Source: Eukaryota sp. TZLM1-RC
Lineage: Eukaryota; Protista; Metamonada: BaSk clade
Reading direction: 5' to 3'
Length of the DNA: 64,000 nucleotides
Assembly: GCA_040285825.1 (NCBI GenBank)
Contig: JAUPSS010000002.1
Location: 248,001 to 312,000, forward strand
Below are positions 1-64,000 of this stretch, piece after piece. How positions within the stretch are numbered: position 1 is the first letter of the stretch; each line of letters starts with the position of its first letter. The translations under genes and the position numbers were made by a program. The notes under the pieces are model-generated. The model made no database searches, had not been told where the DNA came from, and saw only the letters and a list, made by a program, of their open reading frames with translations.

Positions 1-59
1 AAAAGGGTGTTTGTGAAAACAAGTCGTCAGATTCTTCACTTTTTGTAACCATTGTACCA

Positions 60-565
60 CGAAGATTTGGATTGTGTGCCACTAATGAAGCATTTGTAAC
101 AAAAATGAGATTATATTTGAACATCCCCATTAACCAATTATTATCAAAAAGAAAAATGTATTTGTTCGAATTCACCTCAACTCACTTTGCGCCATGCTCT
201 GAATTGCTCGGAATTGATAACTTATCGTTCTTCATTACATGATGCTGTTAGAGACACTGTTTTCAATATGGCACAAACTGCAAGGATATCGTGTATCAAA
301 GAGCCCCTGCTGAAGGAAACACTTTCTCTGAATAATTTTGGTTCTGATGATAGAGGTGATGTATACTGTGATTGGATTGATAATTCTGAAGCTATTGTTG
401 ACTTTGTCTCATGTAATGTTGCAAATGATACTTTGGTTCACAGAAGAAAACTTAATCCGGTGGCTGCTCTGGATTTTAAAGCAAAAGAGAAACATAGAAA
501 ATATGATAAAGATATTGAAGAGGCAAATGTCGATAGAAATACACAGCTGGTTTTTATTGCTTCAA
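60..565 (+). mobile_element. Non-LTR retrotransposon 3' remnant (CRE/R2-type restriction-like endonuclease, family A)
   Basis: ORF 187..609 has HALNC (CCHC knuckle end), HDAVRD, EP, RGDV, IVDF, KxxKY in RLE order. Near-identical to 23039..23490 (-). Confidence 0.8.
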
Positions 566-724
566 AGGTACTCCTCTGTAAAAGGAAAACAAAGAAAAAG
601 AAACCTTAGAACATTATATAGTTTATTAGCATGGATAGAGACATACATTTGAGTAACTCAATTGAGTTAACAAATTAAATAAAAATAAACAAACATCAAA
701 CATTTAGCGTTTTCGGTCCTAAAT

Positions 725-2060
725 GTGTGTTTTGGATCAAAAATTAATCATCTTCTTCGTTCTTTATCTCCCACAATTTCTCATGATTTTGCACGTCAAT
801 TCAATACTTTGAGAACAAATTTTTTAGGAAATTTAGTAGAAGTTTGTCCATCTAAAATTCCTTATCATGCATTTTTTAGTCCTAAATTTGGTGGAGTTGG
901 TTTTTCAAAAGCAGAGTATTTATGCAAAAGTGCTTTTATTGGTGGTATGAAAAATTTTCTTTTGAATGGAAACTTCGTTTTGATCATATTCCTTTAAATG
1001 AATCACATCCTTTATTAATTTCTCTTGAAAAAAATGGTGCAAGAACTACCTGTTGATATTTGGAATAGGAGTTTTCCTTCAAGTTTGCCTGCTGTGCCTT
1101 CGAGATCTTTCACCAACCTTCATCTTGCTGTTGTGAAATTACAGAAATCTGTCCTTATTGGTTTTGAAGACCTGGATTTTTCTAAACGACTTAGTGTGAC
1201 TAAGATTAATAATCCCGTCTTTGCTGCCTTTTTATCAGACATTCAGAACTGTACTAGTTTAATATCTCAGCAACCAAGGCCATTTGGTCTTCACTTAACA
1301 AATGAAGCTTGGAAACAAAACATGCGGTTGAGATTAGGGATGTATCCAAGTGGTCTTTTGGACAATTCTTATTGTATTTGTAACAAAAAACCTACTGCCA
1401 ATTTTCGTCATATTGTGAGCTGTAAGAAATTTCTCCAATATAGGTCAGTTCTTCATAATGCCGTTCGTGATGTGACATATGAGATGTTCAAGTGTTACAA
1501 TTTTAGTTGCAAAGTAGAACCTTTGTTGAAGCATTATAGTGATGATAATCATTTTAATTCACGTCGAGGTGATTTAATTGCTCCTTTTGTGGATTCCTCT
1601 CAAGTTGTTGTTGATTTCACTACAGTTGATCCCTTTGCTTTTGTTTATCGCGATGATGTTTTACTTAGTACTAATGGTCATTTAAACAAGGCTGAAGATC
1701 GTAAGAGAGATAAATATACTGAGATATTAAATGATTTAAATAAGAACCTTTATTCGAAGTTTTCGTTTGTTCCTTTTGCCTTTTCGATTTTTGGCAACAT
1801 TGGACAATCCGCCTTGAATTTCATCAATGATTTTGGTAATTTATGTCGTTCAAGTGGTAAGAATTTTGCAGAGAATTTATGGAAAAATCGTATCATTTTC
1901 GCTTTGTACAGAAGTGTTCCCAAGTACTTGAGTTTAATGATGTCTAAACTTTATCAAGAGTTGGCGTGGAGAATTTAGTTTCTTATGTGTTTTAGTTTGT
2001 TTTGTTTTTATTTGATTCTTTATATAAATGGTTCAATAAATAAAATAAAAATAATAAAAA
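725..2060 (+). mobile_element. 5'-truncated RLE non-LTR retrotransposon (family B): RT thumb, CCHC, RLE, A-rich tail
   Basis: KFGGVG thumb motif (ORF 725..997), then RLRLG, CIC..HIVSC, HNAVRD, RRGDL, VVDF, KRDKY, FVPFAFSIFG (ORF 1025..1978), then an (AAAAT)n-like tail. Second copy at 48430..49380. Confidence 0.85.
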
Positions 2061-2217
2061 TACTAATTAATGAATATCTAAATGAAGGATAAAGCAGAAA
2101 ATCTAGATAAAATTAAAAACTAACTTTATAAATAATAAAATTTACAAATTAATGCGGACCAACCAACAAATTGATAATTATAAATAAGTTCTGAAATAAA
2201 TAATTTCAACAGCAAAA

Positions 2218-4290
2218 CTAAATCTGTCCAGAAAACGCATTTCTTGGATTACCTGTAGCACCATTTACATTAGGAGATGGGCCAGCAGTGGGAACATGAG
2301 GTCTGGGAACATTACTGGCATAGTGAGGAGTATTGGGTGGAGCTTTTACTTCATAGTGTGGATTGCCAATATACTGAGGAGGTGGAGGACCTTGATGGAA
2401 ATGGTTATTTGGAGGATACTGGGGTTGTGGCATCATTGGTCGGTTCGGTGCAGACCTTACACCATCAAAATCACCTTGACATGAAGGAATCACTTCTATA
2501 AACCTTTTCTGTACTCCTGCAATCATTTTGGCTCCATGGATCCTGTACATTTGAGTAGCTTCTTCTGTAGAAACACAAATATGAGCAAGACCAGAGTGCT
2601 TCCCTTGACGGTTATACTCAATAACTACATTCTCTAAAGGTAGCCTCAACCCAAAATTAACCAACCAACTATGAACTTCCTGTTCAAAGAACTTGAAAGG
2701 AACACCACGTAATTTGAAGAAAAACATTGGTCTGGGTGCAGGGGGATAATGATAATTCTGTGTTCCAAAACCTGGGGGTGGACCAATTGGATTACCATAA
2801 GAGTCATAGAATGGGGCATGAGGTCTGGGCTGAAATGCTACATTGGTATGTATTGGTGGTTGCTGCCTTGGGTCAACCGACTGAGCTGCATCAAATTGAT
2901 TTTGAATTTCCAAAGGTCCTGGATGGGGTGGATGGTTTTGTTGTTGAGGCTGTTGGGCCTTCTTCGACTTCTTCAACTGTTTAGGTGGAGAGTTGTTGCT
3001 TAAAAACTTCTGAGTTTGGCTATACATACGGTTGTACTCCTTTTCAGTAGATGGGCGAATCTGGATATAATTCTTTTCGTTGATCCAAACTTCACGATCT
3101 CTAGCTAAAATGGAATCGTAGGCTTCCTGAGTATCAACAAGGACAAAAACTTCAGTTAAGGATTGGGGCCTCTTATTTGAACCAACATTGCCGGGGAGAA
3201 CAAGAAGAGATTGAGGAACAAGAGGATGTAACCAGTCCAAAACTTGTTGCTCCTCCGTGCCAACAGGGACACCAAACAAATGGGCTATCCACAATGAAGA
3301 GGTTTCTGTGTTGGATGTGTCCAAGTCATTATTGACACATTCATCATCAACTTTTTTACGTTTATTAGGAGGCAATGCGGAATCAGTGAGCTCTTTCAAT
3401 GAAGAAACATAAGAGGAGTAAGAATTTGCTGTGATTTTGGAGATGCTGGGATAAGATCCCCTATAATACTTGCATGACTTTCTCAAAATATTTTCGTCCT
3501 TACCTACTGCAATGAGTACAAGAGATGACGAGTTAGGTACAGCAAAGCAAACTTCAGCACAGATAAATAAACCAAAATCTTGGGCGATAGATTGTTGATT
3601 CTCTATAGAAAGGTCTGACTCTATCGTAGAAAAATCCTCAATCCTAACAGGAACCTGGTGCTTGAATAACTTTTCAGCAGGAGGCTGTAGAGTCAGTATA
3701 TTGTCAAAATCCGGTTCTTTGAAGCTGGGTCTGGGCTGAACTTCTTGGTGGCAGTTTATAAAAGCAGGGGTCGACAAACAATTGCTTAATAACACCTCGA
3801 TAGAGAATTGCTGCTGCAATGACACCTTGAGAAACTCGCAATAGACATGTAACCGGTCCAGTAATGGCATCTCACCATAGTTGTCATTCAAAAGGCCATT
3901 TTGCTCCATTACAGCAAGAAAACAGTTTTCCTGTTCTCCATCATGAGACGGCCAAGCCTCTTTTACGACACTTTCAAGATAAACATGGTTTGAGAACGAA
4001 GGAGGTAACTTCTGACTGGGCCCAATTTCATCGACAATCTCAAGTAGCTCAGACTGGGGAAGAACTATTCCCAAGACATTGAACCCAGAAAGTGTTGACT
4101 GGCACTCGCTTAAGGCCTCCAATAATGTCAGACTCAAAATGCCATAAAGACGGCTGTTACTGTCCTCAACCAAGCAATGCCAAAACTTCTTCGTACGTTG
4201 CGTCTCAGTATCCCAGAGAGACCAAGCCAGGGATTGTACTTGTCCCTCTTCATTGCGCTCAGTGGCTACAAACACCAAAAAACTGGACAT
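2218..4290 (-). CDS. ESRP/Fusilli-hnRNP F/H-like quasi-RRM RNA-binding protein with Pro/Gln-rich regions
   Basis: qRRM signatures KLRGVPF...EV..W, GKHSGLAHI, KRFIEV, plus a second degenerate RRM (HLFGVP...YIQI). First ATG at 4290 (MSSFLV). Confidence 0.8.
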   Translation of the reverse strand: MSSFLVFVATERNEEGQVQSLAWSLWDTETQRTKKFWHCLVEDSNSRLYGILSLTLLEALSECQSTLSGFNVLGIVLPQSELLEIVDEIGPSQKLPPSFSNHVYLESVVKEAWPSHDGEQENCFLAVMEQNGLLNDNYGEMPLLDRLHVYCEFLKVSLQQQFSIEVLLSNCLSTPAFINCHQEVQPRPSFKEPDFDNILTLQPPAEKLFKHQVPVRIEDFSTIESDLSIENQQSIAQDFGLFICAEVCFAVPNSSSLVLIAVGKDENILRKSCKYYRGSYPSISKITANSYSSYVSSLKELTDSALPPNKRKKVDDECVNNDLDTSNTETSSLWIAHLFGVPVGTEEQQVLDWLHPLVPQSLLVLPGNVGSNKRPQSLTEVFVLVDTQEAYDSILARDREVWINEKNYIQIRPSTEKEYNRMYSQTQKFLSNNSPPKQLKKSKKAQQPQQQNHPPHPGPLEIQNQFDAAQSVDPRQQPPIHTNVAFQPRPHAPFYDSYGNPIGPPPGFGTQNYHYPPAPRPMFFFKLRGVPFKFFEQEVHSWLVNFGLRLPLENVVIEYNRQGKHSGLAHICVSTEEATQMYRIHGAKMIAGVQKRFIEVIPSCQGDFDGVRSAPNRPMMPQPQYPPNNHFHQGPPPPQYIGNPHYEVKAPPNTPHYASNVPRPHVPTAGPSPNVNGATGNPRNAFSGQI

Positions 4291-4418
4291 CTTATTGAGA
4301 TGAGGGAAATCAAACTCTTTTTCATCTTCTAAGAATCTTAAGATTCCAAAATTAACTCCTTCTCTTCTTGTCAGTCGTAACGGCCATGTTGTTCTTTGGC
4401 GCAGGTTGCATACATGCA

Positions 4419-5555
4419 ATGTCCAACTCAGTAATACTATCAGATCCTGATTCATCTAGTATTCTGTGCGTCGATAGGTCTATTTCTATTCCCTTTAACT
4501 ATATAGTTCCTCCGGACTCGCTACAGTCCACGTACATTTTTGATACAGTTTTTAAACCTCGTTTTTTACCATATCCTCTTGCTAAACCTTCAAATTCATT
4601 GTTGTTATTCCAAGGAGATTACATCAATCTTCATGAGCTATTTGGCTCTGCAAACAGTCCATCGTCCTTTCATTTTTCGCTATTACATCATTTCTTCTCT
4701 CAAAACTCAACCAATCAAGTCAATATTTCGATTAAAGCCCTGCTGCTCCATAATTCCTCCATTGTTGATCTTCTCTCCTCCAATTCTGATAACGTGAGAA
4801 TTTCGACGGATTCCACAGGTAGGACTGTTCTGCCTAATGCTTCCACAAAGATGGTCACCCTTCCTCAAGCTGGGCTTCAAGTACTCCATCGTGTCCATTC
4901 AAGGGCAATGGGATTGATGGAGAAATCAAGAAATGCTTCACAAGATATCGTCATCATTTTTGATGTTTTTAATCAAGCTTTTCAAGAAGGTTTTCCCTTT
5001 ACCTGCATTATTGGTCTGCTGTCATCGAGATCAACTCAAAGATCCTTTTCCCGTTTGTTATCCCAACTCCAAAGCCACCATAAAGTCAGTCCGTGCTGGA
5101 GAGAGAGTGGGTTTAATCACCTGTCAAGAATGGTGTTGTCTGATTTTGATTGCAATGTCCTGCATCACACAGTACTTGATGGTCGTCCTCACCTTGCAAA
5201 GGGTGACCATTCTTTGCTGAGAATTTCCATGAATTGTCAATCTGCTGATCTGATTTCAACGAGTAGACCATTAACCAACAGGCAGCTAGACTTGAATGCA
5301 TCTTGTTCATCGTTGGGTACTTCTTTTAGAGGAAAGGCTAATTTGAGCAGTAGTTTTGGTGCTAAAAGTCATTTTTTCGATTACAAAAGTGAATCCATAA
5401 GAAGAGAGTCAAATGCTGCGGAAGTTGATGAACTTCATAAAGCTCTTTCTGAGGAAGTGGGAAGATCTACAGCTTTGTCCTTGGAAGTGGAAAGGCTTCG
5501 ACTTGAAAATCAAAGACTTTTGGCGGAAAATGAAAGATTGCGGAAAGAGGTTTAG
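4419..5555 (+). CDS. Divergent kinesin-motor-like protein with C-terminal coiled coil
   Basis: YIFDTVF, NSSIVDLL, ISTDSTGRTV and PCWRESGF occur in kinesin motif order; no intact P-loop or switch motifs. Start may be 4386 or 4419. Confidence 0.6.
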   Translation: MSNSVILSDPDSSSILCVDRSISIPFNYIVPPDSLQSTYIFDTVFKPRFLPYPLAKPSNSLLLFQGDYINLHELFGSANSPSSFHFSLLHHFFSQNSTNQVNISIKALLLHNSSIVDLLSSNSDNVRISTDSTGRTVLPNASTKMVTLPQAGLQVLHRVHSRAMGLMEKSRNASQDIVIIFDVFNQAFQEGFPFTCIIGLLSSRSTQRSFSRLLSQLQSHHKVSPCWRESGFNHLSRMVLSDFDCNVLHHTVLDGRPHLAKGDHSLLRISMNCQSADLISTSRPLTNRQLDLNASCSSLGTSFRGKANLSSSFGAKSHFFDYKSESIRRESNAAEVDELHKALSEEVGRSTALSLEVERLRLENQRLLAENERLRKEV

Positions 5556-5772
5556 AATGGGTTTTTTTAACTTTTGTATTATATTTAATTAAAATCATTT
5601 AAAGCTTAATAAAAAACAGATTAATCTAATATAGTACAAATTTATTAACTTAATAAATAGAGAATATTCAAAAACCAAAAAAAACCAAATTCAGAGAAAT
5701 ACTAATAAATAATGAATAGTACAATAAATACTTGATAAAAATAAAGAAATTAATTATCACAAATTGAGTCAA

Positions 5773-8700
5773 TCAACCAGTAAAATGTGACTGACTTCTG
5801 TTGACTTCTGGTAATATTTGACCTTCTCTCTGAATTTGATTTAAACACTTTTTCAAATATGATACTTGATGATTCAATTCCTTAATGATTCCATTCTTTG
5901 CAGTCAAGTCTTTTTCCATCATTTCTAGTCTCGCGCTCTCTGAGACTAAACTAAAGTGTTCTCCTGGTCTGCCTTTCAGTACAGCTTGGTTAGCTGATCT
6001 TGACCTTCTATCAGTATAGGAAAAGAATTGTTGACCGGCCTTCTTTCCCGAAATGGAAGGTCCTGGAGCTGATTGAGGGCCGGGTTGAGTGGATGGTACA
6101 CCGTGAGCAGGTGACACTGGAATGGAAGATGACAAACGTCGATAGTCTGCCTTAAGTTCTTGGTTTAGAGTTTGAAGCTGCTGTTTTTCCCTTGCTAACA
6201 GCAAATTGTTCTTCCTCAGTTCATTCAACTCCTCAAGTAAAACACTATTCTCATGTATTTTTTGACTCTTCTCTTGTCTTGATTGAGCAGAAAGTTGATC
6301 TAACGACTTGGACAGGGTGGAAATGCTTTTTTCCAAGTAATTACGATGCCGAAGTACCTCTGAAACGGTACTATCTGAACTCCCATCAAATTCAGAGAGT
6401 GTATTCTTGGATGCATAAGTGTCATAGATTGCCTTCAGACAATCCCTCCAGAAGCGTTGATCAACACTAGTTAAGGTCTTCTTAACATCAGCAATAACAA
6501 GTTCAAAAAGTCTTTCCTTGTCTGACAATTTGACCCTTAGTTTTGACACTTCTGAATTAAGAGCTTTTATTTTGAGCTGTTGTTCCTGTGTTGTCAACTC
6601 CAAATTTATAGAATTCTGATGATCAAATTCAAGCTGCTTATCCATTTCCTCAATGTGCTCTTTCATGTTTTGCAGTTGGTCATCTCTTGGCTGGATTTGC
6701 GATTTCAAGTCCCGCATCTTAACACCCAACACATATTTAAATTTCTCTAAATGCTGATTTTTTTGACTAAGCTCTGAAACTCTTCGCTCTTTCTCGGCAA
6801 TGGTAAGGTCTCTTTCTTCTATTTCCTGTCTCAACATTGATATCCTTCTCTGGGTTTCAGACACTGTTCTGGTTAGGTTTTGTATTTCCAAGTCTTTTTT
6901 TCTTAATTCATTGTCTTTCGTCGCCAAATCATCTGAAAAAACTTGAAACTTTTTTTCATGGTGACCTAACTGATTTCGAAGTAAATTGTTTTTTTCTTCC
7001 AATTCAGAAATAGTTTTCCTAAACCTCCCCTCAGTTAAAGCAATCTCAGTGTCAAAGTCCTCGAGCATCTGTTTCGATTCTTCACTACTTGCCTTTGTAA
7101 GCAGTTTGTTCTCCTCAGTAACAGTTTTTAACTGGTCCATAAGAGAAAGTTCCTTGTCAGAGAAGGTTTCCTTCAAATTGTGTAACTCCTGGGCATGTTG
7201 TCGCTTCAATAGAGCAATTTGTTCTTCATAATGCTGTTCCAAATCATTTTTTTCAGCAATTACTTGATCCAAAAAGATTTTCTTTTCTCGAAGTATATCT
7301 TCATGAAAAGATTTCAAATTTGCTATATCTTGAGCATGTTTAAGATCAGATTCTCTATTTGAAGAAGCAAACTCTTCCTGTCGCTGGTCCAAAAGGTTCA
7401 ATAATCTTTCAATTTCTGATTGTTTCTGACTCAATACTTCATTACCGCGTTTCTCAATCAATTCAATGTCGTGTTGATGATTCTTCTGTACTCCACTTAG
7501 TGTCATTCCAAACTCTTGTTCTTTTTCCTTCAACATTCTATGTAATGACCCAACAAGTTCCATCTGCTCATCCAACTCATCTCTCAACACCAAGAGCCGA
7601 TCATCACCTTTATACCCACTGTATTCAGCTAGTTTTGGAAGGGACGAGTGAGGAGGAAGGACAGCTGAGATGAAGAGAGACCCGTCTCTAGAACCTGAAG
7701 CAATCAATGAAGGAAGACTTGACACTGCTGCAAGGCCAAATGAACCTAAATTTGTTGATTGCGTTTGTTCCAAACCCAATAAGCCTCTGCTACCAACCAA
7801 ACAAGTACAACTAAGGGTGTCTTGATGGAGATGTTTGGCACATATGGGTTTGGAAGTATCAGATGAGGAATCAATCAAATTTGATTGAGAACGCGATCGT
7901 GAGGTTAAATCAAGTCTATAACCAGCAGAATCATTTGCAGCGAGTGGAAACCTATAAAGATTCAAAGACCCGTCACTCAAACCAACTATAACCCATTCCA
8001 AGTCCAGAGTGACATCCAAGGACATCACTGAACTAGGTAATGCCATAATAGTGGAAGAAGAGCTCTTCTTGGTATCAGAAAAGTCGACAATTCGAAGCCT
8101 ACCATCCATTGATCCTGCCAGAGAGTAACCAATGTAGGTACTGTCGTCTTCGTTGATATCAACAGCCAAGGTACTTGAGACAGACCTACAATCCTTGACA
8201 ACACTTTCAACTAAACGATCGGGAACTGGGTTGACTTGCGTTGAATAGTCAAGATTGGTCAAATCCCAAACATACATACCTCCATCCAATCCTACACTGG
8301 TGAGTAGGGAGTCATCCATTGACCAAGAAAGGGAAGTGACGACATCAAGGTGAAGTCTGATGAGTGCATAACATTGACCTGTCCAAAATTTGTAAATTGA
8401 GACACTAGAATCAGACTTGGTGGCTGCCGCAAAGAATTGACCTCCATGGGAGACAGAAACGACAGAAACATTACGTAAAGGGAATTCCTTGACCGTAACA
8501 AAAGAGTTTTTCATTACAGCCAACAAACGTAGAGTATCTGTGAAGCCAGCCACCAAATAAAGGCCATCGGGATGAAAGGCAAGGGAATTGCATTGGGAGG
8601 AGAATAATTGGGCAACTTCAATCAGGTTACGTGACCAGTTAAAAACTCTGATTGATTGATCCTTACTGGAAACTGCGATGGTAGGTCTGGTGGAACAAGT

Positions 8701-9909
8701 GTCAATCGACAGAATTTCATCTGATGGAAAAGAACAAATCAAATAATCAATCAATCCTTCTTGACTTTTTGAGATTGATTCTTGTCCGGATGACGTGATG
8801 GACGAGTGTAGAGGTAAATCTGTATCTGACGACTTTGAAATACTGACGTCCAATCCATCATCAATCAAAGAAATTGGTGATGATGAAAGATTGATTGAAA
8901 GTAACTGCTTGTCTAGAGTTGCTCCAATCAAATTTGATCGAGTAGAAGGAACACTCGTGATAGTCAAAAAAGGTCTTTCTGGTGACGTACACACCACCTG
9001 CCTTGGTTGCCAGCTCACCTTATCATCATCACCAATTACCTTTTCAAACCAAGCAACATGACCAATCGAGGATGAAAGGAAAAGGTTCGTGAAGTTTCCA
9101 GTAACACTATAGACTTGGAGAGGAGAAGAAGTGTTAAAGGGTTGATTGATGGTGAAAATAAGTTCAAATTCAGAGAAAACTAAAACTTGACCACATTCAG
9201 TTCCCAAGACTAAGTAACTATCCCTTGACTTTCCTTGACCTTTTTGAGCTGATGACGTGATCCACACGTGATTGGTAAAGTTATATTCCCCTGCTTGTCG
9301 TTCCGTGAATGCAATTGGCAGTGGTCTGATCGCTTTCCCGCTAATTTTATAAAACTTTAATGCACAATCCCCAGACAATGCCAGTACATCATCATAATAA
9401 GGAACTATTGAGCAGTGAGACAAGGGCTTCTCAAACTTGTGTGTGACAATGATTCGCAGCCGTTCCCAAGCAAAGACTACTAAACAAGGAGAGTTAGATG
9501 TGAGGAGGACAGCTGTTTGGCCATCTGTGGAGAGAGACAGAGAGGTTATGTTAGTACTGTCCAAGCCCAGGTCAGCAAGAGAAATGGTTTTGATTCTAGT
9601 TCTGTTGGGAAAGGAGAAAAAAGAAACAGTATCTGGTTTGTTTTGATTGCACATTGTTTCGACTAGGGCAAGTACACCAGAAGAAGGAGAATATGATAGA
9701 ATCGAAGGACCAGATACCTGTGCAAGACGTTTTTCATCATCCTGGAAAAAGACCTGTTCTTTTGAGTCAAGGTGGAGTGAAACAAGACGACGCCCTACAC
9801 AGTAGGCGATATGTTCTTCATCCAAAAAAACTATAGCGTTTTGTACAGATGCATGAATGCCCCAAGCAAAAAGAGGAACAAGTGAGGATGTAGGAGGTGG
9901 TCGTACCAT
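5773..9909 (-). CDS. CFAP57: Cilia- and flagella-associated protein 57 (WD40 repeats plus long coiled coil)
   Basis: 1378-aa ORF; WD40 repeats (AFHPDGLYLVAGFTDTLRL) and the CFAP57-type segment LEKFKYVL..MRDLKSQIQPR. Confidence 0.9.
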   Translation of the reverse strand: MVRPPPTSSLVPLFAWGIHASVQNAIVFLDEEHIAYCVGRRLVSLHLDSKEQVFFQDDEKRLAQVSGPSILSYSPSSGVLALVETMCNQNKPDTVSFFSFPNRTRIKTISLADLGLDSTNITSLSLSTDGQTAVLLTSNSPCLVVFAWERLRIIVTHKFEKPLSHCSIVPYYDDVLALSGDCALKFYKISGKAIRPLPIAFTERQAGEYNFTNHVWITSSAQKGQGKSRDSYLVLGTECGQVLVFSEFELIFTINQPFNTSSPLQVYSVTGNFTNLFLSSSIGHVAWFEKVIGDDDKVSWQPRQVVCTSPERPFLTITSVPSTRSNLIGATLDKQLLSINLSSSPISLIDDGLDVSISKSSDTDLPLHSSITSSGQESISKSQEGLIDYLICSFPSDEILSIDTCSTRPTIAVSSKDQSIRVFNWSRNLIEVAQLFSSQCNSLAFHPDGLYLVAGFTDTLRLLAVMKNSFVTVKEFPLRNVSVVSVSHGGQFFAAATKSDSSVSIYKFWTGQCYALIRLHLDVVTSLSWSMDDSLLTSVGLDGGMYVWDLTNLDYSTQVNPVPDRLVESVVKDCRSVSSTLAVDINEDDSTYIGYSLAGSMDGRLRIVDFSDTKKSSSSTIMALPSSVMSLDVTLDLEWVIVGLSDGSLNLYRFPLAANDSAGYRLDLTSRSRSQSNLIDSSSDTSKPICAKHLHQDTLSCTCLVGSRGLLGLEQTQSTNLGSFGLAAVSSLPSLIASGSRDGSLFISAVLPPHSSLPKLAEYSGYKGDDRLLVLRDELDEQMELVGSLHRMLKEKEQEFGMTLSGVQKNHQHDIELIEKRGNEVLSQKQSEIERLLNLLDQRQEEFASSNRESDLKHAQDIANLKSFHEDILREKKIFLDQVIAEKNDLEQHYEEQIALLKRQHAQELHNLKETFSDKELSLMDQLKTVTEENKLLTKASSEESKQMLEDFDTEIALTEGRFRKTISELEEKNNLLRNQLGHHEKKFQVFSDDLATKDNELRKKDLEIQNLTRTVSETQRRISMLRQEIEERDLTIAEKERRVSELSQKNQHLEKFKYVLGVKMRDLKSQIQPRDDQLQNMKEHIEEMDKQLEFDHQNSINLELTTQEQQLKIKALNSEVSKLRVKLSDKERLFELVIADVKKTLTSVDQRFWRDCLKAIYDTYASKNTLSEFDGSSDSTVSEVLRHRNYLEKSISTLSKSLDQLSAQSRQEKSQKIHENSVLLEELNELRKNNLLLAREKQQLQTLNQELKADYRRLSSSIPVSPAHGVPSTQPGPQSAPGPSISGKKAGQQFFSYTDRRSRSANQAVLKGRPGEHFSLVSESARLEMMEKDLTAKNGIIKELNHQVSYLKKCLNQIQREGQILPEVNRSQSHFTG

Positions 9910-9911
9910 TC

Positions 9912-10540
9912 TACAAATATTGTCTATAACAATGAAATAAGTATCCTTTACTCTGATATCCAGGGACTGAGTTTTTGAGAAATGGATTATTTTCTACTTG
10001 ATACCTTTTTCTTTGAACCTTCATCAACCTTGACTCACTGCAAGTATACTGGTCTATCTTCACCATTTACATGTGCTTCCATCACGGCCAACATATTCAG
10101 CGGAGCATTGCGATCTCTATTCCACAATCTTTTGCATAATTTACACCGGGTAAGCCCGTGATCAAAGACATCTCATGTCTCTTCCATCGTCTTGGAGTTG
10201 TTGCATCGGAATGTTTCAACTGTTTTCTCAGCTTTCTTACAGTTGAAACAACATCAACTGGTTCGAAACTCATCAATTAAAAAGACCTTATAACCAGCCT
10301 TTTTAAACAAAATGCTCAAATCTTTTCCTTTGGTAGTTTCTTTGAATTTCATACATTTGCCTGGTTCCCAGTCTCCGATTCCGGTAACTACTTGGCTGGA
10401 ATCACCAATTTCTTTTTTGAAGCACTGAATCGTTCTTACCTCAGATCTTGTGCGATTTATTTCAACTCACCATCTTTGTTGTCTACATAATTTTTTGTAA
10501 TAGACCTCATCAATCTTAATGTTTGTATTGTTCTCTTAAA
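9912..10540 (-). pseudogene. Fanzor (eukaryotic TnpB) C-terminal RuvC remnant, copy 1
   Basis: Minus strand reads INRTRSE...IGDWEPGKCMKFKETTKGK...KAGYKVFLIDEFRTS...CKLCKRLWNRDRNA, with stops and frameshifts. Confidence 0.85.
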
Positions 10541-10599
10541 ATACTCTATAAATTTTTTATTCAAATTTTTTTATTTACTAATTTATTTCAACGAGAAAC

Positions 10600-12700
10600 T
10601 AAACCACAAAATTCAAATTCTAAATCTTCATAGCCCAAATCAGCCAAAAAGAATTGACTGGAAGTTTTTCCTTCATAAAAACGACCCAGACATAATATAA
10701 CAGCAAATAATAAGGGTATAACACCTTTAAAATTTGAAAATACAATTCTGTTTGCCAAAACGTCTTGTCAAAAACCTTCCCTGTATGATGTTTCACAATT
10801 TCAACAAAATCATTCAAGAAAGACAAAGCAATTGGCCCAAGGGAGCCATGCACGAAGAAAGCAAATGGACAACGGACACAATGAGTTTGCGATTCGGCAT
10901 TCAAGGATAGCAACTTTGTTGTATTTATCAATCTTGGATTTTTGGGTAACACATAAGGGGTCCTTATGTTTTGACTGAGCTAATGGTAGGAAAGAATTAT
11001 TACAGACATCAGTTGATCTCACATCAATAATGATTGTCGTCCCTTCAAGATTTTCAAGCATTAAATCACTTCTATTTCGACCAAAAAAAACCAAACTATC
11101 TTCATCAACCCAACGAGAACGATGGATCTAAATAGGAACCAATTCAATGTGACTTTGACCTATAATAGAGTTGCTCCCTTATTGCTTTGCGAATTTTTGA
11201 ACGAAAGTAACAAGTGTTTACAATTAAAAAGAAGGTTGGAGAAATTTTTGATCCACATTTGCAAATCAAATTATGAGGTACGTATCGGGCCAAGTGAAAC
11301 ATCAAAGGCGCATTGTACAAGAAAACGTATCATCATCTAAAAGATCACAGATTTGAGGAATTTGAGTAAGTATACACGAAGGAGAACTGTTCTGGGCATC
11401 TAACAAAAAATTTGCGACTGGGGGTTTATCATTTTTGGCCAAGACGAACATTAAAATCCAAGCCTTCAAAAATTATTGTTATTTATTGGTGCAATTTTTA
11501 ACACAATACCTCAAATTGTCTAGCGTTCTAGGTGGTAGTTTCTGTACATTATTGGGAAGACATTTACGCCAAATGTCAGGGGCAAATAATCATGAGTAAT
11601 GTCAAAATCTCTTGAATAGTTATTACTTACATAATTTAGTAAATCAACTTCATTTAAAAAGAGTTTACAAATTTGTTTCGTTTATCAAGGAAAGAGGCTT
11701 TACAAAGAATTGAAGATTTGAAATTTTAATACTACCAAAATTAGATGATGACGACACAGATTTCGAATTAGTTCAGGATTGACATCAATCAAATTAACTT
11801 CCATAAATATGTCAAGTCTATATCTTTTGAAATTGAACTGGGTTGAAATTTGCTTCCAATCTGGCTACAAAATTAGTTGTGTGATCATTATTACCCAAGT
11901 TCAATGAGTAATCAATTTAATGGGGAATATTGACTTCTTGATGTACTTCTCCTCCTAATAAATAAATTTTAAAATAAATTATTAGTATTATTCAAAATAA
12001 AAAATAATAGAGGATACTCCTTTCCCACAACAGATGTTTCATCAATAACCTTACATCCTTGTAAAATCATAAATTTGACATTACAGGTGAATGATGCAAA
12101 GTTGAGCTTATTTTAAATAAAATAGGGACAGAACTAGTAAATGTAACTGAAAATGCACCATGAATTTAATTTTTCATCGAAACGAATCATAAAGAAAAAC
12201 TTCTCTTGTGCTGGACTTGATCCAAAGACAACAAGAACCCGAAGTTAACCAATAGTGAATTGTTGGACAAAAAATGCAGGTCTGAAAGAATCAATGCATC
12301 ATTAAAGGGTAAAAGAATCAAAGTGTCTCCTTCATTACAGGATTTGATCAAATGTTGAAAAATTTTCAACATCTCTTCTGAAAAAAATAATGGGGCAGAT
12401 GTGACGGGCACAAGTATTTTTGTATTGTGACGGTGGAATTGATTACTGATTGATATATTTTCTGATCGAATCCATGACCTGTTCATCATCTAACCACCTG
12501 TCCTTGAAATAATTACTTTGTGGCCCTCCAAATGATAAATTTCAAACATCAAACTGATTTTAAACATTAGTAAAAAAGTGATGTCTTGAAGTGCATTAGG
12601 AGGACTACGGCATACCAAGAGCACCACAACAGTAATTATGATATTACACATATTTCGTGTCTTCCTAGATTGGGTAATATCATAGCAATGTTATGGGTAC
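10600..12700 (-). mobile_element. Decayed RLE non-LTR retrotransposon (family C)
   Basis: RNRSDLMLE..IIIDVRSTDV..KIDKYN and CPFAFFVHGSLG fragments; CKC knuckle upstream; multiple frameshifts. Confidence 0.75.
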
Positions 12701-13166
12701 ACATTCACTAACTACCAGGTTTGCTAAATTGTTTTTTTTTATTTTTTTCTGAATTGTGGGGCGCCTATTTCTTAACCAGAAAAATTAAACAATTTTAACA
12801 TCACCAAATTACTTCCTCAAATGAGAGTAATCTTCACATACTTTGTGAAACACGTGTTGAGCAAGAGCAAGTTCCACAACCTCAACCATTTTACCAAGAC
12901 CTTTGTATAAGCTGAAGACAAATCGATTGGTCCAGAATTTTAACCTAAATGAAGGGTGTTTTTTAATGATGAAATTATTAAATTCATCCGAAACAAGGAT
13001 GCCTCAGGTCCCAATCGTCCATTCAGAGAAATGGCAAAACCATTGAATTTCACAGTTTTTCTTCGTTTAGATTTTGGAAACTTATTCATTTTGACTACTA
13101 AAGGATCATAATGATTGTGCTTGATCAATTCGTTTCATTTTAGGAAGCAAATTTCAGCCAAAAATC

Positions 13167-13238
13167 TTCTCTCACTGAGAATCGAACTCAGATTGCCAGA
13201 TTCAAAGTCTGGCGTGCTAGCCATTACACTATGAGAGA
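13167..13238 (-). tRNA. tRNA-Gln(TTG)
   Basis: 72 nt: acceptor TCTCTCA/TGAGAGA, D arm GTGT..GCAC, anticodon arm CCAGA-CTTTGAA-TCTGG, T arm CTGAG-TTCGATT-CTCAG. Confidence 0.92.
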
Positions 13239-13319
13239 CTGCAATTTTTAAGTGCTTTGGTGTTCTGAGAAAGTATTATATAAAAGTAAAAGGAAGTAAA
13301 GTAGTAAAAGGAAAAAACA

Positions 13320-13465
13320 ATCAAAAGATTTCATATTTTTTTATGGTGTTCTCGAATTCAATTTGCCATTATTAATAGATTACCTCGGTTTTTCAATCGA
13401 ATAAGAGAATCTTTAGCTCGACAGCAAGCAGATCAAGATTTTGTAGAGGAAATCTTGGTTCAATG
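13320..13465 (+). mobile_element. Short 3'-terminal fragment of RLE family A
   Basis: Matches the reverse complement of about 23035..23180 (RIQFAIINRLPRFFNRIRE...VEEILV). Confidence 0.75.
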
Positions 13466-13760
13466 ATATTCGTCCCATTAATTATGAATTCATTTTAATT
13501 AAGTGTGCATGCTCAATAAGTATTTTCTCTTGATAAAAGTAATCATAGTGCCAAATAATTGCAATTTACAACCAAATGTTTGCTCCACCGTCAATTTCTT
13601 TTGTATTTGTCGATCTAAAATCCACAAACCTAACACCCATTGGATAGTTCCTGTAGAATATTAGTTGCTTATACAAATAAATAACACACTGACAATCGAA
13701 AAAGTTTAACCAAATTCAAGCAATACCAGTTGGTCATTACATGAGGAAATTCCCCATAAG

Positions 13761-14874
13761 TGTTGTAGTTACTGATAAATAATGTTAGTAGTTATCTCAG
13801 GATTTCACTTGATGACGTGGCACTCGTTGAAGAACGGGTTTCTTTATTAATAAACGTTCTTTTCTCTCTCCTTACTTCTTTGGTATTTCTGCCTAACGGC
13901 ATCAATAATTATTGGCCCTCACTGCAGATGCTTTCTACCCGCGTAGTACTCCCTCTCTTGATTCCATGAAAGTGGATGATGTGCTCTTGTTTTTACAGGA
14001 GTGGAAGGTGTACTCTTCTGTTACACCGAAGAAGGACCTTGTTCCAGCAAGGCTCCCCGTGGACCCCTTCTTGTTGGAATCATTAATTCTCACAAGACCT
14101 GGGGGTCGATTCGTCCGATGAGGTGTTTCTGGATTATCTTAGATCCTCCACTTCATTTTCCTTGTACGAGGAATTCAACTTGGCGATGGCTGAGTTGAAG
14201 GTTGATGTCCGTAAGGGCGACGTTCGTGAACGTATGTCCTGCTACCTGAGACGTTTCCTTCAGGCGAAAAGCAGGGCTTCCGGACTGAAATTGCCTGACT
14301 CAGCCTTCATGCTCCGATTCGCCAAGGGGATTCTTCCAATAGGATAACAGAAATCACTGATTTCTCGCATTAGGGACGAGGTATTCCCCGACTTTTCTAC
14401 ATTGGTAAGTACTGCAGAAGATGAACTCCTTGATTGCTCTCGAGTAACCTCTTGGAACAGACCTTTAAAGACTTTTCATGAAACTACTGACTTTCTGCGC
14501 CAAGCTGGAATGAAATCTCGGTCATCCAACACATCCCGCAATCTGGCTGAAGGAACCTGCTTCAAGTGCCATCAGAAGGGCCATTTGTCTCGCGATTGTC
14601 CCTCTAAAGTAAAGCACGGATTGAATCATCTCCGTGTCTGCAACGACCCACCCCAGAATTTGTCGAATCCCCTCTCCTCATTGTGTTAAGTTATTTTTGA
14701 AACTGTTGAAAGGAAAATGGGAAGAAGTAGTGTTATAGTTACTGATAAATAATGTTAGTAGTTATCTCAGGATTTCACTTGATGACGTGGCACTCGTTGA
14801 AGAACGGGCTTCTTTATTAATAATCGTTCTTTTCTCTCTCCTTACTTCTTTGGTATTTCTGCCTAACGGCATCA
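13761..14874 (+). mobile_element. Gag-only non-autonomous LTR element (LTR family 1), 1114 bp
   Basis: 144-bp LTRs 13761..13904 and 14731..14874 (TG..CA, 3 differences), TSD TAAG, PPT GGGAAGAAGTAG; gag-like frame from ATG 13928 with knuckle CFKCHQKGHLSRDC and one internal TAA; no pol. Confidence 0.93.
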
Positions 14875-15773
14875 TAAGTATATGATCAATTTCCGTGCGG
14901 AATAATTTCAAATACTATATACTACACAGATACTGAGGCCGTGGTTTACAACTCACTGTGGCTTCAGCAATTGTAAACATATTCAAGTAAGCCAACTTAT
15001 TTCTATTGAAAAGCTTTGTTGAGCCTTTGTTAATCAATTTACAACTTTCACTGTAACAAGCTAATAAACCATGACATGTAGTAACTAATTTCTTTTCTCT
15101 TTACAGTGCCTTATTGTCAAAATAATCAATTAAATTAGTTTTAAGGCGGAGATGTCTTGCAAAATCAGAAGAAATCATTTCAAATTTCGAACTATCAAAG
15201 ATGGAAGTCGAAACAATATTTAAAGATAAAAGTATTTCGAATTGAAAATTAGCTGGAAAATACGGGGATTTTGCTCTGAAAAATACAGAACTACAACAAA
15301 GAAAATATCGACACTCCCTATCATTACCAACAAGCAGGTAATAAATTTCAACAATAAATAACCAATTTATTGTAGAAACACGCCAAAAACTACAGCAAAA
15401 CTGACATACAAGAATGGGTGTTCACCCTTTTCATGCCTAAAAAATAAATAAATAAGTTTTTTATAATAAATGCTTCAATCGGTCTTTCTTGTTAAACTAA
15501 TTCCAGACAAAAGTTTAGTTTTAAGTACATTGCATATTGGTTTTTAGTTTTCCATTTTTTCGAAAGAAACACGTAAGAAAAACGTACGGACTTTATTCCG
15601 AAAAATAGAAAAATACAGATTTTTGGAGGCCTTGTAAAATACAAAATTACGAAACATACAAAAAGGCATTGCATCTGTATTTTCCACGTATGCTTTGAAA
15701 CAGAAAATCAGTTTCAATTATCTGAATTTTTTATCCAAATCTGCAAAATCTTGCTAATGAACTTGGTGAAGGA

Positions 15774-16050
15774 ATGGCTGATTTTCCAAATAATACATCT
15801 ATGAATCGAATTTTTAACTACGCAGCCAAACAAATTCCCATTACTTATGGAAATAATCTCAGCAAACACTTTCATGAATATGTTTTGCGCTGGATAAACA
15901 GTATCACCTTGAAGAAGTTCAGACTACAACAAATTCAATAAAATCATTTGAAGAAAGAATTATTGACTAAACTCAACAAAGTCAGAGAAGCCTTTATCGG
16001 TGGAAACTTTGATGAAATTCCTATTAATGATCAGATTGTTTTTCCCTTTC
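15774..16050 (+). pseudogene. Probable Fanzor N-terminal fragment
   Basis: Reads IFNYAAKQIPITYGNNLSKHFHEYVLRWIN, resembling the Y.NN...HF..Y....IN segment of Fanzor1 proteins; stop soon after. Confidence 0.5.
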
Positions 16051-16261
16051 CCCAGTCAGAGTTGAGTTTGAAGTTTTTTGCTCATGTGAAATATTGTTTA
16101 ATACAAACCTTTATTAAGGGTAAAAAAATTTTATTATACTCAATCCGCCAAGCCATTGAATTTCTCTCTCATGCTATATATATTAACAGAACCAATCAAT
16201 CATTTGGTTTCCAAGATGGCAACTGTTTCATTTCATATTTTATTTTATTTATTTATTTTCA

Positions 16262-16975
16262 ATGCGTACATTTCTTTTCGCTTTACTTGTTGCTGTTGCT
16301 CTAGCCACCAGAGGGTGGGATTTGTCCCATTTCCAAGGAGCAGTTTCTGAATCTTCTCTCAAGTGCCTCAAGGATAATGGATATGTATTCGGTATCATTC
16401 TCTCCCAAAAATCTTCTGGTGGAAAGAACACCTACGCTCCTGGCGTTTATCGCAGAGCAAAGAAGGTAGGCATCAGTTATGTCTTGTATTTCGCTCACCG
16501 TTAGAAAACGTTGATTTCTATATATTCCCACATGTTAAGGAAGATGCTGCTGTTCAAGCCCGCCGTCAAGTGCAATGGCTTAAGTCAGAAGGTGTACTCA
16601 CGAACAACATGTTGTGGATCGATATTGAGGCGAAACAACTCTTCCTTCCTACTCCTGCTCAAAATGTTGCTTTCCTGAAGAAGATGATCGCTGAAATTGA
16701 TCGTTTGTACAAAGGTTGTGGCAAAAGCACATGTGTAGGTATTTATGCTAACAAGTTTGTCGTCTATTCCATTACTGACCCGCAGATATCAATGGACAAA
16801 TATTATGGGCAATAACTCTGAATTCAGCAAGTACGCTCTCTGGTATCCTCACTATGACAATAATCCATCCTTTTCTGACTGGGTTCCTTTTGCTGGATGG
16901 AGGTATCCTGCTATCAAACAGTACAAGGGTACTACTGATATCTGTGGTACTCAGATTGATAAGAACTTTTATTAG
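16262..16975 (+). CDS. Secreted GH25-like lysozyme (protist/nematode type); exons 16262-16475, 16505-16754, 16786-16975
   Basis: Signal peptide; GWDLS, NVDFYIFP, LWIDIE, GIY, LWYPHYD, FAGW, IKQY, DKNFY motifs. Removing GT-AG introns 16476..16504 and 16755..16785 joins three ORFs in frame. Confidence 0.92.
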
Positions 16976-17629
16976 AAAGTTTAATTCCCTCGTAGTTTAT
17001 TATTGCTTTGAATAAAGTTCATTGTATACACAATTGTTTGGTTGATTGGTTGATTGGTGTCTAACAAAACTTGTTCATTAAAGAAAAATTGTAGGTTTAA
17101 CCAATCATCAAATTGGAAGATCAATATAGTAGGTAATTGTGATGCCTGTTTAGAGGGTATCGAATATTAGATAGTTTCGTGGATTGATAAAAATTTGGTA
17201 TATTGGGAAAAATAACAATCATAATTGGGAAATACTCTGATATATTCCAAAAACAGAGAGATAGTTTATAATTATTAGTTTTATAGAATAGATTATCGTA
17301 TAATTGTGCCCTTACACTCAAGCCGCAAGATATGAATTTCACTTCGGGAAATCAATCCGTTTACACCTACATTATAGTATGTCTAACCCCCACAGATTAT
17401 CATCAACAACAGATCGTTTTTCACATGGTTTTGTAGCTCCCACACTATGAGACTGTCGTCAGAAAATAAATATAAATTAATCATTTGCAAAAAATTAACA
17501 ATGCAATATTTGAATACAAATTAGATCTCGAATTCAGAGACAAAAAGACAGCGATCACAAAAATAAGTATGATGATAATTGAAACACATTTTATACAGAT
17601 ATGTATTTATCAATAAAACAATAGCCAAA

Positions 17630-18295
17630 CTACTTTCTGAACATTATGAGTACTAAAAAGAACAAATATCCAGCTGTAACCAATAAAGCTGATGAAGTCC
17701 TACCAGGGCGTTTCAATGACACGGGTTCAGTTGCAGGAGCTTCTGGTTTGGGTACCTTGAGTCTTTGCTTTTGCCCAGCAAAAACTTCTTCAGCTTGTTG
17801 AACATCTTCTTGTGTGTAGTGGACTTCTGACTCATCAGATGAATCTGAGAGAAGAGCAGATTGAATTTCAGGTTGCGACGGCTCTTTTGGCTGATCAACA
17901 GACTGAGAAGTCGGAGATGGAAGTTCCTGATCAACGGGTGCTGATGGGTGTTCGCAGGATGAAATATCACGTTCTGGGGAATCATGTAATCGGGGAGATT
18001 CTTCCTTTGGCGATCTTCCAGGAGATAATCCCAAAGATGAGATCGAACTCACAGGTTCAGGTTGAGGCAAAACTGGAGCGCTTTCCACAGACAAATTCTC
18101 ACCTTTGAAAAATGTACCATCGAGAAAAGAGGCCTCCTCACAACGGGTCTTTGCATCATCACCAGTATAAGACACATAGTAATCACCAGTTTTCATATCA
18201 AAGTAAGCAGAATCCGCTTCCAATAGGTCTGCAATTTCTTGTTGTTCAACATTTTGGGGGACATTGGAGACGACAAGGTGATAAGAGGTTTCCAT
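17630..18295 (-). CDS. RRM-like protein with acidic/Pro-Ser linker and C-terminal transmembrane anchor
   Basis: LVVSNVPQNV..EI..L and LDGTFFKGENLSVE resemble RRM strands; terminal ALLVTAGYLFFLVLIMFRK. Confidence 0.7.
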   Translation of the reverse strand: METSYHLVVSNVPQNVEQQEIADLLEADSAYFDMKTGDYYVSYTGDDAKTRCEEASFLDGTFFKGENLSVESAPVLPQPEPVSSISSLGLSPGRSPKEESPRLHDSPERDISSCEHPSAPVDQELPSPTSQSVDQPKEPSQPEIQSALLSDSSDESEVHYTQEDVQQAEEVFAGQKQRLKVPKPEAPATEPVSLKRPGRTSSALLVTAGYLFFLVLIMFRK

Positions 18296-18689
18296 AAGAG
18301 GCGATCAGAAGATTTTAGTCAAAAAAGTCAATTAGCGAGATTCCATGTGAATAGCGAAAATCTCCTGTCATTCAATTGATGGGTTTTTGAGTAGGTAAAT
18401 GGTTTAGTTAAGGTTTGTTGTTTTGTTTTAAAATGTGTCTGTTTCCAGAATAAATTAGCGAGATAATCTAGTACAATAATTGCTAATATAAGTCTGTTAT
18501 CAATAATTTTGAAATTAGGAGGCCAAGCTGCCCAATGAAAGCAGAGCAGTTGTTCTGCGTAGAGGTCCATGTGAATTAATTGTAAAATATGTAAAATTGA
18601 ATTCTGTATTGAACTGTATTTCAGCAAATGATGATTTGATTAAACCCTAAATAAATATTTCTATTTTGAAAACCGCTGTCCAAATGATG

Positions 18690-19017
18690 TTGATTTACTG
18701 AATTCTGTGAAAAACCTTGACAATGCTCTTGATTGTTTGCCCATGACGTTTGGAGTAAATGCTTCCCAATAATGTACAAAGACTACCACCTAGAACACTA
18801 GACAATTTGAGGTATTGTATTAAAAATTGCACCAATAAATAACAATAATTTTTGAAGGCTTCGATTTTGATGTTCGTCTTGGCTCGGCCAAAAATGATTA
18901 TCCCGCTTTCGCAAATTTTTGTTAGATGCGCAAAAATGTTCTTCTTCGTGTTTAATTCCTCAAATTTCTCAAATTTATGGTGTTCTTTTAGATGATGATA
19001 CGTTTTCTTGTACAATG
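18690..19017 (+). mobile_element. Older RLE family C-like copy, 5' part (continues at 22550..22990)
   Basis: Diverged homologue of 22310..22549; breaks at TGTACAATG. Confidence 0.7.
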
Positions 19018-19018
19018 C

Positions 19019-20108
19019 AAGAAGTAAGGAGAGAGAAAAGAACGATTATTAATAAAGAAGCCCGTTCTTCAACGAGTGCCACGTCATCAAGTGAAATCCT
19101 GAGATAACTACTAACATTATTTATCAGTAACTATAACACTACTTCTTCCCATTTTCCTTTCAACAGTTTCAAAAATAACTTAACACAATGAGGAGAGGGG
19201 ATTCGACAAATTCTGGGGTGGGTCGTTGCAGACACGGAGATGATTCAATCCGTGCTTTACTTTAGAGGGACAATCGCGAGACAAATGGCCCTTCTGATGG
19301 CACTTGAAGCAGGTTCCTTCAGCCAGATTGCGGGATGTGTTGGATGACCGAGATTTCATTCCAGCTTGGCGCAGAAAGTCAGTAGTTTCATGAAAAGTCT
19401 TTAAAGGTCTGTTCCAAGAGGTTACTCGAGAGCAATCAAGGAGTTCATCTTCTGCAGTACTTACCAATGTAGAAAAGTCGGGGAATACCTCGTCCCTAAT
19501 GCGAGAAATCAGTGATTTCTGTTATCCTATTGGAAGAATCCCCTTGGCGAATCGGAGCATGAAGGCTGAGTCAGGCAATTTCAGTCCGGAAGCCCTGCTT
19601 TTCGCCTGAAGGAAACGTCTCAGGTAGCAGGACATACGTTCACGAACGTCGCCCTTACGGACATCAACCTTCAACTCAGCCATCGCCAAGTTGAATTCCT
19701 CGTACAAGGAAAATGAAGTGGAGGATCTAAGATAATCCAGAAACACCTCATCGGACGAATCGACCCCAGGTCTTGTGAGAATTAATGATTCCAACAAGAA
19801 GGGGTCCACGGGGAGCCTTGCTGGAACAAGGTCCTTCTTCGGTGTAACAGAAGAGTACACCTTCCACTCCTGTAAAAACAAGAGCACATCATCCACTTTC
19901 ATGGAATCAAGAGAGGGGAGTACTACGCGGGTAGAAAGCATCTGCAGTGAGGGCCAATAATTATTGATGCCGTTAGGCAGAAATACCAAAGAAGTAAGGA
20001 GAGAGAAAAGAACGTTTATTAATAAAGAAACCCGTTCTTCAACGAGTGCCACGTCATCAAGTGAAATCCTGAGATAACTACTAACATTATTTATCAGTAA
20101 CTACAACA
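19019..20108 (-). mobile_element. Duplicate of the gag-only LTR element, 3' LTR truncated
   Basis: 5' LTR 20108..19965; 3' LTR 19138..19019 lacks its last ~24 bp; shares the upstream flank with the 13761 copy, so it is a segmental copy and not a new insertion. Confidence 0.9.
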
Positions 20109-20630
20109 CTTATGGGGAATTTCCTCATGTAATGACCAACTGGTATTGCTTGAATTTGGTTAAACTTTTTCGATTGTCAGTGTGTTATTTATTTGTATAA
20201 GCAACTAATATTCTACAGGAACTATCCAATGGGTGTTAGGTTTGTGGATTTTAGATCGACAAATACAAAAGAAATTGACGGTGGAGCAAACATTTGGTTG
20301 TAAATTGCAATTATTTGGCACTATGATTACTTTTATCAAGAGAAAATACTTATTGAGCATGCACACTTAATTAAAATGAATTCATAATTAATGGGACGAA
20401 TATCATTGAACCAAGATTTCCTCTACAAAATCTTGATCTGCTTGCTGTCGAGCTAAAGATTCTCTTATTCGATTGAAAAACCGAGGTAATCTATTAATAA
20501 TGGCAAATTGAATTCGAGAACACCATAAAAAAATATGAAATCTTTTGATTGTTTTTTCCTTTTACTACTTTACTTCCTTTTACTTTTATATAATACTTTC
20601 TCAGAACACCAAAGCACTTAAAAATTGCAG

Positions 20631-20702
20631 TCTCTCATAGTGTAATGGCTAGCACGCCAGACTTTGAATCTGGCAATCTGAGTTTGATTCTCAGTGAGAG
20701 AA
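20631..20702 (+). tRNA. tRNA-Gln(TTG) duplicate, possible pseudogene
   Basis: Same as 13167..13238 except T-loop TTCGA>TTTGA (C56/B-box change). Confidence 0.75.
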
Positions 20703-22549
20703 GATTTTTGGCTGAAATTTGCTTCCTAAAATGAAACGAATTGATCAAGCACAATCATTATGATCCTTTAGTAGTCAAAATGAATAAGTTTCCAAAATCT
20801 AAACGAAGAAAAACTGTGAAATTCAATGGTTTTGCCATTTCTCTGAATGGACGATTGGGACCTGAGGCATCCTTGTTTCGGATGAATTTAATAATTTCAT
20901 CATTAAAAAACACCCTTCATTTAGGTTAAAATTCTGGACCAATCGATTTGTCTTCAGCTTATACAAAGGTCTTGGTAAAATGGTTGAGGTTGTGGAACTT
21001 GCTCTTGCTCAACACGTGTTTCACAAAGTATGTGAAGATTACTCTCATTTGAGGAAGTAATTTGGTGATGTTAAAATTGTTTAATTTTTCTGGTTAAGAA
21101 ATAGGCGCCCCACAATTCAGAAAAAAATAAAAAAAAACAATTTAGCAAACCTGGTAGTTAGTGAATGTGTACCCATAACATTGCTATGATATTACCCAAT
21201 CTAGGAAGACACGAAATATGTGTAATATCATAATTACTGTTGTGGTGCTCTTGGTATGCCGTAGTCCTCCTAATGCACTTCAAGACATCACTTTTTTACT
21301 AATGTTTAAAATCAGTTTGATGTTTGAAATTTATCATTTGGAGGGCCACAAAGTAATTATTTCAAGGACAGGTGGTTAGATGATGAACAGGTCATGGATT
21401 CGATCAGAAAATATATCAATCAGTAATCAATTCCACCGTCACAATACAAAATACTTGTGCCCGTCACATCTGCCCCATTATTTTTCAGAAGAGATGTTGA
21501 AAATTTTTCAACATTTGATCAAATCCTGTAATGAAGGAGACACTTTGATTCTTTTACCCTTTAATGATGCATTGATTCTTTCAGACCTGCATTTTTTGTC
21601 CAACAATTCACTATTGGTTAACTTCGGGTTCTTGTTGTCTTTGGATCAAGTCCAGCACAAGAGAAGTTTTTCTTTATGATTCGTTTCGATGAAAAATTAA
21701 ATTCATGGTGCATTTTCAGTTACATTTACTAGTTCTGTCCCTATTTTATTTAAAATAAGCTCAACTTTGCATCATTCACCTGTAATGTCAAATTTATGAT
21801 TTTACAAGGATGTAAGGTTATTGATGAAACATCTGTTGTGGGAAAGGAGTATCCTCTATTATTTTTTATTTTGAATAATACTAATAATTTATTTTAAAAT
21901 TTATTTATTAGGAGGAGAAGTACATCAAGAAGTCAAAATTCCCCATTAAATTGATTACTCATTGAACTTGGGTAATAATGATCACACAACCAATTTTGTA
22001 GCCAGATTGGAAGCAAATTTCAACCCAGTTCAATTTCACAAGATATAGACTTGACATATTTATGGAAGTTAATTTGATTGATGTCAATCCTGAACTAATT
22101 CGAAGTCTGTGTTGTCATCATCTAATTTTGGTGGTATTTCAAATCTTCAATTCTTTGTCAAGCGTCTTTTCTTGATAAACGAAACAAATTTGTAAACTCT
22201 TTTTAAATGAAGTTGATTTACTAAATTATGTAAGTAATAACTATTCAAGAGATTTTGACATTACTCATGATTATTTGCCCCTGACATTTGGCGTAAATGT
22301 CTTCCCAATAATGTACAGAAACTACCACCTAGAACGCTAGACAATTTGAGGTATTGTGTTAAAAATTGCACCAATAAATAACAATAATTTTTGAAGGCTT
22401 GGATTTTAATGTTCGTCTTGGCCAAAAATGATAAACCCCCAGTCGCAAATTTTTTGTTAGATGCCCAGAACAGTTCTCCTTCGTGTATACTTACTCAAAT
22501 TCCTCAAATCTGTGATCTTTTAGATGATGATACGTTTTCTTGTACAATG

Positions 22550-22990
22550 TGCCTTCGATGTTTCATTTGGCCCGACAACGTGCCTCATAATTTGATTTGC
22601 AAATGTGGATCAAAAATTTCTCCAAATCATCTGTTTAATTGTAAACACTTTATTACTATCCGATCAAGGGTCCATGATGCAGTAAGGGAGCAACTCTATT
22701 ATATGTCAAAGTCTCACTGAATTGTCCCCTATTTAGAACCCATACTCTGTCGTTTGGTTGATGAAGATATTTTGAATTCTTTTGGTCGAAATAGAGGTGA
22801 TTTAATGCTTGAAGGACTTGAAGGGACGACATTTATCACTGATGTGTGTAATGATTCTTTTATACCATTAGCTCAGTCAAAATACAAGAATCCGCTGCCT
22901 GTTGACGAAAACACTAAAATTGATAAATTTAATGCAAAGTTGCTATTCAAATCAATTTCGTTACAGATGTTGAATATGATAATTTATTGA
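22550..22990 (+). mobile_element. Older RLE family C-like copy, 3' part
   Basis: CKCG..HLFNCKH..RVHDAVRE, then RNRGDLMLE..ITDV..KIDKFN. Confidence 0.8.
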
Positions 22991-23038
22991 ATTTGCACAC
23001 TTGATTAAATTAAATCATAACTAATGGGACGACTATCA

Positions 23039-23490
23039 TTAAACCAAGATTTCCTCTACAAAATCTTGATTTGCTTGCTGTCTAGCTAAAGCTTCTCTAA
23101 TTCGATTGAAAAACCGCGGTAATCTATTAATAATGGCAAATTGAATCCGTGAACGCCATAAAAAAATATCAAATCTTTTCATTGTTTTTTCTTTCACCAT
23201 TTTTTGGAAGTCATCCAAAAAAGTTTCTGCTTCAACTGATAATCTTCCATTTATCGAAAATGGAAAAGCAATAAAAACCAGCTGTGTATTTCTATCGATA
23301 TTTGCATCTTCAATTTCTTTATCATATTTTCTATGTTTTTCTTTTGCTTTAAAATCCAGAGCAGCCACAGGATTAAGTTTTCTTCTGTGAACCAAAGTAT
23401 CGTTTGCAACATTACATGAGACAAAGTCAACAATAGCTTCAGAATTATCAATCCAATCACAGTATACATCACCTCTATCATCAGAACACA
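23039..23490 (-). mobile_element. RLE family A 3' fragment
   Basis: RGDVYCDW..IVDF..KHRKY..FIAFPFSINGRL within ORF 23039..23614. Confidence 0.82.
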
Positions 23491-24032
23491 TTACAGATGT
23501 CGAATCCATCCAATTCCTGGTATTTTGAAGACGTTTCTTTTGAACAACTGAGGATTCGATTAAATACAATACCCCCTTAAAAAAGTTTTTGTTCACTTGA
23601 TTGATCAAGCACAATGGTCATAAACAAGGTAGTCATTTATGCGAAGTCACAAATCAAATGTTTCAAAAAATATACTTGATAAGATCTGAGAACCAGGACA
23701 TTGTCCTTGAAAGAATTAATGTCAGGGAACATTAATTAATTTATCACATTTGAGCTTTATGTAGATACATTACTAGTGAGTCCCTTTATATAGATTGACA
23801 TAAAATAAAATTTTCTTTAACTGTACCCCTTTACACACATATACAACCACACCTGACATGCCTTCCAGCAACATTAATTTATATGACACATCCAATTTCT
23901 TGATTGATATGGATTGATTGGTACCTAATACATTGTTGTAGGAATGACAATTGATGCGTTTTTGGAGTTCACAAACTGCCGAATTAAGGTAATTGTACTT
24001 TTTACAGTGGACATTGTTTCATTACCTGAACT

Positions 24033-25533
24033 TGTTGGCGCCCTAAGGCTTATATGTTATGATTAGAAAATAAATCAACTTTTCCTCATTCACTTTTCCT
24101 CATTATCTTTATCTCAACCACTTTTGCAACCTAAGGCAACAATAATTATTGGCCATTTAGGTTATAGGTATACCACTTTGTTATAACACAGCTTTTCTAC
24201 AGAGGATATCTTCAGCAGATATCATGTCAGTCCTTTTCAGCCAAAACACTGACACCGTTAAAACTAACATGCAGGAACATAACAGGTATGCAATTAGCAT
24301 ACAAACAGTAGTAGTAGGAGAAGTACTAGAGACTAGTAAAGTCGAGGACTCGGGATCGAGACCACCCTCCGCCCCTCCTCAAAGAAAAACGATGGAAACA
24401 GGCACGGAACCACCTCCTGCCTCTTCCAAATCAAAATAATGGAAACATGCACGAAACCACCTCCCGCCTTCCAAATCCAACCTAATGCCACAAAAGGTTT
24501 CAGGAACGGGACTACACCCCTCCTCACCAAAAAGGCAAATGTTGGTTCAAGTCCTGAAACTTCGACAGTCTACCAAGGATATGAAAAACTTCAGTCCATT
24601 TTAGACGAACTGGATGACGAAGAGAAAGAACTTCGCCAACAAAACGTGAAGGATGCGGAGGATCACCTCGAACCTACAGATCACTGTTTGTTTGAGCAGC
24701 TCCCTCCTTCATGGAAGCAAATTCCAAAGACAGTAAGATGGCTCCAGTGATGGATTCTACAAACTCCTCACAAGGACACGAAGCTTTACCTCGAATCAAT
24801 TGACTTTTATCCATTCGAGCAGCTCCCTTCCTTACGGAGCCAAACACGAGAAAAGTCGACCAAATACGAGGTTACGAGTAGAAACTCCACCTCCACTATT
24901 ATTGTACTACAATGCAAAGATACGGTCCTTGCTCATCTGATATTTTTAGTCGTAAAGCCCGTACTTTAACCACAAAAGACGCCACCTTCAGGTCTCTAAG
25001 GTTTGTTACTTTGTTTACTGTTGTTGTTAATCCAACATAAACCCTGCATAATCATCAACGAATCCATTCTTCGATTCCATGATACCTTTACTAAACGACA
25101 CCACCACGTTTCTCGTTTACGAAAAAGGGAAGAAGCAGAGCATCTTTATGTAGCGACTAAAACATACACAACAAAGTATTCAAACACACAGATCTTGGAA
25201 CGAGCCCCTTTTCAGTTATTGCTTACTACTTTATACTAACATTGTTCTGGGAGAGCCATAGTACATCAATTGTCGATCTTAAAAATGTGAATCCCAATCA
25301 CTACAAAGATAATTGTAAACAATAGCAAACATTAGAATTTAGTATTTAGTTCTTAGTATTTATAGTTATTTAGTTATTTGTTATAGTTTTGTTTCATATT
25401 CATATAAGCTGATTTATTTTGAAAAAGGGAAGAAGCAGTGTTGGCGCCCTAAAGCTTATATGTTATGATTAGAAAATAAATCAACTTTTCCTCATTATCT
25501 TTATCTCAACCACTTTTGCAACCTAAGGCAACA
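24033..25533 (+). mobile_element. Non-autonomous LTR element (LTR family 2), 1501 bp
   Basis: LTRs 24033..24141 and 25439..25533 (TGTTG..CAACA; the 5' copy has a 14-bp tandem duplication), TSD AACT, PPT GAAAAAGGGAAGAAGCAG; only broken ORFs inside. Confidence 0.92.
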
Positions 25534-26715
25534 AACTGGCATTACCCCTTTTTAAGCTGTGTTTGTCAACTTGTGTCATTGTGAGCTGACTGTGATTTCC
25601 CGTTCAAGAAAGTCAGATACAGAATCTCCTGAATGTAGATACTTCCTCCACAAATATAGTCAAAGTTGGCATGTCATACTACCTTGTACTTATTGAATCG
25701 GCATGTTATTACAGCAAAACAAAAACACAAAGCTATAAGTGCTACTTTCAGAGAGTAGTAGACAATAAATATTGACAAAATAGTGTTGCAACATAATATT
25801 ATCGTGTGAAATTAAATTCTGTTTTGATCATCACAACTGAAAAATAATAATTTCCAAGTAAAAAGTATTTCCCTTCAGGCTTGGTTGAATAGTACTTCGC
25901 ACTTTCTTTTTCCTCATACAAATTTTATTCAAACAAAATTATAAAAAAACTAAAAATAAATCTCCTCATACTCCACATCTACTAAAGAAAACTTACCTAC
26001 AGCTTTTTCTTCATAAAATTTTCCTAGTAATAACAAAGAGCTAGAATATATGTCACCAACAGAATTTCTGTCAAATTCATCAGCCAAATTTGAAAGCAAA
26101 GGTTCTAAAAAATCACACAGATTCATCTTTCACCAGACAAAGTGACTAGAAAATGGTGTATGTGAGAATGATTGCAAACATCATTAATCGCTATTTATCA
26201 CATATGTACCTTGAAAATTTGGTTTATGTACTGATAGATTCATTTGAATATTGCAAATTACCAATAAAGATTCCGTTTTTGATGACTGTATTTGTTCAAA
26301 GTCCGCGCAACTCACCTTACGTCTTGCTCTGAATTGTTGAAAATTGATAACTCAAGGTTCAACATTGAATTATGCTGTCAGTAATACAGTTTTTGATTAG
26401 GCAGGAAACTCTTGTGTCAAAGAATTTTACACCAACCAAACAATTAATTAAAAATGAAACATCAAGTAATGTTTTGACAGGATTTTCGAGGTACTGTGTA
26501 TTCAATTTTTTCAATTTTTGCATCCTATAGAAATGTTAAATGAATCACTTTACTAAAAAAAATAAAACCTGAGAACTTGTCATTGGTTGAGTTCATGAGA
26601 GAAAAACTAAGATGCTGACTGACAATTAAAGCTCAACACCAGCGACAAATGAGTAAGCAGTGGAGGAAATTAAGATTAAAACAACTAAAACACAAAACAG
26701 AGACACAATAAACGA

Positions 26716-27405
26716 TCAACCATAATGGTTAAAAAAGATAGGGGGTGGCAGATCCCCTACTGAATCCCCCTCAATTCTCATTGATTTTTTAATCCTCAAC
26801 TGCTTGGCTTTGTTTCTTGCAACCAACTTAGTCTGAGCATCTTTGTCGTTTAGATCAAACAAATCTCTGCTACAGGTGGCTGCAACAAAAGTCTCAACAG
26901 TTCTATCAATGGTGGTATTGGGAAGTTTATTGTCATTTACCGTCTCACTATTTGAAACAGTAATCGAAGTAATTGGGGATGGACTGAAATCCAGAGATTT
27001 AACACTAGATAAGCCACTTTCGTATAGACAAGACAGAGAAAGATGGAGTTGAACAGATGCGATATAATTAAGGTCCTTATCCTTAAGATAACAGCTAAGA
27101 GATGTAGAAATAATGGTACTTGGAAGTGTGTAGACGTTGAAAGGTGTAGGTAGATACATGCGAAACGAACATGTAGAGTTGGGATACTCAGATTGTAGAG
27201 TAACTGAATAATTACGAGATAAATGATGTAAGTTCAATACAGTAGAGTGAAAACAGCAGGTATATCCAGTGAAACCTGACAGTAATATTGGTTCGAAATC
27301 TAGAAAACGAAACAAGAGGTTTTTAAACTCAAAGGAAGAAATCAGAGGAGAGACAGAAACTAGAAAGACATCCAATGACCACATGAAAGAGGGATTTAAT
27401 GTCAT
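26716..27405 (-). CDS. Hypothetical protein, 229 aa
   Basis: ATG-initiated ORF in unique sequence; no recognised domain. Confidence 0.55.
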   Translation of the reverse strand: MTLNPSFMWSLDVFLVSVSPLISSFEFKNLLFRFLDFEPILLSGFTGYTCCFHSTVLNLHHLSRNYSVTLQSEYPNSTCSFRMYLPTPFNVYTLPSTIISTSLSCYLKDKDLNYIASVQLHLSLSCLYESGLSSVKSLDFSPSPITSITVSNSETVNDNKLPNTTIDRTVETFVAATCSRDLFDLNDKDAQTKLVARNKAKQLRIKKSMRIEGDSVGDLPPPIFFNHYG

Positions 27406-27773
27406 TATTATTTTTGGTTTGAAAAGTATGGTTTTATGCTACTGGAAATTTCACTTATCATGCATTCCCAAGTGAAATTCACTCCTGTTTTCAACTTTCT
27501 CAATGTCTACTCACAGGCTGTAAGAGACATGTAGCGTTATTTGACAAAGACAATCATGATCTTCATCAATGGGCTACCTCACTTAAATACACCTACTGCT
27601 TTCACAGAACAAAGCCTCGTGACTTGATGTATCTAAGTGGATCTACCAAATGCTGCTAAGACATTTGTGGATCCGTCCCAAAAGTTTTTAAAAAAAAATT
27701 AAAAATACAATTCAAAAAATCAAAATAAAATACTTTTCGAAAATTTTAGTTTCTGTATGCTCAGGTTCCTCAT

Positions 27774-28181
27774 TCATTTCCTCAATAGAACTTCTGAACA
27801 AATGTATCTTTCCGGCCACAATTCCGCTTTCTTCTTAATTTGAATATATTTTGCAGCGGAAATATCTCTGTCATATACTATTTGACATTCAGAACAAATA
27901 CGCATCTGCCATGAGCCTGCTTGAATATTCTCGGCCATGTAACAACTGGATAGTTTGCGTGTATTAAGTTCACTGGTTGATAAGTGCTTTACGTCCTTTT
28001 GATAAAACAACCAGTTTCTAAAAGCCCTGGCTGATCCATATCTATTGATTTTTTGGCAATGAGAAGGAAAATTAGCAGAGCCCACAACAAAGTAGAGCTT
28101 TTTAGGATGTCCAGCCAGCCTTTGAAATTTGTTGAGGTTCTCTCGGAACTTTTTTTTGACCAAAATTTTAATTTTATTCAA
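27774..28181 (-). pseudogene. Fanzor/TnpB C-terminal remnant, second family
   Basis: VVGSANF...SELNTRK (RuvC-II E.xTS-like)...CSECQIVYDRDISAAKYI (zinc finger plus RuvC-III). Confidence 0.75.
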
Positions 28182-28184
28182 AAC

Positions 28185-28830
28185 CTATAAATCAACATCT
28201 AAAAAATCCATCTCTCCCAGAACAAAAACACTAGATGCAACTCTTTCATAGTGAGATCCAAGAGAAAGCAAAGCATCAGAAACCATCTTCAACATCCCCT
28301 TAAAAATAGAAAACACAATTCTATTTTGCCAAAACAATCTGTTGAAATTTCTCCCAGTTCTTCTCTTTACAATCATTTCAAAATCATCCAAAAAACGTAT
28401 AGCCGTTGGATCAAGTGAACCAAATAGAGAAAATACAGATAGATACAAGTTGTATTTTGCATGCTGTAGACTGGCCAATTTGGACAAAGGTTCATTGTAC
28501 TTTTTGAATTTGAAATTTTCTGCATTTGAAAGGGAATTATGAATTTCAGAATTAACTAGCCTTTCATTTGAGGCATTACAAGGATCAACAGACATTACAT
28601 CCAATAAAATGAAACTTCCATCTAATCCAGGTAATATCACATCACCTCTATTATTCTTATGAAAATCATCTTCAGCATCAAACAGATTTGACAACAGAGG
28701 TTCCAAGAAAAATTTAATTCTATGAGACTTACACATACAATATAACTGGTCTCTTACACCATCATGAACCTTGCTTCTAAAAGTAATAAAATGTTTACAA
28801 TTTAACAAATGAGTAGTTGTAATTTCTCTC
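28185..28830 (-). mobile_element. RLE non-LTR 3' fragment (family E)
   Basis: NCKH..RSKVHDGVRD..LEP..NRGDV..LLDV..KFKKY; homologous to 42050..42760 and 57075..57600. Confidence 0.85.
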
Positions 28831-30735
28831 GGAACCGTCTCACTTTTCGTCTGCGGTTATCAAATTTAATTTTTTCCGTTTCTGGCGATTACTTCCCAAT
28901 TAAACTTTCCTCCTTACCAAATTCCATTGGTTTAAATATTGGTTGAATTTTTGAACGGAATATTGGTTGGGAGAGTGTTTACTGGGAGAACGTTGTGTCG
29001 CGTATCTTCTGCCAGTTGGACAAGGGATCACTCCACACTGTTTATCATTTAACAAGTAACCACATAATTTAGACTGGCCCAGATCACCGTCGATCGGGGC
29101 CGTTCAGGTTTAATTTCGACGGGGAATTTTCTAGTGCCCTTCAACTGTATTTCTCTGGTTTTGTTGGCAACAGGGTCACCTATCATTTCTTTTTTAATCT
29201 TCTTTTCTTTTTCGGTGGTTCATCCAGCTCATCTGTGTTTTCTGAGTCAGTGTTTTTACTTTAAAATGTTAAAAGATGTTCACTACCATTAGTTTTCAAT
29301 AAAAAATTTTTTAAATCTATTCTTCAAACTTTTTCTGTTGATATTGAATTTTTGATGAGGGGATTGTTTAAATAATCGTTTCAAATATTCATCTTTGATG
29401 AACTTTATTTCGGAAGATGATTCTTTAATAAGTGGAAATTTTTTCAAACAGTGCAAAACATGTGAAGGTACCTCAAGAAATTTGGAACCTTTATGAGAAG
29501 CTAAAGGTATTTATCATAATTTCTTCCAGCAACGCATATGAGAAATAAAGTGAGTAAGTATGGTGAAATTTTAAGATTAAAGAGAAAGAGCTCACCAATT
29601 TTTTTTGATGAAAAGGCGATTCTATCATTTGAAAATAGTAAGGATGCAGTGGCAGGAAATCTTTGAAAGAGATTCAAGATAAAATTACATGCATTTAATG
29701 AAAAGAAACTTTTTGTTGAATTATTAAAATGGAAATTGATGTATGGCTCGAGAATAGAATGAATAACTACTTCTTCGGGTTTTTCAACTTCTGTAGGTTC
29801 ACCAACATCTAGAGGTGCTATGGTTTATCTGGTATAAAAGAAAAAAGATAATTGGCACATACATTCGTTTTATCCAGAATTCTACAATGAGCACGAATGA
29901 AATTTTTTGTCCAGGATTGACAAATTTTAGGTAAATTTGTTTTTAACATTGAATGCCAATTGACGACCCCAACAAGCAAAGTAAGAAGAAAGTCTTTTTC
30001 TATTGATAAAATTGCATTTCTGTGCCTGTAGCCAATCATTGAGGAAAATATTGAATGTATTTCTGAAGGGAACTAGAGAATTTTCCCATGGAGAAACAAG
30101 AGACCTCTCGTGTGGGCATTCAGGAAGACATCCACTGTAAAAAGATATGTAATAATTGGCGTTGTCTTTTGGAGGTGGATGGGTTTGGAAAAGAACCAGT
30201 GGTGATAACGGTCATAAAAAGATACCATACATGCTGTTCCACTGAAGCTCCAGACGCCAACGGCAAATTCAAAACAAAAGATTGAAGTGATAAAGAAGCT
30301 TCATGACAAATCTCGGTGACCAAAGGAAGGTAAGCCCGATTTTGTTCCATTGCAGTAGGGATCAGAAGTGAGTTAAGTGCACATGACCGAGTGAATACAC
30401 TTGAGACAGAGTGGGTGTCTGACATGTAGTGAGAATAAACAGCTCATCTATTAAATTTACACTTGTCACCCCATTTTTGACTTCTGATCACCTGTTCTGG
30501 GTGATTTTCAGCCCTCAACTTGGCTTTGAAAGGTTTTCATTATGCCCTCACTTTCATCTAACTTCATAAACTATGTTCTGGTTATGTCGCAACAGTAAAT
30601 TGAATATACCTCTTTGCGCAACAACTGTTTTTCTCTTATCACTCTCTCATGTTCTGGTCTCTTGTGTGGTTTTTATGCATTGTCTCTTTCTCATTTATTT
30701 TTATTTTCCTCACCTACCTTCTTTCCTGAGCCTTA

Positions 30736-33700
30736 CGATGCTGTAGGGTTAGACATTACAGAATATGTTGTACTATGGACATTTAGTCTAGTATAGACTT
30801 CACTAGTGACGGCCTTTATAAGGGCCAATGAAATTTAATAAATATCTTTATCTTTGATCTCTATTCTGTACAATGTCTAACCATACAGCATCATTAATTA
30901 ATGGCTCCGGCCAGGACATTAACGGTAATCCTCCATCTACGGAGAGTAATCCTTCTTTCGAGAAGAGTAATCCTTCCTTCGGGAAGAGTAATCCTCCTAA
31001 GTAGAGTGAGATTTCCGCTGAGAAGAACCTTGCCTCTCAGAAAGAGAAGTCACCTCCCCAATAAGGAGAGTGAACTTCGCGCTGAGGAGAGCCCTACCTC
31101 TCAGATAGGAAATCACCTCCCCAATAAGGAGAGTGTTAATCACGTTGTTGATGTGACAGAACTGTACACATACCCTAACAACTCCTCGGAGCACCTTCCT
31201 TGTAGGAAGAGTTTTCTCACTCCGAACGAGCAACGGAGATTCAAAGCGTTTGCTATAAGCAACAATTCTAACGCTTGTACAGAAGGTGAAGGATGCGAAG
31301 GTGAGCAAAGGTCTACGACTAGCTCTTCACGTAAAACTCCCTTTTCACCCATTTCTGACATCAGCTCAAGTGAGAAACCACAAGGTGATTTCAGAGGATC
31401 TCATAATCAGGACAACAGCAGAAGATGGGATGAGAGCGATGATGAACCACCTCATACACCCAATCCTTCTAATCCAACTCCAAGTTTTCCATCTACGGAA
31501 AAGACTTCTCAAGGTGTTTACCGAAGGAAACTAGCAATGGCAGTTGAGGCTGTAACTAGAGATTTCCTATTGGATCTCATCGCCAATCCTCCTAAAGATG
31601 TAATAGATTGGAGTGATGACGAATTATTAAAAATGGCTGAGAATGAGTCAGAACGTCTTTCGGGAGACGTAGACCCAGCCGAATATGAGAAGGTCAGATG
31701 TGACTATTTAGCGAAACGTTGGCCTTTTCTTTTTGGGGAATTTCACGGCAAAACACTTGACGATGTCGTCTACGAGAGTTATGATCAGAGTCCAAATCTT
31801 TTAAAAAGATTGCATGATTTTACCGATTCGGCAGTTTTGTGTGGGATGAGTGCAGTCGAGGATTGCTATTTTAGTGCTCCTCGTTCAAAGTATCAAGCTG
31901 CTACTCCCAGACCTGCCAAATAGTATAGAAATGCGATTGATGACCACAAAATATATTTCAGTGAAAATAAAGATGCTTACGACAGGTTATTTTGGATAGC
32001 TTAAATGTATCCTCATAATGAACAGGGTAGAAACCTTAGAGGCGTCGTAAGGCATTTCCTGGTGGAGAACGTACACCCAAAAAATTCCATTGCGGACATC
32101 GTACTTATGCTTGGGGCAGATTCGATGAATCTCGAGGCGACACCCTTCAATTTCATGCCAAAGAGTCCTACATTAGAAAAATAGGCACCAGGGTAATCGA
32201 ATTGAAAGAGCAACGTGTTGGCCATAACAAGTTAAAATTAGTTCATCCTGATGCATGGATGGCAAAACTAAAGGCATGGGTTGATAGCTGGCCCGACCAA
32301 AATGTTTTTGAGATCGTCTTAATAAAAAGCAGTTGCCTTCCATATGATCATAAATTAGCAGGGATCCCTAGAGGATCTAAAGATGCACCAGATAAGGGTG
32401 GATTTAAGGCCACCAGCCCAGACTGTACCTGTGCAGGAGGAACCTCCTAAGACAAGATTTATCATAAAGTTGGGCGAAAAATTGCCTTCAGAAGAGAGGA
32501 ATATGAACTCATTTAGTACACCTTCTGTAGGGCCTCTGGCATCTAGGAGAGCTTCTTGTGAAGCAACTCCTACACAAGCATCTGTCATAAAACTATTTAT
32601 ACCCACGCAACCCCATAGGAACGAATGCTCCTAGAGATTCTCTCGTCGACACCCTCGGTCTTTATAGAACTGTTGTAACAGACGAGGAGAAATTGAGAAA
32701 AAGAATAGACGACAAACTCAGATGTCTAGTTAAGCAAAATGAAGCGTTTGACGCCAAGAAGATCTTCGACTTCGTTCTTAACTTTGGCAATTGGGCTAAA
32801 ACGGTTAGGGATCGCAATGGACCCACCAGAGCATTTACGATGATCACCAAACCGTCAAAAATCAACTGGACTTCTGATCATGACGAGGCTTTTGGTAAGA
32901 TTATAAATCTTTTAAAACAAATATCCCTCTTGAATTGCCCTCAGAAGACAAGCATATTTTAATTAGTGCTGACGCGTCCGATGTGGCTGTAGGTGGAGTA
33001 ATATGGCAAGAAGCTAACCCACCTAAAGATCCTACGACACCGCTAATTAAGAGAAAGGTTGTACCTATTGCCTTCTTTAGCAGATTATTATCAACTTCAC
33101 AAAAGAATTAGTCTGTACTTCAGAAAGAGTTGTATGCAATTTTACTAATTCTCACTGACGGAGTTGCTTCACAAGAAGCTCTCCTAGATGCCAGAGGCCC
33201 TACAGAAGGTGTACTAAATAAGTTCATATTCCTCTCTTCTGAAGGCAATGTTTCGCCCAACTTTATGATAAATCTTGTCTTAGGAGGTTCCTCCTGCACA
33301 GGTACAGTCTGGGCTGGTGGCCTTAAATCCACCCAATCTGGTACAACTTTAGATCCTCTAGGGACCTCTGCGAATTTATGATCATATGGAAGGCAACTGC
33401 TCTTTATTAAGACATTCTCAAAAACATTTTGGTCGGGCCAGCTATCAACCCCTGCCTTAAGTTTTGCCATCCATGCATCAGGATATACTAATTTTAACTT
33501 GTTAGGGCCAACACGTTGCTCTTTCGATTCAATTACCCTGGTGCCTATTTCTCTAATGTAGGACTTTTTGGCATGAAATTGAAGGGTGTCACCTCGAGAT
33601 TCATCGAATCTGCCCCCAAGCATAAGGCAGATGTCCGCAATGGAATCTTTTGGGTGTACGTTCTCCACTAGGAAATGCATCACGACGCCTCTAAGGTTTC

Positions 33701-34976
33701 TACCCTGTTGATTATGAGAATGAATTTTAGCTATCCAAAATAGTCTGTCGTAAGCCTCTTGATTTCCACTGAAATATATTTTGTGGTCATCAATCGCATC
33801 CCTATGCCATTTGGCAGGCCTGGGAATAGCAGCTTGATACTTTGAACGAGGAGCGCTAAAATAGCAATCCTCGACTGCACTCATCCCACACGACACTGCC
33901 GAATCGGTAAAATCATGCAATCTTTTTAAAAGATTTGGACTCTGATCATAACTCTCGTAGACGACATCGTCAAGTGTTTTGCCGTGAAATTCCCCAAAAA
34001 GAAAAGGCCAACGTTTCGCTAAATAGTCACATCTGACCTTCTCACATTCGGCTGGGTCTACGTCTCCCAAGAGGCGTTCTGACTCATTCTCAGCCATTTT
34101 TAGTAATTCATCATCACTCCAATTCATTAAGTCATCGAGATGATTGGCGATGAGATCCAATAGATAATCTCTAGTTACAGCATCAACTGCCTTTGCTAGT
34201 TTCCTTCGGTAAGGACCTTGAGAAGTCCTTTCCGTAGATGGAAAACTTGGAGTTGGAGTAGAAGGATTGGGAGTATGAGGAGGTTCATCATTGCTCTCAT
34301 CCCCTCTTCTGCTGTTATCCTGATTATGAGTTCCTCTAAAATTACTTTGTGGTTCCTCACTCGAGGTGGTGTCAGAAGTAGGTGAGGAGGGAGTTTTACG
34401 TGAAGAGCTAGTCTTAGACTGTTGCTCGTCTTCACCTCCTTCACCTTCTGTACAAGCGTTAGAATTGTTAGTTATAGAAAACACTTTGAATCTCTGTTGC
34501 TTGCTCGGAGTAAGAAAACTCTTCCTACAAGGAACGAGCTCCGAGGAGTTGTTAGGGTATGTGTACAGTTCTGTCACATCAACAACGTGATTACCACTCT
34601 CCTTATTGGGGAGGTGACCTCCTTTCTGAGAGGTTATGCTCTTCTCAGCGGGAGGTTCACTCTCCTTATTGGGGAGGTGACTTCCTTTATGAGAGGCGAG
34701 GCTCTTCTGAGCGGGAAGTTCACTCTCCTGAGGAGGATTACTCTTCCCAAAGGAAGGATTACTCTTCTCGAAAGAAGGATTACTCTCCGTAGATGGAGGA
34801 TTACTCTCCTTAGATGGAGAATTACCGTTAATGTCCTGGCCGGAGCCATTAATTAATGATGCTGTATGGTTAGACATTACAGAATAGAGATAAAGATATT
34901 TATTTAAATTTCACTGGCCCTTATAAAGGCTGAAGTATGTGAAGTATGTACTAGACTAATTGTCCACAGTAGAACA
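30736..34976 (-). mobile_element. LTR family 4 element (outer, minus strand), internally deleted
   Basis: 5' LTR 34976..34857; gag-like ORF from ATG 34877; last 30 bp of the 3' LTR survive at 30736..30765; TSD CTTA at 30732..30735 and 34977..34980. Confidence 0.85.
30766..33159 (+). mobile_element. LTR family 4 element (inner, plus strand) inserted in the outer element's 3' LTR; truncated in RNase H
   Basis: LTR 30766..30893; decayed gag-like ORF; pol fragment ISADASDVAVGGVIW..PIAFFSRLL..QKELYAI ends at an abrupt junction near 33159. Confidence 0.85.
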
Positions 34977-36011
34977 CTTAGGACTTTTCCTGTACGCTTT
35001 TCACGTGGTTTTCTACTCTTTTTTGACCCTTCTTTACGTTATATCTGCAATTGATTCTCTTAAATCAATTGTTGGCCTCGCCCTAAAAGCCACCACTCTC
35101 TTCCTATATGTCCATTCTTCACCATCGTCAGTTTCTTCACAATCCCGCTTTTCTCTCTTTTCAGACGTTGCCAAAATGGTTGATAAAATGGATTTCTTCC
35201 ATTTTTTTTTAAAAAAAATTTCTTCCATTTACATCATATTATTATTCAACCAAACAGACCACCCCGTAAAACTTTTAGTTTCAAATAAACAGTATTATTT
35301 CGGGAATCAACATTGATAAAGGTGATTTCAACCCGAAATTGCATGCAGCACCACCTTATGTTTGTTACATTTTTTTGATAGTTCCAAAACAATACTTAAG
35401 TAAATTAAACACAATCAAAACTCATGGAGAGAAACATGCAGACAAATATTAAAATATCAACAACTCTGCTATAAAACTGCTTTTACTAAATCTTCTATTT
35501 TGTGTCAATCAACATTTTTGGGTGGATGCAACAATTTCATTTATGAATTTTCTTTTAGATTTCCTGAAGATTCTCATGTGTTAGTTCCCAGTTGCAGTCC
35601 ATATTTGAATGAGTTATCTTGTGAACATGAAAGATTGCCACCACAAATTTGGACCAAATATTTTCCCAATCAATTCAAGAAATTCCAAACCGATCTCTTT
35701 TTAATTTGTAGTTTTTCTGTGAAAAGCTTTAACAAAAATTGTGAAAGATTTTAAAAAGTTTGGATTTTGATGTTACACTTGGCTTGGCCAAGAAAAAGAA
35801 TCCCGCTTTTGCAAAACTTTTACAAGATATGTGCGATAGTACTTCTTCTGCCTTAGTAACAACTGATGGTCTTGGCTGTTGGTTATTGTCTGACATACAA
35901 TGTAGAGTAACAGAAGTGTAATTTATTACGAAGAAGAATTGTATTCTCTCTTCTTAAGCTAACAGGCGGAATACTAATAACTAAACTATTAACTATAAAT
36001 ACTATTCAAGA

Positions 36012-39000
36012 CTAACACTGCCTTTTCCTCTCTTTTGAGCGACGAGCCCTGGAAGCTCTAGTCACAGGAGGTGAACTAAAAGAATTATTACGCTTCTTGG
36101 GAGGAGCGGATTTAGTACGGCGACGTGCTTGTGAAGTCTTGATAAAGTCATTATACGCGGCAGTATTTTGGACTGTAGACACATGCTCAGTGGTGATCTC
36201 TTTTCCTGGCCATAGCACTTGGCAAAAGTCACCTTCCTTACTGAGCACTTTTTCAATGATGTGTTCTTCGACATCACCTGCAGCGACCCAGGAGTGGAAC
36301 TCATCGTTGGTGGGCAAGCTGGAGTGCCAGGGAGCTAAGTGTTTGACGCTAGCTTGGACAATCGTTCCTGTGCAGAGATTCTTAATATTCACAGACGAAT
36401 TGGATACGATTTCAGTAATTAGGAAGGGTCCTAAATAGTCTCCATGAAGCTTAGCGGAAGAGCCAGATGCTCTCAATACCAATTGACCAACTTCAAAAGG
36501 GTTTGGAGTTGACGATCTAGCTAGCTTGGAAGCTTTGGAAGCTTGATGGTGTGCTGCCTTTTCCTGTTTCTCTTTCAATCTTCGAAATTTAGATTCAATT
36601 TCTTGAATAAAAGATGACTCAGACGTCGAGCTTTCAATGATTTCTAGAATTTTGCCAGGGTCTGATCTGGGAGACACATCTGAGCCAAAGATCACTTGGT
36701 ATGGGGTGTGGTTGGTTATTGAGCTCTTGGAAGAGTTGATCAATAATTGCACATAAGGCAAGTATTCAGACCACACATCGTAGGCATTGAAGTCTACGAG
36801 CAATTTCCGTAGGTTTTGCAGGATGTCTCTGTGTCGGCGCTCTACCAGGCTGTTGGACGGAGAAAACCTAGGTATTGACTTTGACACCTCTATACCCAAA
36901 AATTTGCTTAATTCGTCAAAGACAGCCTTGGAAAATTCGGGTCCATTATCGCTGTGGATTTGAAATGGAATACCAAAGATGGCACAGACTTTCCAAATTA
37001 ATGCATCTGCAGTAAGATTGGCATTTATCTCTTTTAAAGGCACGATGATCGTGAACCTAGAGAAGCTGTCAATAAATACGAGGATGTATTTGTAGCCTTC
37101 TTGATCTTCTGGAAGAGGACCAATAACGTCGGCGTTGACGCGAGCAAAGGGTCTGTCAGCCCACAATGAACCGGTTGGGGGAACATGCAGTTTGGGAACT
37201 GGCTTAGTTTTCTGACAGGAGGGGCATTCTTGCACGTGCTTATTCATGTCGGTGAGCATGTTTGGCCACCAATAATCGCTGTTCCTGAGCTTGTTCAGGC
37301 TTTCAGCTTTGCTTGGATGACCTCCTTGCAGAAGTCCATGCAACAAGTTAAGGGTGTCCTCAATGAGTGATTTGGGAATCACTATCTTGTTGTCGTGAGT
37401 CATATATAAATCAAGATGATTGTTATGAACACAGTTGTTGAAAGAGGGGTCTTTGGAAGCTATGGCAAGCTTCTGTTCGTACCTAATCCTACAGAGCCAT
37501 GGCTCGAAAATAGGCAGGTCGTTGGAACATCGTTCTCTGATGACCATGATACGTTAGAAGTTGTTTAAGTCTTCGATGTAGTATCTTTCATTTTCTGTTC
37601 CATCAATTTTATCATTGTAAAATATTGGATGAAAATTTGGAGGCATTTGATGGGACAAATGATTGATCTCTTGATGGTCTATAGGCGGAACTATTCGAGA
37701 CAACATATCAGCCCAGAAGTTATCTTCCCCTTTGGTATGTACCAAATCAAAGCAGAATTCAGAGAATATGGGTAACCATCTTGTTACAATTCTGTTCTTC
37801 TCAGGAGCCGTGAACATGTAGGTAAGGTTTTGATGGTCTGTGAATATAACCAGTTTCCTTCCTTTCAAGTAGTTTTCAAAACCACTTTGAGTTAACATGA
37901 GTAGGATAGCATAGAGTTCCTTTTGGTTTGTCGGCCAGTTCTTTTGCGAGTTGGTTAACAACCGGCTGAAGAAGCTGATAGGCCTACATTTCCTGTTGAT
38001 CAGGGGGGTACCGGGGTCGTCGACTTGTTCGATTTGTTCCCATATGACGCCGCCTACAGCTATGTCGGACGCATCGCAACTAATTAAAATTTGGTTTTCC
38101 AGCGGAGGTAAGCTGAGCGGCATGTGCTTCGCTATCAGTTGTTTGATTTTTTCAAGGAGTCCGTCGTGCATGTCGGTCCATTGAAGGCGTTGCGCGCGGG
38201 GTTTGGGTTTAACTTTGGAGTTATTTCCATCCTTCTTAGTCAATCTGATGATAGGAGCGATGAGCTCAGATACCTGAGGAAGCCATTCTCTAATGAAGTT
38301 GACTGATCCTACGAGGCTGCGGACGTCTTTGATTGTCTTTGGTCTAGGTAGATTCAACAAAGATTCAACGCGAGTGGGATCGATAGTCCGTTGTTTGTTT
38401 TGGAAAACACTGCCCAGTATCTTGATTGGGTGTCTGGAAGACACGAAATGGCACTTTGGAAGTCCCAAGGAAACTCTTTTGTATCTGGCTTGATCAAGGA
38501 CGCGACGGAGGCGTTCAATGAATTCGTCAAAGGTTGAACCTATGATTATGATGTCATCTATGTAAATGAAGACACCGTCTCCAGAGAAGATGTCAGCCAT
38601 GACGTTTTGGAAAACGGTTGGGACGTTCTTTAGGCCAAAAGCTGCACGTTTGAACATGATGCTTTTGCCGGGAATGCTCAGGGCTGTTTTCTGTCAGTCC
38701 CTTTCAGCAATCTTGAGTTGCCAAAAGGCTTTGGGGAGGTCAAGGGTGCCTATGTAGTTCGCTTGGGAGAGAAATACCAGCACATCGGAGATCCTTGGAA
38801 GGTTGGGCTCAACAGGAATGGTGTTGGCGTTGACTCCGTCCTTGCCACTATAGTCACCGGTAAGGCGGGGCTTACGGTGATCTGGGTAGACCACTAGACA
38901 GACAGGGGAGCTGAACTCATGGTTCGATGGGACAGCAAATCCTGAGTCTACGAGTTCGTCGAAAATTTGGTTAGCGACCTCTAGCCTGGCTGGATTCAGG

Positions 39001-40217
39001 GTCCTGGGGGGTCTTCTAACTCTGACGTCTTCGTTGTAGAAGTTGATTTCCATGAAAGGGTAATCAATACCTTCAGCATGAGGCTTGAGGGTAAATACGT
39101 CTTCGAACTCTTTCAAAGTTTGAAGTAGGGACTTCTTGAAATGGTCGTTGTCGAGGTTGATGGTACAACCAGATGAGTTGATGTGATCCAATCAACGTGT
39201 GGAAACGTTGACGACTTCTGAAGCTTGTGATATTCGATTGTCGAATTCGGCTTCAGGTAATAGTAATGTTCGACAGGCGTCGTCCATTCTAATATAAATG
39301 CCCTTGTTGTTCATCAGCCCAAGGTGGCTCAACAAGTCAGCACCAATGAGAATGGTCTCATGTCCAGGAACGATGCTGAACTTGTGTTTCACGTGTACAA
39401 TCTGGGTAACGCTACCTAGTCTAATGCTAAGGGTTCCAGAAGCAGTACCAAGGGACTGTGAGGTAGTTCCATCAGCAATCTTGTATGAGATGGTTTCGTT
39501 GGAACGTGCCATGTTACAATTACTGATGACGTCTTCCGTGACTACTGAGCATGTTGCACCAGAGTCGATTATGCCTTTAACTTCGACATTGTTGATCAAG
39601 AAGTTTAATTGTAGGCAGTTGTGATTCATATATTGTACCATAAAAATTGTGTCAGAATCATGTCCATTTAGGTCGGCTTGTTCTGAGAAGAAGTTAGCCT
39701 GACTGTTGGGTATCTTGGTAGGTTCCAAGTTTGCAAGCGGATTGATAAGAGAATCTTTCCATGCTGAACTTTCTGTATGTGGTTGTGTTGTTGTTGTAGG
39801 GGGTATGGTTTCTAAAGTACATAAATAGTGACGGGAACGTTTATTGTAAGAAGAGCCTCTGCCTCTGCCGCGAGTACCTCTTCGACTACGGAAACCAGAA
39901 CCTCTAGAACTTCTACCTCGAGCTTGTTGTTGAGCTTGTTGCTCTCTCCATTTCTTGCTCCTTTGGCAGTCTTCACTGGGGCACCTTTCGGACGGATGGC
40001 CCTTTTGCTTACAGAAGTTGCATTGGACATCAGCGGCCTGGGAAGACGATTGTGGTAGGCTTCCCCCTCTCTTACTATGTTTGAGGTTGAGCAGAGGAAG
40101 ATGGAGCTTCACTCTGTTGAGGTTGAGGTGACTCTTGAACATCTTCAAATTGGGCTGGAACCTGATGAGAAGATACTGCTGGTTGTACCAAGCGAGTCTT
40201 TTCGATCCTGCCTTCAA
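36012..40217 (-). pseudogene. pol: gag C-terminus/pol polyprotein with three in-frame stops
   Basis: Four ORFs in one frame: protease IIDSGA, RT LDLPKAFWQ and YIDD, RNase H CDAS, integrase H..H..CPSC/ADVIGP/SDNG/VER, GPF motif, chromodomain-like tail. Confidence 0.93.
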
Positions 40218-40984
40218 CCATTACCCATTTCAGCATTCTGGATTCTACGCAACCAGGGAATACTGTAACTTGCTGGAGGGCTCTTTGTAGATTACCAGTT
40301 CTTCTATGGTCGGGACCACAATATGATGCTATATGGTCTGGACGTCTGTCGTAAAGAAAGAGTCTTTCACCATATGTGGTTTCGGTAAACCACCACCCTG
40401 TTCTGTAATCTCTGTCGATAAGATATATCGAGAGATGCATTGTACCCAGGGCTGAACCTAGGGTATGGACAAGGGTTATGAACATTTAAGAAGAGGTTGT
40501 CTTCATCTCCAGCGAAGCGTCTGAAAACTCCTTCTCGAGTAGTTCTCATGAACCTAACTCCGGGTCTTGGGTCGTAAGTAGGTTCTGGGTCATTCCTAGA
40601 GGTTTCTGGGGTGATCCTTTTGTCGGTAAGAAATGGACCTATTCTGGGAGAGATCCATAATCTCAAGTCGTTCTGGACTTTGGGGCCGTAGAAAGGAGGA
40701 CGTTTGTTGCTCATCTCCGTGGGAGGGATGGCTTCTGGGTCCTCTGGAATGACTTGTGTATCCCTATATCTAGCATAAGGATTGTGCTGGCGGGAAGCAC
40801 CATGATGAATACTCGAGCTAGCGTAGGAGCTAGTTTGAGAAGGGGTGTGTTTAGCAAGTGTAGAGGATGTTCCTCTTCTAGCCTGTAACTCTCTTTCCAG
40901 TCTGTTCTTGAGTTTCCAGATTCGATCTTCATGGAAGTAACGTTCTAAATATTTTTTAGAAACCTCACCAGTTTCTCTATCAAT

Positions 40985-41878
40985 TTAAGGAACATGTTCC
41001 GTGGGAAGAACCGGAGGTTGAGCTGTGTGAGAAAATTCCCTGGGAGGTTCCTCATAGTCAACCAGATCTGAAAATAATAGTTCATACTTCTTCCTTTGCT
41101 CTTCGGAAAGATGCGAAGGAAAATTTGGTGTGCTAGGAGTGGAATCTCTAGCCTGGGGAGGGGAAACAGACAGATTGTTAACTCCTCTTACTGTTGATGT
41201 AGTAAGAGGAGATCCTGAAGTTGGGACAGCAGGATTTTGAATAGTTCTCCTAACAGTTGGAACTGCAGGGAGAAGCTGTTGAGAGTGAGAGGGTGGAACC
41301 TCAGAACTGGATGGAAGGGATGAAGATGGTACTTCAATGGCCTTCTTAGAGGAGGAAGAGGGTTGGTCTTCCAATCCTTCTTTTGCAGTGAGAGAAGGTT
41401 GAACAGTCTCTCTGCTCTGAATAGAAGGTGAAGGTGGTACTTCAGAACTTCTTCCAGGGAGGGGAGAAGGTGGGACTTCAGATGCCCCCAATTGCGAAGG
41501 GGGAAGAGGGGGAAGAGGAGCAACGGAATCCTCTACGTCCTCGTCGTCGTAGGAGACCAACGAAGGACTTCTTCCTTCCGAAGGAACGGAATCCTTGTGA
41601 GGGTTGTCTCCTTCCACAGGAACAGAATCCTGAGGAGGGGAGCTTCCTTCCATGGGAACGGAATCCTCTGGAAGGGAATTGTCTTCCTTTGGGGTGGAAC
41701 CCTCAGAAAGAGTTGCTTCAGGAAGCGCAGAAGCTTCAACCGAAGAAGGAGGCACGGAGGCAGGGTCTGTGGTTAGTGGTGAGGAAGAGGGACCAGTCTC
41801 TTCCTCAAGGATCCTACATTGAGCCGGGGACGACCCAATACGTATTGATGGTCTTGGCTGTTGGTTATTGTCTGACAT
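40985..41878 (-). CDS. N-terminal low-complexity part of the element's ORF1 (gag), broken downstream
   Basis: ATG lies inside the 5' LTR; Pro/Ser/Glu-rich with short tandem repeats. Confidence 0.65.
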   Translation of the reverse strand: MSDNNQQPRPSIRIGSSPAQCRILEEETGPSSSPLTTDPASVPPSSVEASALPEATLSEGSTPKEDNSLPEDSVPMEGSSPPQDSVPVEGDNPHKDSVPSEGRSPSLVSYDDEDVEDSVAPLPPLPPSQLGASEVPPSPLPGRSSEVPPSPSIQSRETVQPSLTAKEGLEDQPSSSSKKAIEVPSSSLPSSSEVPPSHSQQLLPAVPTVRRTIQNPAVPTSGSPLTTSTVRGVNNLSVSPPQARDSTPSTPNFPSHLSEEQRKKYELLFSDLVDYEEPPREFSHTAQPPVLPTEHVP

Positions 41879-43158
41879 ACAATGTAGAGTAACAGAAGTG
41901 TAATTTATTACGAAGAGGAATTGTATTCTCTCTTCTTAAGCTAACAGGTGGAATACTAATAACTAAACTATTAACTATAAATACTATTCAAGACTAACAC
42001 AACAATTCCACAAGTTCATCGCACTATCTTAACTGATTCTACATGGACTTTGAATATGAGATTTCGTTCTTTTATCTGGCCTGATAATTTACCTCATAAT
42101 TCAATTTGTAAATGTTCTCGAAAAATTACAATTGCTCATTTGTAAAATTGTAAACATTTTATTAATTTTAGAAGCAAGGTTCACGATGCTGTAAGAGACC
42201 AATTATATTGTATGTGTAAGTCTCATAGAATTGAATCCTTTTTGGAACTTCTGTTGCCAAGTCTGTTTGATGCAGAAGATGATTTTCATAAGATTAATAG
42301 ATGTGATGTCATATTACCTGGATTAGATGGAACCTTCATTTTATTGGATGTAATGTCTGTTCATCCTTGTAATGCCTCAAATAAAAAACTTGCTAATTCT
42401 GAAATTCATAATCCTCTTTCAATCGCTGAGAATTTCGAAATCATAAAATACAATGAACCTTCATCCAAATTTTCGGCCAACAGCATGCAAAATACAATTT
42501 GTGTTCATTTGTATCTTCTATATGGTTCACTTGATCCAACGGCTATACGTTTTTTGACAGATTTTGAAATGATTGTAAAGAGATGAGCTAACGGAAATTT
42601 CAACAGATTGTTTTTGCATAATAGAATTGTGTTTTCTATTTTTAAGGGGATGTTGAAGATGGTTTCTGATGCTTTGCTTTCTCTTGCATCTCATTATGAG
42701 AGAGTTGCATCTAGTGTTTTTGTTTTGGCAGAGATGGATTATTTAAATGTTGATTTATAGGTTTTTAATAAAATTGATAATTAAAGAAAACTCTGCTATA
42801 ATGGATTCGAAAAACACATAACCAAAACAATACACAAAGGAAAATCATCAAAACATTAAGTAACAAGTGTATGTTTACCATGATGTTTATATTGAATCTG
42901 GTGTACTATTTGTTACAGAACTAACCAAACTGATAAATACTCGATATCAAAACTTTTCTTCAGGTTCATCTTCTGGAATGGAGTGTCGTCGAGCAAGATG
43001 TGCTCTCTTTTTTGCTCTCAGTTGCTCAACAGTTTCATGTTTATGAATTCCCTCTTCTGCTAGTGTAGATATTTCGGTGTCAGTTTGTTGCTCTTTGTCT
43101 GACATTATGGAATGTATGGCAAGTGATTACACTGTGTAACTGACTTCGCAGGTTTCAT

Positions 43159-43790
43159 TACAAATATTGTCTATAACAATGAAATAAGTATCCTTTACTC
43201 TGATATCCAGGGACTGAGTTTCTGAGAAGTGGAAAATTTTCTCCTTAATACCTTTTTCTTTGAACCTTCATCAACCTTGACTCTCTGCAGGTATACTGGT
43301 CTATCTTCACCATTTACATGTGCTTCCATCACGGCCAACATATTCAGCGAAGCATTTCGATCTCTATTCCACAATCTTTTGCATAATTTACATATGGCAA
43401 GCCCATAATCAATAGACATCTCATGTCTCTTCCATGGCCTTGGACTTTGTACCATCGGAATGTTTCAACTGTTTTCTCAGCTTTCTTACAGTTGAAACAA
43501 CAGCAACTGGTTCGAAACTCATCAATTTGAAAGACCATATTACCAGCCTTTTTAAATACAATTCTCAAACCTTTTTTTGGTAGTTTCTTTGAATTTCATA
43601 CATTTGCCTGGTTCCCAGTCTCCGATTCCGGTAACTACTTGGCTGGAATCACCAATTTCTTTTTTGAAGCACTGAATCGTTCTTACCTCAGATCTTGTGC
43701 GATTTATTTCAACTCACCATCTTTGTTGTCTACATAATTTTTTGTAATAGACCTCATCAATCTTAATGTTTGTATTGTTCTCTTAAAATA
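43159..43790 (-). pseudogene. Fanzor C-terminal RuvC remnant, copy 2
   Basis: IDEFRTSCCCFNC and CKLCKRLWNRDRNASLNM in ORFs 43344..43568 and 43195..43455. Confidence 0.88.
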
Positions 43791-46376
43791 CTCTATAAAT
43801 TTTTTTATTCAAATTTTTTTTATTTACTAATTTATTTCAACGAGAAACTAAACCACAAAATTCAAATTCTAAATCTTCATAGCCCAAATCAGCCAAAAAG
43901 AATTGACTGGAAGTTTTTCCTTCATAAAAACGACCCAGACATAATATAACAGCAAATAATAAGGGTATAACACCTTTAAAATTTGAAAATACAATTCTGT
44001 TTGCCAAAACGTCTTGTCAAAAAAACCTTCCCTGTATGATGTTTCACAATTTCAACAAAATCATTCAAGAAAGACAAAGCAATTGGCCTAAGGGAGCCAT
44101 GCACGAAGAAAGCAAATGGACAACGGACACAATGAGTTTGCGATTCGGCATTCAAGGATAGCAACTTTGTTGTATTTATCAATCTTGGATTTTTGGGTAA
44201 CACATAAGGGGTCCTTATGTTTTGACTGAGCTAATGGTAGGAAAGAATTATTACAGACATCAGTTGATCTCACATCAATAATGATTGTCGTCCCTTCAAG
44301 ATTTTCAAGCATTAAATCACTTCTATTTCGACCAAAAAAAACCAAACTATCTTCATCAACCCAACGAGAACGATGGATCTAAATAGGAACCAATTCAATG
44401 TGACTTTGACCTATAATAGAGTTGCTCCCTTATTGCTTTGCGAATTTTTGAACGAAAGTAACAAGTGTTTACAATTAAAAAGAAGGTTGGAGAAATTTTT
44501 GATCCACATTTGCAAATCAAATTATGAGGTACGTATCGGGCCAAGTGAAACATCGAAGGCGCATTGTACAAGAAAACGTATCATCATCTAAAAGATCACA
44601 GATTTGAGGAATTTGAGTAAGTATACACGAAGGAGAACTGTTCTGGGCATATAACAAAAAATTTGCGACTGGGGGTTTATCATTTTTGGCCAAGACGAAC
44701 ATTAAAATCCAAGCCTTCAAAAATTATTGTTATTTATTGGTGCAATTTTTAACACAATACCTCAAATTGTCTAGCGTTCTAGGTGGTAGTTTCTGTACAT
44801 TATTGGGAAGACATTTACGCCAAATGTCAGGGGCAAATAATCATGAGTAATGTCAAAATCTCTTGAATAGTTATTACTTACATAATTTAGTAAATCAACT
44901 TCATTTAAAAAGAGTTTACAAATTTGTTTCGTTTATCAAGAAAAGACGCTTGACAAAGAATTGAAGATTTGAAATACCACCAAAATTAGATGATGACAAC
45001 ACAGACTTCGAATTAGTTCAGGATTGACATCAATCAAATTAACTTCCATAAATATGTCAAGTCTATATCTTGTGAAATTGAACTGGGTTGAAATTTGCTT
45101 CCAATCTGGCTACAAAATTGGTTGTGTGATCATTATTACCCAAGTTCAATGAGTAATCAATTTAATGGGGAATTTTGACTTCTTGATGTACTTCACCTCC
45201 TAATAAATAAATTTTAAAATAAATTATTATTATTATTCAAAATAAAAAATAATAGAGGATACTCCTTTCCCACAACAGATGTTTCATCGATAACCTTACA
45301 TCCTTGTAAAATCATAAATTTGACATTACTGGTGAATGATGCAAAGTTGAGCTTATTTTAAATAAAATAGGGACAGAACTAGAAAATGTAACTGAAAATG
45401 CACCATGAATTTAATTTTTCATCGAAACGAATCATAAAGAAAAACTTCTCTTGTGCTGGACTTGATCCAAAGACAACAAGAACCCGAAGTTAACCAATAG
45501 TGAATTGTTGGACAAAAAATGCAGGTCTGAAAGATTCAATGCATCATTAAAGAGTAAAAGAATCAAAGTGTCTTCTTCACTACAGGATTTGATCAAATGT
45601 TGAAAAATTTTCAACATCTCTTCTAAAAAATAATGGGGCAGATGTGACGGGCACAAGTATTTTGTATTGTGACGGTGGAATTGATTACTGATTGATATAT
45701 TTTCTGATCGAATCCATGACCTGTTCATCATCTAACCACCTGTCCTTGAAATAATTACTTTGTGGCCCTCCAAATGATAAATTTCAAACATCAAACTGAT
45801 TTTAAACATTAGTAAAAAAGTGATGTCTTGAAGTGCATTAGGAGGACTACGGTATACCAAGAGCACCACAACAGTAATTATGATATTACACATATTTCGT
45901 GTCTTCCTAGATTGGGTAATATCATAGCAATGTTATGGGTACACATTCACTAACTACCAGGTTTGCTAAATTATTTTTTTTTGTTTTTTTTTCTAAATTG
46001 TGGGGCGCCTATTTCTTAACCAGAAAAATTAAACAATTTTAACATCACCAAATTACTTCCTCAAATGAGAGTAATCTTCACCTACTTTGTGAAACACGTG
46101 TTGAGCAAAAGCAAGTTCCACAACCTCAACCATTTTACCAAGACCTTTGTATAAGCTGAAGACAAATCGATTGGTCCAGAATTTTAACCTAAATGAAGGG
46201 TGTTTTTTAATGATGAAATTATTAAATTCATCCGAAACAAGGATGCCTCAGGTCCCAATCGTCCATTCACAGAAATGGCAAAACCATTGAATTTCACAGT
46301 TTTTCTTCGTTTAGATTTTGGAAACTTATTCATTTTGACTACTAAAGGATCATAATGATTGTGCTTGATCAATTCG
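43159..46376. repeat. Composite repeat block, copy 2
   Basis: Collinear with 9912..13132, sharing both boundaries. Confidence 0.9.
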
Positions 46377-46815
46377 GTTCGAGCTAATATTCACATGTTG
46401 AGCACATGTTGATGTCCACAGTTTGTATTAATTGTGTGATCAACTGTCTTAACATCAATTGACAAATGAACATTATCTTTAAACGAGGAAACAACTTTCA
46501 TGGTGTCATTCGTGACAATATCTGGGCATAATGATTTCAACATTACTTCAATTTCTGAACTTAAACCTGAATTACTGCACATCGACCACAAAGTATCACT
46601 CGATTGTGAGAGAAATCACGAAATTTTCCAAATTTGTGACAATCAGAAATATGGTGCAACGTAGCAAATTGTTGACATCTACACCTCAAACCACTATGAC
46701 CAATATGTGCAGGTACACTAAAACGCATTTTCATAATAAGTCTCCAAACATCACCTTCGAGCCATAATCCAAATTTTCGTGGAGGTTGGGTAATAAAGGC
46801 AGTACCAACAAACAC
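46020..46815 (-). mobile_element. RLE non-LTR 3' fragment (family D)
   Basis: CRCQ..HISDC..SHNRV, SIDVKTVD, FNGFAISVNGRLG. Confidence 0.72.
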
Positions 46816-47239
46816 ACCACAATAACTGGAAACTTCTAATTAAAAACCATAAAGCTTTTGATTTCCTGAATGTTTAGAAGGTAAACCATTCAAAAGTGCT
46901 TCTTCTATATCAGTATTCCTTTTCTGTAAATTTACTACAGCTTTGGTTAACACACCAAAAAAACCAGCTTCAACTATTTCTGGGGGAGTATTTTGGGGTC
47001 TTGCTAAAACTTGTAGCAATAAATTTTGCTAAACTTGTACTGAAAATGTCTAACCTTGTACCATATCAACTTAGACTCTTTATAACAACTCAAACTACTA
47101 GAACACTTCGGATAGTCTCTCATGCTATGTTCTTGCTATGTTTCCCATTCTTTGGACAATCCTTTTCTTATGATCGCTTACACCACATATACCGCAAGAG
47201 AGCGTACACATAGTGTCTTTCTCTACCACAATTACCACA

Positions 47240-47500
47240 TCATCTTGCTTTCTTTCTTCCAACTGTCAAGTCCTTCTTTGCCATAAATCGATTCCTTTTC
47301 AGCTCTGCATGATTTGACTCAACGCGAGATGTGGTGTAGCTATTGAAATGAGTGAACCGATCTGTGTAGCAATGTATAAATTCAGTTCCAACTGGTAGTA
47401 AGCTCTGTTCGTTATAATCAACAGCTTTTTGGAATACATTCGTTGCTCCACAAATCAAGTTCTTGTAAGTGATAAGGAAATCGTTCAATAAAAGTTTCAT
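47240..47500 (-). pseudogene. Mutator/MULE transposase fragment
   Basis: YTDRFTHFNSYTTSRVESNHAELKR matches the MULE third-catalytic-Glu motif (HF...TT.R.ES.H..LK). Confidence 0.7.
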
Positions 47501-47904
47501 TGAGGATTAGGTTTCATTGATTAGTGCAGCAGGAACATCGGAAGTACACGAAGACACCAGGTTTATGAGCATATAAGTGAAAAGCAAAGCCTTGTTTGTT
47601 ACTCCGTCTTTTCCAAGATTCCATGAGGATCCTGAAGGAAGACATCTCTTTGTAGGGGAGTGTCATCATTCACTCTAGCACTATCGCCTTCAGGATGTTG
47701 CATCATGATAAAATTTTAGAAAGTACAAGTTTAGCAAAATCCAGTATTTTGATGAAGCAGTTGTATCCAAACATCTTGAGCAAAATCATTTAGATTTTGC
47801 AGGTCATAGAATTCTTTCAGATTGGATTGTTTCACAAATGATAACCACAAGGCAGGAAAACGTTTTTTTGATCGCCCAAATACCCAACATTTTTGGTGCC
47901 CACC

Positions 47905-47960
47905 ATTTTAGGAAGTAAAGATCAGCCAAAATCTTCTCTCACTGGAATCGAACTCAGATT
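47905..47960 (-). pseudogene. Degenerate 3' part of the tRNA-Gln locus with its downstream flank
   Basis: TAGGAAG..CAGCCAAAATCTTCTCTCACTGGAATCGAACTCAGATT aligns to about 13141..13194. Confidence 0.65.
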
Positions 47961-48429
47961 TTTTAATGTTTATATAGTTCTCTTAAAATACTTTATAAAT
48001 GCTCCACATCTGCAGTTTTTGAAATTGAATTGTGATAAAGTTGCTTCCCGTTCTTCTACAGAATTAGTTTTTTGATCATTATTCTTCAAGTTCAATGAGT
48101 AATCAATTTCTTGGGGAATATGGACTTATTGCATCACCTCTCAATAAATTAATTGTTCGCTGCATACATTGATTAAACATTTGACCTTTTAATAAGAATG
48201 TTCGGAGTTAGATTTGGGCCCAGTACAAATAAACTCGAGTCAAACTTAATTGACTCAACTCGATTCACGAATCGAACGAGTTGAGTGGTATGTACTCATG
48301 CTTATCTTCCATTGACACCATTCCTACTTCAAACATTCTCAAAACTATTGTACTTTTCCTATCTTCATTAGTGTGCTGTTCAAATAACATGTTATATCAA
48401 ATATAAGTAATTTAGTTTATTCAAATAAA

Positions 48430-49380
48430 AAACCATTTATATAAAGAATCAAATAAAAACAAAACAAACTAAAACACATAAGAAACTAAATTCTCCACGC
48501 CAACTCTTGATGAATCCTTATAAAGTTTAGACATCATTAAACTCAAGTACTTGGGAACACTTCTGTACAAAGCGAAAATGATACGATTTTTCCATAAATT
48601 CTCTGCAAAATTCTTACCACTTGAACGACATAAATTACCAAAATCATTGATGAAATTCAAGGCGGATTGTCCAATGTTGCCAAAAATCGAAAAGGCAAAA
48701 GGAACAAACGAAAACTTCGAATAAAGGTTCTTATTTAAATCATTTAATATCTCAGTATATTTATCTCTCTTACGATCTTCAGCCTTGTTTAAATGACCAT
48801 TAGTACTAAGTAAAACATCATCGCGATAAACAAAAGCAAAGGGATCAACTGTAGTGAAATCAACAACAACTTGAGAGGAATCCACAAAAGGAGCAATTAA
48901 ATCACCTCGACGTGAATTAAAAAGATTATCATCACTATAATGCTTCAACAAGGGGTCTACTTTGCAACTAAAATTGTAACACTTGAACATCTCATATGTC
49001 ACATCACGAACGGCATTATGAAGAACTGACCTATATTGGAGAAATTTCTTACAGCTCACAATATGACGAAAATTGGCAGTAGGTTTTTTGTTACAAATAC
49101 AATAAGAATTGTCCAAAAGACCACTTGGATACATCCCTAATCTCAACCGCATGTTTTGTTTCCAAGCTTCATTTGTTAAGTGAAGACCAAATGGCCTTGG
49201 TTGCTGAGATATTAAACTAGTACAGTTCTGAATGTCTGATAAAAAGGCAGCAAAGACGGGATTATTAATCTTAGTCACACTAAGTCGTTTAGAAAAATCC
49301 AGGTCTTCAAAACCAATAAGAACAGACTTCTGTAATTTCACAACAGCAAGATGAAGGTTGGTGAAAGATCTCGAAGGCAC
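48430..49380 (-). mobile_element. 5'-truncated RLE family B copy
   Basis: Nearly identical to 1094..2032; retains 10 bp missing near the end of the first copy. Confidence 0.9.
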
Positions 49381-49569
49381 AAATAATAATTCAAATAATA
49401 ATTATACATAAGAACATCAACTTGACTCATTCAGGTCCAACGATTTGAGTCGAGTTGACTCATTTAGATAATAGGTGATTCGACTTGGAGCTCAGTTGAC
49501 ACAACAAAAAGAGAAATCCTGTTGTTGAACAACTGAGAAATATTAAAAAAAGATTGTTTTTTTCCAAAG

Positions 49570-52097
49570 ATGTTCGTTATTCCACTACTGCTTTTAACTG
49601 TTCTAGCATCGTGTGCTGATCCGCTCATCCATTACACTGTAGGCACTGAAATTCATTACGATCTCCATTCCAATATTGATGTACGCCCAGTTGATAACTC
49701 TAAGCTCTACAAAGGTAGTACTGGTCGCCTCAACAGTTGGGCTGCCATAAGGTGCACCGATATTCAGGGTGATGGTCCTAATAGGAAGTATCTTTTCTTG
49801 ATGAACTGCTTTGATACAAAAGTTGGCACAGGAGAGACGAATGATGATGTTCCCCTTGTCCTTCCCTTCCCTGAATCCGCCTTTGGATCTCTGCTCGGTA
49901 GCTCTGCTCTTGGCAAAGATATGACGTTTCAAATGTCCGCAGCTGGTGAAGTTGAAAAGATATGGGCCTATACCAAAGATGGTAAGTTTCTACTCTGCTT
50001 TCTCTCACTTTAGATGATAGACTCATTCGCATCAGAATTGGTGTCATCAACTCTTTTGCCACCAGCGTCACCGCTGCTGGTTCTCAGAAACGTGTTCTCG
50101 AGCACGATCCAGTTGGTGTCCATTACTCTGCTGTTGCTGGCAAAAGTTCCTCATCCAATCTCCGTGTCCGTAAGACGTTTGGTACCCCTGATTTCAAACA
50201 ATTTGCTGATGAGCGAGTTCAACCTCATATGGTATCTTTCAATGGTGTTGGCGAGGTTGAAATCTCTGCTGAGGGTCATTTTGTTTCTACTCACGTGGAA
50301 CACGATCTCAGAGTACTCCGTCCTGCCAATGGTGATGACCTTTCAGTTGCTTTCAAATCACTTGGTTCTCTCAACATGGGACTCCTCAAAGGACCAATGA
50401 TGGTTAACAAACCAAGCCGTATTCATACGTTTGAAGGCATGTTTCAGCTTGAAAATGAAGGAAATATGACCTCTGATAACATGTTTGACTTCTCTAAGCG
50501 CCTCTTGTTTGCTGATGTCATTCATCCTGCTTCTATTTCACCCCATGATGTTCCTTCTATTCTCTCCTACTCTGCTAACCGAATGCTTGCTGATGATCAA
50601 AATCCTTTAATCCGAACTGTTGGCCTTTTACATGATATTGATACCTCCATCGAATCATCTGAACTAGTGAAGGCTGTAACTAAGACTGTTCACGCAGCTG
50701 CTAATGAAAAGGTTTATGATGTTGCTAAGCTTGGTCTTTATGTACTTTCTGCAGCAATGACGAGGGAATCTAGTGATGAATTAGCAATGTTTATCATGAC
50801 AGACCTTGAAGAAGTAAAACTTGAAGCCATTAAGGTAGCCACTAATTGTCGCTCCCCTACCCTTGATCTTGTTCAAGCTTTGATGTCTCAGTTGGAGTCT
50901 GATGATGAAGAAGTTCGTGTCTCATCTCTATTGGCGCTTGGTTCACTTGCCAAGAAGGTTGATATCCAGTCTCAAGAAGCTATTGTACGTAAGATTGAGT
51001 CAATTTCTTCTAATCCTGATTGGGAAATGAAACATATTGTTGCAGCCATTGGTAATGCCGGAGAGTCATTCCCTCTTGATCTAGCTGTTTCTCTCATCAA
51101 GGAAGCCATCACGCATGAGAATAGTGAAACCCGTGCTCAAGCAGTCAATGCTCTCCGCAAACGTTCTGTTCAGCATTCCAACAATCAGAATGTTGTTGCA
51201 CCCATCATTGTTGCTGGACTTCGTGATGTTTCTGAACATGTCAGAGCTAGTGCTGCCAAGATTGCTTCTCGTCTAGGTTTTGGAAATGGTGTTAAGTTTG
51301 TCAACTCTTTGATGCCCTATAATGTCTCTTGGTCCAAGGATATTGAACTCGGTGGTTCGACAGCTGGTCTCCAGGCAGGATTTGAATTATTTGGTGGCAG
51401 CAACTTTGACTGTAATCACCCAACTTTCAACTATGAAGCTCTAGCTAGAGGTGAGGTCACTGTTACTTTGTTTGATTCTTCTCATTCTGCAGCTTTGGCT
51501 GAAGTTGTTTATGGTAAAATCAATATGCAGCCACTTTCTGACAGAATCTTGGTGACCATTTGGGACGAAACCATTTACTCAAAGCCTCTTCAAGCTTATG
51601 ATTGTAAGGAACATGTCAAGCAAATTTTCCATACTGCGCCTGGTGTTTCCTATTCTTGGGTCTTTTTCATTTCTGTTATTCCTCTTGAAGTAAAGGTCTC
51701 TGCCTCATTAATTTTTAATGTCGAATGGGCTTGGGCTGTTTGCGATGGTGATTTGAGTGCTGTTGTCGACATTAGACCAAATGCTGTTGTCATGCTTTCA
51801 GGTTCTGCTCAGATCAATCTACTTATTGTTAGTGCTGGTGTGGAAATCAATGGAAATTTACATTCTAGAATTGTACCTGCAGCATATGTCAAAGGTTCCC
51901 TTTGTACGGTTGGCTTAAAGGCTACTCATATCATGAACCCTGTCAATGTTGATATTAACGCCTTTTTCAGAGTGTACAAGTGTAAATTCTGGTTCTTCAA
52001 TTGTAAGCTTCGCAATAAGAATGTTTATAATGTGTTCCATTGGGGTCTTCCCTCTCATGAACAAGTTCTCTTTGACAAGAACTATAAAATTGCTTAG
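49570..52097 (+). CDS. Secreted large-lipid-transfer (vitellogenin-N/MTP)-like protein; exons 49570-49981, 50014-52097
   Basis: Signal peptide; intron 49982..50013 (GTAAGT..CTCACTTTAG) joins the ORFs in frame; beta-rich N-terminus, helical repeats (LLALGSL, AAIGNAG, RAQAVNALR), beta-rich Cys-containing C-terminus. Gene model firm, product less so. Confidence 0.7.
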
Positions 52098-52861
52098 ATT
52101 GTGTTTGTTGTGTATATACCAATAAAGTTATTGTTTAGTTTTACACCTTCAAGAGTTTGGTCAATTTTGTTTTCTCCATGACAAATCAGCACAGATGTGG
52201 GCAAAAATAGATTAAACATAGTATCTTCACAAGTAAATATTTAAATATTCTTGAATTATTTTGCGAAACCAATTTAACAAAGTATTATTGAGGGATTGCA
52301 ATGCTTCTTTGTGCTCCTAGTAAATGATGTACGACAATTTTGCCATTAGTTAGGTCTGTTTAAATGTAGAAATTAAAATTCGAACTTTGTGAAACCCTTT
52401 ATAGATTTAAGACAAATTATATTTATGAAAGAAGGTGCCGATTTAGTCCAACATCAGTTTTAAATAATCAAAGAATAAAGTATCACTGTAGGAAGTTCGA
52501 ACAACTGATCGAACCTTGCGTGTCCCAGACTTCCGAGCTTGTACATAACATAGCTTGTAGAAACATAATAGTGGGGAAATTCCAATTATTTAAACTTTTA
52601 ATTGTCCCCTTCATCTCAATTCTAAGCTAACAGCTCACAAAAAATGATATTTACAAACAGCTGTTGATGGCTTGTCCTAGCTTAGATCCAAATGGTAACA
52701 CCAGTGGCTTTGTTCTCTTCGATTCCAGGGATATTTAGTAAATCAATCAGCATTCAATAATTTATTTAAACTACGTTAATTGTGAAGAACTCAAGAAACA
52801 GAGAACATTAACTCAAACTAAAGAAATAAGAAAAAGAATATGTACATAAATACAAAAAAAA

Positions 52862-54741
52862 CTAAAGTGACAATTTACCCAAAAACTCTTGACAAAGACC
52901 CTTAAATCGCCAGGTATCACCAGATATTCGACTAAAAGTAACCACATAAAGTGCATCAAACCCAAAAAGCTGCTTGACCTCTACTTCAAACTTAACATGT
53001 CCCTTGACACAATCGAGTTTGTAATTACCAACAACTTCAAACAATATTGCCAAATCACTGGCTACCTGTTTGATAATGGTTATAATTGTAGAAGGATCCT
53101 TAGAGCTTGTCGAATTGACATTAAATGCCCCCTTGTGAACCCTCAGATGAGATCCCTCTGTTGGAAGAGAGGGCTGAGGGCCAGGACTAGATACTAGATA
53201 AGTAGAATCAACAGCAATAGAGGCTCGGCGATTCCTGAATTCTGGCGAGTTTTGATCTGATGTTGATCGTTGATGTCGGGAAAAGCTCTCTTGAATTGGA
53301 GGAATTGGGAGTGTTGTTGCAAAATTACCATTATGAACGGTAGCATCTCTATTGACATCAACATGAGGGGCGAGAGAGTGACGCCTGGCTGCTTTATCAG
53401 GAGTATACTGACGATCCTTCTTTTGCTTTGAGGTAGCCTCACGAACATTAGATTTCCGATAACTTTCAATATAAGCTGATTCTTCATGTTCTGATTCTTT
53501 CAATTGATCACTATCAGCATCAGCGATGGATGCTACTGTATCATCTTCAGGAATGACATCAAGAACTGGTGTTCTCGAAGCCACAGATCCAGACCTGACA
53601 GATCGTCTCCGCCGTTCCTTATGACGAACAGGAGTTTCAAGAGAAGAAGTGACAGGAGCAACAACGCTTGATACTTTACTTGGGTTTTTCAACTTTTTGT
53701 CAAGTAATAAGTGATAGGTAGCTGTAACAGAATTGTGCTTCCCCTTGTTCAGTGATGTTAATGCGTACTGACGATCAAACCCTAGTGATTCTAACTGGAC
53801 AATAACATCTTCGTTAATTACCTTGTTGTTTCCTTGGTAGAGACCTTCACTTGACTCAGGATCTTGATAGTACTTATTATACCAATGATTTCTTCTTATA
53901 TCCTCAATAGTAAACCTCTTGTGGGGATCAACGGTGAGAATCCCTCGTAACAAAGAGCTAGCATCGGCAGACACGAATGAAGGAATTGTAAACTTCCCAC
54001 TTAATATCTTGCTATAGAGAGCAGGAGTGGAAGGGTCTTCAAAAGGAAGGAATCCGCAGATCAGAGCGTAAAGGATTACCCCCATGGACCATACATCAAC
54101 ACTAGGTCCTTCGTAACGATGTCCAGCGATCATTTCTGGGGCGGCGTAACATCTGGGGTGAAGAAGCTAAGCTAAAAACGTACGCTAGAGTTAGATGAAG
54201 AAATTGATAACAAACGTGAACCACATGCAGTTTTCAAGAGCTTGTCCTGCCTAACTGTATTAGAAAGTCCAAAATCAATGACTCTTATGTTTTTCTTTGC
54301 ATCAAGAAGTAGATTTTCAGGTTTGAGATCTCTGTGAATGATTTTGTGACGGTGACAATAATCTACACCATTGACTAGTTGATGGAAGAATTTACAAGCC
54401 TCTTTCTCTTTAATTCTAGTATGTGCAACAATATAGTCAAAAAGTTCACCACCTGATGCATACTCCATTACAAGATAAAGATGACGAGGAGAGTCTATGA
54501 CTTCAAGAAGTCTAATAAGATTGGGATGATCAAGAAGGCGTAAGATACGGATTTCGCGTGTAATACGCTCTATGTCGGCATGATCTTGGATCTTGCTTTT
54601 TTCGAGGACTTTCATTGCTACCTTGGAATTGGTGGGAATGTGAATAGCACGTCGCACAGTACCAAAAGTACCTTCCCCAATGACAGATCCCAGTGTGTAA
54701 TTACCAACCCTTTTGACACGAGAGTTTTCAGAGCTTCGCAT
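52862..54741 (-). CDS. SNF1/AMPK-family Ser/Thr kinase (kinase, UBA, KA1-like); exons 54741-54216, 54184, 54152-52862
   Basis: GEGTFG, VAMK, HRDLKPEN, DFG, TACGS[P]CYAAPE, DVWSMG; UBA-like ATYHLL; C-terminal FSRISGD. Confidence 0.95.
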
Positions 54742-54808
54742 TGGGAACAAGACAAGACAAAAAAGGTAACAAGATTTGATTTAATTAAAAAATGAATTTA
54801 TTTCTGAA

Positions 54809-55006
54809 ATGTCTGTTTCTACTGCTCTTGCTCGCATGCTTGAGCTTCGTGAACAGCATCGCACTAGAACAGAGAATGAAATTGCTCAAACACAAGCAAG
54901 TGAGGTATCATCTCTCCCTCAATCGCGAGATGTTTATGTTCGTCGTGGCGAGATCTTCTTCAAAACAACTTCTTCAAAGATCTCCACAGAGCTGCAAAAC
55001 TCTTGA
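54809..55006 (+). CDS. Small prefoldin-beta/ASDURF-like protein, 65 aa
   Basis: EVSSLPQSRDVYVRRGEIFF resembles the beta-prefoldin hairpin; ATG lies head-to-head with the kinase. Confidence 0.5.
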   Translation: MSVSTALARMLELREQHRTRTENEIAQTQASEVSSLPQSRDVYVRRGEIFFKTTSSKISTELQNS

Positions 55007-55183
55007 TTTAGACTATCACACCATACAATCTTTTTAAAACTTCACATTTTCAAAACTTCAATTGTGATATTCATATTTTGATTGATTTAAAACTCAAATT
55101 ATGCAGAACTTAAATACAAATTTAATTTAGAATGTTCTTTTTCTTATTGTTTTATTAATTTTATTCACACTATTTTTTAAACG

Positions 55184-55786
55184 CTACATCATTACACAAC
55201 ATCTATCGTGCTTCTTTGCCCTTTTATAAAACATTCTAGTTGACATTGATAAATCAGCTGAATCCTCCACCAACTTGTCCAACTGCTCTCCCCGTTGTAA
55301 AAGTTTGTCAATAGAATCCAGTAACACATGTTTTGTATCTTCAATGGTACTCATAATTGCTGTACACTGGTCAGCCTTTGCTGGGTCTTGAAACCTACTC
55401 AAAAGACCTTTCAGAGGGGGAAAAGGTACTGAAAAGTCTGATGAAGAGGACATCCACGTTGACTTTGGCACGGCTGTTGAAAACACTTCCAGGACTTTAT
55501 AAGTGACTGCAAAAGCAGCACGAGACGGATAGGCTTGGTCAGCAACAACAACTGCTCCCAGGTTGTCACTACGTAGGTAAGCATAAACTACCCAGCGGTC
55601 TTCATGTACTGTGTATCTAGTGGCAGGCTTCATTCGTTTAACCACTTCACGTGCAGAAAATTTGATAGTATCAGCCGCACCACCACGAAACATTCGACCA
55701 AAAGAAGTTAAGTCTGATTCTGAAGAAAGAATTACTGGCGGAGATTCAACATTCTGTCTTACTAGAGAAATCGCCAAGAGAGGCAT
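55184..55786 (-). CDS. YKT6: Longin R-SNARE Ykt6
   Basis: DLTSFG, YPSRAAF, FQDP, LLQRGEQLDKLV, MFYKRAKK and terminal CCVMM prenylation motif. Confidence 0.93.
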   Translation of the reverse strand: MPLLAISLVRQNVESPPVILSSESDLTSFGRMFRGGAADTIKFSAREVVKRMKPATRYTVHEDRWVVYAYLRSDNLGAVVVADQAYPSRAAFAVTYKVLEVFSTAVPKSTWMSSSSDFSVPFPPLKGLLSRFQDPAKADQCTAIMSTIEDTKHVLLDSIDKLLQRGEQLDKLVEDSADLSMSTRMFYKRAKKHDRCCVMM

Positions 55787-55857
55787 TGAATAAAAGTGAA
55801 GAAGGCCTTTCAAAATTCAGAATTTATAAAGTTCGCATAAATCTCCTTTTCATCACC

Positions 55858-56358
55858 ATGGCTTTCGTCTCCCAAGCACGAGGTAGACTTCTCAAAGAGT
55901 ACAAACAAATGACTGTTAATCCACCTGAAAATATAACAGCTGGTCCAATAAGTGAGGACAATTTCTTTAAATGGCAGTTTTCATTGTTAGGACCTCCTGG
56001 TAGTCTCTATGAGTCAGGGTACTTTAGTGGCATTATAGACTTTCCAAGAGACTATCCTTTTTCTCCTCCCAAACTAAAGTTCACAACACCAATCTTACAT
56101 CCCAATGTGTACCCGACTGGGGAAGTCTGTATGAGTATACTTCATAATCAAGTAGACCCCAGTGGCTATGAAAAGGCGACTGAGCAATGGACCCCTGGTA
56201 GTTCTGTAGCAACAATTCTAGTTTCATTATTATCACTACTAAGTGATCCAGCTTTTGATAGTCCCGCTAATCCAGATGCTGCAGTAATGTACAGGAACAA
56301 CCCTACAGAATACATCAAGGTCGTTCAGCAGTGTGTGCGACAGTCTTTAGGTCTTTAA
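55858..56358 (+). CDS. Ubiquitin-conjugating enzyme E2, UBE2G/Ubc7-like
   Basis: FPRDYPFSPP, HPNVYPTGEVCMSILH, acidic insertion DPSGYE, SPAN. Confidence 0.92.
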   Translation: MAFVSQARGRLLKEYKQMTVNPPENITAGPISEDNFFKWQFSLLGPPGSLYESGYFSGIIDFPRDYPFSPPKLKFTTPILHPNVYPTGEVCMSILHNQVDPSGYEKATEQWTPGSSVATILVSLLSLLSDPAFDSPANPDAAVMYRNNPTEYIKVVQQCVRQSLGL

Positions 56359-57074
56359 CTTGTTTTTTTTATATGATTGAAGACAAAAACAACTATGAAA
56401 TTCTGCATTCCCTTTGACTTGTTTTAGCACAGTCTACATTTTAATTTGAATAAATCTTATTAGATCAATGGCCAAGTTCAAAATAGACAAAAAAATAGAT
56501 GTTTCTGTGAGACATCTCAACGCCACATCAGTCTCATTTTTCCCAACATTGCAGCAACAAGTACTACATAGACTGCTACATCTATTATATTTTGTGATGC
56601 CCTTATAAGACTAATTGTACAACACTTGCTTCATTCTCTCCAACGACCTAATTCTCCTTGACTTCTTGCTGACTAGTAGTTACCATCAGGTTGTTGAACA
56701 AGATTCCAAACAGTTTGTTCTGATGCATCAATTGAGCACTACAGATATTAGACCTTTTGGAATTGTTTTTTTTAAATGTATTGTGCATTGTTGGATGTAT
56801 GTTGAATCAGGATGTGGGGAAAGTGTCTATCTTTTGAACATCAATTTGTTTTGGTTTTTGGAAAAAAAAACTGATTGGGTTTAAATCAAAGTTTTACTCA
56901 TAGTTTTTTGTCTATTAAAAAAACTATTTAAAAAAACCCTAGTTTTAACCCTAGTTTTGTCTATAAATCCATATCATGAAAAACTATTTTAAAAAAATCA
57001 GTAGTTAAAGTTGAGCAAATTTCATAGATTTTTTGATTAAATCTTTTGTTTATTAATTCATGACAAGGGCAAAC

Positions 57075-57600
57075 CTCTGTTGTCAAATCTGTTTGATACT
57101 GAAGATGATTTTCATAAGAATAATAGAGGTGATATAATATTACCTGGATTAGATGGAAGCTTCATTTTATTGGATGTAATGTCTGTTGATCCTTGTAATG
57201 CCTCAAATGAAAAGCTTGTTAATTCTGAAATTCATAATCCTCTTTCAATCACTGAGAATTTCAAAATCAAATAAATACAGTGAACCTTTGTCCAAATTGT
57301 CCAGTCAACAGAATGCAAAATACAATTTGTAATTATTTGTATTTTCTCTTTTTGGTTCACTTGCATCAACGGCTATACTTTTTTTGTGAGATTTTGAATT
57401 GATTGTGAAGAGAAGAACTAACAGAAATTTCCACAGATTGTTTTGGCAAAATAGAATTGTGTTTTCTATAATGAAGGGGATGTTGAAGATGGTTTCTGAT
57501 GCTTTGCTTTCTCTTGGATCACACTATGAGAGAGTTGCAGCTAGTGTTTCTGTTTTGGCAGAGATGGACTATTTAGATGTTGATTTAATGGTTTTTAATT
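57075..57600 (+). mobile_element. RLE family E 3' fragment
   Basis: NNRGDIILPGLDGSFILLDV; FWQNRIVFS. Confidence 0.85.
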
Positions 57601-57639
57601 GAAAATTAAAAAAAATAACAAGGGCAAACTGAACAAGAA

Positions 57640-59250
57640 TCTTAAATTTCAAAATCTTCATAGCCCAAATCAGCCAAAAAGAATTGACTGAATGTTTTTC
57701 CTTCACAAAAGCTACCAAGTGATAATAAAACAGAAAAAAATAAGGGTATAACACCTTTAGAATTTGAAAATACAATACTGCTTGCAAAAACGTCTTGTCA
57801 AAAACCTTCCCTGTATGATGTTTCACAATTTCAACAAAATCATCCAAGAAAGATAAAGCAATTGATCCAATTGAGGCATGCACGAAGAAAGCAAATGGAC
57901 AGAGGACACAATGAGTTTGCGATTCGGCATTCAAGGATAGCAACTTTGTTTTATTTATCAATCTTAGATTTTTGGGTAACACATAAGGGGTCCTTATGTT
58001 TTGACTGAGCTAATGGTAGGAAAGAATTATTACAGACATCAGTTGATCTCACATCAATAATGAATGTCGTCCCTTCAAGACCTTCAAGCATTAAATCACC
58101 TCTACTTCGACCAAAAGAATTCAAACTATCTTCATCAACCAAACGAGAACGTTGGTTCTAACTAGGAACCATCTTTGTGTGACTTTGACCTATAATAGAG
58201 TTGCTCCCTTATTGCTTTGCGAATTTTTGAACGAAAGTAACAAGTGTTTACAATTAAAAAGAAGGTTGGAAAAATTTTTGATCCACATTTGCAAATCAAA
58301 TTATGAGGTACGTATCGGGCCAAGTGAAACATCAAAGGCGCATTGTACAAGAAAACGTATCATCATCTAAAAGATCACAGATTTGAGGAATTTGAGTAAG
58401 TATACACGAAGGAGAACTGTTCTGGGCACCTAACAAAAAATTTGCGAAAGGGGGTTTATCATTTTTGGCCAAGACGAACATTAAAATCCAAGCCTTCAAA
58501 AATTATTGTTAATTATTGTTGCAATTTTTTAACACAATACCTCAAATTGTCTAGCGTTCTAGGTGGTAGTTTCTGTACATTATTGGGAAGACATTTACGC
58601 CAAATGTCAGGGGCAAATAATCATGAGTAATGTCAAAATCTCTTGAATAGTTATTACTTACAAAATTTAGTAAATCAACTTCCTTTAAAAAGAGTTTACA
58701 AATTTGTTCCGTTTATCAAGGAAAGAGGCTTGACAAAGAATTGAAGATTTGAAAGTTTAATACCACCAAAATTAGATGATGACAACACAGACTTCGAATT
58801 AGTTCAGGATTGACATCAATCAAATCAACTTCCATAAATATGTCAAGTCGATAACTTTTGAAATTGAACTGGGTTGAAATTGCTTCCAATCTGGCTACAA
58901 AATTGGTTGTGTGATCATTATTACCCAAGTTCAATGAGTAATCAATTTAATGGGGAATTTTGACTTCTTTATGTACTTCACCTTCTAATAAATAAATTTT
59001 CAAACAAATGATTTTTACTATTCAAAATAAAAGTAATAGAGGATACTCCTTTCCCACAACAGATGTTTCATCAATAACCTTACATCTTTGTAAAATCATA
59101 GAATTGACATTACTGGTGAATGATGCAAAGTTGAGCTTATTTTAAATAAAATAGGGGCAGAACTAGAAAATGTAACTGAAAATGCACCATAAATTCAATT
59201 TTTCATCGAAGTGAATCAAAAGAAAAACTTTTCTGGTGCTAAATTTGATC
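57640..59250 (-). mobile_element. RLE family C copy (partial composite block)
   Basis: Homologous to about 10610..12225; RSRGDLMLE..IIDVRS. Confidence 0.85.
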
Positions 59251-59375
59251 CAAATGATGATCTAGGGTGGGGGTTCATACCAAGGCGAGGGTTAAGTAAA
59301 TATAAAGTAAAGTAAATACAAAACAAATTTTTTGTATAAGTATAAAGAAATTATTAATTACACTTTTCCTCAATA

Positions 59376-60428
59376 ATGGACCTTAGCAATTTACCTGTGG
59401 GAACTGTGCAACAGATTGGAGATGTTACTCTACGGATAGAAGAGCTTCCTGTTGAAGAACACCTAGCTGAGATGAGCGAGTTATGTCTTGACCGAAGCTA
59501 TATTCCTTGTCCCATCATTGCATCTGATTACACGATACCTATAACTCTTGAGGCCCTTCATCTCACAGGAAACCGTATTTCAAAGATACAGAACATACCA
59601 CATCTGCCTCAATTACAAACACTGGTTCTCCGTCAGAACCTCATTGAAAAAATTGAAGGAATTAACCATCTTACGTCTCTTGTTGAACTTGACCTATATG
59701 AAAACAAAATTACTTATATTGAGAACATTGATAATCTCACCAACCTAGAGCATCTAGATTTATCATTTAATAGTATTAGCAAACTTGAAAACCTTTGCTT
59801 TCCTAAATTGAGAAACCTTTTTCTTGTAAAAAATAGAATTTCTACTATCGAAAACCTTGAACATCTTCCAAATCTTTCAAACCTTGAATTAGGCGATAAT
59901 TCCATCCACCAAATAGATAATCTTCAGTATTTAACAAATTTGGAAGCCCTTTGGCTAGGCAACAATTATATTTCCGTACTTGATAACTTGCAAGAGCTGA
60001 AAAAACTACGCATATTAGCTTTACCTAACAATAGAATAACAAACATCCCTGAATTAGGGTATTTGGCACCTCAACTAGAAGAACTGTACATATCTATGAA
60101 CGGAATCTCTTCATTGCAGGGAGTATTGAGTCTCACCAATGTCAAAGTTTTAGATCTTGCTTTCAACAGAATCAAATCCATCAAGGGAGTTTCAGTCCTG
60201 CAAAGTTTAGAGGAACTATGGCTCAACAACAATGAAGTGTGTTCTTGGGATGAAGTCTTTGAAGAACTTTCCCAATTGAACTGTTTGGATACTGTTTATT
60301 TCGCTAGAACTCCCCTGTCTAAGGATAAGCTATATAGAGTTAAAGTTATACAGGCTCAACCTAAGCTCTCTCAGATAGATGCTCTCCCAGTTATGGATAA
60401 CCTTCGGAAAATGTCAGGTGTTTCATAA
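59376..60428 (+). CDS. SDS22/PPP1R7-like leucine-rich repeat protein
   Basis: 22-aa SDS22-class LRRs (LDLYENKI, LDLSFNSI, LELGDNSI, LEELWLNNN) and LRR cap YR...L.QIDA. Confidence 0.85.
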   Translation: MDLSNLPVGTVQQIGDVTLRIEELPVEEHLAEMSELCLDRSYIPCPIIASDYTIPITLEALHLTGNRISKIQNIPHLPQLQTLVLRQNLIEKIEGINHLTSLVELDLYENKITYIENIDNLTNLEHLDLSFNSISKLENLCFPKLRNLFLVKNRISTIENLEHLPNLSNLELGDNSIHQIDNLQYLTNLEALWLGNNYISVLDNLQELKKLRILALPNNRITNIPELGYLAPQLEELYISMNGISSLQGVLSLTNVKVLDLAFNRIKSIKGVSVLQSLEELWLNNNEVCSWDEVFEELSQLNCLDTVYFARTPLSKDKLYRVKVIQAQPKLSQIDALPVMDNLRKMSGVS

Positions 60429-60545
60429 TTTGTGGCTGTTTATGTACATTTGTGAAGTGAATTGTCATAATATTATTTCAAGTCCGATGATATTGATGAT
60501 ATGACCAACATAATAAAAAAATTTTATTTACAAAGAGTCGGTGTT

Positions 60546-61277
60546 TTACTTTTTCAAATCATTAAAACGAGCAAACAGATCATCATCATCGTTGGGGGGA
60601 TTCACAGTACTTGCTGGAGGACTATGCATTGAGTGCTGGTGTACACCATTAGGTTCAGCTCCAATTAAATCAATTTGAGGAACATTGTCATATGTTTGAG
60701 GACACTGAGATACAGGAACCGCCGGCAGTTGTTCTGTAGGAGTGAACACGACACCATGTTCATTGGCGAGGGCCACCAAGGCAGCCTCTGATTGAGAACG
60801 GGGGATCTCTCCCCGGTGAAGTTTTTGAATTAAACTTTGGTTGACATAGCCGTTTTGATTTGCCATTGCAGATTCAAGATACTCTCGGCCATACTTACAA
60901 TGCATATCTTCTCTGAATAACATTAACTCTGGCACTTCGGTAAGAGATGCAGCATATATTAACGATTGCAAAGCCTCTTCAGCATTAGCAGGAGGTTCAG
61001 CATTTTGGGTAATGACAGGCATTCGAGCTATCACCACTTCAACAAAATTGATCAACAACTCGTAAGCTTCAACATCATATGAGTCACGTATGACTTGTTC
61101 CATTTTGATACGGGCAAGCTCATCCTTGTTTTTCGAAAGAAGATTAACAATTTCACGCTTGTCGATGGCATTCTGGTTGTTTTTCTTGTTCTGTAATTGT
61201 TGTAGGCGAATTCTACTCGTCTTGAGATGTACAGAGCACTTTTGGCTAGAGAAAGGTTTAGAGGAGGAACCACCCAT
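60546..61277 (-). CDS. IST1: ESCRT-III-like protein IST1
   Basis: HLK.S..RL..LQNKK, REI..LL, ARIKMEQVIR, EAYELL, SLIYAA, EVPEL, KYG, and C-terminal MIM DDLFARFNDLKK. Confidence 0.9.
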   Translation of the reverse strand: MGGSSSKPFSSQKCSVHLKTSRIRLQQLQNKKNNQNAIDKREIVNLLSKNKDELARIKMEQVIRDSYDVEAYELLINFVEVVIARMPVITQNAEPPANAEEALQSLIYAASLTEVPELMLFREDMHCKYGREYLESAMANQNGYVNQSLIQKLHRGEIPRSQSEAALVALANEHGVVFTPTEQLPAVPVSQCPQTYDNVPQIDLIGAEPNGVHQHSMHSPPASTVNPPNDDDDLFARFNDLKK

Positions 61278-62025
61278 TCTTACAGACAATGTGAATAAGG
61301 TTTTGGAGGATTTGGGAAATTCACTTAGACCCAAATAATCCCACACGCAGAGACTGGAATTTATTTTATTTTATTACGAAGCTCAATCTCAAGAAAATAA
61401 ATTATTGATATTGCAGATTATTGTTCTATTCCAAAGAGTTGCCAAAATTAACGATAAAATTATTACATCAAATTTTGCGACATCAAAGCAGAACTATGGT
61501 GGAAGGGAAATGAATTTCCAAATTTTGTTTAGTTGGTAGAAAAGCCCGTTTTTTGAACTCATAGACGTTGTGTAATGACCAGATACTAATCTGATTTATT
61601 GCAAAATATTGCGTTTTCAAAAAATAAATAATTGCAATATATTTTATTGCATCAATTGCTGTTGCAATTATTTAATTCCAGTACCTGCCCACAAAATAAT
61701 CAAATCTCTTCTTGTTCTTGTTTCAATATTTGGCAATCATTCAAAAATTTTTCCTACTTCTACTGATAGTCTCTGTTAGTCATTGCATGAGTACTTGCCT
61801 TTCTTACCATATTTGAAACAGTGTCCCTGACAGCTTAAGTAATGAGGACAATACATTGTTTCACAATAAGACAATATTTGAGGCAAGTAATTCAAACTAG
61901 ATAACAGAAATTCTACAGTGATGAAATGAATTAAATCAAATAGTGAATAGCAATTGTGAAATGTAAGACCAACCGAGATTTATCCCAATTACTCGAAATT
62001 TGAACTGGAAACGAATCCTTCTCTA

Positions 62026-64000
62026 ATGCTGGTTGGCGGTTGTCTTGGCGCTGGTTCTTTCTACTTCAATGAAGACTCTTCATATTTATACTGTGTTGTA
62101 GGTGGTACATTGAGAACTTATTCCACCAATACCAAACAACAAGAATTTGCTGTTGAGCTCCATAAGAAGGACATTACGTCCACAACTTATTTCCCCGAAT
62201 CTCGCCAACTCTTAACCACTAGTCTTGATCAATCTGTGGTACTGTGGGATACCACTGATTGGCGTATTGTCCACATTCATAAACTAGGCACTCCTATTTA
62301 CCAAGCAGTTTGTCATCCACATCTTCCTGGTATTGCTTTTATTACTATTCATAGCCGCAAAACCGCTGGACATACCACCATATGCAAACTTAGACTCGGT
62401 AAGGATGCCCTCCCCTCCAATGTCTTTCACATACCCAAAATTTGCCCAGACATAACAATCTCCCACTGTGGCAATTTCCTTTTTGCAGCTTCCAAGAACG
62501 CCATACTAGTCCACAACATATCCACCACCAAGAACCATGCCCTTGAACTCCCTCTTTTAGCTTCACCTGTTCTTCTTCGATCCACTCCCCTTGGTCTTAT
62601 CTCTGGGGAAGAGTCTGGAAGGCTTGTTCTTTGGAGAGGCAATGTTCACAACTATAGCCACATTGCACACTACATTAAGCGTTGCGCTCACGGCCAACAA
62701 CCAGATGACGAATTCCCCTCCAATACATCTCTCTCGGTGTTACATTGGCATTCTTCTTCAGTCACTGATCTTTTCCATGTTCCCGACACCAATCATCTCC
62801 TCACTGTAGGAAGAGAAGGTGTACTAGTGGTGTGGGATGCTGATTCAAGAGAGAAATCATTTGTCCCTCGGTTTGGAGGTCCTTTGTTAGGGGTGATGCT
62901 AGCCCCCAACGGAACCACACTTGCTGTAAGGTCTGGTATTGGTTCTATCTTTGTTTTTGATAGGAATGATACCTCCAACATTGGTGAGATTGCCTCTATT
63001 AGGCTTTGTTCTGAACAGTTTAAGTATTCAATGCCGTCTGTTATCCGTGGAGCCTTTCCTTGTCATACCCCCTTGCTTAACTCTCAAACTGTGGTGTTAC
63101 CAGACGCTTTGCCGGGAAAATTACAAGCTTATGATATGAGTAAATCAATTAAACCCCAAGTATTGGACATTACAGGCGAAGTTTACGTTTCACCTACCAT
63201 CAAGGACCAGCATTTACCGTCAATGATTACTTGCTTTGATGTTATTAAGGGTTGGGTTGCTGCTTACCATTGTAGCTTTGGCGAATCAATATTATCAGAA
63301 AAGATTGTCCCCAGCTTTGGTAACTTGAAGTTTATGGCATTTTCTAAAAGATTTGACGAAGCTGAGGTTGTTAATACTGTATATTGTCCAGTTGATTATG
63401 GTTACGCCGTGGGGTGTTATTTTCTAAGTAATACTCAGTTTTTGATTGTTTTCTCGGGTGGTGCAGTTAGAGTATATGACTTGGTCAAAAATAGTCAAGC
63501 TGAATCACGTCATTTGAGTCTTAACAACGCCAATAAGAAAAAGATCAAAATTCCAGCTCAAAAATGGGAGATTTCTGCTGAATTCCTCATCCCTACATCT
63601 ATAGATAATTCCTTTAATGCCATCAAATCAACTCCAATTGTTTCCCCAGACAGGTCTCTATTAGCTGTTGTTGTTGCTAATGTTCTAATGATCTTTTCTC
63701 TAAAGAACCAAAATTTCAAGCTAGTCAAGTCCTTTTCTCTGAAGCATAGCACAGATGAACATTACCTGCAATTCGCTGGCGCCACGATGCCTACTCTAAT
63801 AGTATCAACCAGAAATACGGTTTGCGTTTACCAACTGCCTGATTTAAAGCTGCTATATCAAGTAGAAAGGAATGATATTGTTTTAATTTCAGCTCCTCAA
63901 TTTTCGAAGCATTCTGAACTAACCTCTCAAGCCCTTTCTAATTTTCTTATCGTTTCTGGAAAGAATAAGAGTATCAAATTAGAAATGTTTTCCATTTTGA
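62026..64000 (+). CDS. WDR75: WD40 protein, WDR75/Utp17-like; runs off the window
   Basis: Translated by hand: LLTTSLDQSVVLWD, LHWHSSSV..L, LLTVGREGVLVVW..KSFVPRFG. Absent from the ORF track, consistent with no stop codon inside the window. Confidence 0.75.
   Translation, partial: MLVGGCLGAGSFYFNEDSSYLYCVVGGTLRTYSTNTKQQEFAVELHKKDITSTTYFPESRQLLTTSLDQSVVLWDTTDWRIVHIHKLGTPIYQAVCHPHLPGIAFITIHSRKTAGHTTICKLRLGKDALPSNVFHIPKICPDITISHCGNFLFAASKNAILVHNISTTKNHALELPLLASPVLLRSTPLGLISGEESGRLVLWRGNVHNYSHIAHYIKRCAHGQQPDDEFPSNTSLSVLHWHSSSVTDLFHVPDTNHLLTVGREGVLVVWDADSREKSFVPRFGGPLLGVMLAPNGTTLAVRSGIGSIFVFDRNDTSNIGEIASIRLCSEQFKYSMPSVIRGAFPCHTPLLNSQTVVLPDALPGKLQAYDMSKSIKPQVLDITGEVYVSPTIKDQHLPSMITCFDVIKGWVAAYHCSFGESILSEKIVPSFGNLKFMAFSKRFDEAEVVNTVYCPVDYGYAVGCYFLSNTQFLIVFSGGAVRVYDLVKNSQAESRHLSLNNANKKKIKIPAQKWEISAEFLIPTSIDNSFNAIKSTPIVSPDRSLLAVVVANVLMIFSLKNQNFKLVKSFSLKHSTDEHYLQFAGATMPTLIVSTRNTVCVYQLPDLKLLYQVERNDIVLISAPQFSKHSELTSQALSNFLIVSGKNKSIKLEMFSIL

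Follow-up and report, generated by a model that had tools for sequence, protein, structure and literature searches.

The DNA analysed here comes from Skoliomonas ('Eukaryota sp. TZLM1-RC'), a free-living protist that hosts compact gypsy-type LTR elements; relatives of these elements were taken from two sister isolates. The window, a stretch of 64,000 nucleotides, contains Ty3/gypsy-order LTR retrotransposons and their short non-autonomous derivatives. Four families are present, with the following features:

13761..13904, plus strand: Family 1 5′ LTR (144 nt, TGTTG...GGCATCA), 141/144 identical to the 3′ LTR; left target site duplication (TSD) TAAG at 13757-13760
13903..13914, plus strand: Family 1 junction palindrome CAATAATTATTG; GGC (13898-13900) pairs with GCC (13915-13917), with a 2-nt bulge AT
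14708..14730, plus strand: Family 1 polypurine tract (PPT), ending in ...GAAG-TAG and adjoining the 3′ LTR
14731..14874, plus strand: Family 1 3′ LTR; right TSD TAAG at 14875-14878
19955..19966, minus strand: Family 1 palindrome, mirror copy in an inverted duplication
24033..24141, plus strand: Family 2 5′ LTR (109 nt, TGTTGG...GGCAACA); left TSD AACT at 24029-24032
24140..24151, plus strand: Family 2 junction palindrome CAATAATTATTG; outer GGC/GCC, prolonged by pairing of AACCTAA (24128-24134) and TTAGGTT (24157-24163)
25439..25533, plus strand: Family 2 3′ LTR (95 nt, one internal deletion); right TSD AACT at 25534-25537
30766..30893, plus strand: Family 4 LTR (128 nt, TGTTGT...CAGCATCA)
30892..30903, plus strand: Family 4 junction palindrome CATTAATTAATG; outer AGC (30887-30889) pairs with GCT (30904-30906)
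34847..34858, minus strand: Family 4 palindrome in the opposite arm of an inverted repeat; LTR at 34976-34857, with 109/120 LTR bases in common with the plus-strand copy
35864..36017, minus strand: Family 3 3′ LTR, 152/154 identical to the 5′ LTR; TSD GTTG at 35863-35860
36040-36018, minus strand: Family 3 PPT (...GGAAAAGG-CAG), before the 3′ LTR
36012..41878, minus strand: Family 3 internal region in Ty3/gypsy order, five ORF pieces split by stops or frameshifts
36012-37547, minus strand: Family 3 integrase
37554-38657, minus strand: Family 3 C-terminal part of reverse transcriptase (RT) and RNase H
38694-39191, minus strand: Family 3 ORF piece without family match
39192-40217, minus strand: Family 3 zinc knuckle and protease
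40985-41878, minus strand: Family 3 gag
41836..41847, minus strand: Family 3 junction palindrome CAATACGTATTG; outer GACC (41853-41850) pairs with GGTC (41835-41832)
41846..41999, minus strand: Family 3 5′ LTR (154 nt, TGTTAG...GACCATCA); TSD GTTG at 42003-42000

Families 1 to 3 have direct LTRs with TG...CA ends and 4-bp TSDs (TAAG, AACT and GTTG, respectively), as have the relatives L011 and L012a. The Family 1 and Family 2 elements are non-autonomous, with lengths of 1.1 kb and approximately 1.5 kb. The Pfam domain order on the minus strand of Family 3 is protease, RT, RNase H, integrase, which is the gypsy order and is likewise found in the pol genes of its relatives. A Pfam Chromo match was obtained for the L008 and L009 proteins; the integrase piece of Family 3 and P0221 are without such a match. 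In every full element a purine run followed by YAG or YAA directly precedes the TG of the 3′ LTR (in Family 2 ...GGGAAGAAG-CAG). For Family 4 no 3′ LTR is found in the window, and its LTR boundary is based on two diverged inverted copies and on in-register alignment with the other families.

A first-pass annotation had reported that the terminal CA of the 5′ LTR opens a perfect 12-nt palindrome, and all motifs that it quoted are located at the positions given. LTR pairs and TSDs confirm that the CA forms bases 1-2 of the palindrome in Families 1 to 3, and Family 4 aligns in register. The further palindrome copies at 19955 and 34847 are present as well, but they are arms of inverted duplications and thus no independent evidence: the Family 1 copy lies in an inverted segmental duplication that is 100% identical (12418-14850 and 19019-21451), and the Family 4 arms are 91-99% identical. 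The LTRs had been described as otherwise dissimilar, which is not wholly the case, since the ends of Families 1 and 2 are homologous and TGTT...GCAWCA termini are common to all families.

With relatives added, the sample comprised 16 junctions (15 distinct sequences); its sources were three Skoliomonas isolates and a single Logan contig. The LTR end is set by LTR pairs and TSDs in Families 1 to 3, L001a, L002, L003a, L003b, L011 and L012a. All 16 junctions carry, at the position of the primer-binding site (PBS), a palindrome that includes the terminal base or bases of the 5′ LTR, so that it is conserved in further families. It has the consensus form CA-N-TA-NN-TA-N-TG, is usually 12 nt long (range 12-18), and has the dyad axis 4 nt beyond the end of the LTR. 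Non-autonomous elements of 0.9-1.5 kb, in which little is left beyond LTRs and PPT, still keep it, and so do L011 (92-nt LTRs 100% identical, intact 1,429-aa ORF) and L012a (LTRs 99% identical). Palindromes of 12 nt are not rare in the window (27 observed, 20 ± 4.4 expected); the signal is therefore their position, with a frequency of about 3e-4 per site and yet an occurrence at every junction. In some lineages the gag ATG precedes the LTR end by 19-33 nt (in Family 3 at 41878, within U5), in others it follows 18-27 nt downstream, which shows that the register of the palindrome tracks the LTR end and not the gag start codon. A covariance model searched against 13 control loci gave no match with an E value better than ~1. 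TGG sites take the place of the palindrome in those few control elements whose LTR pairs could be resolved.

Covariation analysis of the 15 distinct sequences showed that the inner six pairs are 100% paired and strictly Watson-Crick, with no G:U and no one-sided change. Two palindrome positions covary, columns 15/22 (AU 9, GC 5, UA 1) and columns 18/19 (AU 11, CG 2, GC 1, UA 1). The covariation score is 0.400, compared with 0.123 ± 0.029 for shuffles (0/500 as high) and at most 0.116 for slid controls. The palindrome is thus a cis element that occurs throughout the lineage in fixed position relative to the LTR end and that paired substitutions keep self-complementary. The geometry is not rigid. 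In L011 the dyad is at +5, the only departure from +4, and C and T are mismatched in the outermost pair. The outer stem and the one-sided 2-nt bulge, which the annotation had described, are present in all four window families, but 3-5 of the 15 sequences in the wider sample do not form the outer stem, L001a and L009 among them. Where present, it covaries too (GGC/GCC, GACC/GGTC, AGC/GCT, GATC/GATC, GGT/ACC).

The central dinucleotide (columns 18/19) is self-complementary in every sequence (AT, CG, GC or TA). Adjacent columns cannot pair within one molecule, yet these covary, which argues for an intermolecular duplex; this argument comprises about 3-4 independent evolutionary events, with p roughly 0.005-0.02. 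The predicted homodimer gains 12-17 kcal/mol over two hairpins (shuffles 5-7 ± 3). Pairing of two RNA molecules through the palindrome, as the first-pass annotation had proposed, is therefore favoured over a hairpin by covariation and by the modelled energies.

Conventional primer sites are missing. TGG directly past the 5′ LTR had been reported as absent from the window families, and at none of the 16 junctions does it lie within the 0-5 nt that follow the LTR. TGG does occur in the four window families 7-8 nt downstream of the LTR, at the 3′ edge of the palindrome, and it is lost in L001a, L003b, L009, L011 and L012a. The sequences following the palindrome are unrelated between families, with no common sequence there. 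These three observations speak against a tRNA-type PBS. The only tRNA compared with the leaders, tRNA-Gln, matches at most 7 nt, out of register. The LTRs were also said to contain no separate complement to the leader, as used in Tf1-type fold-back self-priming. This holds: the best exact matches are 6-7 nt and within the shuffle null, and duplexfold z values range from -2.3 to +1.9 with scattered partner positions.

A palindrome in place of the tRNA primer site points to self-priming, probably between two RNA copies. The LTR boundary is defined by the start of minus-strand synthesis, an established retroviral mechanism, and minus-strand synthesis must consequently start within a few nucleotides of the CA. 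The best explanation, which we hold tentatively and at somewhat less than an even chance, is self-priming via the palindrome duplex of two genomic RNAs. The palindromes of two co-packaged RNAs would form a 12-bp duplex, often with 3-4 additional outer pairs. We infer that one strand may be cut within this duplex, no further along than palindrome position 10, which would leave the CA to be copied into DNA, and that the new 3′-OH could prime on the partner RNA, with the minus strand extended across its U5 and R. The element's own RNase H would be the likeliest nuclease, as Tf1 suggests by analogy. The palindrome might also provide the homology for the second strand transfer.

The palindrome could instead be only a dimerisation or packaging signal, a dimer linkage site resembling the retroviral DIS, with reverse transcription starting from another primer. 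Short self-complementary 5′-leader sequences that pair two genomic RNAs are well known near the PBS of retroviruses and Ty1 (DIS/PAL), and the Skoliomonas elements share this feature. Covariation and dimer energetics fit dimerisation as such and are silent on priming. DIS/PAL sequences, however, come in addition to a tRNA PBS and usually lie in a hairpin loop, whereas the Skoliomonas palindrome sits where the PBS would be, reaches into U5 and is itself the stem or dyad, with no PBS beside it. No other candidate primer site was found in the post-palindrome sequence, at a conserved TGG or as an LTR complement. The palindrome overlaps the LTR end in one register, wherever gag begins; this fits a site of cDNA start, and a packaging signal would not need it. 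We regard a signal for dimerisation only as unlikely.

Still less likely is that the functional form is an intramolecular hairpin of the U5 end and leader, as proposed for the Conserved Hairpin Site of the fungal GalEa elements, which RT would recognise either for another mode of initiation or for self-priming in cis once the RNA had been cut on the 3′ side. RNAfold predicts a hairpin in every family, and the covarying outer stem with its one-sided bulge suits a hairpin as well as a dimer. However, these hairpins are weak (-0.8 to -6.5 kcal/mol) and leave the central 4 nt unpaired, although the central dinucleotide is self-complementary across four types. A cut 3′ of the hairpin would moreover remove the PBS homology from that RNA, and a second RNA would still be needed.

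Selection on RNA pairing would not be required if the symmetry acted at the DNA level or were regenerated mechanically in each cycle, by a fold-back cDNA end, at the second strand transfer or by the copying of one half from the other, with covariation as a by-product of replication. Strict Watson-Crick pairing fits this equally well, as does the LTR-related pair L001a and L001b, in which CG is swapped for GC with no wobble intermediate. The defective junction copies L007:5721 and L001:748, with one uncompensated mismatch each, are consistent with decay after insertion. But L001a and L001b are approximately 15% diverged, which leaves room for two separate substitutions, and the outer stem covaries as well and, being interrupted by the bulge, is not made by simple copying. 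We rank this explanation below the hairpin, as improbable. It is very improbable that priming falls to a host tRNA, a fragment of one or another cellular RNA and that the palindrome is incidental, since the edge TGG of the window families, which would suit it, is lost elsewhere, the tRNA-Gln match is short and out of register, and six different palindromes would need six host RNAs, each with a perfect palindrome.

The proposed priming between two RNAs at a palindrome can be compared with the known systems. In Tf1, the first 11 nt of the transcript pair back with its own PBS. In Tf1/sushi chromoviruses (Tf1, Tf2, Maggy, Skippy and others) the element's own RNA serves as primer, and it is freed when an RNA:RNA duplex at the PBS is cut in an RNase H-dependent manner (PMC5006619, PMC6934838). 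These elements are of gypsy order like those of Skoliomonas and use no tRNA primer, and the Skoliomonas elements have no tRNA-type PBS; the difference is that the Skoliomonas leader has no LTR complement and the site is self-complementary instead. Skipper of Dictyostelium, a chromovirus-type gypsy element, has lost the TGG-type PBS, has no Tf1-type complement and its priming is unresolved (PMC5006619), but its LTR is followed by a degenerate polypyrimidine tract and not by a palindrome.

The first-pass annotation knew of no prior description, but there is one published parallel, the fungal GalEa elements of the Ty1/copia type. They have no tRNA PBS and carry a Conserved Hairpin Site directly past the 5′ LTR, with the mechanism unexplained (Donnart et al., 2017; PMC5445492). 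This site is palindromic only if the last LTR base is counted (A followed by CTGATCAGT or CTAATTAGT), its variants are mainly at two symmetric positions, the LTR termini are TGT...CA, and there is no Tf1-type complement (PMC5445492). In both systems the palindrome sits at the PBS position, overlaps the LTR end with its dyad 4 nt beyond, has two symmetric variable positions and is accompanied by neither a tRNA PBS nor a Tf1-type complement. They differ in superfamily, the metamonad elements being of gypsy order with the integrase after RT/RNase H, and in length: the GalEa palindrome has 10 nt and includes only the last LTR base, whereas that of Skoliomonas has 12-18 nt and includes both bases of the CA. 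GalEa elements often carry, 6-41 bp further downstream, another box (CHSeq2) in which an A/A mismatch is fixed; the most abundant GalEa families lack it (PMC5445492). Downstream of the Skoliomonas palindromes no such box was detected at any of the 16 junctions (best match 5-7/10, within the null).

One might extend the proposal to tRNA independence in general, with metamonad gypsy and fungal copia elements having arrived at the same route independently. Two RNAs would pair via a palindrome whose dyad is 4 nt outside U5, cleavage close to this dyad would make one RNA the primer for the other, and the palindrome would be re-created symmetrically in every cycle. We consider this possible, if rather unlikely.

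To our knowledge, the start of reverse transcription in LTR elements is held to be settled: the primer is a tRNA 3′ end or a tRNA fragment, or the transcript primes itself by Tf1-type fold-back. The whole Skoliomonas lineage, including copies that look active, shows none of these three routes. The same +4 dyad recurs in GalEa, in a different superfamily, and the two cases together suggest one more priming mode, not recognised so far, in which genome dimerisation might be tied directly to initiation. Annotation software for LTR elements will overlook or mis-score such elements if it demands a tRNA-type PBS.

The region holds a cluster of compact LTR elements that belong to four families (F1 to F4), located as follows.

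F1: LTR pair 13761-13904 and 14731-14874; target-site duplication TAAG; element of 1.1 kb
F2: LTR pair 24033-24141 and 25439-25533; target-site duplication AACT; element of 1.5 kb
F3: LTR pair 41999-41846 and 36017-35864, minus strand; target-site duplication GTTG; element of 6.1 kb
F4: LTR 30766-30893, no 3′ LTR in the window; head-to-head with a diverged copy at 34976-34857

F1 to F3 each have a direct LTR pair with TG...CA termini, a 4-bp target-site duplication and a polypurine tract; the LTR boundaries are therefore set independently of any palindrome. [quoted passage not shown] F3 encodes protease, RT, RNase H and integrase in the Ty3/gypsy order, with the frame split into five pieces. 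The palindrome motifs quoted in the first-pass annotation, which had placed them at the position of the tRNA primer-binding site (PBS), are all present in the window. The copy at 19955 that was cited as further support is the mirror image of F1 in a 100% identical inverted duplication (12418-14850 versus 19019-21451, 4.2-kb spacer) that holds the whole F1 element, and it adds no evidence. Arms without a single difference point to either a very recent duplication or an artefact of the assembly. A tRNA-Gln(UUG) gene is duplicated with them (13167-13238 and 20631-20702), and these two genes were the only matches in an Rfam scan of the window. F4 is represented in the window only by two partial head-to-head copies (30766-32570 and 33160-34976, arms 91-99% identical). 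On the left, its plus-strand LTR is flanked by an inverted fragment of that LTR's own U5, an arrangement that points to a sibling as the insertion target and to later rearrangement. A direct duplication was also found (10001-12717 and 43248-45959; blocks 91-100% identical, 33.2 kb apart), pieces of which recur, inverted, at 21121-22575.

It is the position alone of the junction palindromes, not the mere presence of 12-nt palindromes, that is informative: the 37%-GC window contains 27 of them, with 20 ± 4.4 expected from Markov simulations, while the placement has a chance of about 3e-4 per site, yet is found at every junction. Relatives were sought with a piece of the F3 integrase as query, and twelve loci (L001-L012) were fetched; relatives at 36-66% identity are present in isolates GEM-RC1 and TZLM3-RCL. 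Every resolvable 5′ junction among these loci fits the palindrome rule, which confirms the initial observation and generalises it to further families. Altogether, six distinct 12-nt cores were identified, all of the form CA-N-TA-NN-TA-N-TG.

Palindrome cores and the junctions carrying them (a and b: separate junctions at one locus).
Centre AT, positions 3/10 A:T: F1, F2, L002, L003b, L012b
Centre CG, positions 3/10 A:T: F3, L001a
Centre GC, positions 3/10 A:T: L001b
Centre TA, positions 3/10 A:T: L003a
Centre AT, positions 3/10 T:A: F4
Centre AT, positions 3/10 G:C: L004, L006, L007, L009, L012a

In some junctions the palindrome is lengthened to 14 or 18 nt. At L011 the element's 92-nt LTRs match each other at 100% and its 1,429-aa ORF is intact; the palindrome is thus present in elements that look active and not just in relics. 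The L011 palindrome, AGTAACGTTACT, begins at the final A of the LTR, and because of this the dyad lies at +5. L008 was left out of the junction count, since its boundary rests on one LTR only (AGTGATCACT after ...ACA).

We aligned 16 junctions on the LTR end and counted base pairs over the 15 distinct sequences. For the six inner pairs, 100% of the cells are paired, and one-sided changes in them do not occur among the 15 sequences. Alignment columns 15/22 are occupied by AU (9), GC (5) and UA (1), columns 18/19 by AU (11), CG (2), GC (1) and UA (1). The covariation score is 0.400 compared to 0.123 ± 0.029 in shuffles (0/500 as high) and at most 0.116 with the partners slid, in line with the covariation first proposed for the U5-leader junction. 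The outer stem described at the same time held up in part: it also covaries (GGC/GCC, GACC/GGTC, AGC/GCT, GATC/GATC and GGT/ACC), but is unpaired in 3-5 of the 15 sequences, for instance L001a and L009. A covariance model of the alignment detected two more junction copies in the Skoliomonas loci (L007:5721 and L001:748), each with a single uncompensated mismatch, as would be expected from decay after insertion. The model gave no match better than E ~1 in the negative controls, 13 unrelated metagenomic gypsy loci with elements of only 22-35% identity; the few of these controls whose LTR pairs could be resolved showed ordinary TGG sites a few nucleotides after the LTR in the same pipeline.

The first base copied by RT sets the outer edge of U5. 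Thus, the 3′ end of the primer must anneal no more than a few nucleotides from the terminal CA, inside the palindrome, and for this reason the palindrome probably is the functional equivalent of a PBS. Pairing of two genomic RNAs through it, as the first-pass annotation had suggested, appears favoured over a hairpin by the self-complementary centre and by computed energies. A hairpin would leave the central four bases in its loop, where the two in the middle, as direct neighbours, are unable to pair. The middle dinucleotide is nevertheless always self-complementary, and all four self-complementary types were found; with about 3-4 independent changes the chance probability is roughly 0.005-0.02, which makes this argument for a duplex suggestive, not conclusive. 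The predicted hairpins have little stability (−0.8 to −6.5 kcal/mol), and the computed gain of a homodimer over two hairpins is 12-17 kcal/mol versus 5-7 ± 3 kcal/mol for shuffled sequences. An alternative explanation that deserves weight is that every cycle renews the symmetry by using one half as template for the other. This would also account for the strictly Watson-Crick palindrome without G:U and for the CG-to-GC swap that separates L001a from L001b, which have related LTRs; however, these LTRs are about 15% diverged, and the swap is therefore not decisive.

In the dimer-based reading, two genomic RNAs would pair through the palindrome, and the cut that makes the primer would fall at or before palindrome position 10, because the integrated LTR must end in CA. 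The nuclease would likely be the element's own RNase H, by analogy with Tf1. We infer the cut in the duplex, priming by the cut end and every other mechanistic step beyond a self-complementary PBS substitute. Between the polypurine run and the TG of the LTR, all full elements have the three bases YAG (YAA once), as seen at 14708-14730, 25416-25438, 36040-36018 and the 3′ LTR junctions of L001-L012. On the opposite strand this TG and the spacer read CA followed by YTR and resemble the CA followed by NTA at the U5 side. This likeness suggests that both cDNA ends may carry three extra N-T-R bases that are removed by integrase, in which case the 3′ terminus of the primer would lie one base beyond the dyad.

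Like intermolecular pairing, tRNA-independence is favoured. As stated initially, no TGG directly follows the LTR (0/16 junctions within 5 nt). In all four window families the palindrome has TGG at its 3′ edge, but an offset PBS starting there was rejected, since this TGG is missing in L001a, L003b, L009, L011 and L012a and the tRNA 3′ ends that it would imply have no canonical T-stem. The sequence 3′ of the palindrome is unrelated between families, and for six different perfect palindromes each to fit a host RNA, those RNAs would have to be palindromic too. The tRNA-Gln of the window, the only tRNA compared with the leaders, matches over at most 7 nt and out of register; ARAGORN found no tRNA genes in L001-L012. 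Tf1-type self-priming was ruled out, because exact LTR-leader complements are 6-7 nt long and inside the null, which agrees with the earlier reading that the LTRs contain no PBS complement; the z-scores of thermodynamic LTR-leader duplexes range from −2.3 to +1.9, with partner positions scattered over the LTR.

A translation signal does not account for the palindrome, which is fixed to the LTR end in both of two groups that differ in the gag ATG. In one, U5 contains the ATG (ATGTCT...), 19-33 nt ahead of the LTR end (F3 at 41878, F4 at 30873, L001, L002, L003a, L004, L006), and the palindrome is therefore coding; in the other it follows the palindrome, 18-27 nt downstream (L009, L011, L012a). 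Mimicry of an LTR-LTR circle junction (CA, spacer, TG) was rejected: the bases after TG match the LTR start only in L003b, and the extra bases at the polypurine side (YAG) are unlike the right half of the palindrome. Among the rows listed for F3, the fragmentary Logan contigs of DNA runs had neither variants nor joints at the palindrome. A DIRS-like inverted-repeat element, suspected from the reverse-complement copies at 19955 and 34847, is ruled out by the direct LTR pairs with target-site duplications; these copies are segmental duplications.

The first-pass annotation knew of no earlier description, but a closely similar palindrome occurs in the fungal GalEa copia elements (PMC5445492). These have no PBS and carry CTGATCAGT or CTAATTAGT directly after LTRs ending in CA; the site is palindromic once the final LTR A is counted, varies mainly at two symmetric positions and could not be matched by its authors to a priming model (PMC5445492). 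The second box that defines the GalEa "hairpin", CHSeq2, is missing from the most abundant families (PMC5445492 supplement), which leaves the palindrome as the shared core. The GalEa dyad is located 4 nt beyond the LTR end, exactly as in the Skoliomonas elements. In contrast to GalEa, the latter are members of the gypsy superfamily with a longer palindrome that takes in both CA bases, and CHSeq2 was looked for in their junctions and is absent. The Skoliomonas palindrome is thus a variant of a known but unexplained kind of site. Among other elements, the PBS-less gypsy group of Dictyostelium Skipper has a polypyrimidine tract instead (PMC5006619), and bivalve TRIMs have looser hairpins (PMC6934838). 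Our literature search found no description of Skoliomonas retrotransposons or of dimer-based priming.

At L008 (198-207; Logan contig of SRR12623521, 47% GC, with a single LTR), AGTGATCACT directly follows ...AGCACA and resembles the 10-nt palindrome of the GalEa type; the encoded protein is a chromodomain-bearing relative with 43% identity in RT/RNase H. A further perfect 12-nt palindrome, TTTATTAATAAA, is located within the F1 LTR (13843-13854); it overlaps the AATAAA signal and is mutated in the 3′ LTR copy. A one-mismatch palindrome, CAATAATTTTTG, is located in another dispersed repeat (18831-18868, 58483-58520 and L005 6127-6164) in AT-rich surroundings that are conserved; its score with the junction covariance model is weak, and it is probably unrelated. 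L005 also contains a tandem array (8007-13304, 1,648-bp period) with four LTRs and three integrase ORFs. Its unit consists of a 152-nt LTR and an integrase-only fragment, and the array looks like the product of unequal recombination or of non-standard amplification of an element fragment.

Follow-up and report, generated by a model that had tools for sequence, protein, structure and literature searches.

Exons of a single nucleotide have been proven by RT-PCR and RNA-seq in the plant genes APC11 (including that of Arabidopsis) and VPS55, where they occur land-plant-wide (Guo and Liu 2015, PMC4674806; Yu et al. 2022, PMC8831610). A further one-nucleotide exon, that of the Fusarium gene CYP621A, is conserved in approximately 20 orthologues and supported by SRA reads (PMC12940212). 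Conservation in orthologues is usual for the known one-nucleotide exons, but it is not essential to the definition. The candidate described here is situated in a kinase gene of strain TZLM1-RC (Eukaryota sp.), i.e., Skoliomonas litria, a free-living soda-lake metamonad (Williams et al. 2024, PMC11316075), on contig JAUPSS010000002.1 of assembly GCA_040285825.1. The analysed stretch of 64,000 nt (positions 248,001 to 312,000 of the contig) is referred to as the window, and positions are those of the window unless a locus is named. One-base exons as such are already known from plants and Fusarium; the present case belongs to a metamonad, is flanked by far smaller introns, and lacks conservation.

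As in APC11 and VPS55, the reading frame depends on a single base between two spliceosomal introns of the ordinary kind; this base was missed by genome annotation and read aligners, and it belongs to a codon that is continuous in intronless homologues. In contrast to the plant exons, the S. litria case is lineage-specific and predicted from sequence, the flanking introns measure 31 nt each and the whole structure 63 nt, and the sampled DNA of the organism contains only about one intron per 20-25 kb. In both Fusarium CYP621A and the S. litria gene, the base stands second in its codon, and this codon specifies a conserved residue of a motif (Gly of PKG in CYP621A, Pro of GSP here). The mode of detection is shared as well, namely an alignment of the exons on either side with an intronless relative, in which a single base is lacking. 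It differs from CYP621A in coming from a single species and from sequence alone.

Three further arrangements resemble the locus in part. Recursive splicing at zero-length exons uses a ratchet point of abutting AG|GT, at which nothing is retained. Two intron units placed head to tail and removed stepwise are common to both, but at the kinase locus the order is AG-C-GT, one base would be retained, and loss of this C shifts the frame, so that the locus falls outside this class. In fungal stwintrons, a splice signal of one intron is split by a second intron and removal occurs in sequence. Close contact of two introns and sequential removal would apply here as well, whereas the S. litria introns are both complete, lie side by side without overlap, and thus do not form a stwintron. 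Introns of Giardia and Trichomonas are few and short, with a fused branch-point/acceptor motif. Those of S. litria are likewise few and short, and their branch motif also keeps a constant, small distance to the 3' end, but they differ in the spacing of five bases after YTNAY, in the usual length of 31 nt, and in the AT ends annotated for some of them. A search of the literature for tandem or zero-length exons in metamonads returned nothing relevant.

The kinase gene is encoded on the minus strand. Exon 1 (54216..54741) starts with the ATG at 54741-54739 and comprises 175 codons plus the first base (C at 54216) of a split Pro codon, thus ending with GGT TCA C. It is followed by intron 1 (54185..54215, 31 nt, GTTTGTTATCAATTTCTTCATCTAACTCTAG) with the donor GTTTGT, the branch motif CTAAC at 54194-54190, and the acceptor TCTAG. 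Next to this intron lies the predicted one-nucleotide exon, a C at 54184 that would stand second in the Pro codon C-C-A, and then intron 2 (54153..54183, 31 nt, GTACGTTTTTAGCTTAGCTTCTTCACCCCAG) with the donor GTACGT, the branch motif TTCAC at 54162-54158, and the acceptor CCCAG. Exon 3 (52862..54152) provides the third base of the Pro codon, begins on the minus strand at 54152 with A TGT TAC GCC GCC CCA GAA (CYAAPE...), and extends over 429 codons to the stop codon at 52864-52862.

In case of removal of both 31-nt units, C, C, and A are joined to Pro and the peptide ...KTACGSPCYAAPEM results. If instead all 63 nt are removed and the C is skipped, the frame shifts and a TGA at 54130..54132 is reached, which is the end of the deposited 182-aa model. 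Full retention leads to an in-frame TAG at 54174-54172 within intron 2, which halts the read-through (ORF 54172..54750). The original prediction, made from the letters of the window, had proposed the restored Pro on removal of both introns, the frameshift on skipping of the C, and the TAG on full retention, and each of them was recovered, with the three segments (54215-54185, 54184, and 54183-54153) exact in the minus-strand letters. It had furthermore attributed to both 31-nt introns a branch motif of their own, which agrees with the pattern GTNNGT plus YTNAY-N3-AG of this genome.

The intron signals of S. litria were derived from deposited gene models, which were reconstructed by means of their coordinate ranges and the lengths of their products, considering introns that join long ORFs; the resulting consensus rests on only about four independent introns, detected in 106 kb (window and sampled loci L005 and L006). 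A 32-nt intron of the window (49982-50013) reads GTAAGT ... CTCAC TTTAG and a 31-nt intron of locus L006 reads GTTTGT ... CTTAT TCTAG, both of which join long ORFs. A 31-nt GT..AT intron (GTATGT ... CTAAT CACAT) is located inside the HRDLKxEN region of the paralogous kinases P0047 and P0060 (L005:10420-10450 and L006:10420-10450). Due to the fact that removal of the latter exactly reproduces the deposited P0047 and P0060 proteins, AT-ending introns belong to the public S. litria annotation. These introns share GTNNGT, measure 31-32 nt, and carry YTNAY followed by three bases and AG or AT, so that the branch motif is situated five bases ahead of the 3' end. Both kinase introns satisfy every one of these features. 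A 30-nt string (GTTAGT ... TTCAC TTGAT) that occurs four times in the window, at 13784-13813 and 14754-14783 on the plus strand and at 19115-19086 and 20085-20056 on the minus strand, fits the intron pattern by chance and joins no ORFs; it probably belongs to a repeat that is also present in inverted copies.

A strict pattern taken from the other introns of the genome, GT[ACT]NGT ... YTNAY-N3-A[G/T] with 28-34 nt, was used to estimate how often such a tandem pair arises by chance. It matches 18 times singly in the window (both strands), and any two matches 0-3 nt apart were obtained, on either strand, in 4 of 1000 composition-preserving shuffles of the window, which places the kinase pair beyond chance. 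Moreover, the observed pair falls exactly at the junction of two conserved kinase-domain halves. No further tandem pairs with full signals were detected by the strict pattern in the window and two more S. litria loci. A looser tandem pattern had been discarded because chance pairs were as numerous as real ones, and the stricter pattern with shuffles was used in its place; generic ORF-joining intron screens of the window were also abandoned as too noisy in AT-rich DNA.

Independent of the pattern counts, all frame-restoring, stop-free schemes near the site with one or two introns of GT..AG or GT..AT type were enumerated. Among the 21 schemes found, full 5' and 3' signals on every intron are present only in 54215-54185 plus 54183-54153, and only this two-intron scheme yields both the spacing of the orthologues and GSPCYAAPE. 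The translations of exon 1 and exon 3 were searched separately against Pfam, protein collections, and PDB. In the alignment with AMPK alpha-2 (2h6d), exon 1 covers residues 4-173 and residue 2 of exon 3 is aligned with residue 176; in this numbering exactly one residue, the Pro of GSPxYAAPE, is absent between the two exon translations. For S. litria, both exon searches of the protein collections returned only the two deposited genome models and no transcript-derived protein. The single base is surrounded by two complete introns, each with donor, branch site, and acceptor, and judged by the intronless homologues it is required for the frame as well as for a conserved residue. Taken together, we consider it quite probable that a one-base exon lies between two complete mini-introns and provides the second base of the Pro codon.

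The translation of exon 1 (175 aa) is assigned to Pfam Pkinase with an E-value of 1.2e-53 over profile positions 1-160; it contains the N-lobe of the kinase up to and including DFG as well as KTACGS of the activation loop. Exon 3 (429 aa) continues with Pkinase positions 163-262, followed by a UBA domain (UBA_SIK3) and a C-terminal KA1 domain, and thus contains the C-lobe and both accessory domains. Pkinase, UBA, and C-terminal KA1 in combination with an activation loop T-x-C-G-S-P-x-Y-A-A-P-E correspond to the MARK / SnRK1 layout, and the Pro of this motif is present only given the predicted splice. The PDB matches to AMPK alpha, MARK, and SIK are nearly equal, their E-values differing by less than tenfold. 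Among the Pfam matches of the two exons, a C-terminal family specific to AMPK (adenylate-sensor / beta-binding) is absent. The gene, with a predicted joined product of 605 residues, is an AMPK-related (CAMKL) kinase, while an identity as AMPK alpha itself is not demonstrable. The AMPK label of the original prediction is consequently imprecise, since AMPK, MARK, and SIK are about equally close.

Judging from the substitution pattern, the kinase gene is under strong purifying selection. Exon 1 shows 87% identity to the orthologue of Skoliomonas sp. RCL, with a dN/dS of approximately 0.08 (95 codons; synonymous sites near saturation), and orthologues of exon 3 align across 99-100% of its length. 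In addition, neither the ORF of 175 codons nor that of 429 codons is interrupted, at a genomic GC content of 36%. Purifying selection together with the intactness of both ORFs argues that a productive mRNA must exist; from the letters we infer that it carries the predicted junction.

Five homologues, namely those of Skoliomonas sp. GEMRC and Barthelona PCE, two S. litria paralogues, and at this spot also that of RCL, read GGN TCN CCN TGN TAT without interruption, and compared to them the window is longer by exactly 62 bases. The tandem structure is not conserved in the orthologues, as RCL has a different single intron and GEMRC and Barthelona PCE have no intron here; the predicted tandem pair is hence specific to the S. 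litria lineage. The RCL intron is a 30-nt GT..AT intron located 13 nt upstream (L001:3938-3967, GTTTGT ... CTAAC TTTAT), where it separates the codons for Thr and Ala in KTACGSP, and it splits the deposited RCL models into RCL1_001431 (182 aa) and RCL1_001750 (436 aa). Due to the similar distances among the three Skoliomonas proteins (47-50% identity in the C-terminal part), the order of the intron gains cannot be set. Descent of intron 1 and the RCL intron from one ancestral intron was considered, as 22 of 31 positions are alike by eye, but intron 1 shares 21 of 31 positions with the unrelated L006 intron, so that the likeness reflects the intron consensus and not shared descent. Similarly, introns 1 and 2 match by eye at 15 of 31 positions, about half of which are fixed signal positions, and there is thus no sign of a recent tandem duplication of one intron.

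In the kinase domain of the GEMRC orthologue, two compensating one-base indels were observed (L002:3930-3933 and L002:4047-4048), a T-run of four compared to five in the relatives and an extra G in TTG-AAA, with a conserved stretch in shifted frame between them. Either an assembly error or early decay explains these indels.

The deposited annotation offers a reading in which a single 63-nt GT-AG intron is removed, a 182-residue product is made, and the C-terminal part either forms a gene of its own or is not made at all. GenBank model P9112_002185 (182 aa) cuts the 63 bases in this way and ends seven codons later, and a second model of 407 aa begins at the internal Met at 54085. In favour of these models, the pipeline used RNA-seq hints (PMC11316075). 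Yet read aligners miss a one-nucleotide exon and report one long intron unless the exon is given as a known junction, as was shown for plant APC11 (PMC8831610). Because standard aligners cannot place an exon of this size, a 63-nt intron hint would be expected whether the C is kept or not. The single 63-nt intron would moreover cut the kinase domain between DFG and APE, leaving two halves neither of which would be a working kinase although both are strongly conserved and intact, and the pairing of the outer signals would have to ignore a nearer branch site. The RCL orthologue, although split at the same spot, is so for another reason, namely its unpredicted GT..AT intron. We therefore regard the deposited structure as very improbable; on the evidence of the domain layout, GenBank splits what is one predicted kinase gene into models of 182 and 407 aa.

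A single non-canonical intron could also restore the frame, and without a stop, in three ways: a 59-nt intron (54211-54153) with donor GTTATC and a normal acceptor, resulting in GSRLCYAAPE, a 65-nt GT..AT intron (54215-54151), resulting in GSRYAAPE, and a 62-nt option with non-GT/AG ends, resulting in GSRCYAAPE. The 65-nt option gains some plausibility from the GT..AT introns in the S. litria annotation and in RCL. All three options replace the conserved Pro, though, and are about twice the usual intron length, and those of 59 and 65 nt alter a spacing that is fixed in all homologues and AMPK alpha-2. Furthermore, the 59-nt option lacks GTNNGT, and in the 65-nt option no branch motif is found at the usual spacing from the 3' end, which leaves this group of explanations very improbable. 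Finally, the locus might be a recent pseudogene or contain an assembly error and have no productive splice. The two one-base indels in the GEMRC orthologue assembly indicate that indel errors occur among these nanopore-based genomes. Against this, a perfect product is obtained from the sequence as it stands so that no error is needed, the assembly has a coverage of 206x Illumina (PMC11316075), and both ORFs of 175 and 429 codons are open at 36% GC; we consider decay or error as extremely improbable.

Given the two-intron structure, each 31-nt unit would be recognised across the intron via its own donor and branch motif, independent of exon size. Since the acceptor of intron 1 and the donor region of intron 2 overlap, the two presumably could not be engaged simultaneously, and the introns would have to come out in succession. 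The resulting mRNA would be the same in both orders; removal of intron 1 first may be favoured by the order of transcription. Once both introns are out, the C would be retained and joined with the C of exon 1 and the A of exon 3 to CCA, the Pro of GSPxYAAPE. Pairing of the outer donor with the far branch site and acceptor would instead leave out the C, with a frameshifted and truncated protein as the result. The obligatory sequential splicing of the original prediction may reasonably be assumed on this basis, but its further suggestion of a control point for AMPK expression has found no support so far.

If RNA data confirm the junction, this would be, as far as we found, the first reported one-base exon outside plants and fungi and the most compact case, with two introns and an exon in 63 bases. 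It would also mean that there is no lower exon-size limit for a spliceosome that recognises tiny introns as units. For the annotation, the structure corrects two deposited gene models, of S. litria and of strain RCL, each of which halves a conserved kinase. Moreover, two introns that are one base apart in DNA with approximately one intron per 20-25 kb argue for two linked gains, and a linked gain of adjacent introns bears on the origin of new introns. It is tempting to speculate, albeit doubtful at present, that the one-base exon belongs to a series of tandem mini-introns spread over the whole S. litria genome, in which a new 31-nt intron tends to arise directly next to an existing one and the 3' cut is set by the distance to the branch point, the length of the exon being irrelevant. 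Were this the case, S. litria would represent a natural system for intron gain and pure intron-definition splicing.

The called genes around the kinase locus are mostly intronless. The upstream neighbour on the minus strand (55184-55813), annotated in the deposit as Longin and Synaptobrevin, encodes a longin-SNARE of the Ykt6 type with the end CCVMM, a prenylation-type tail.
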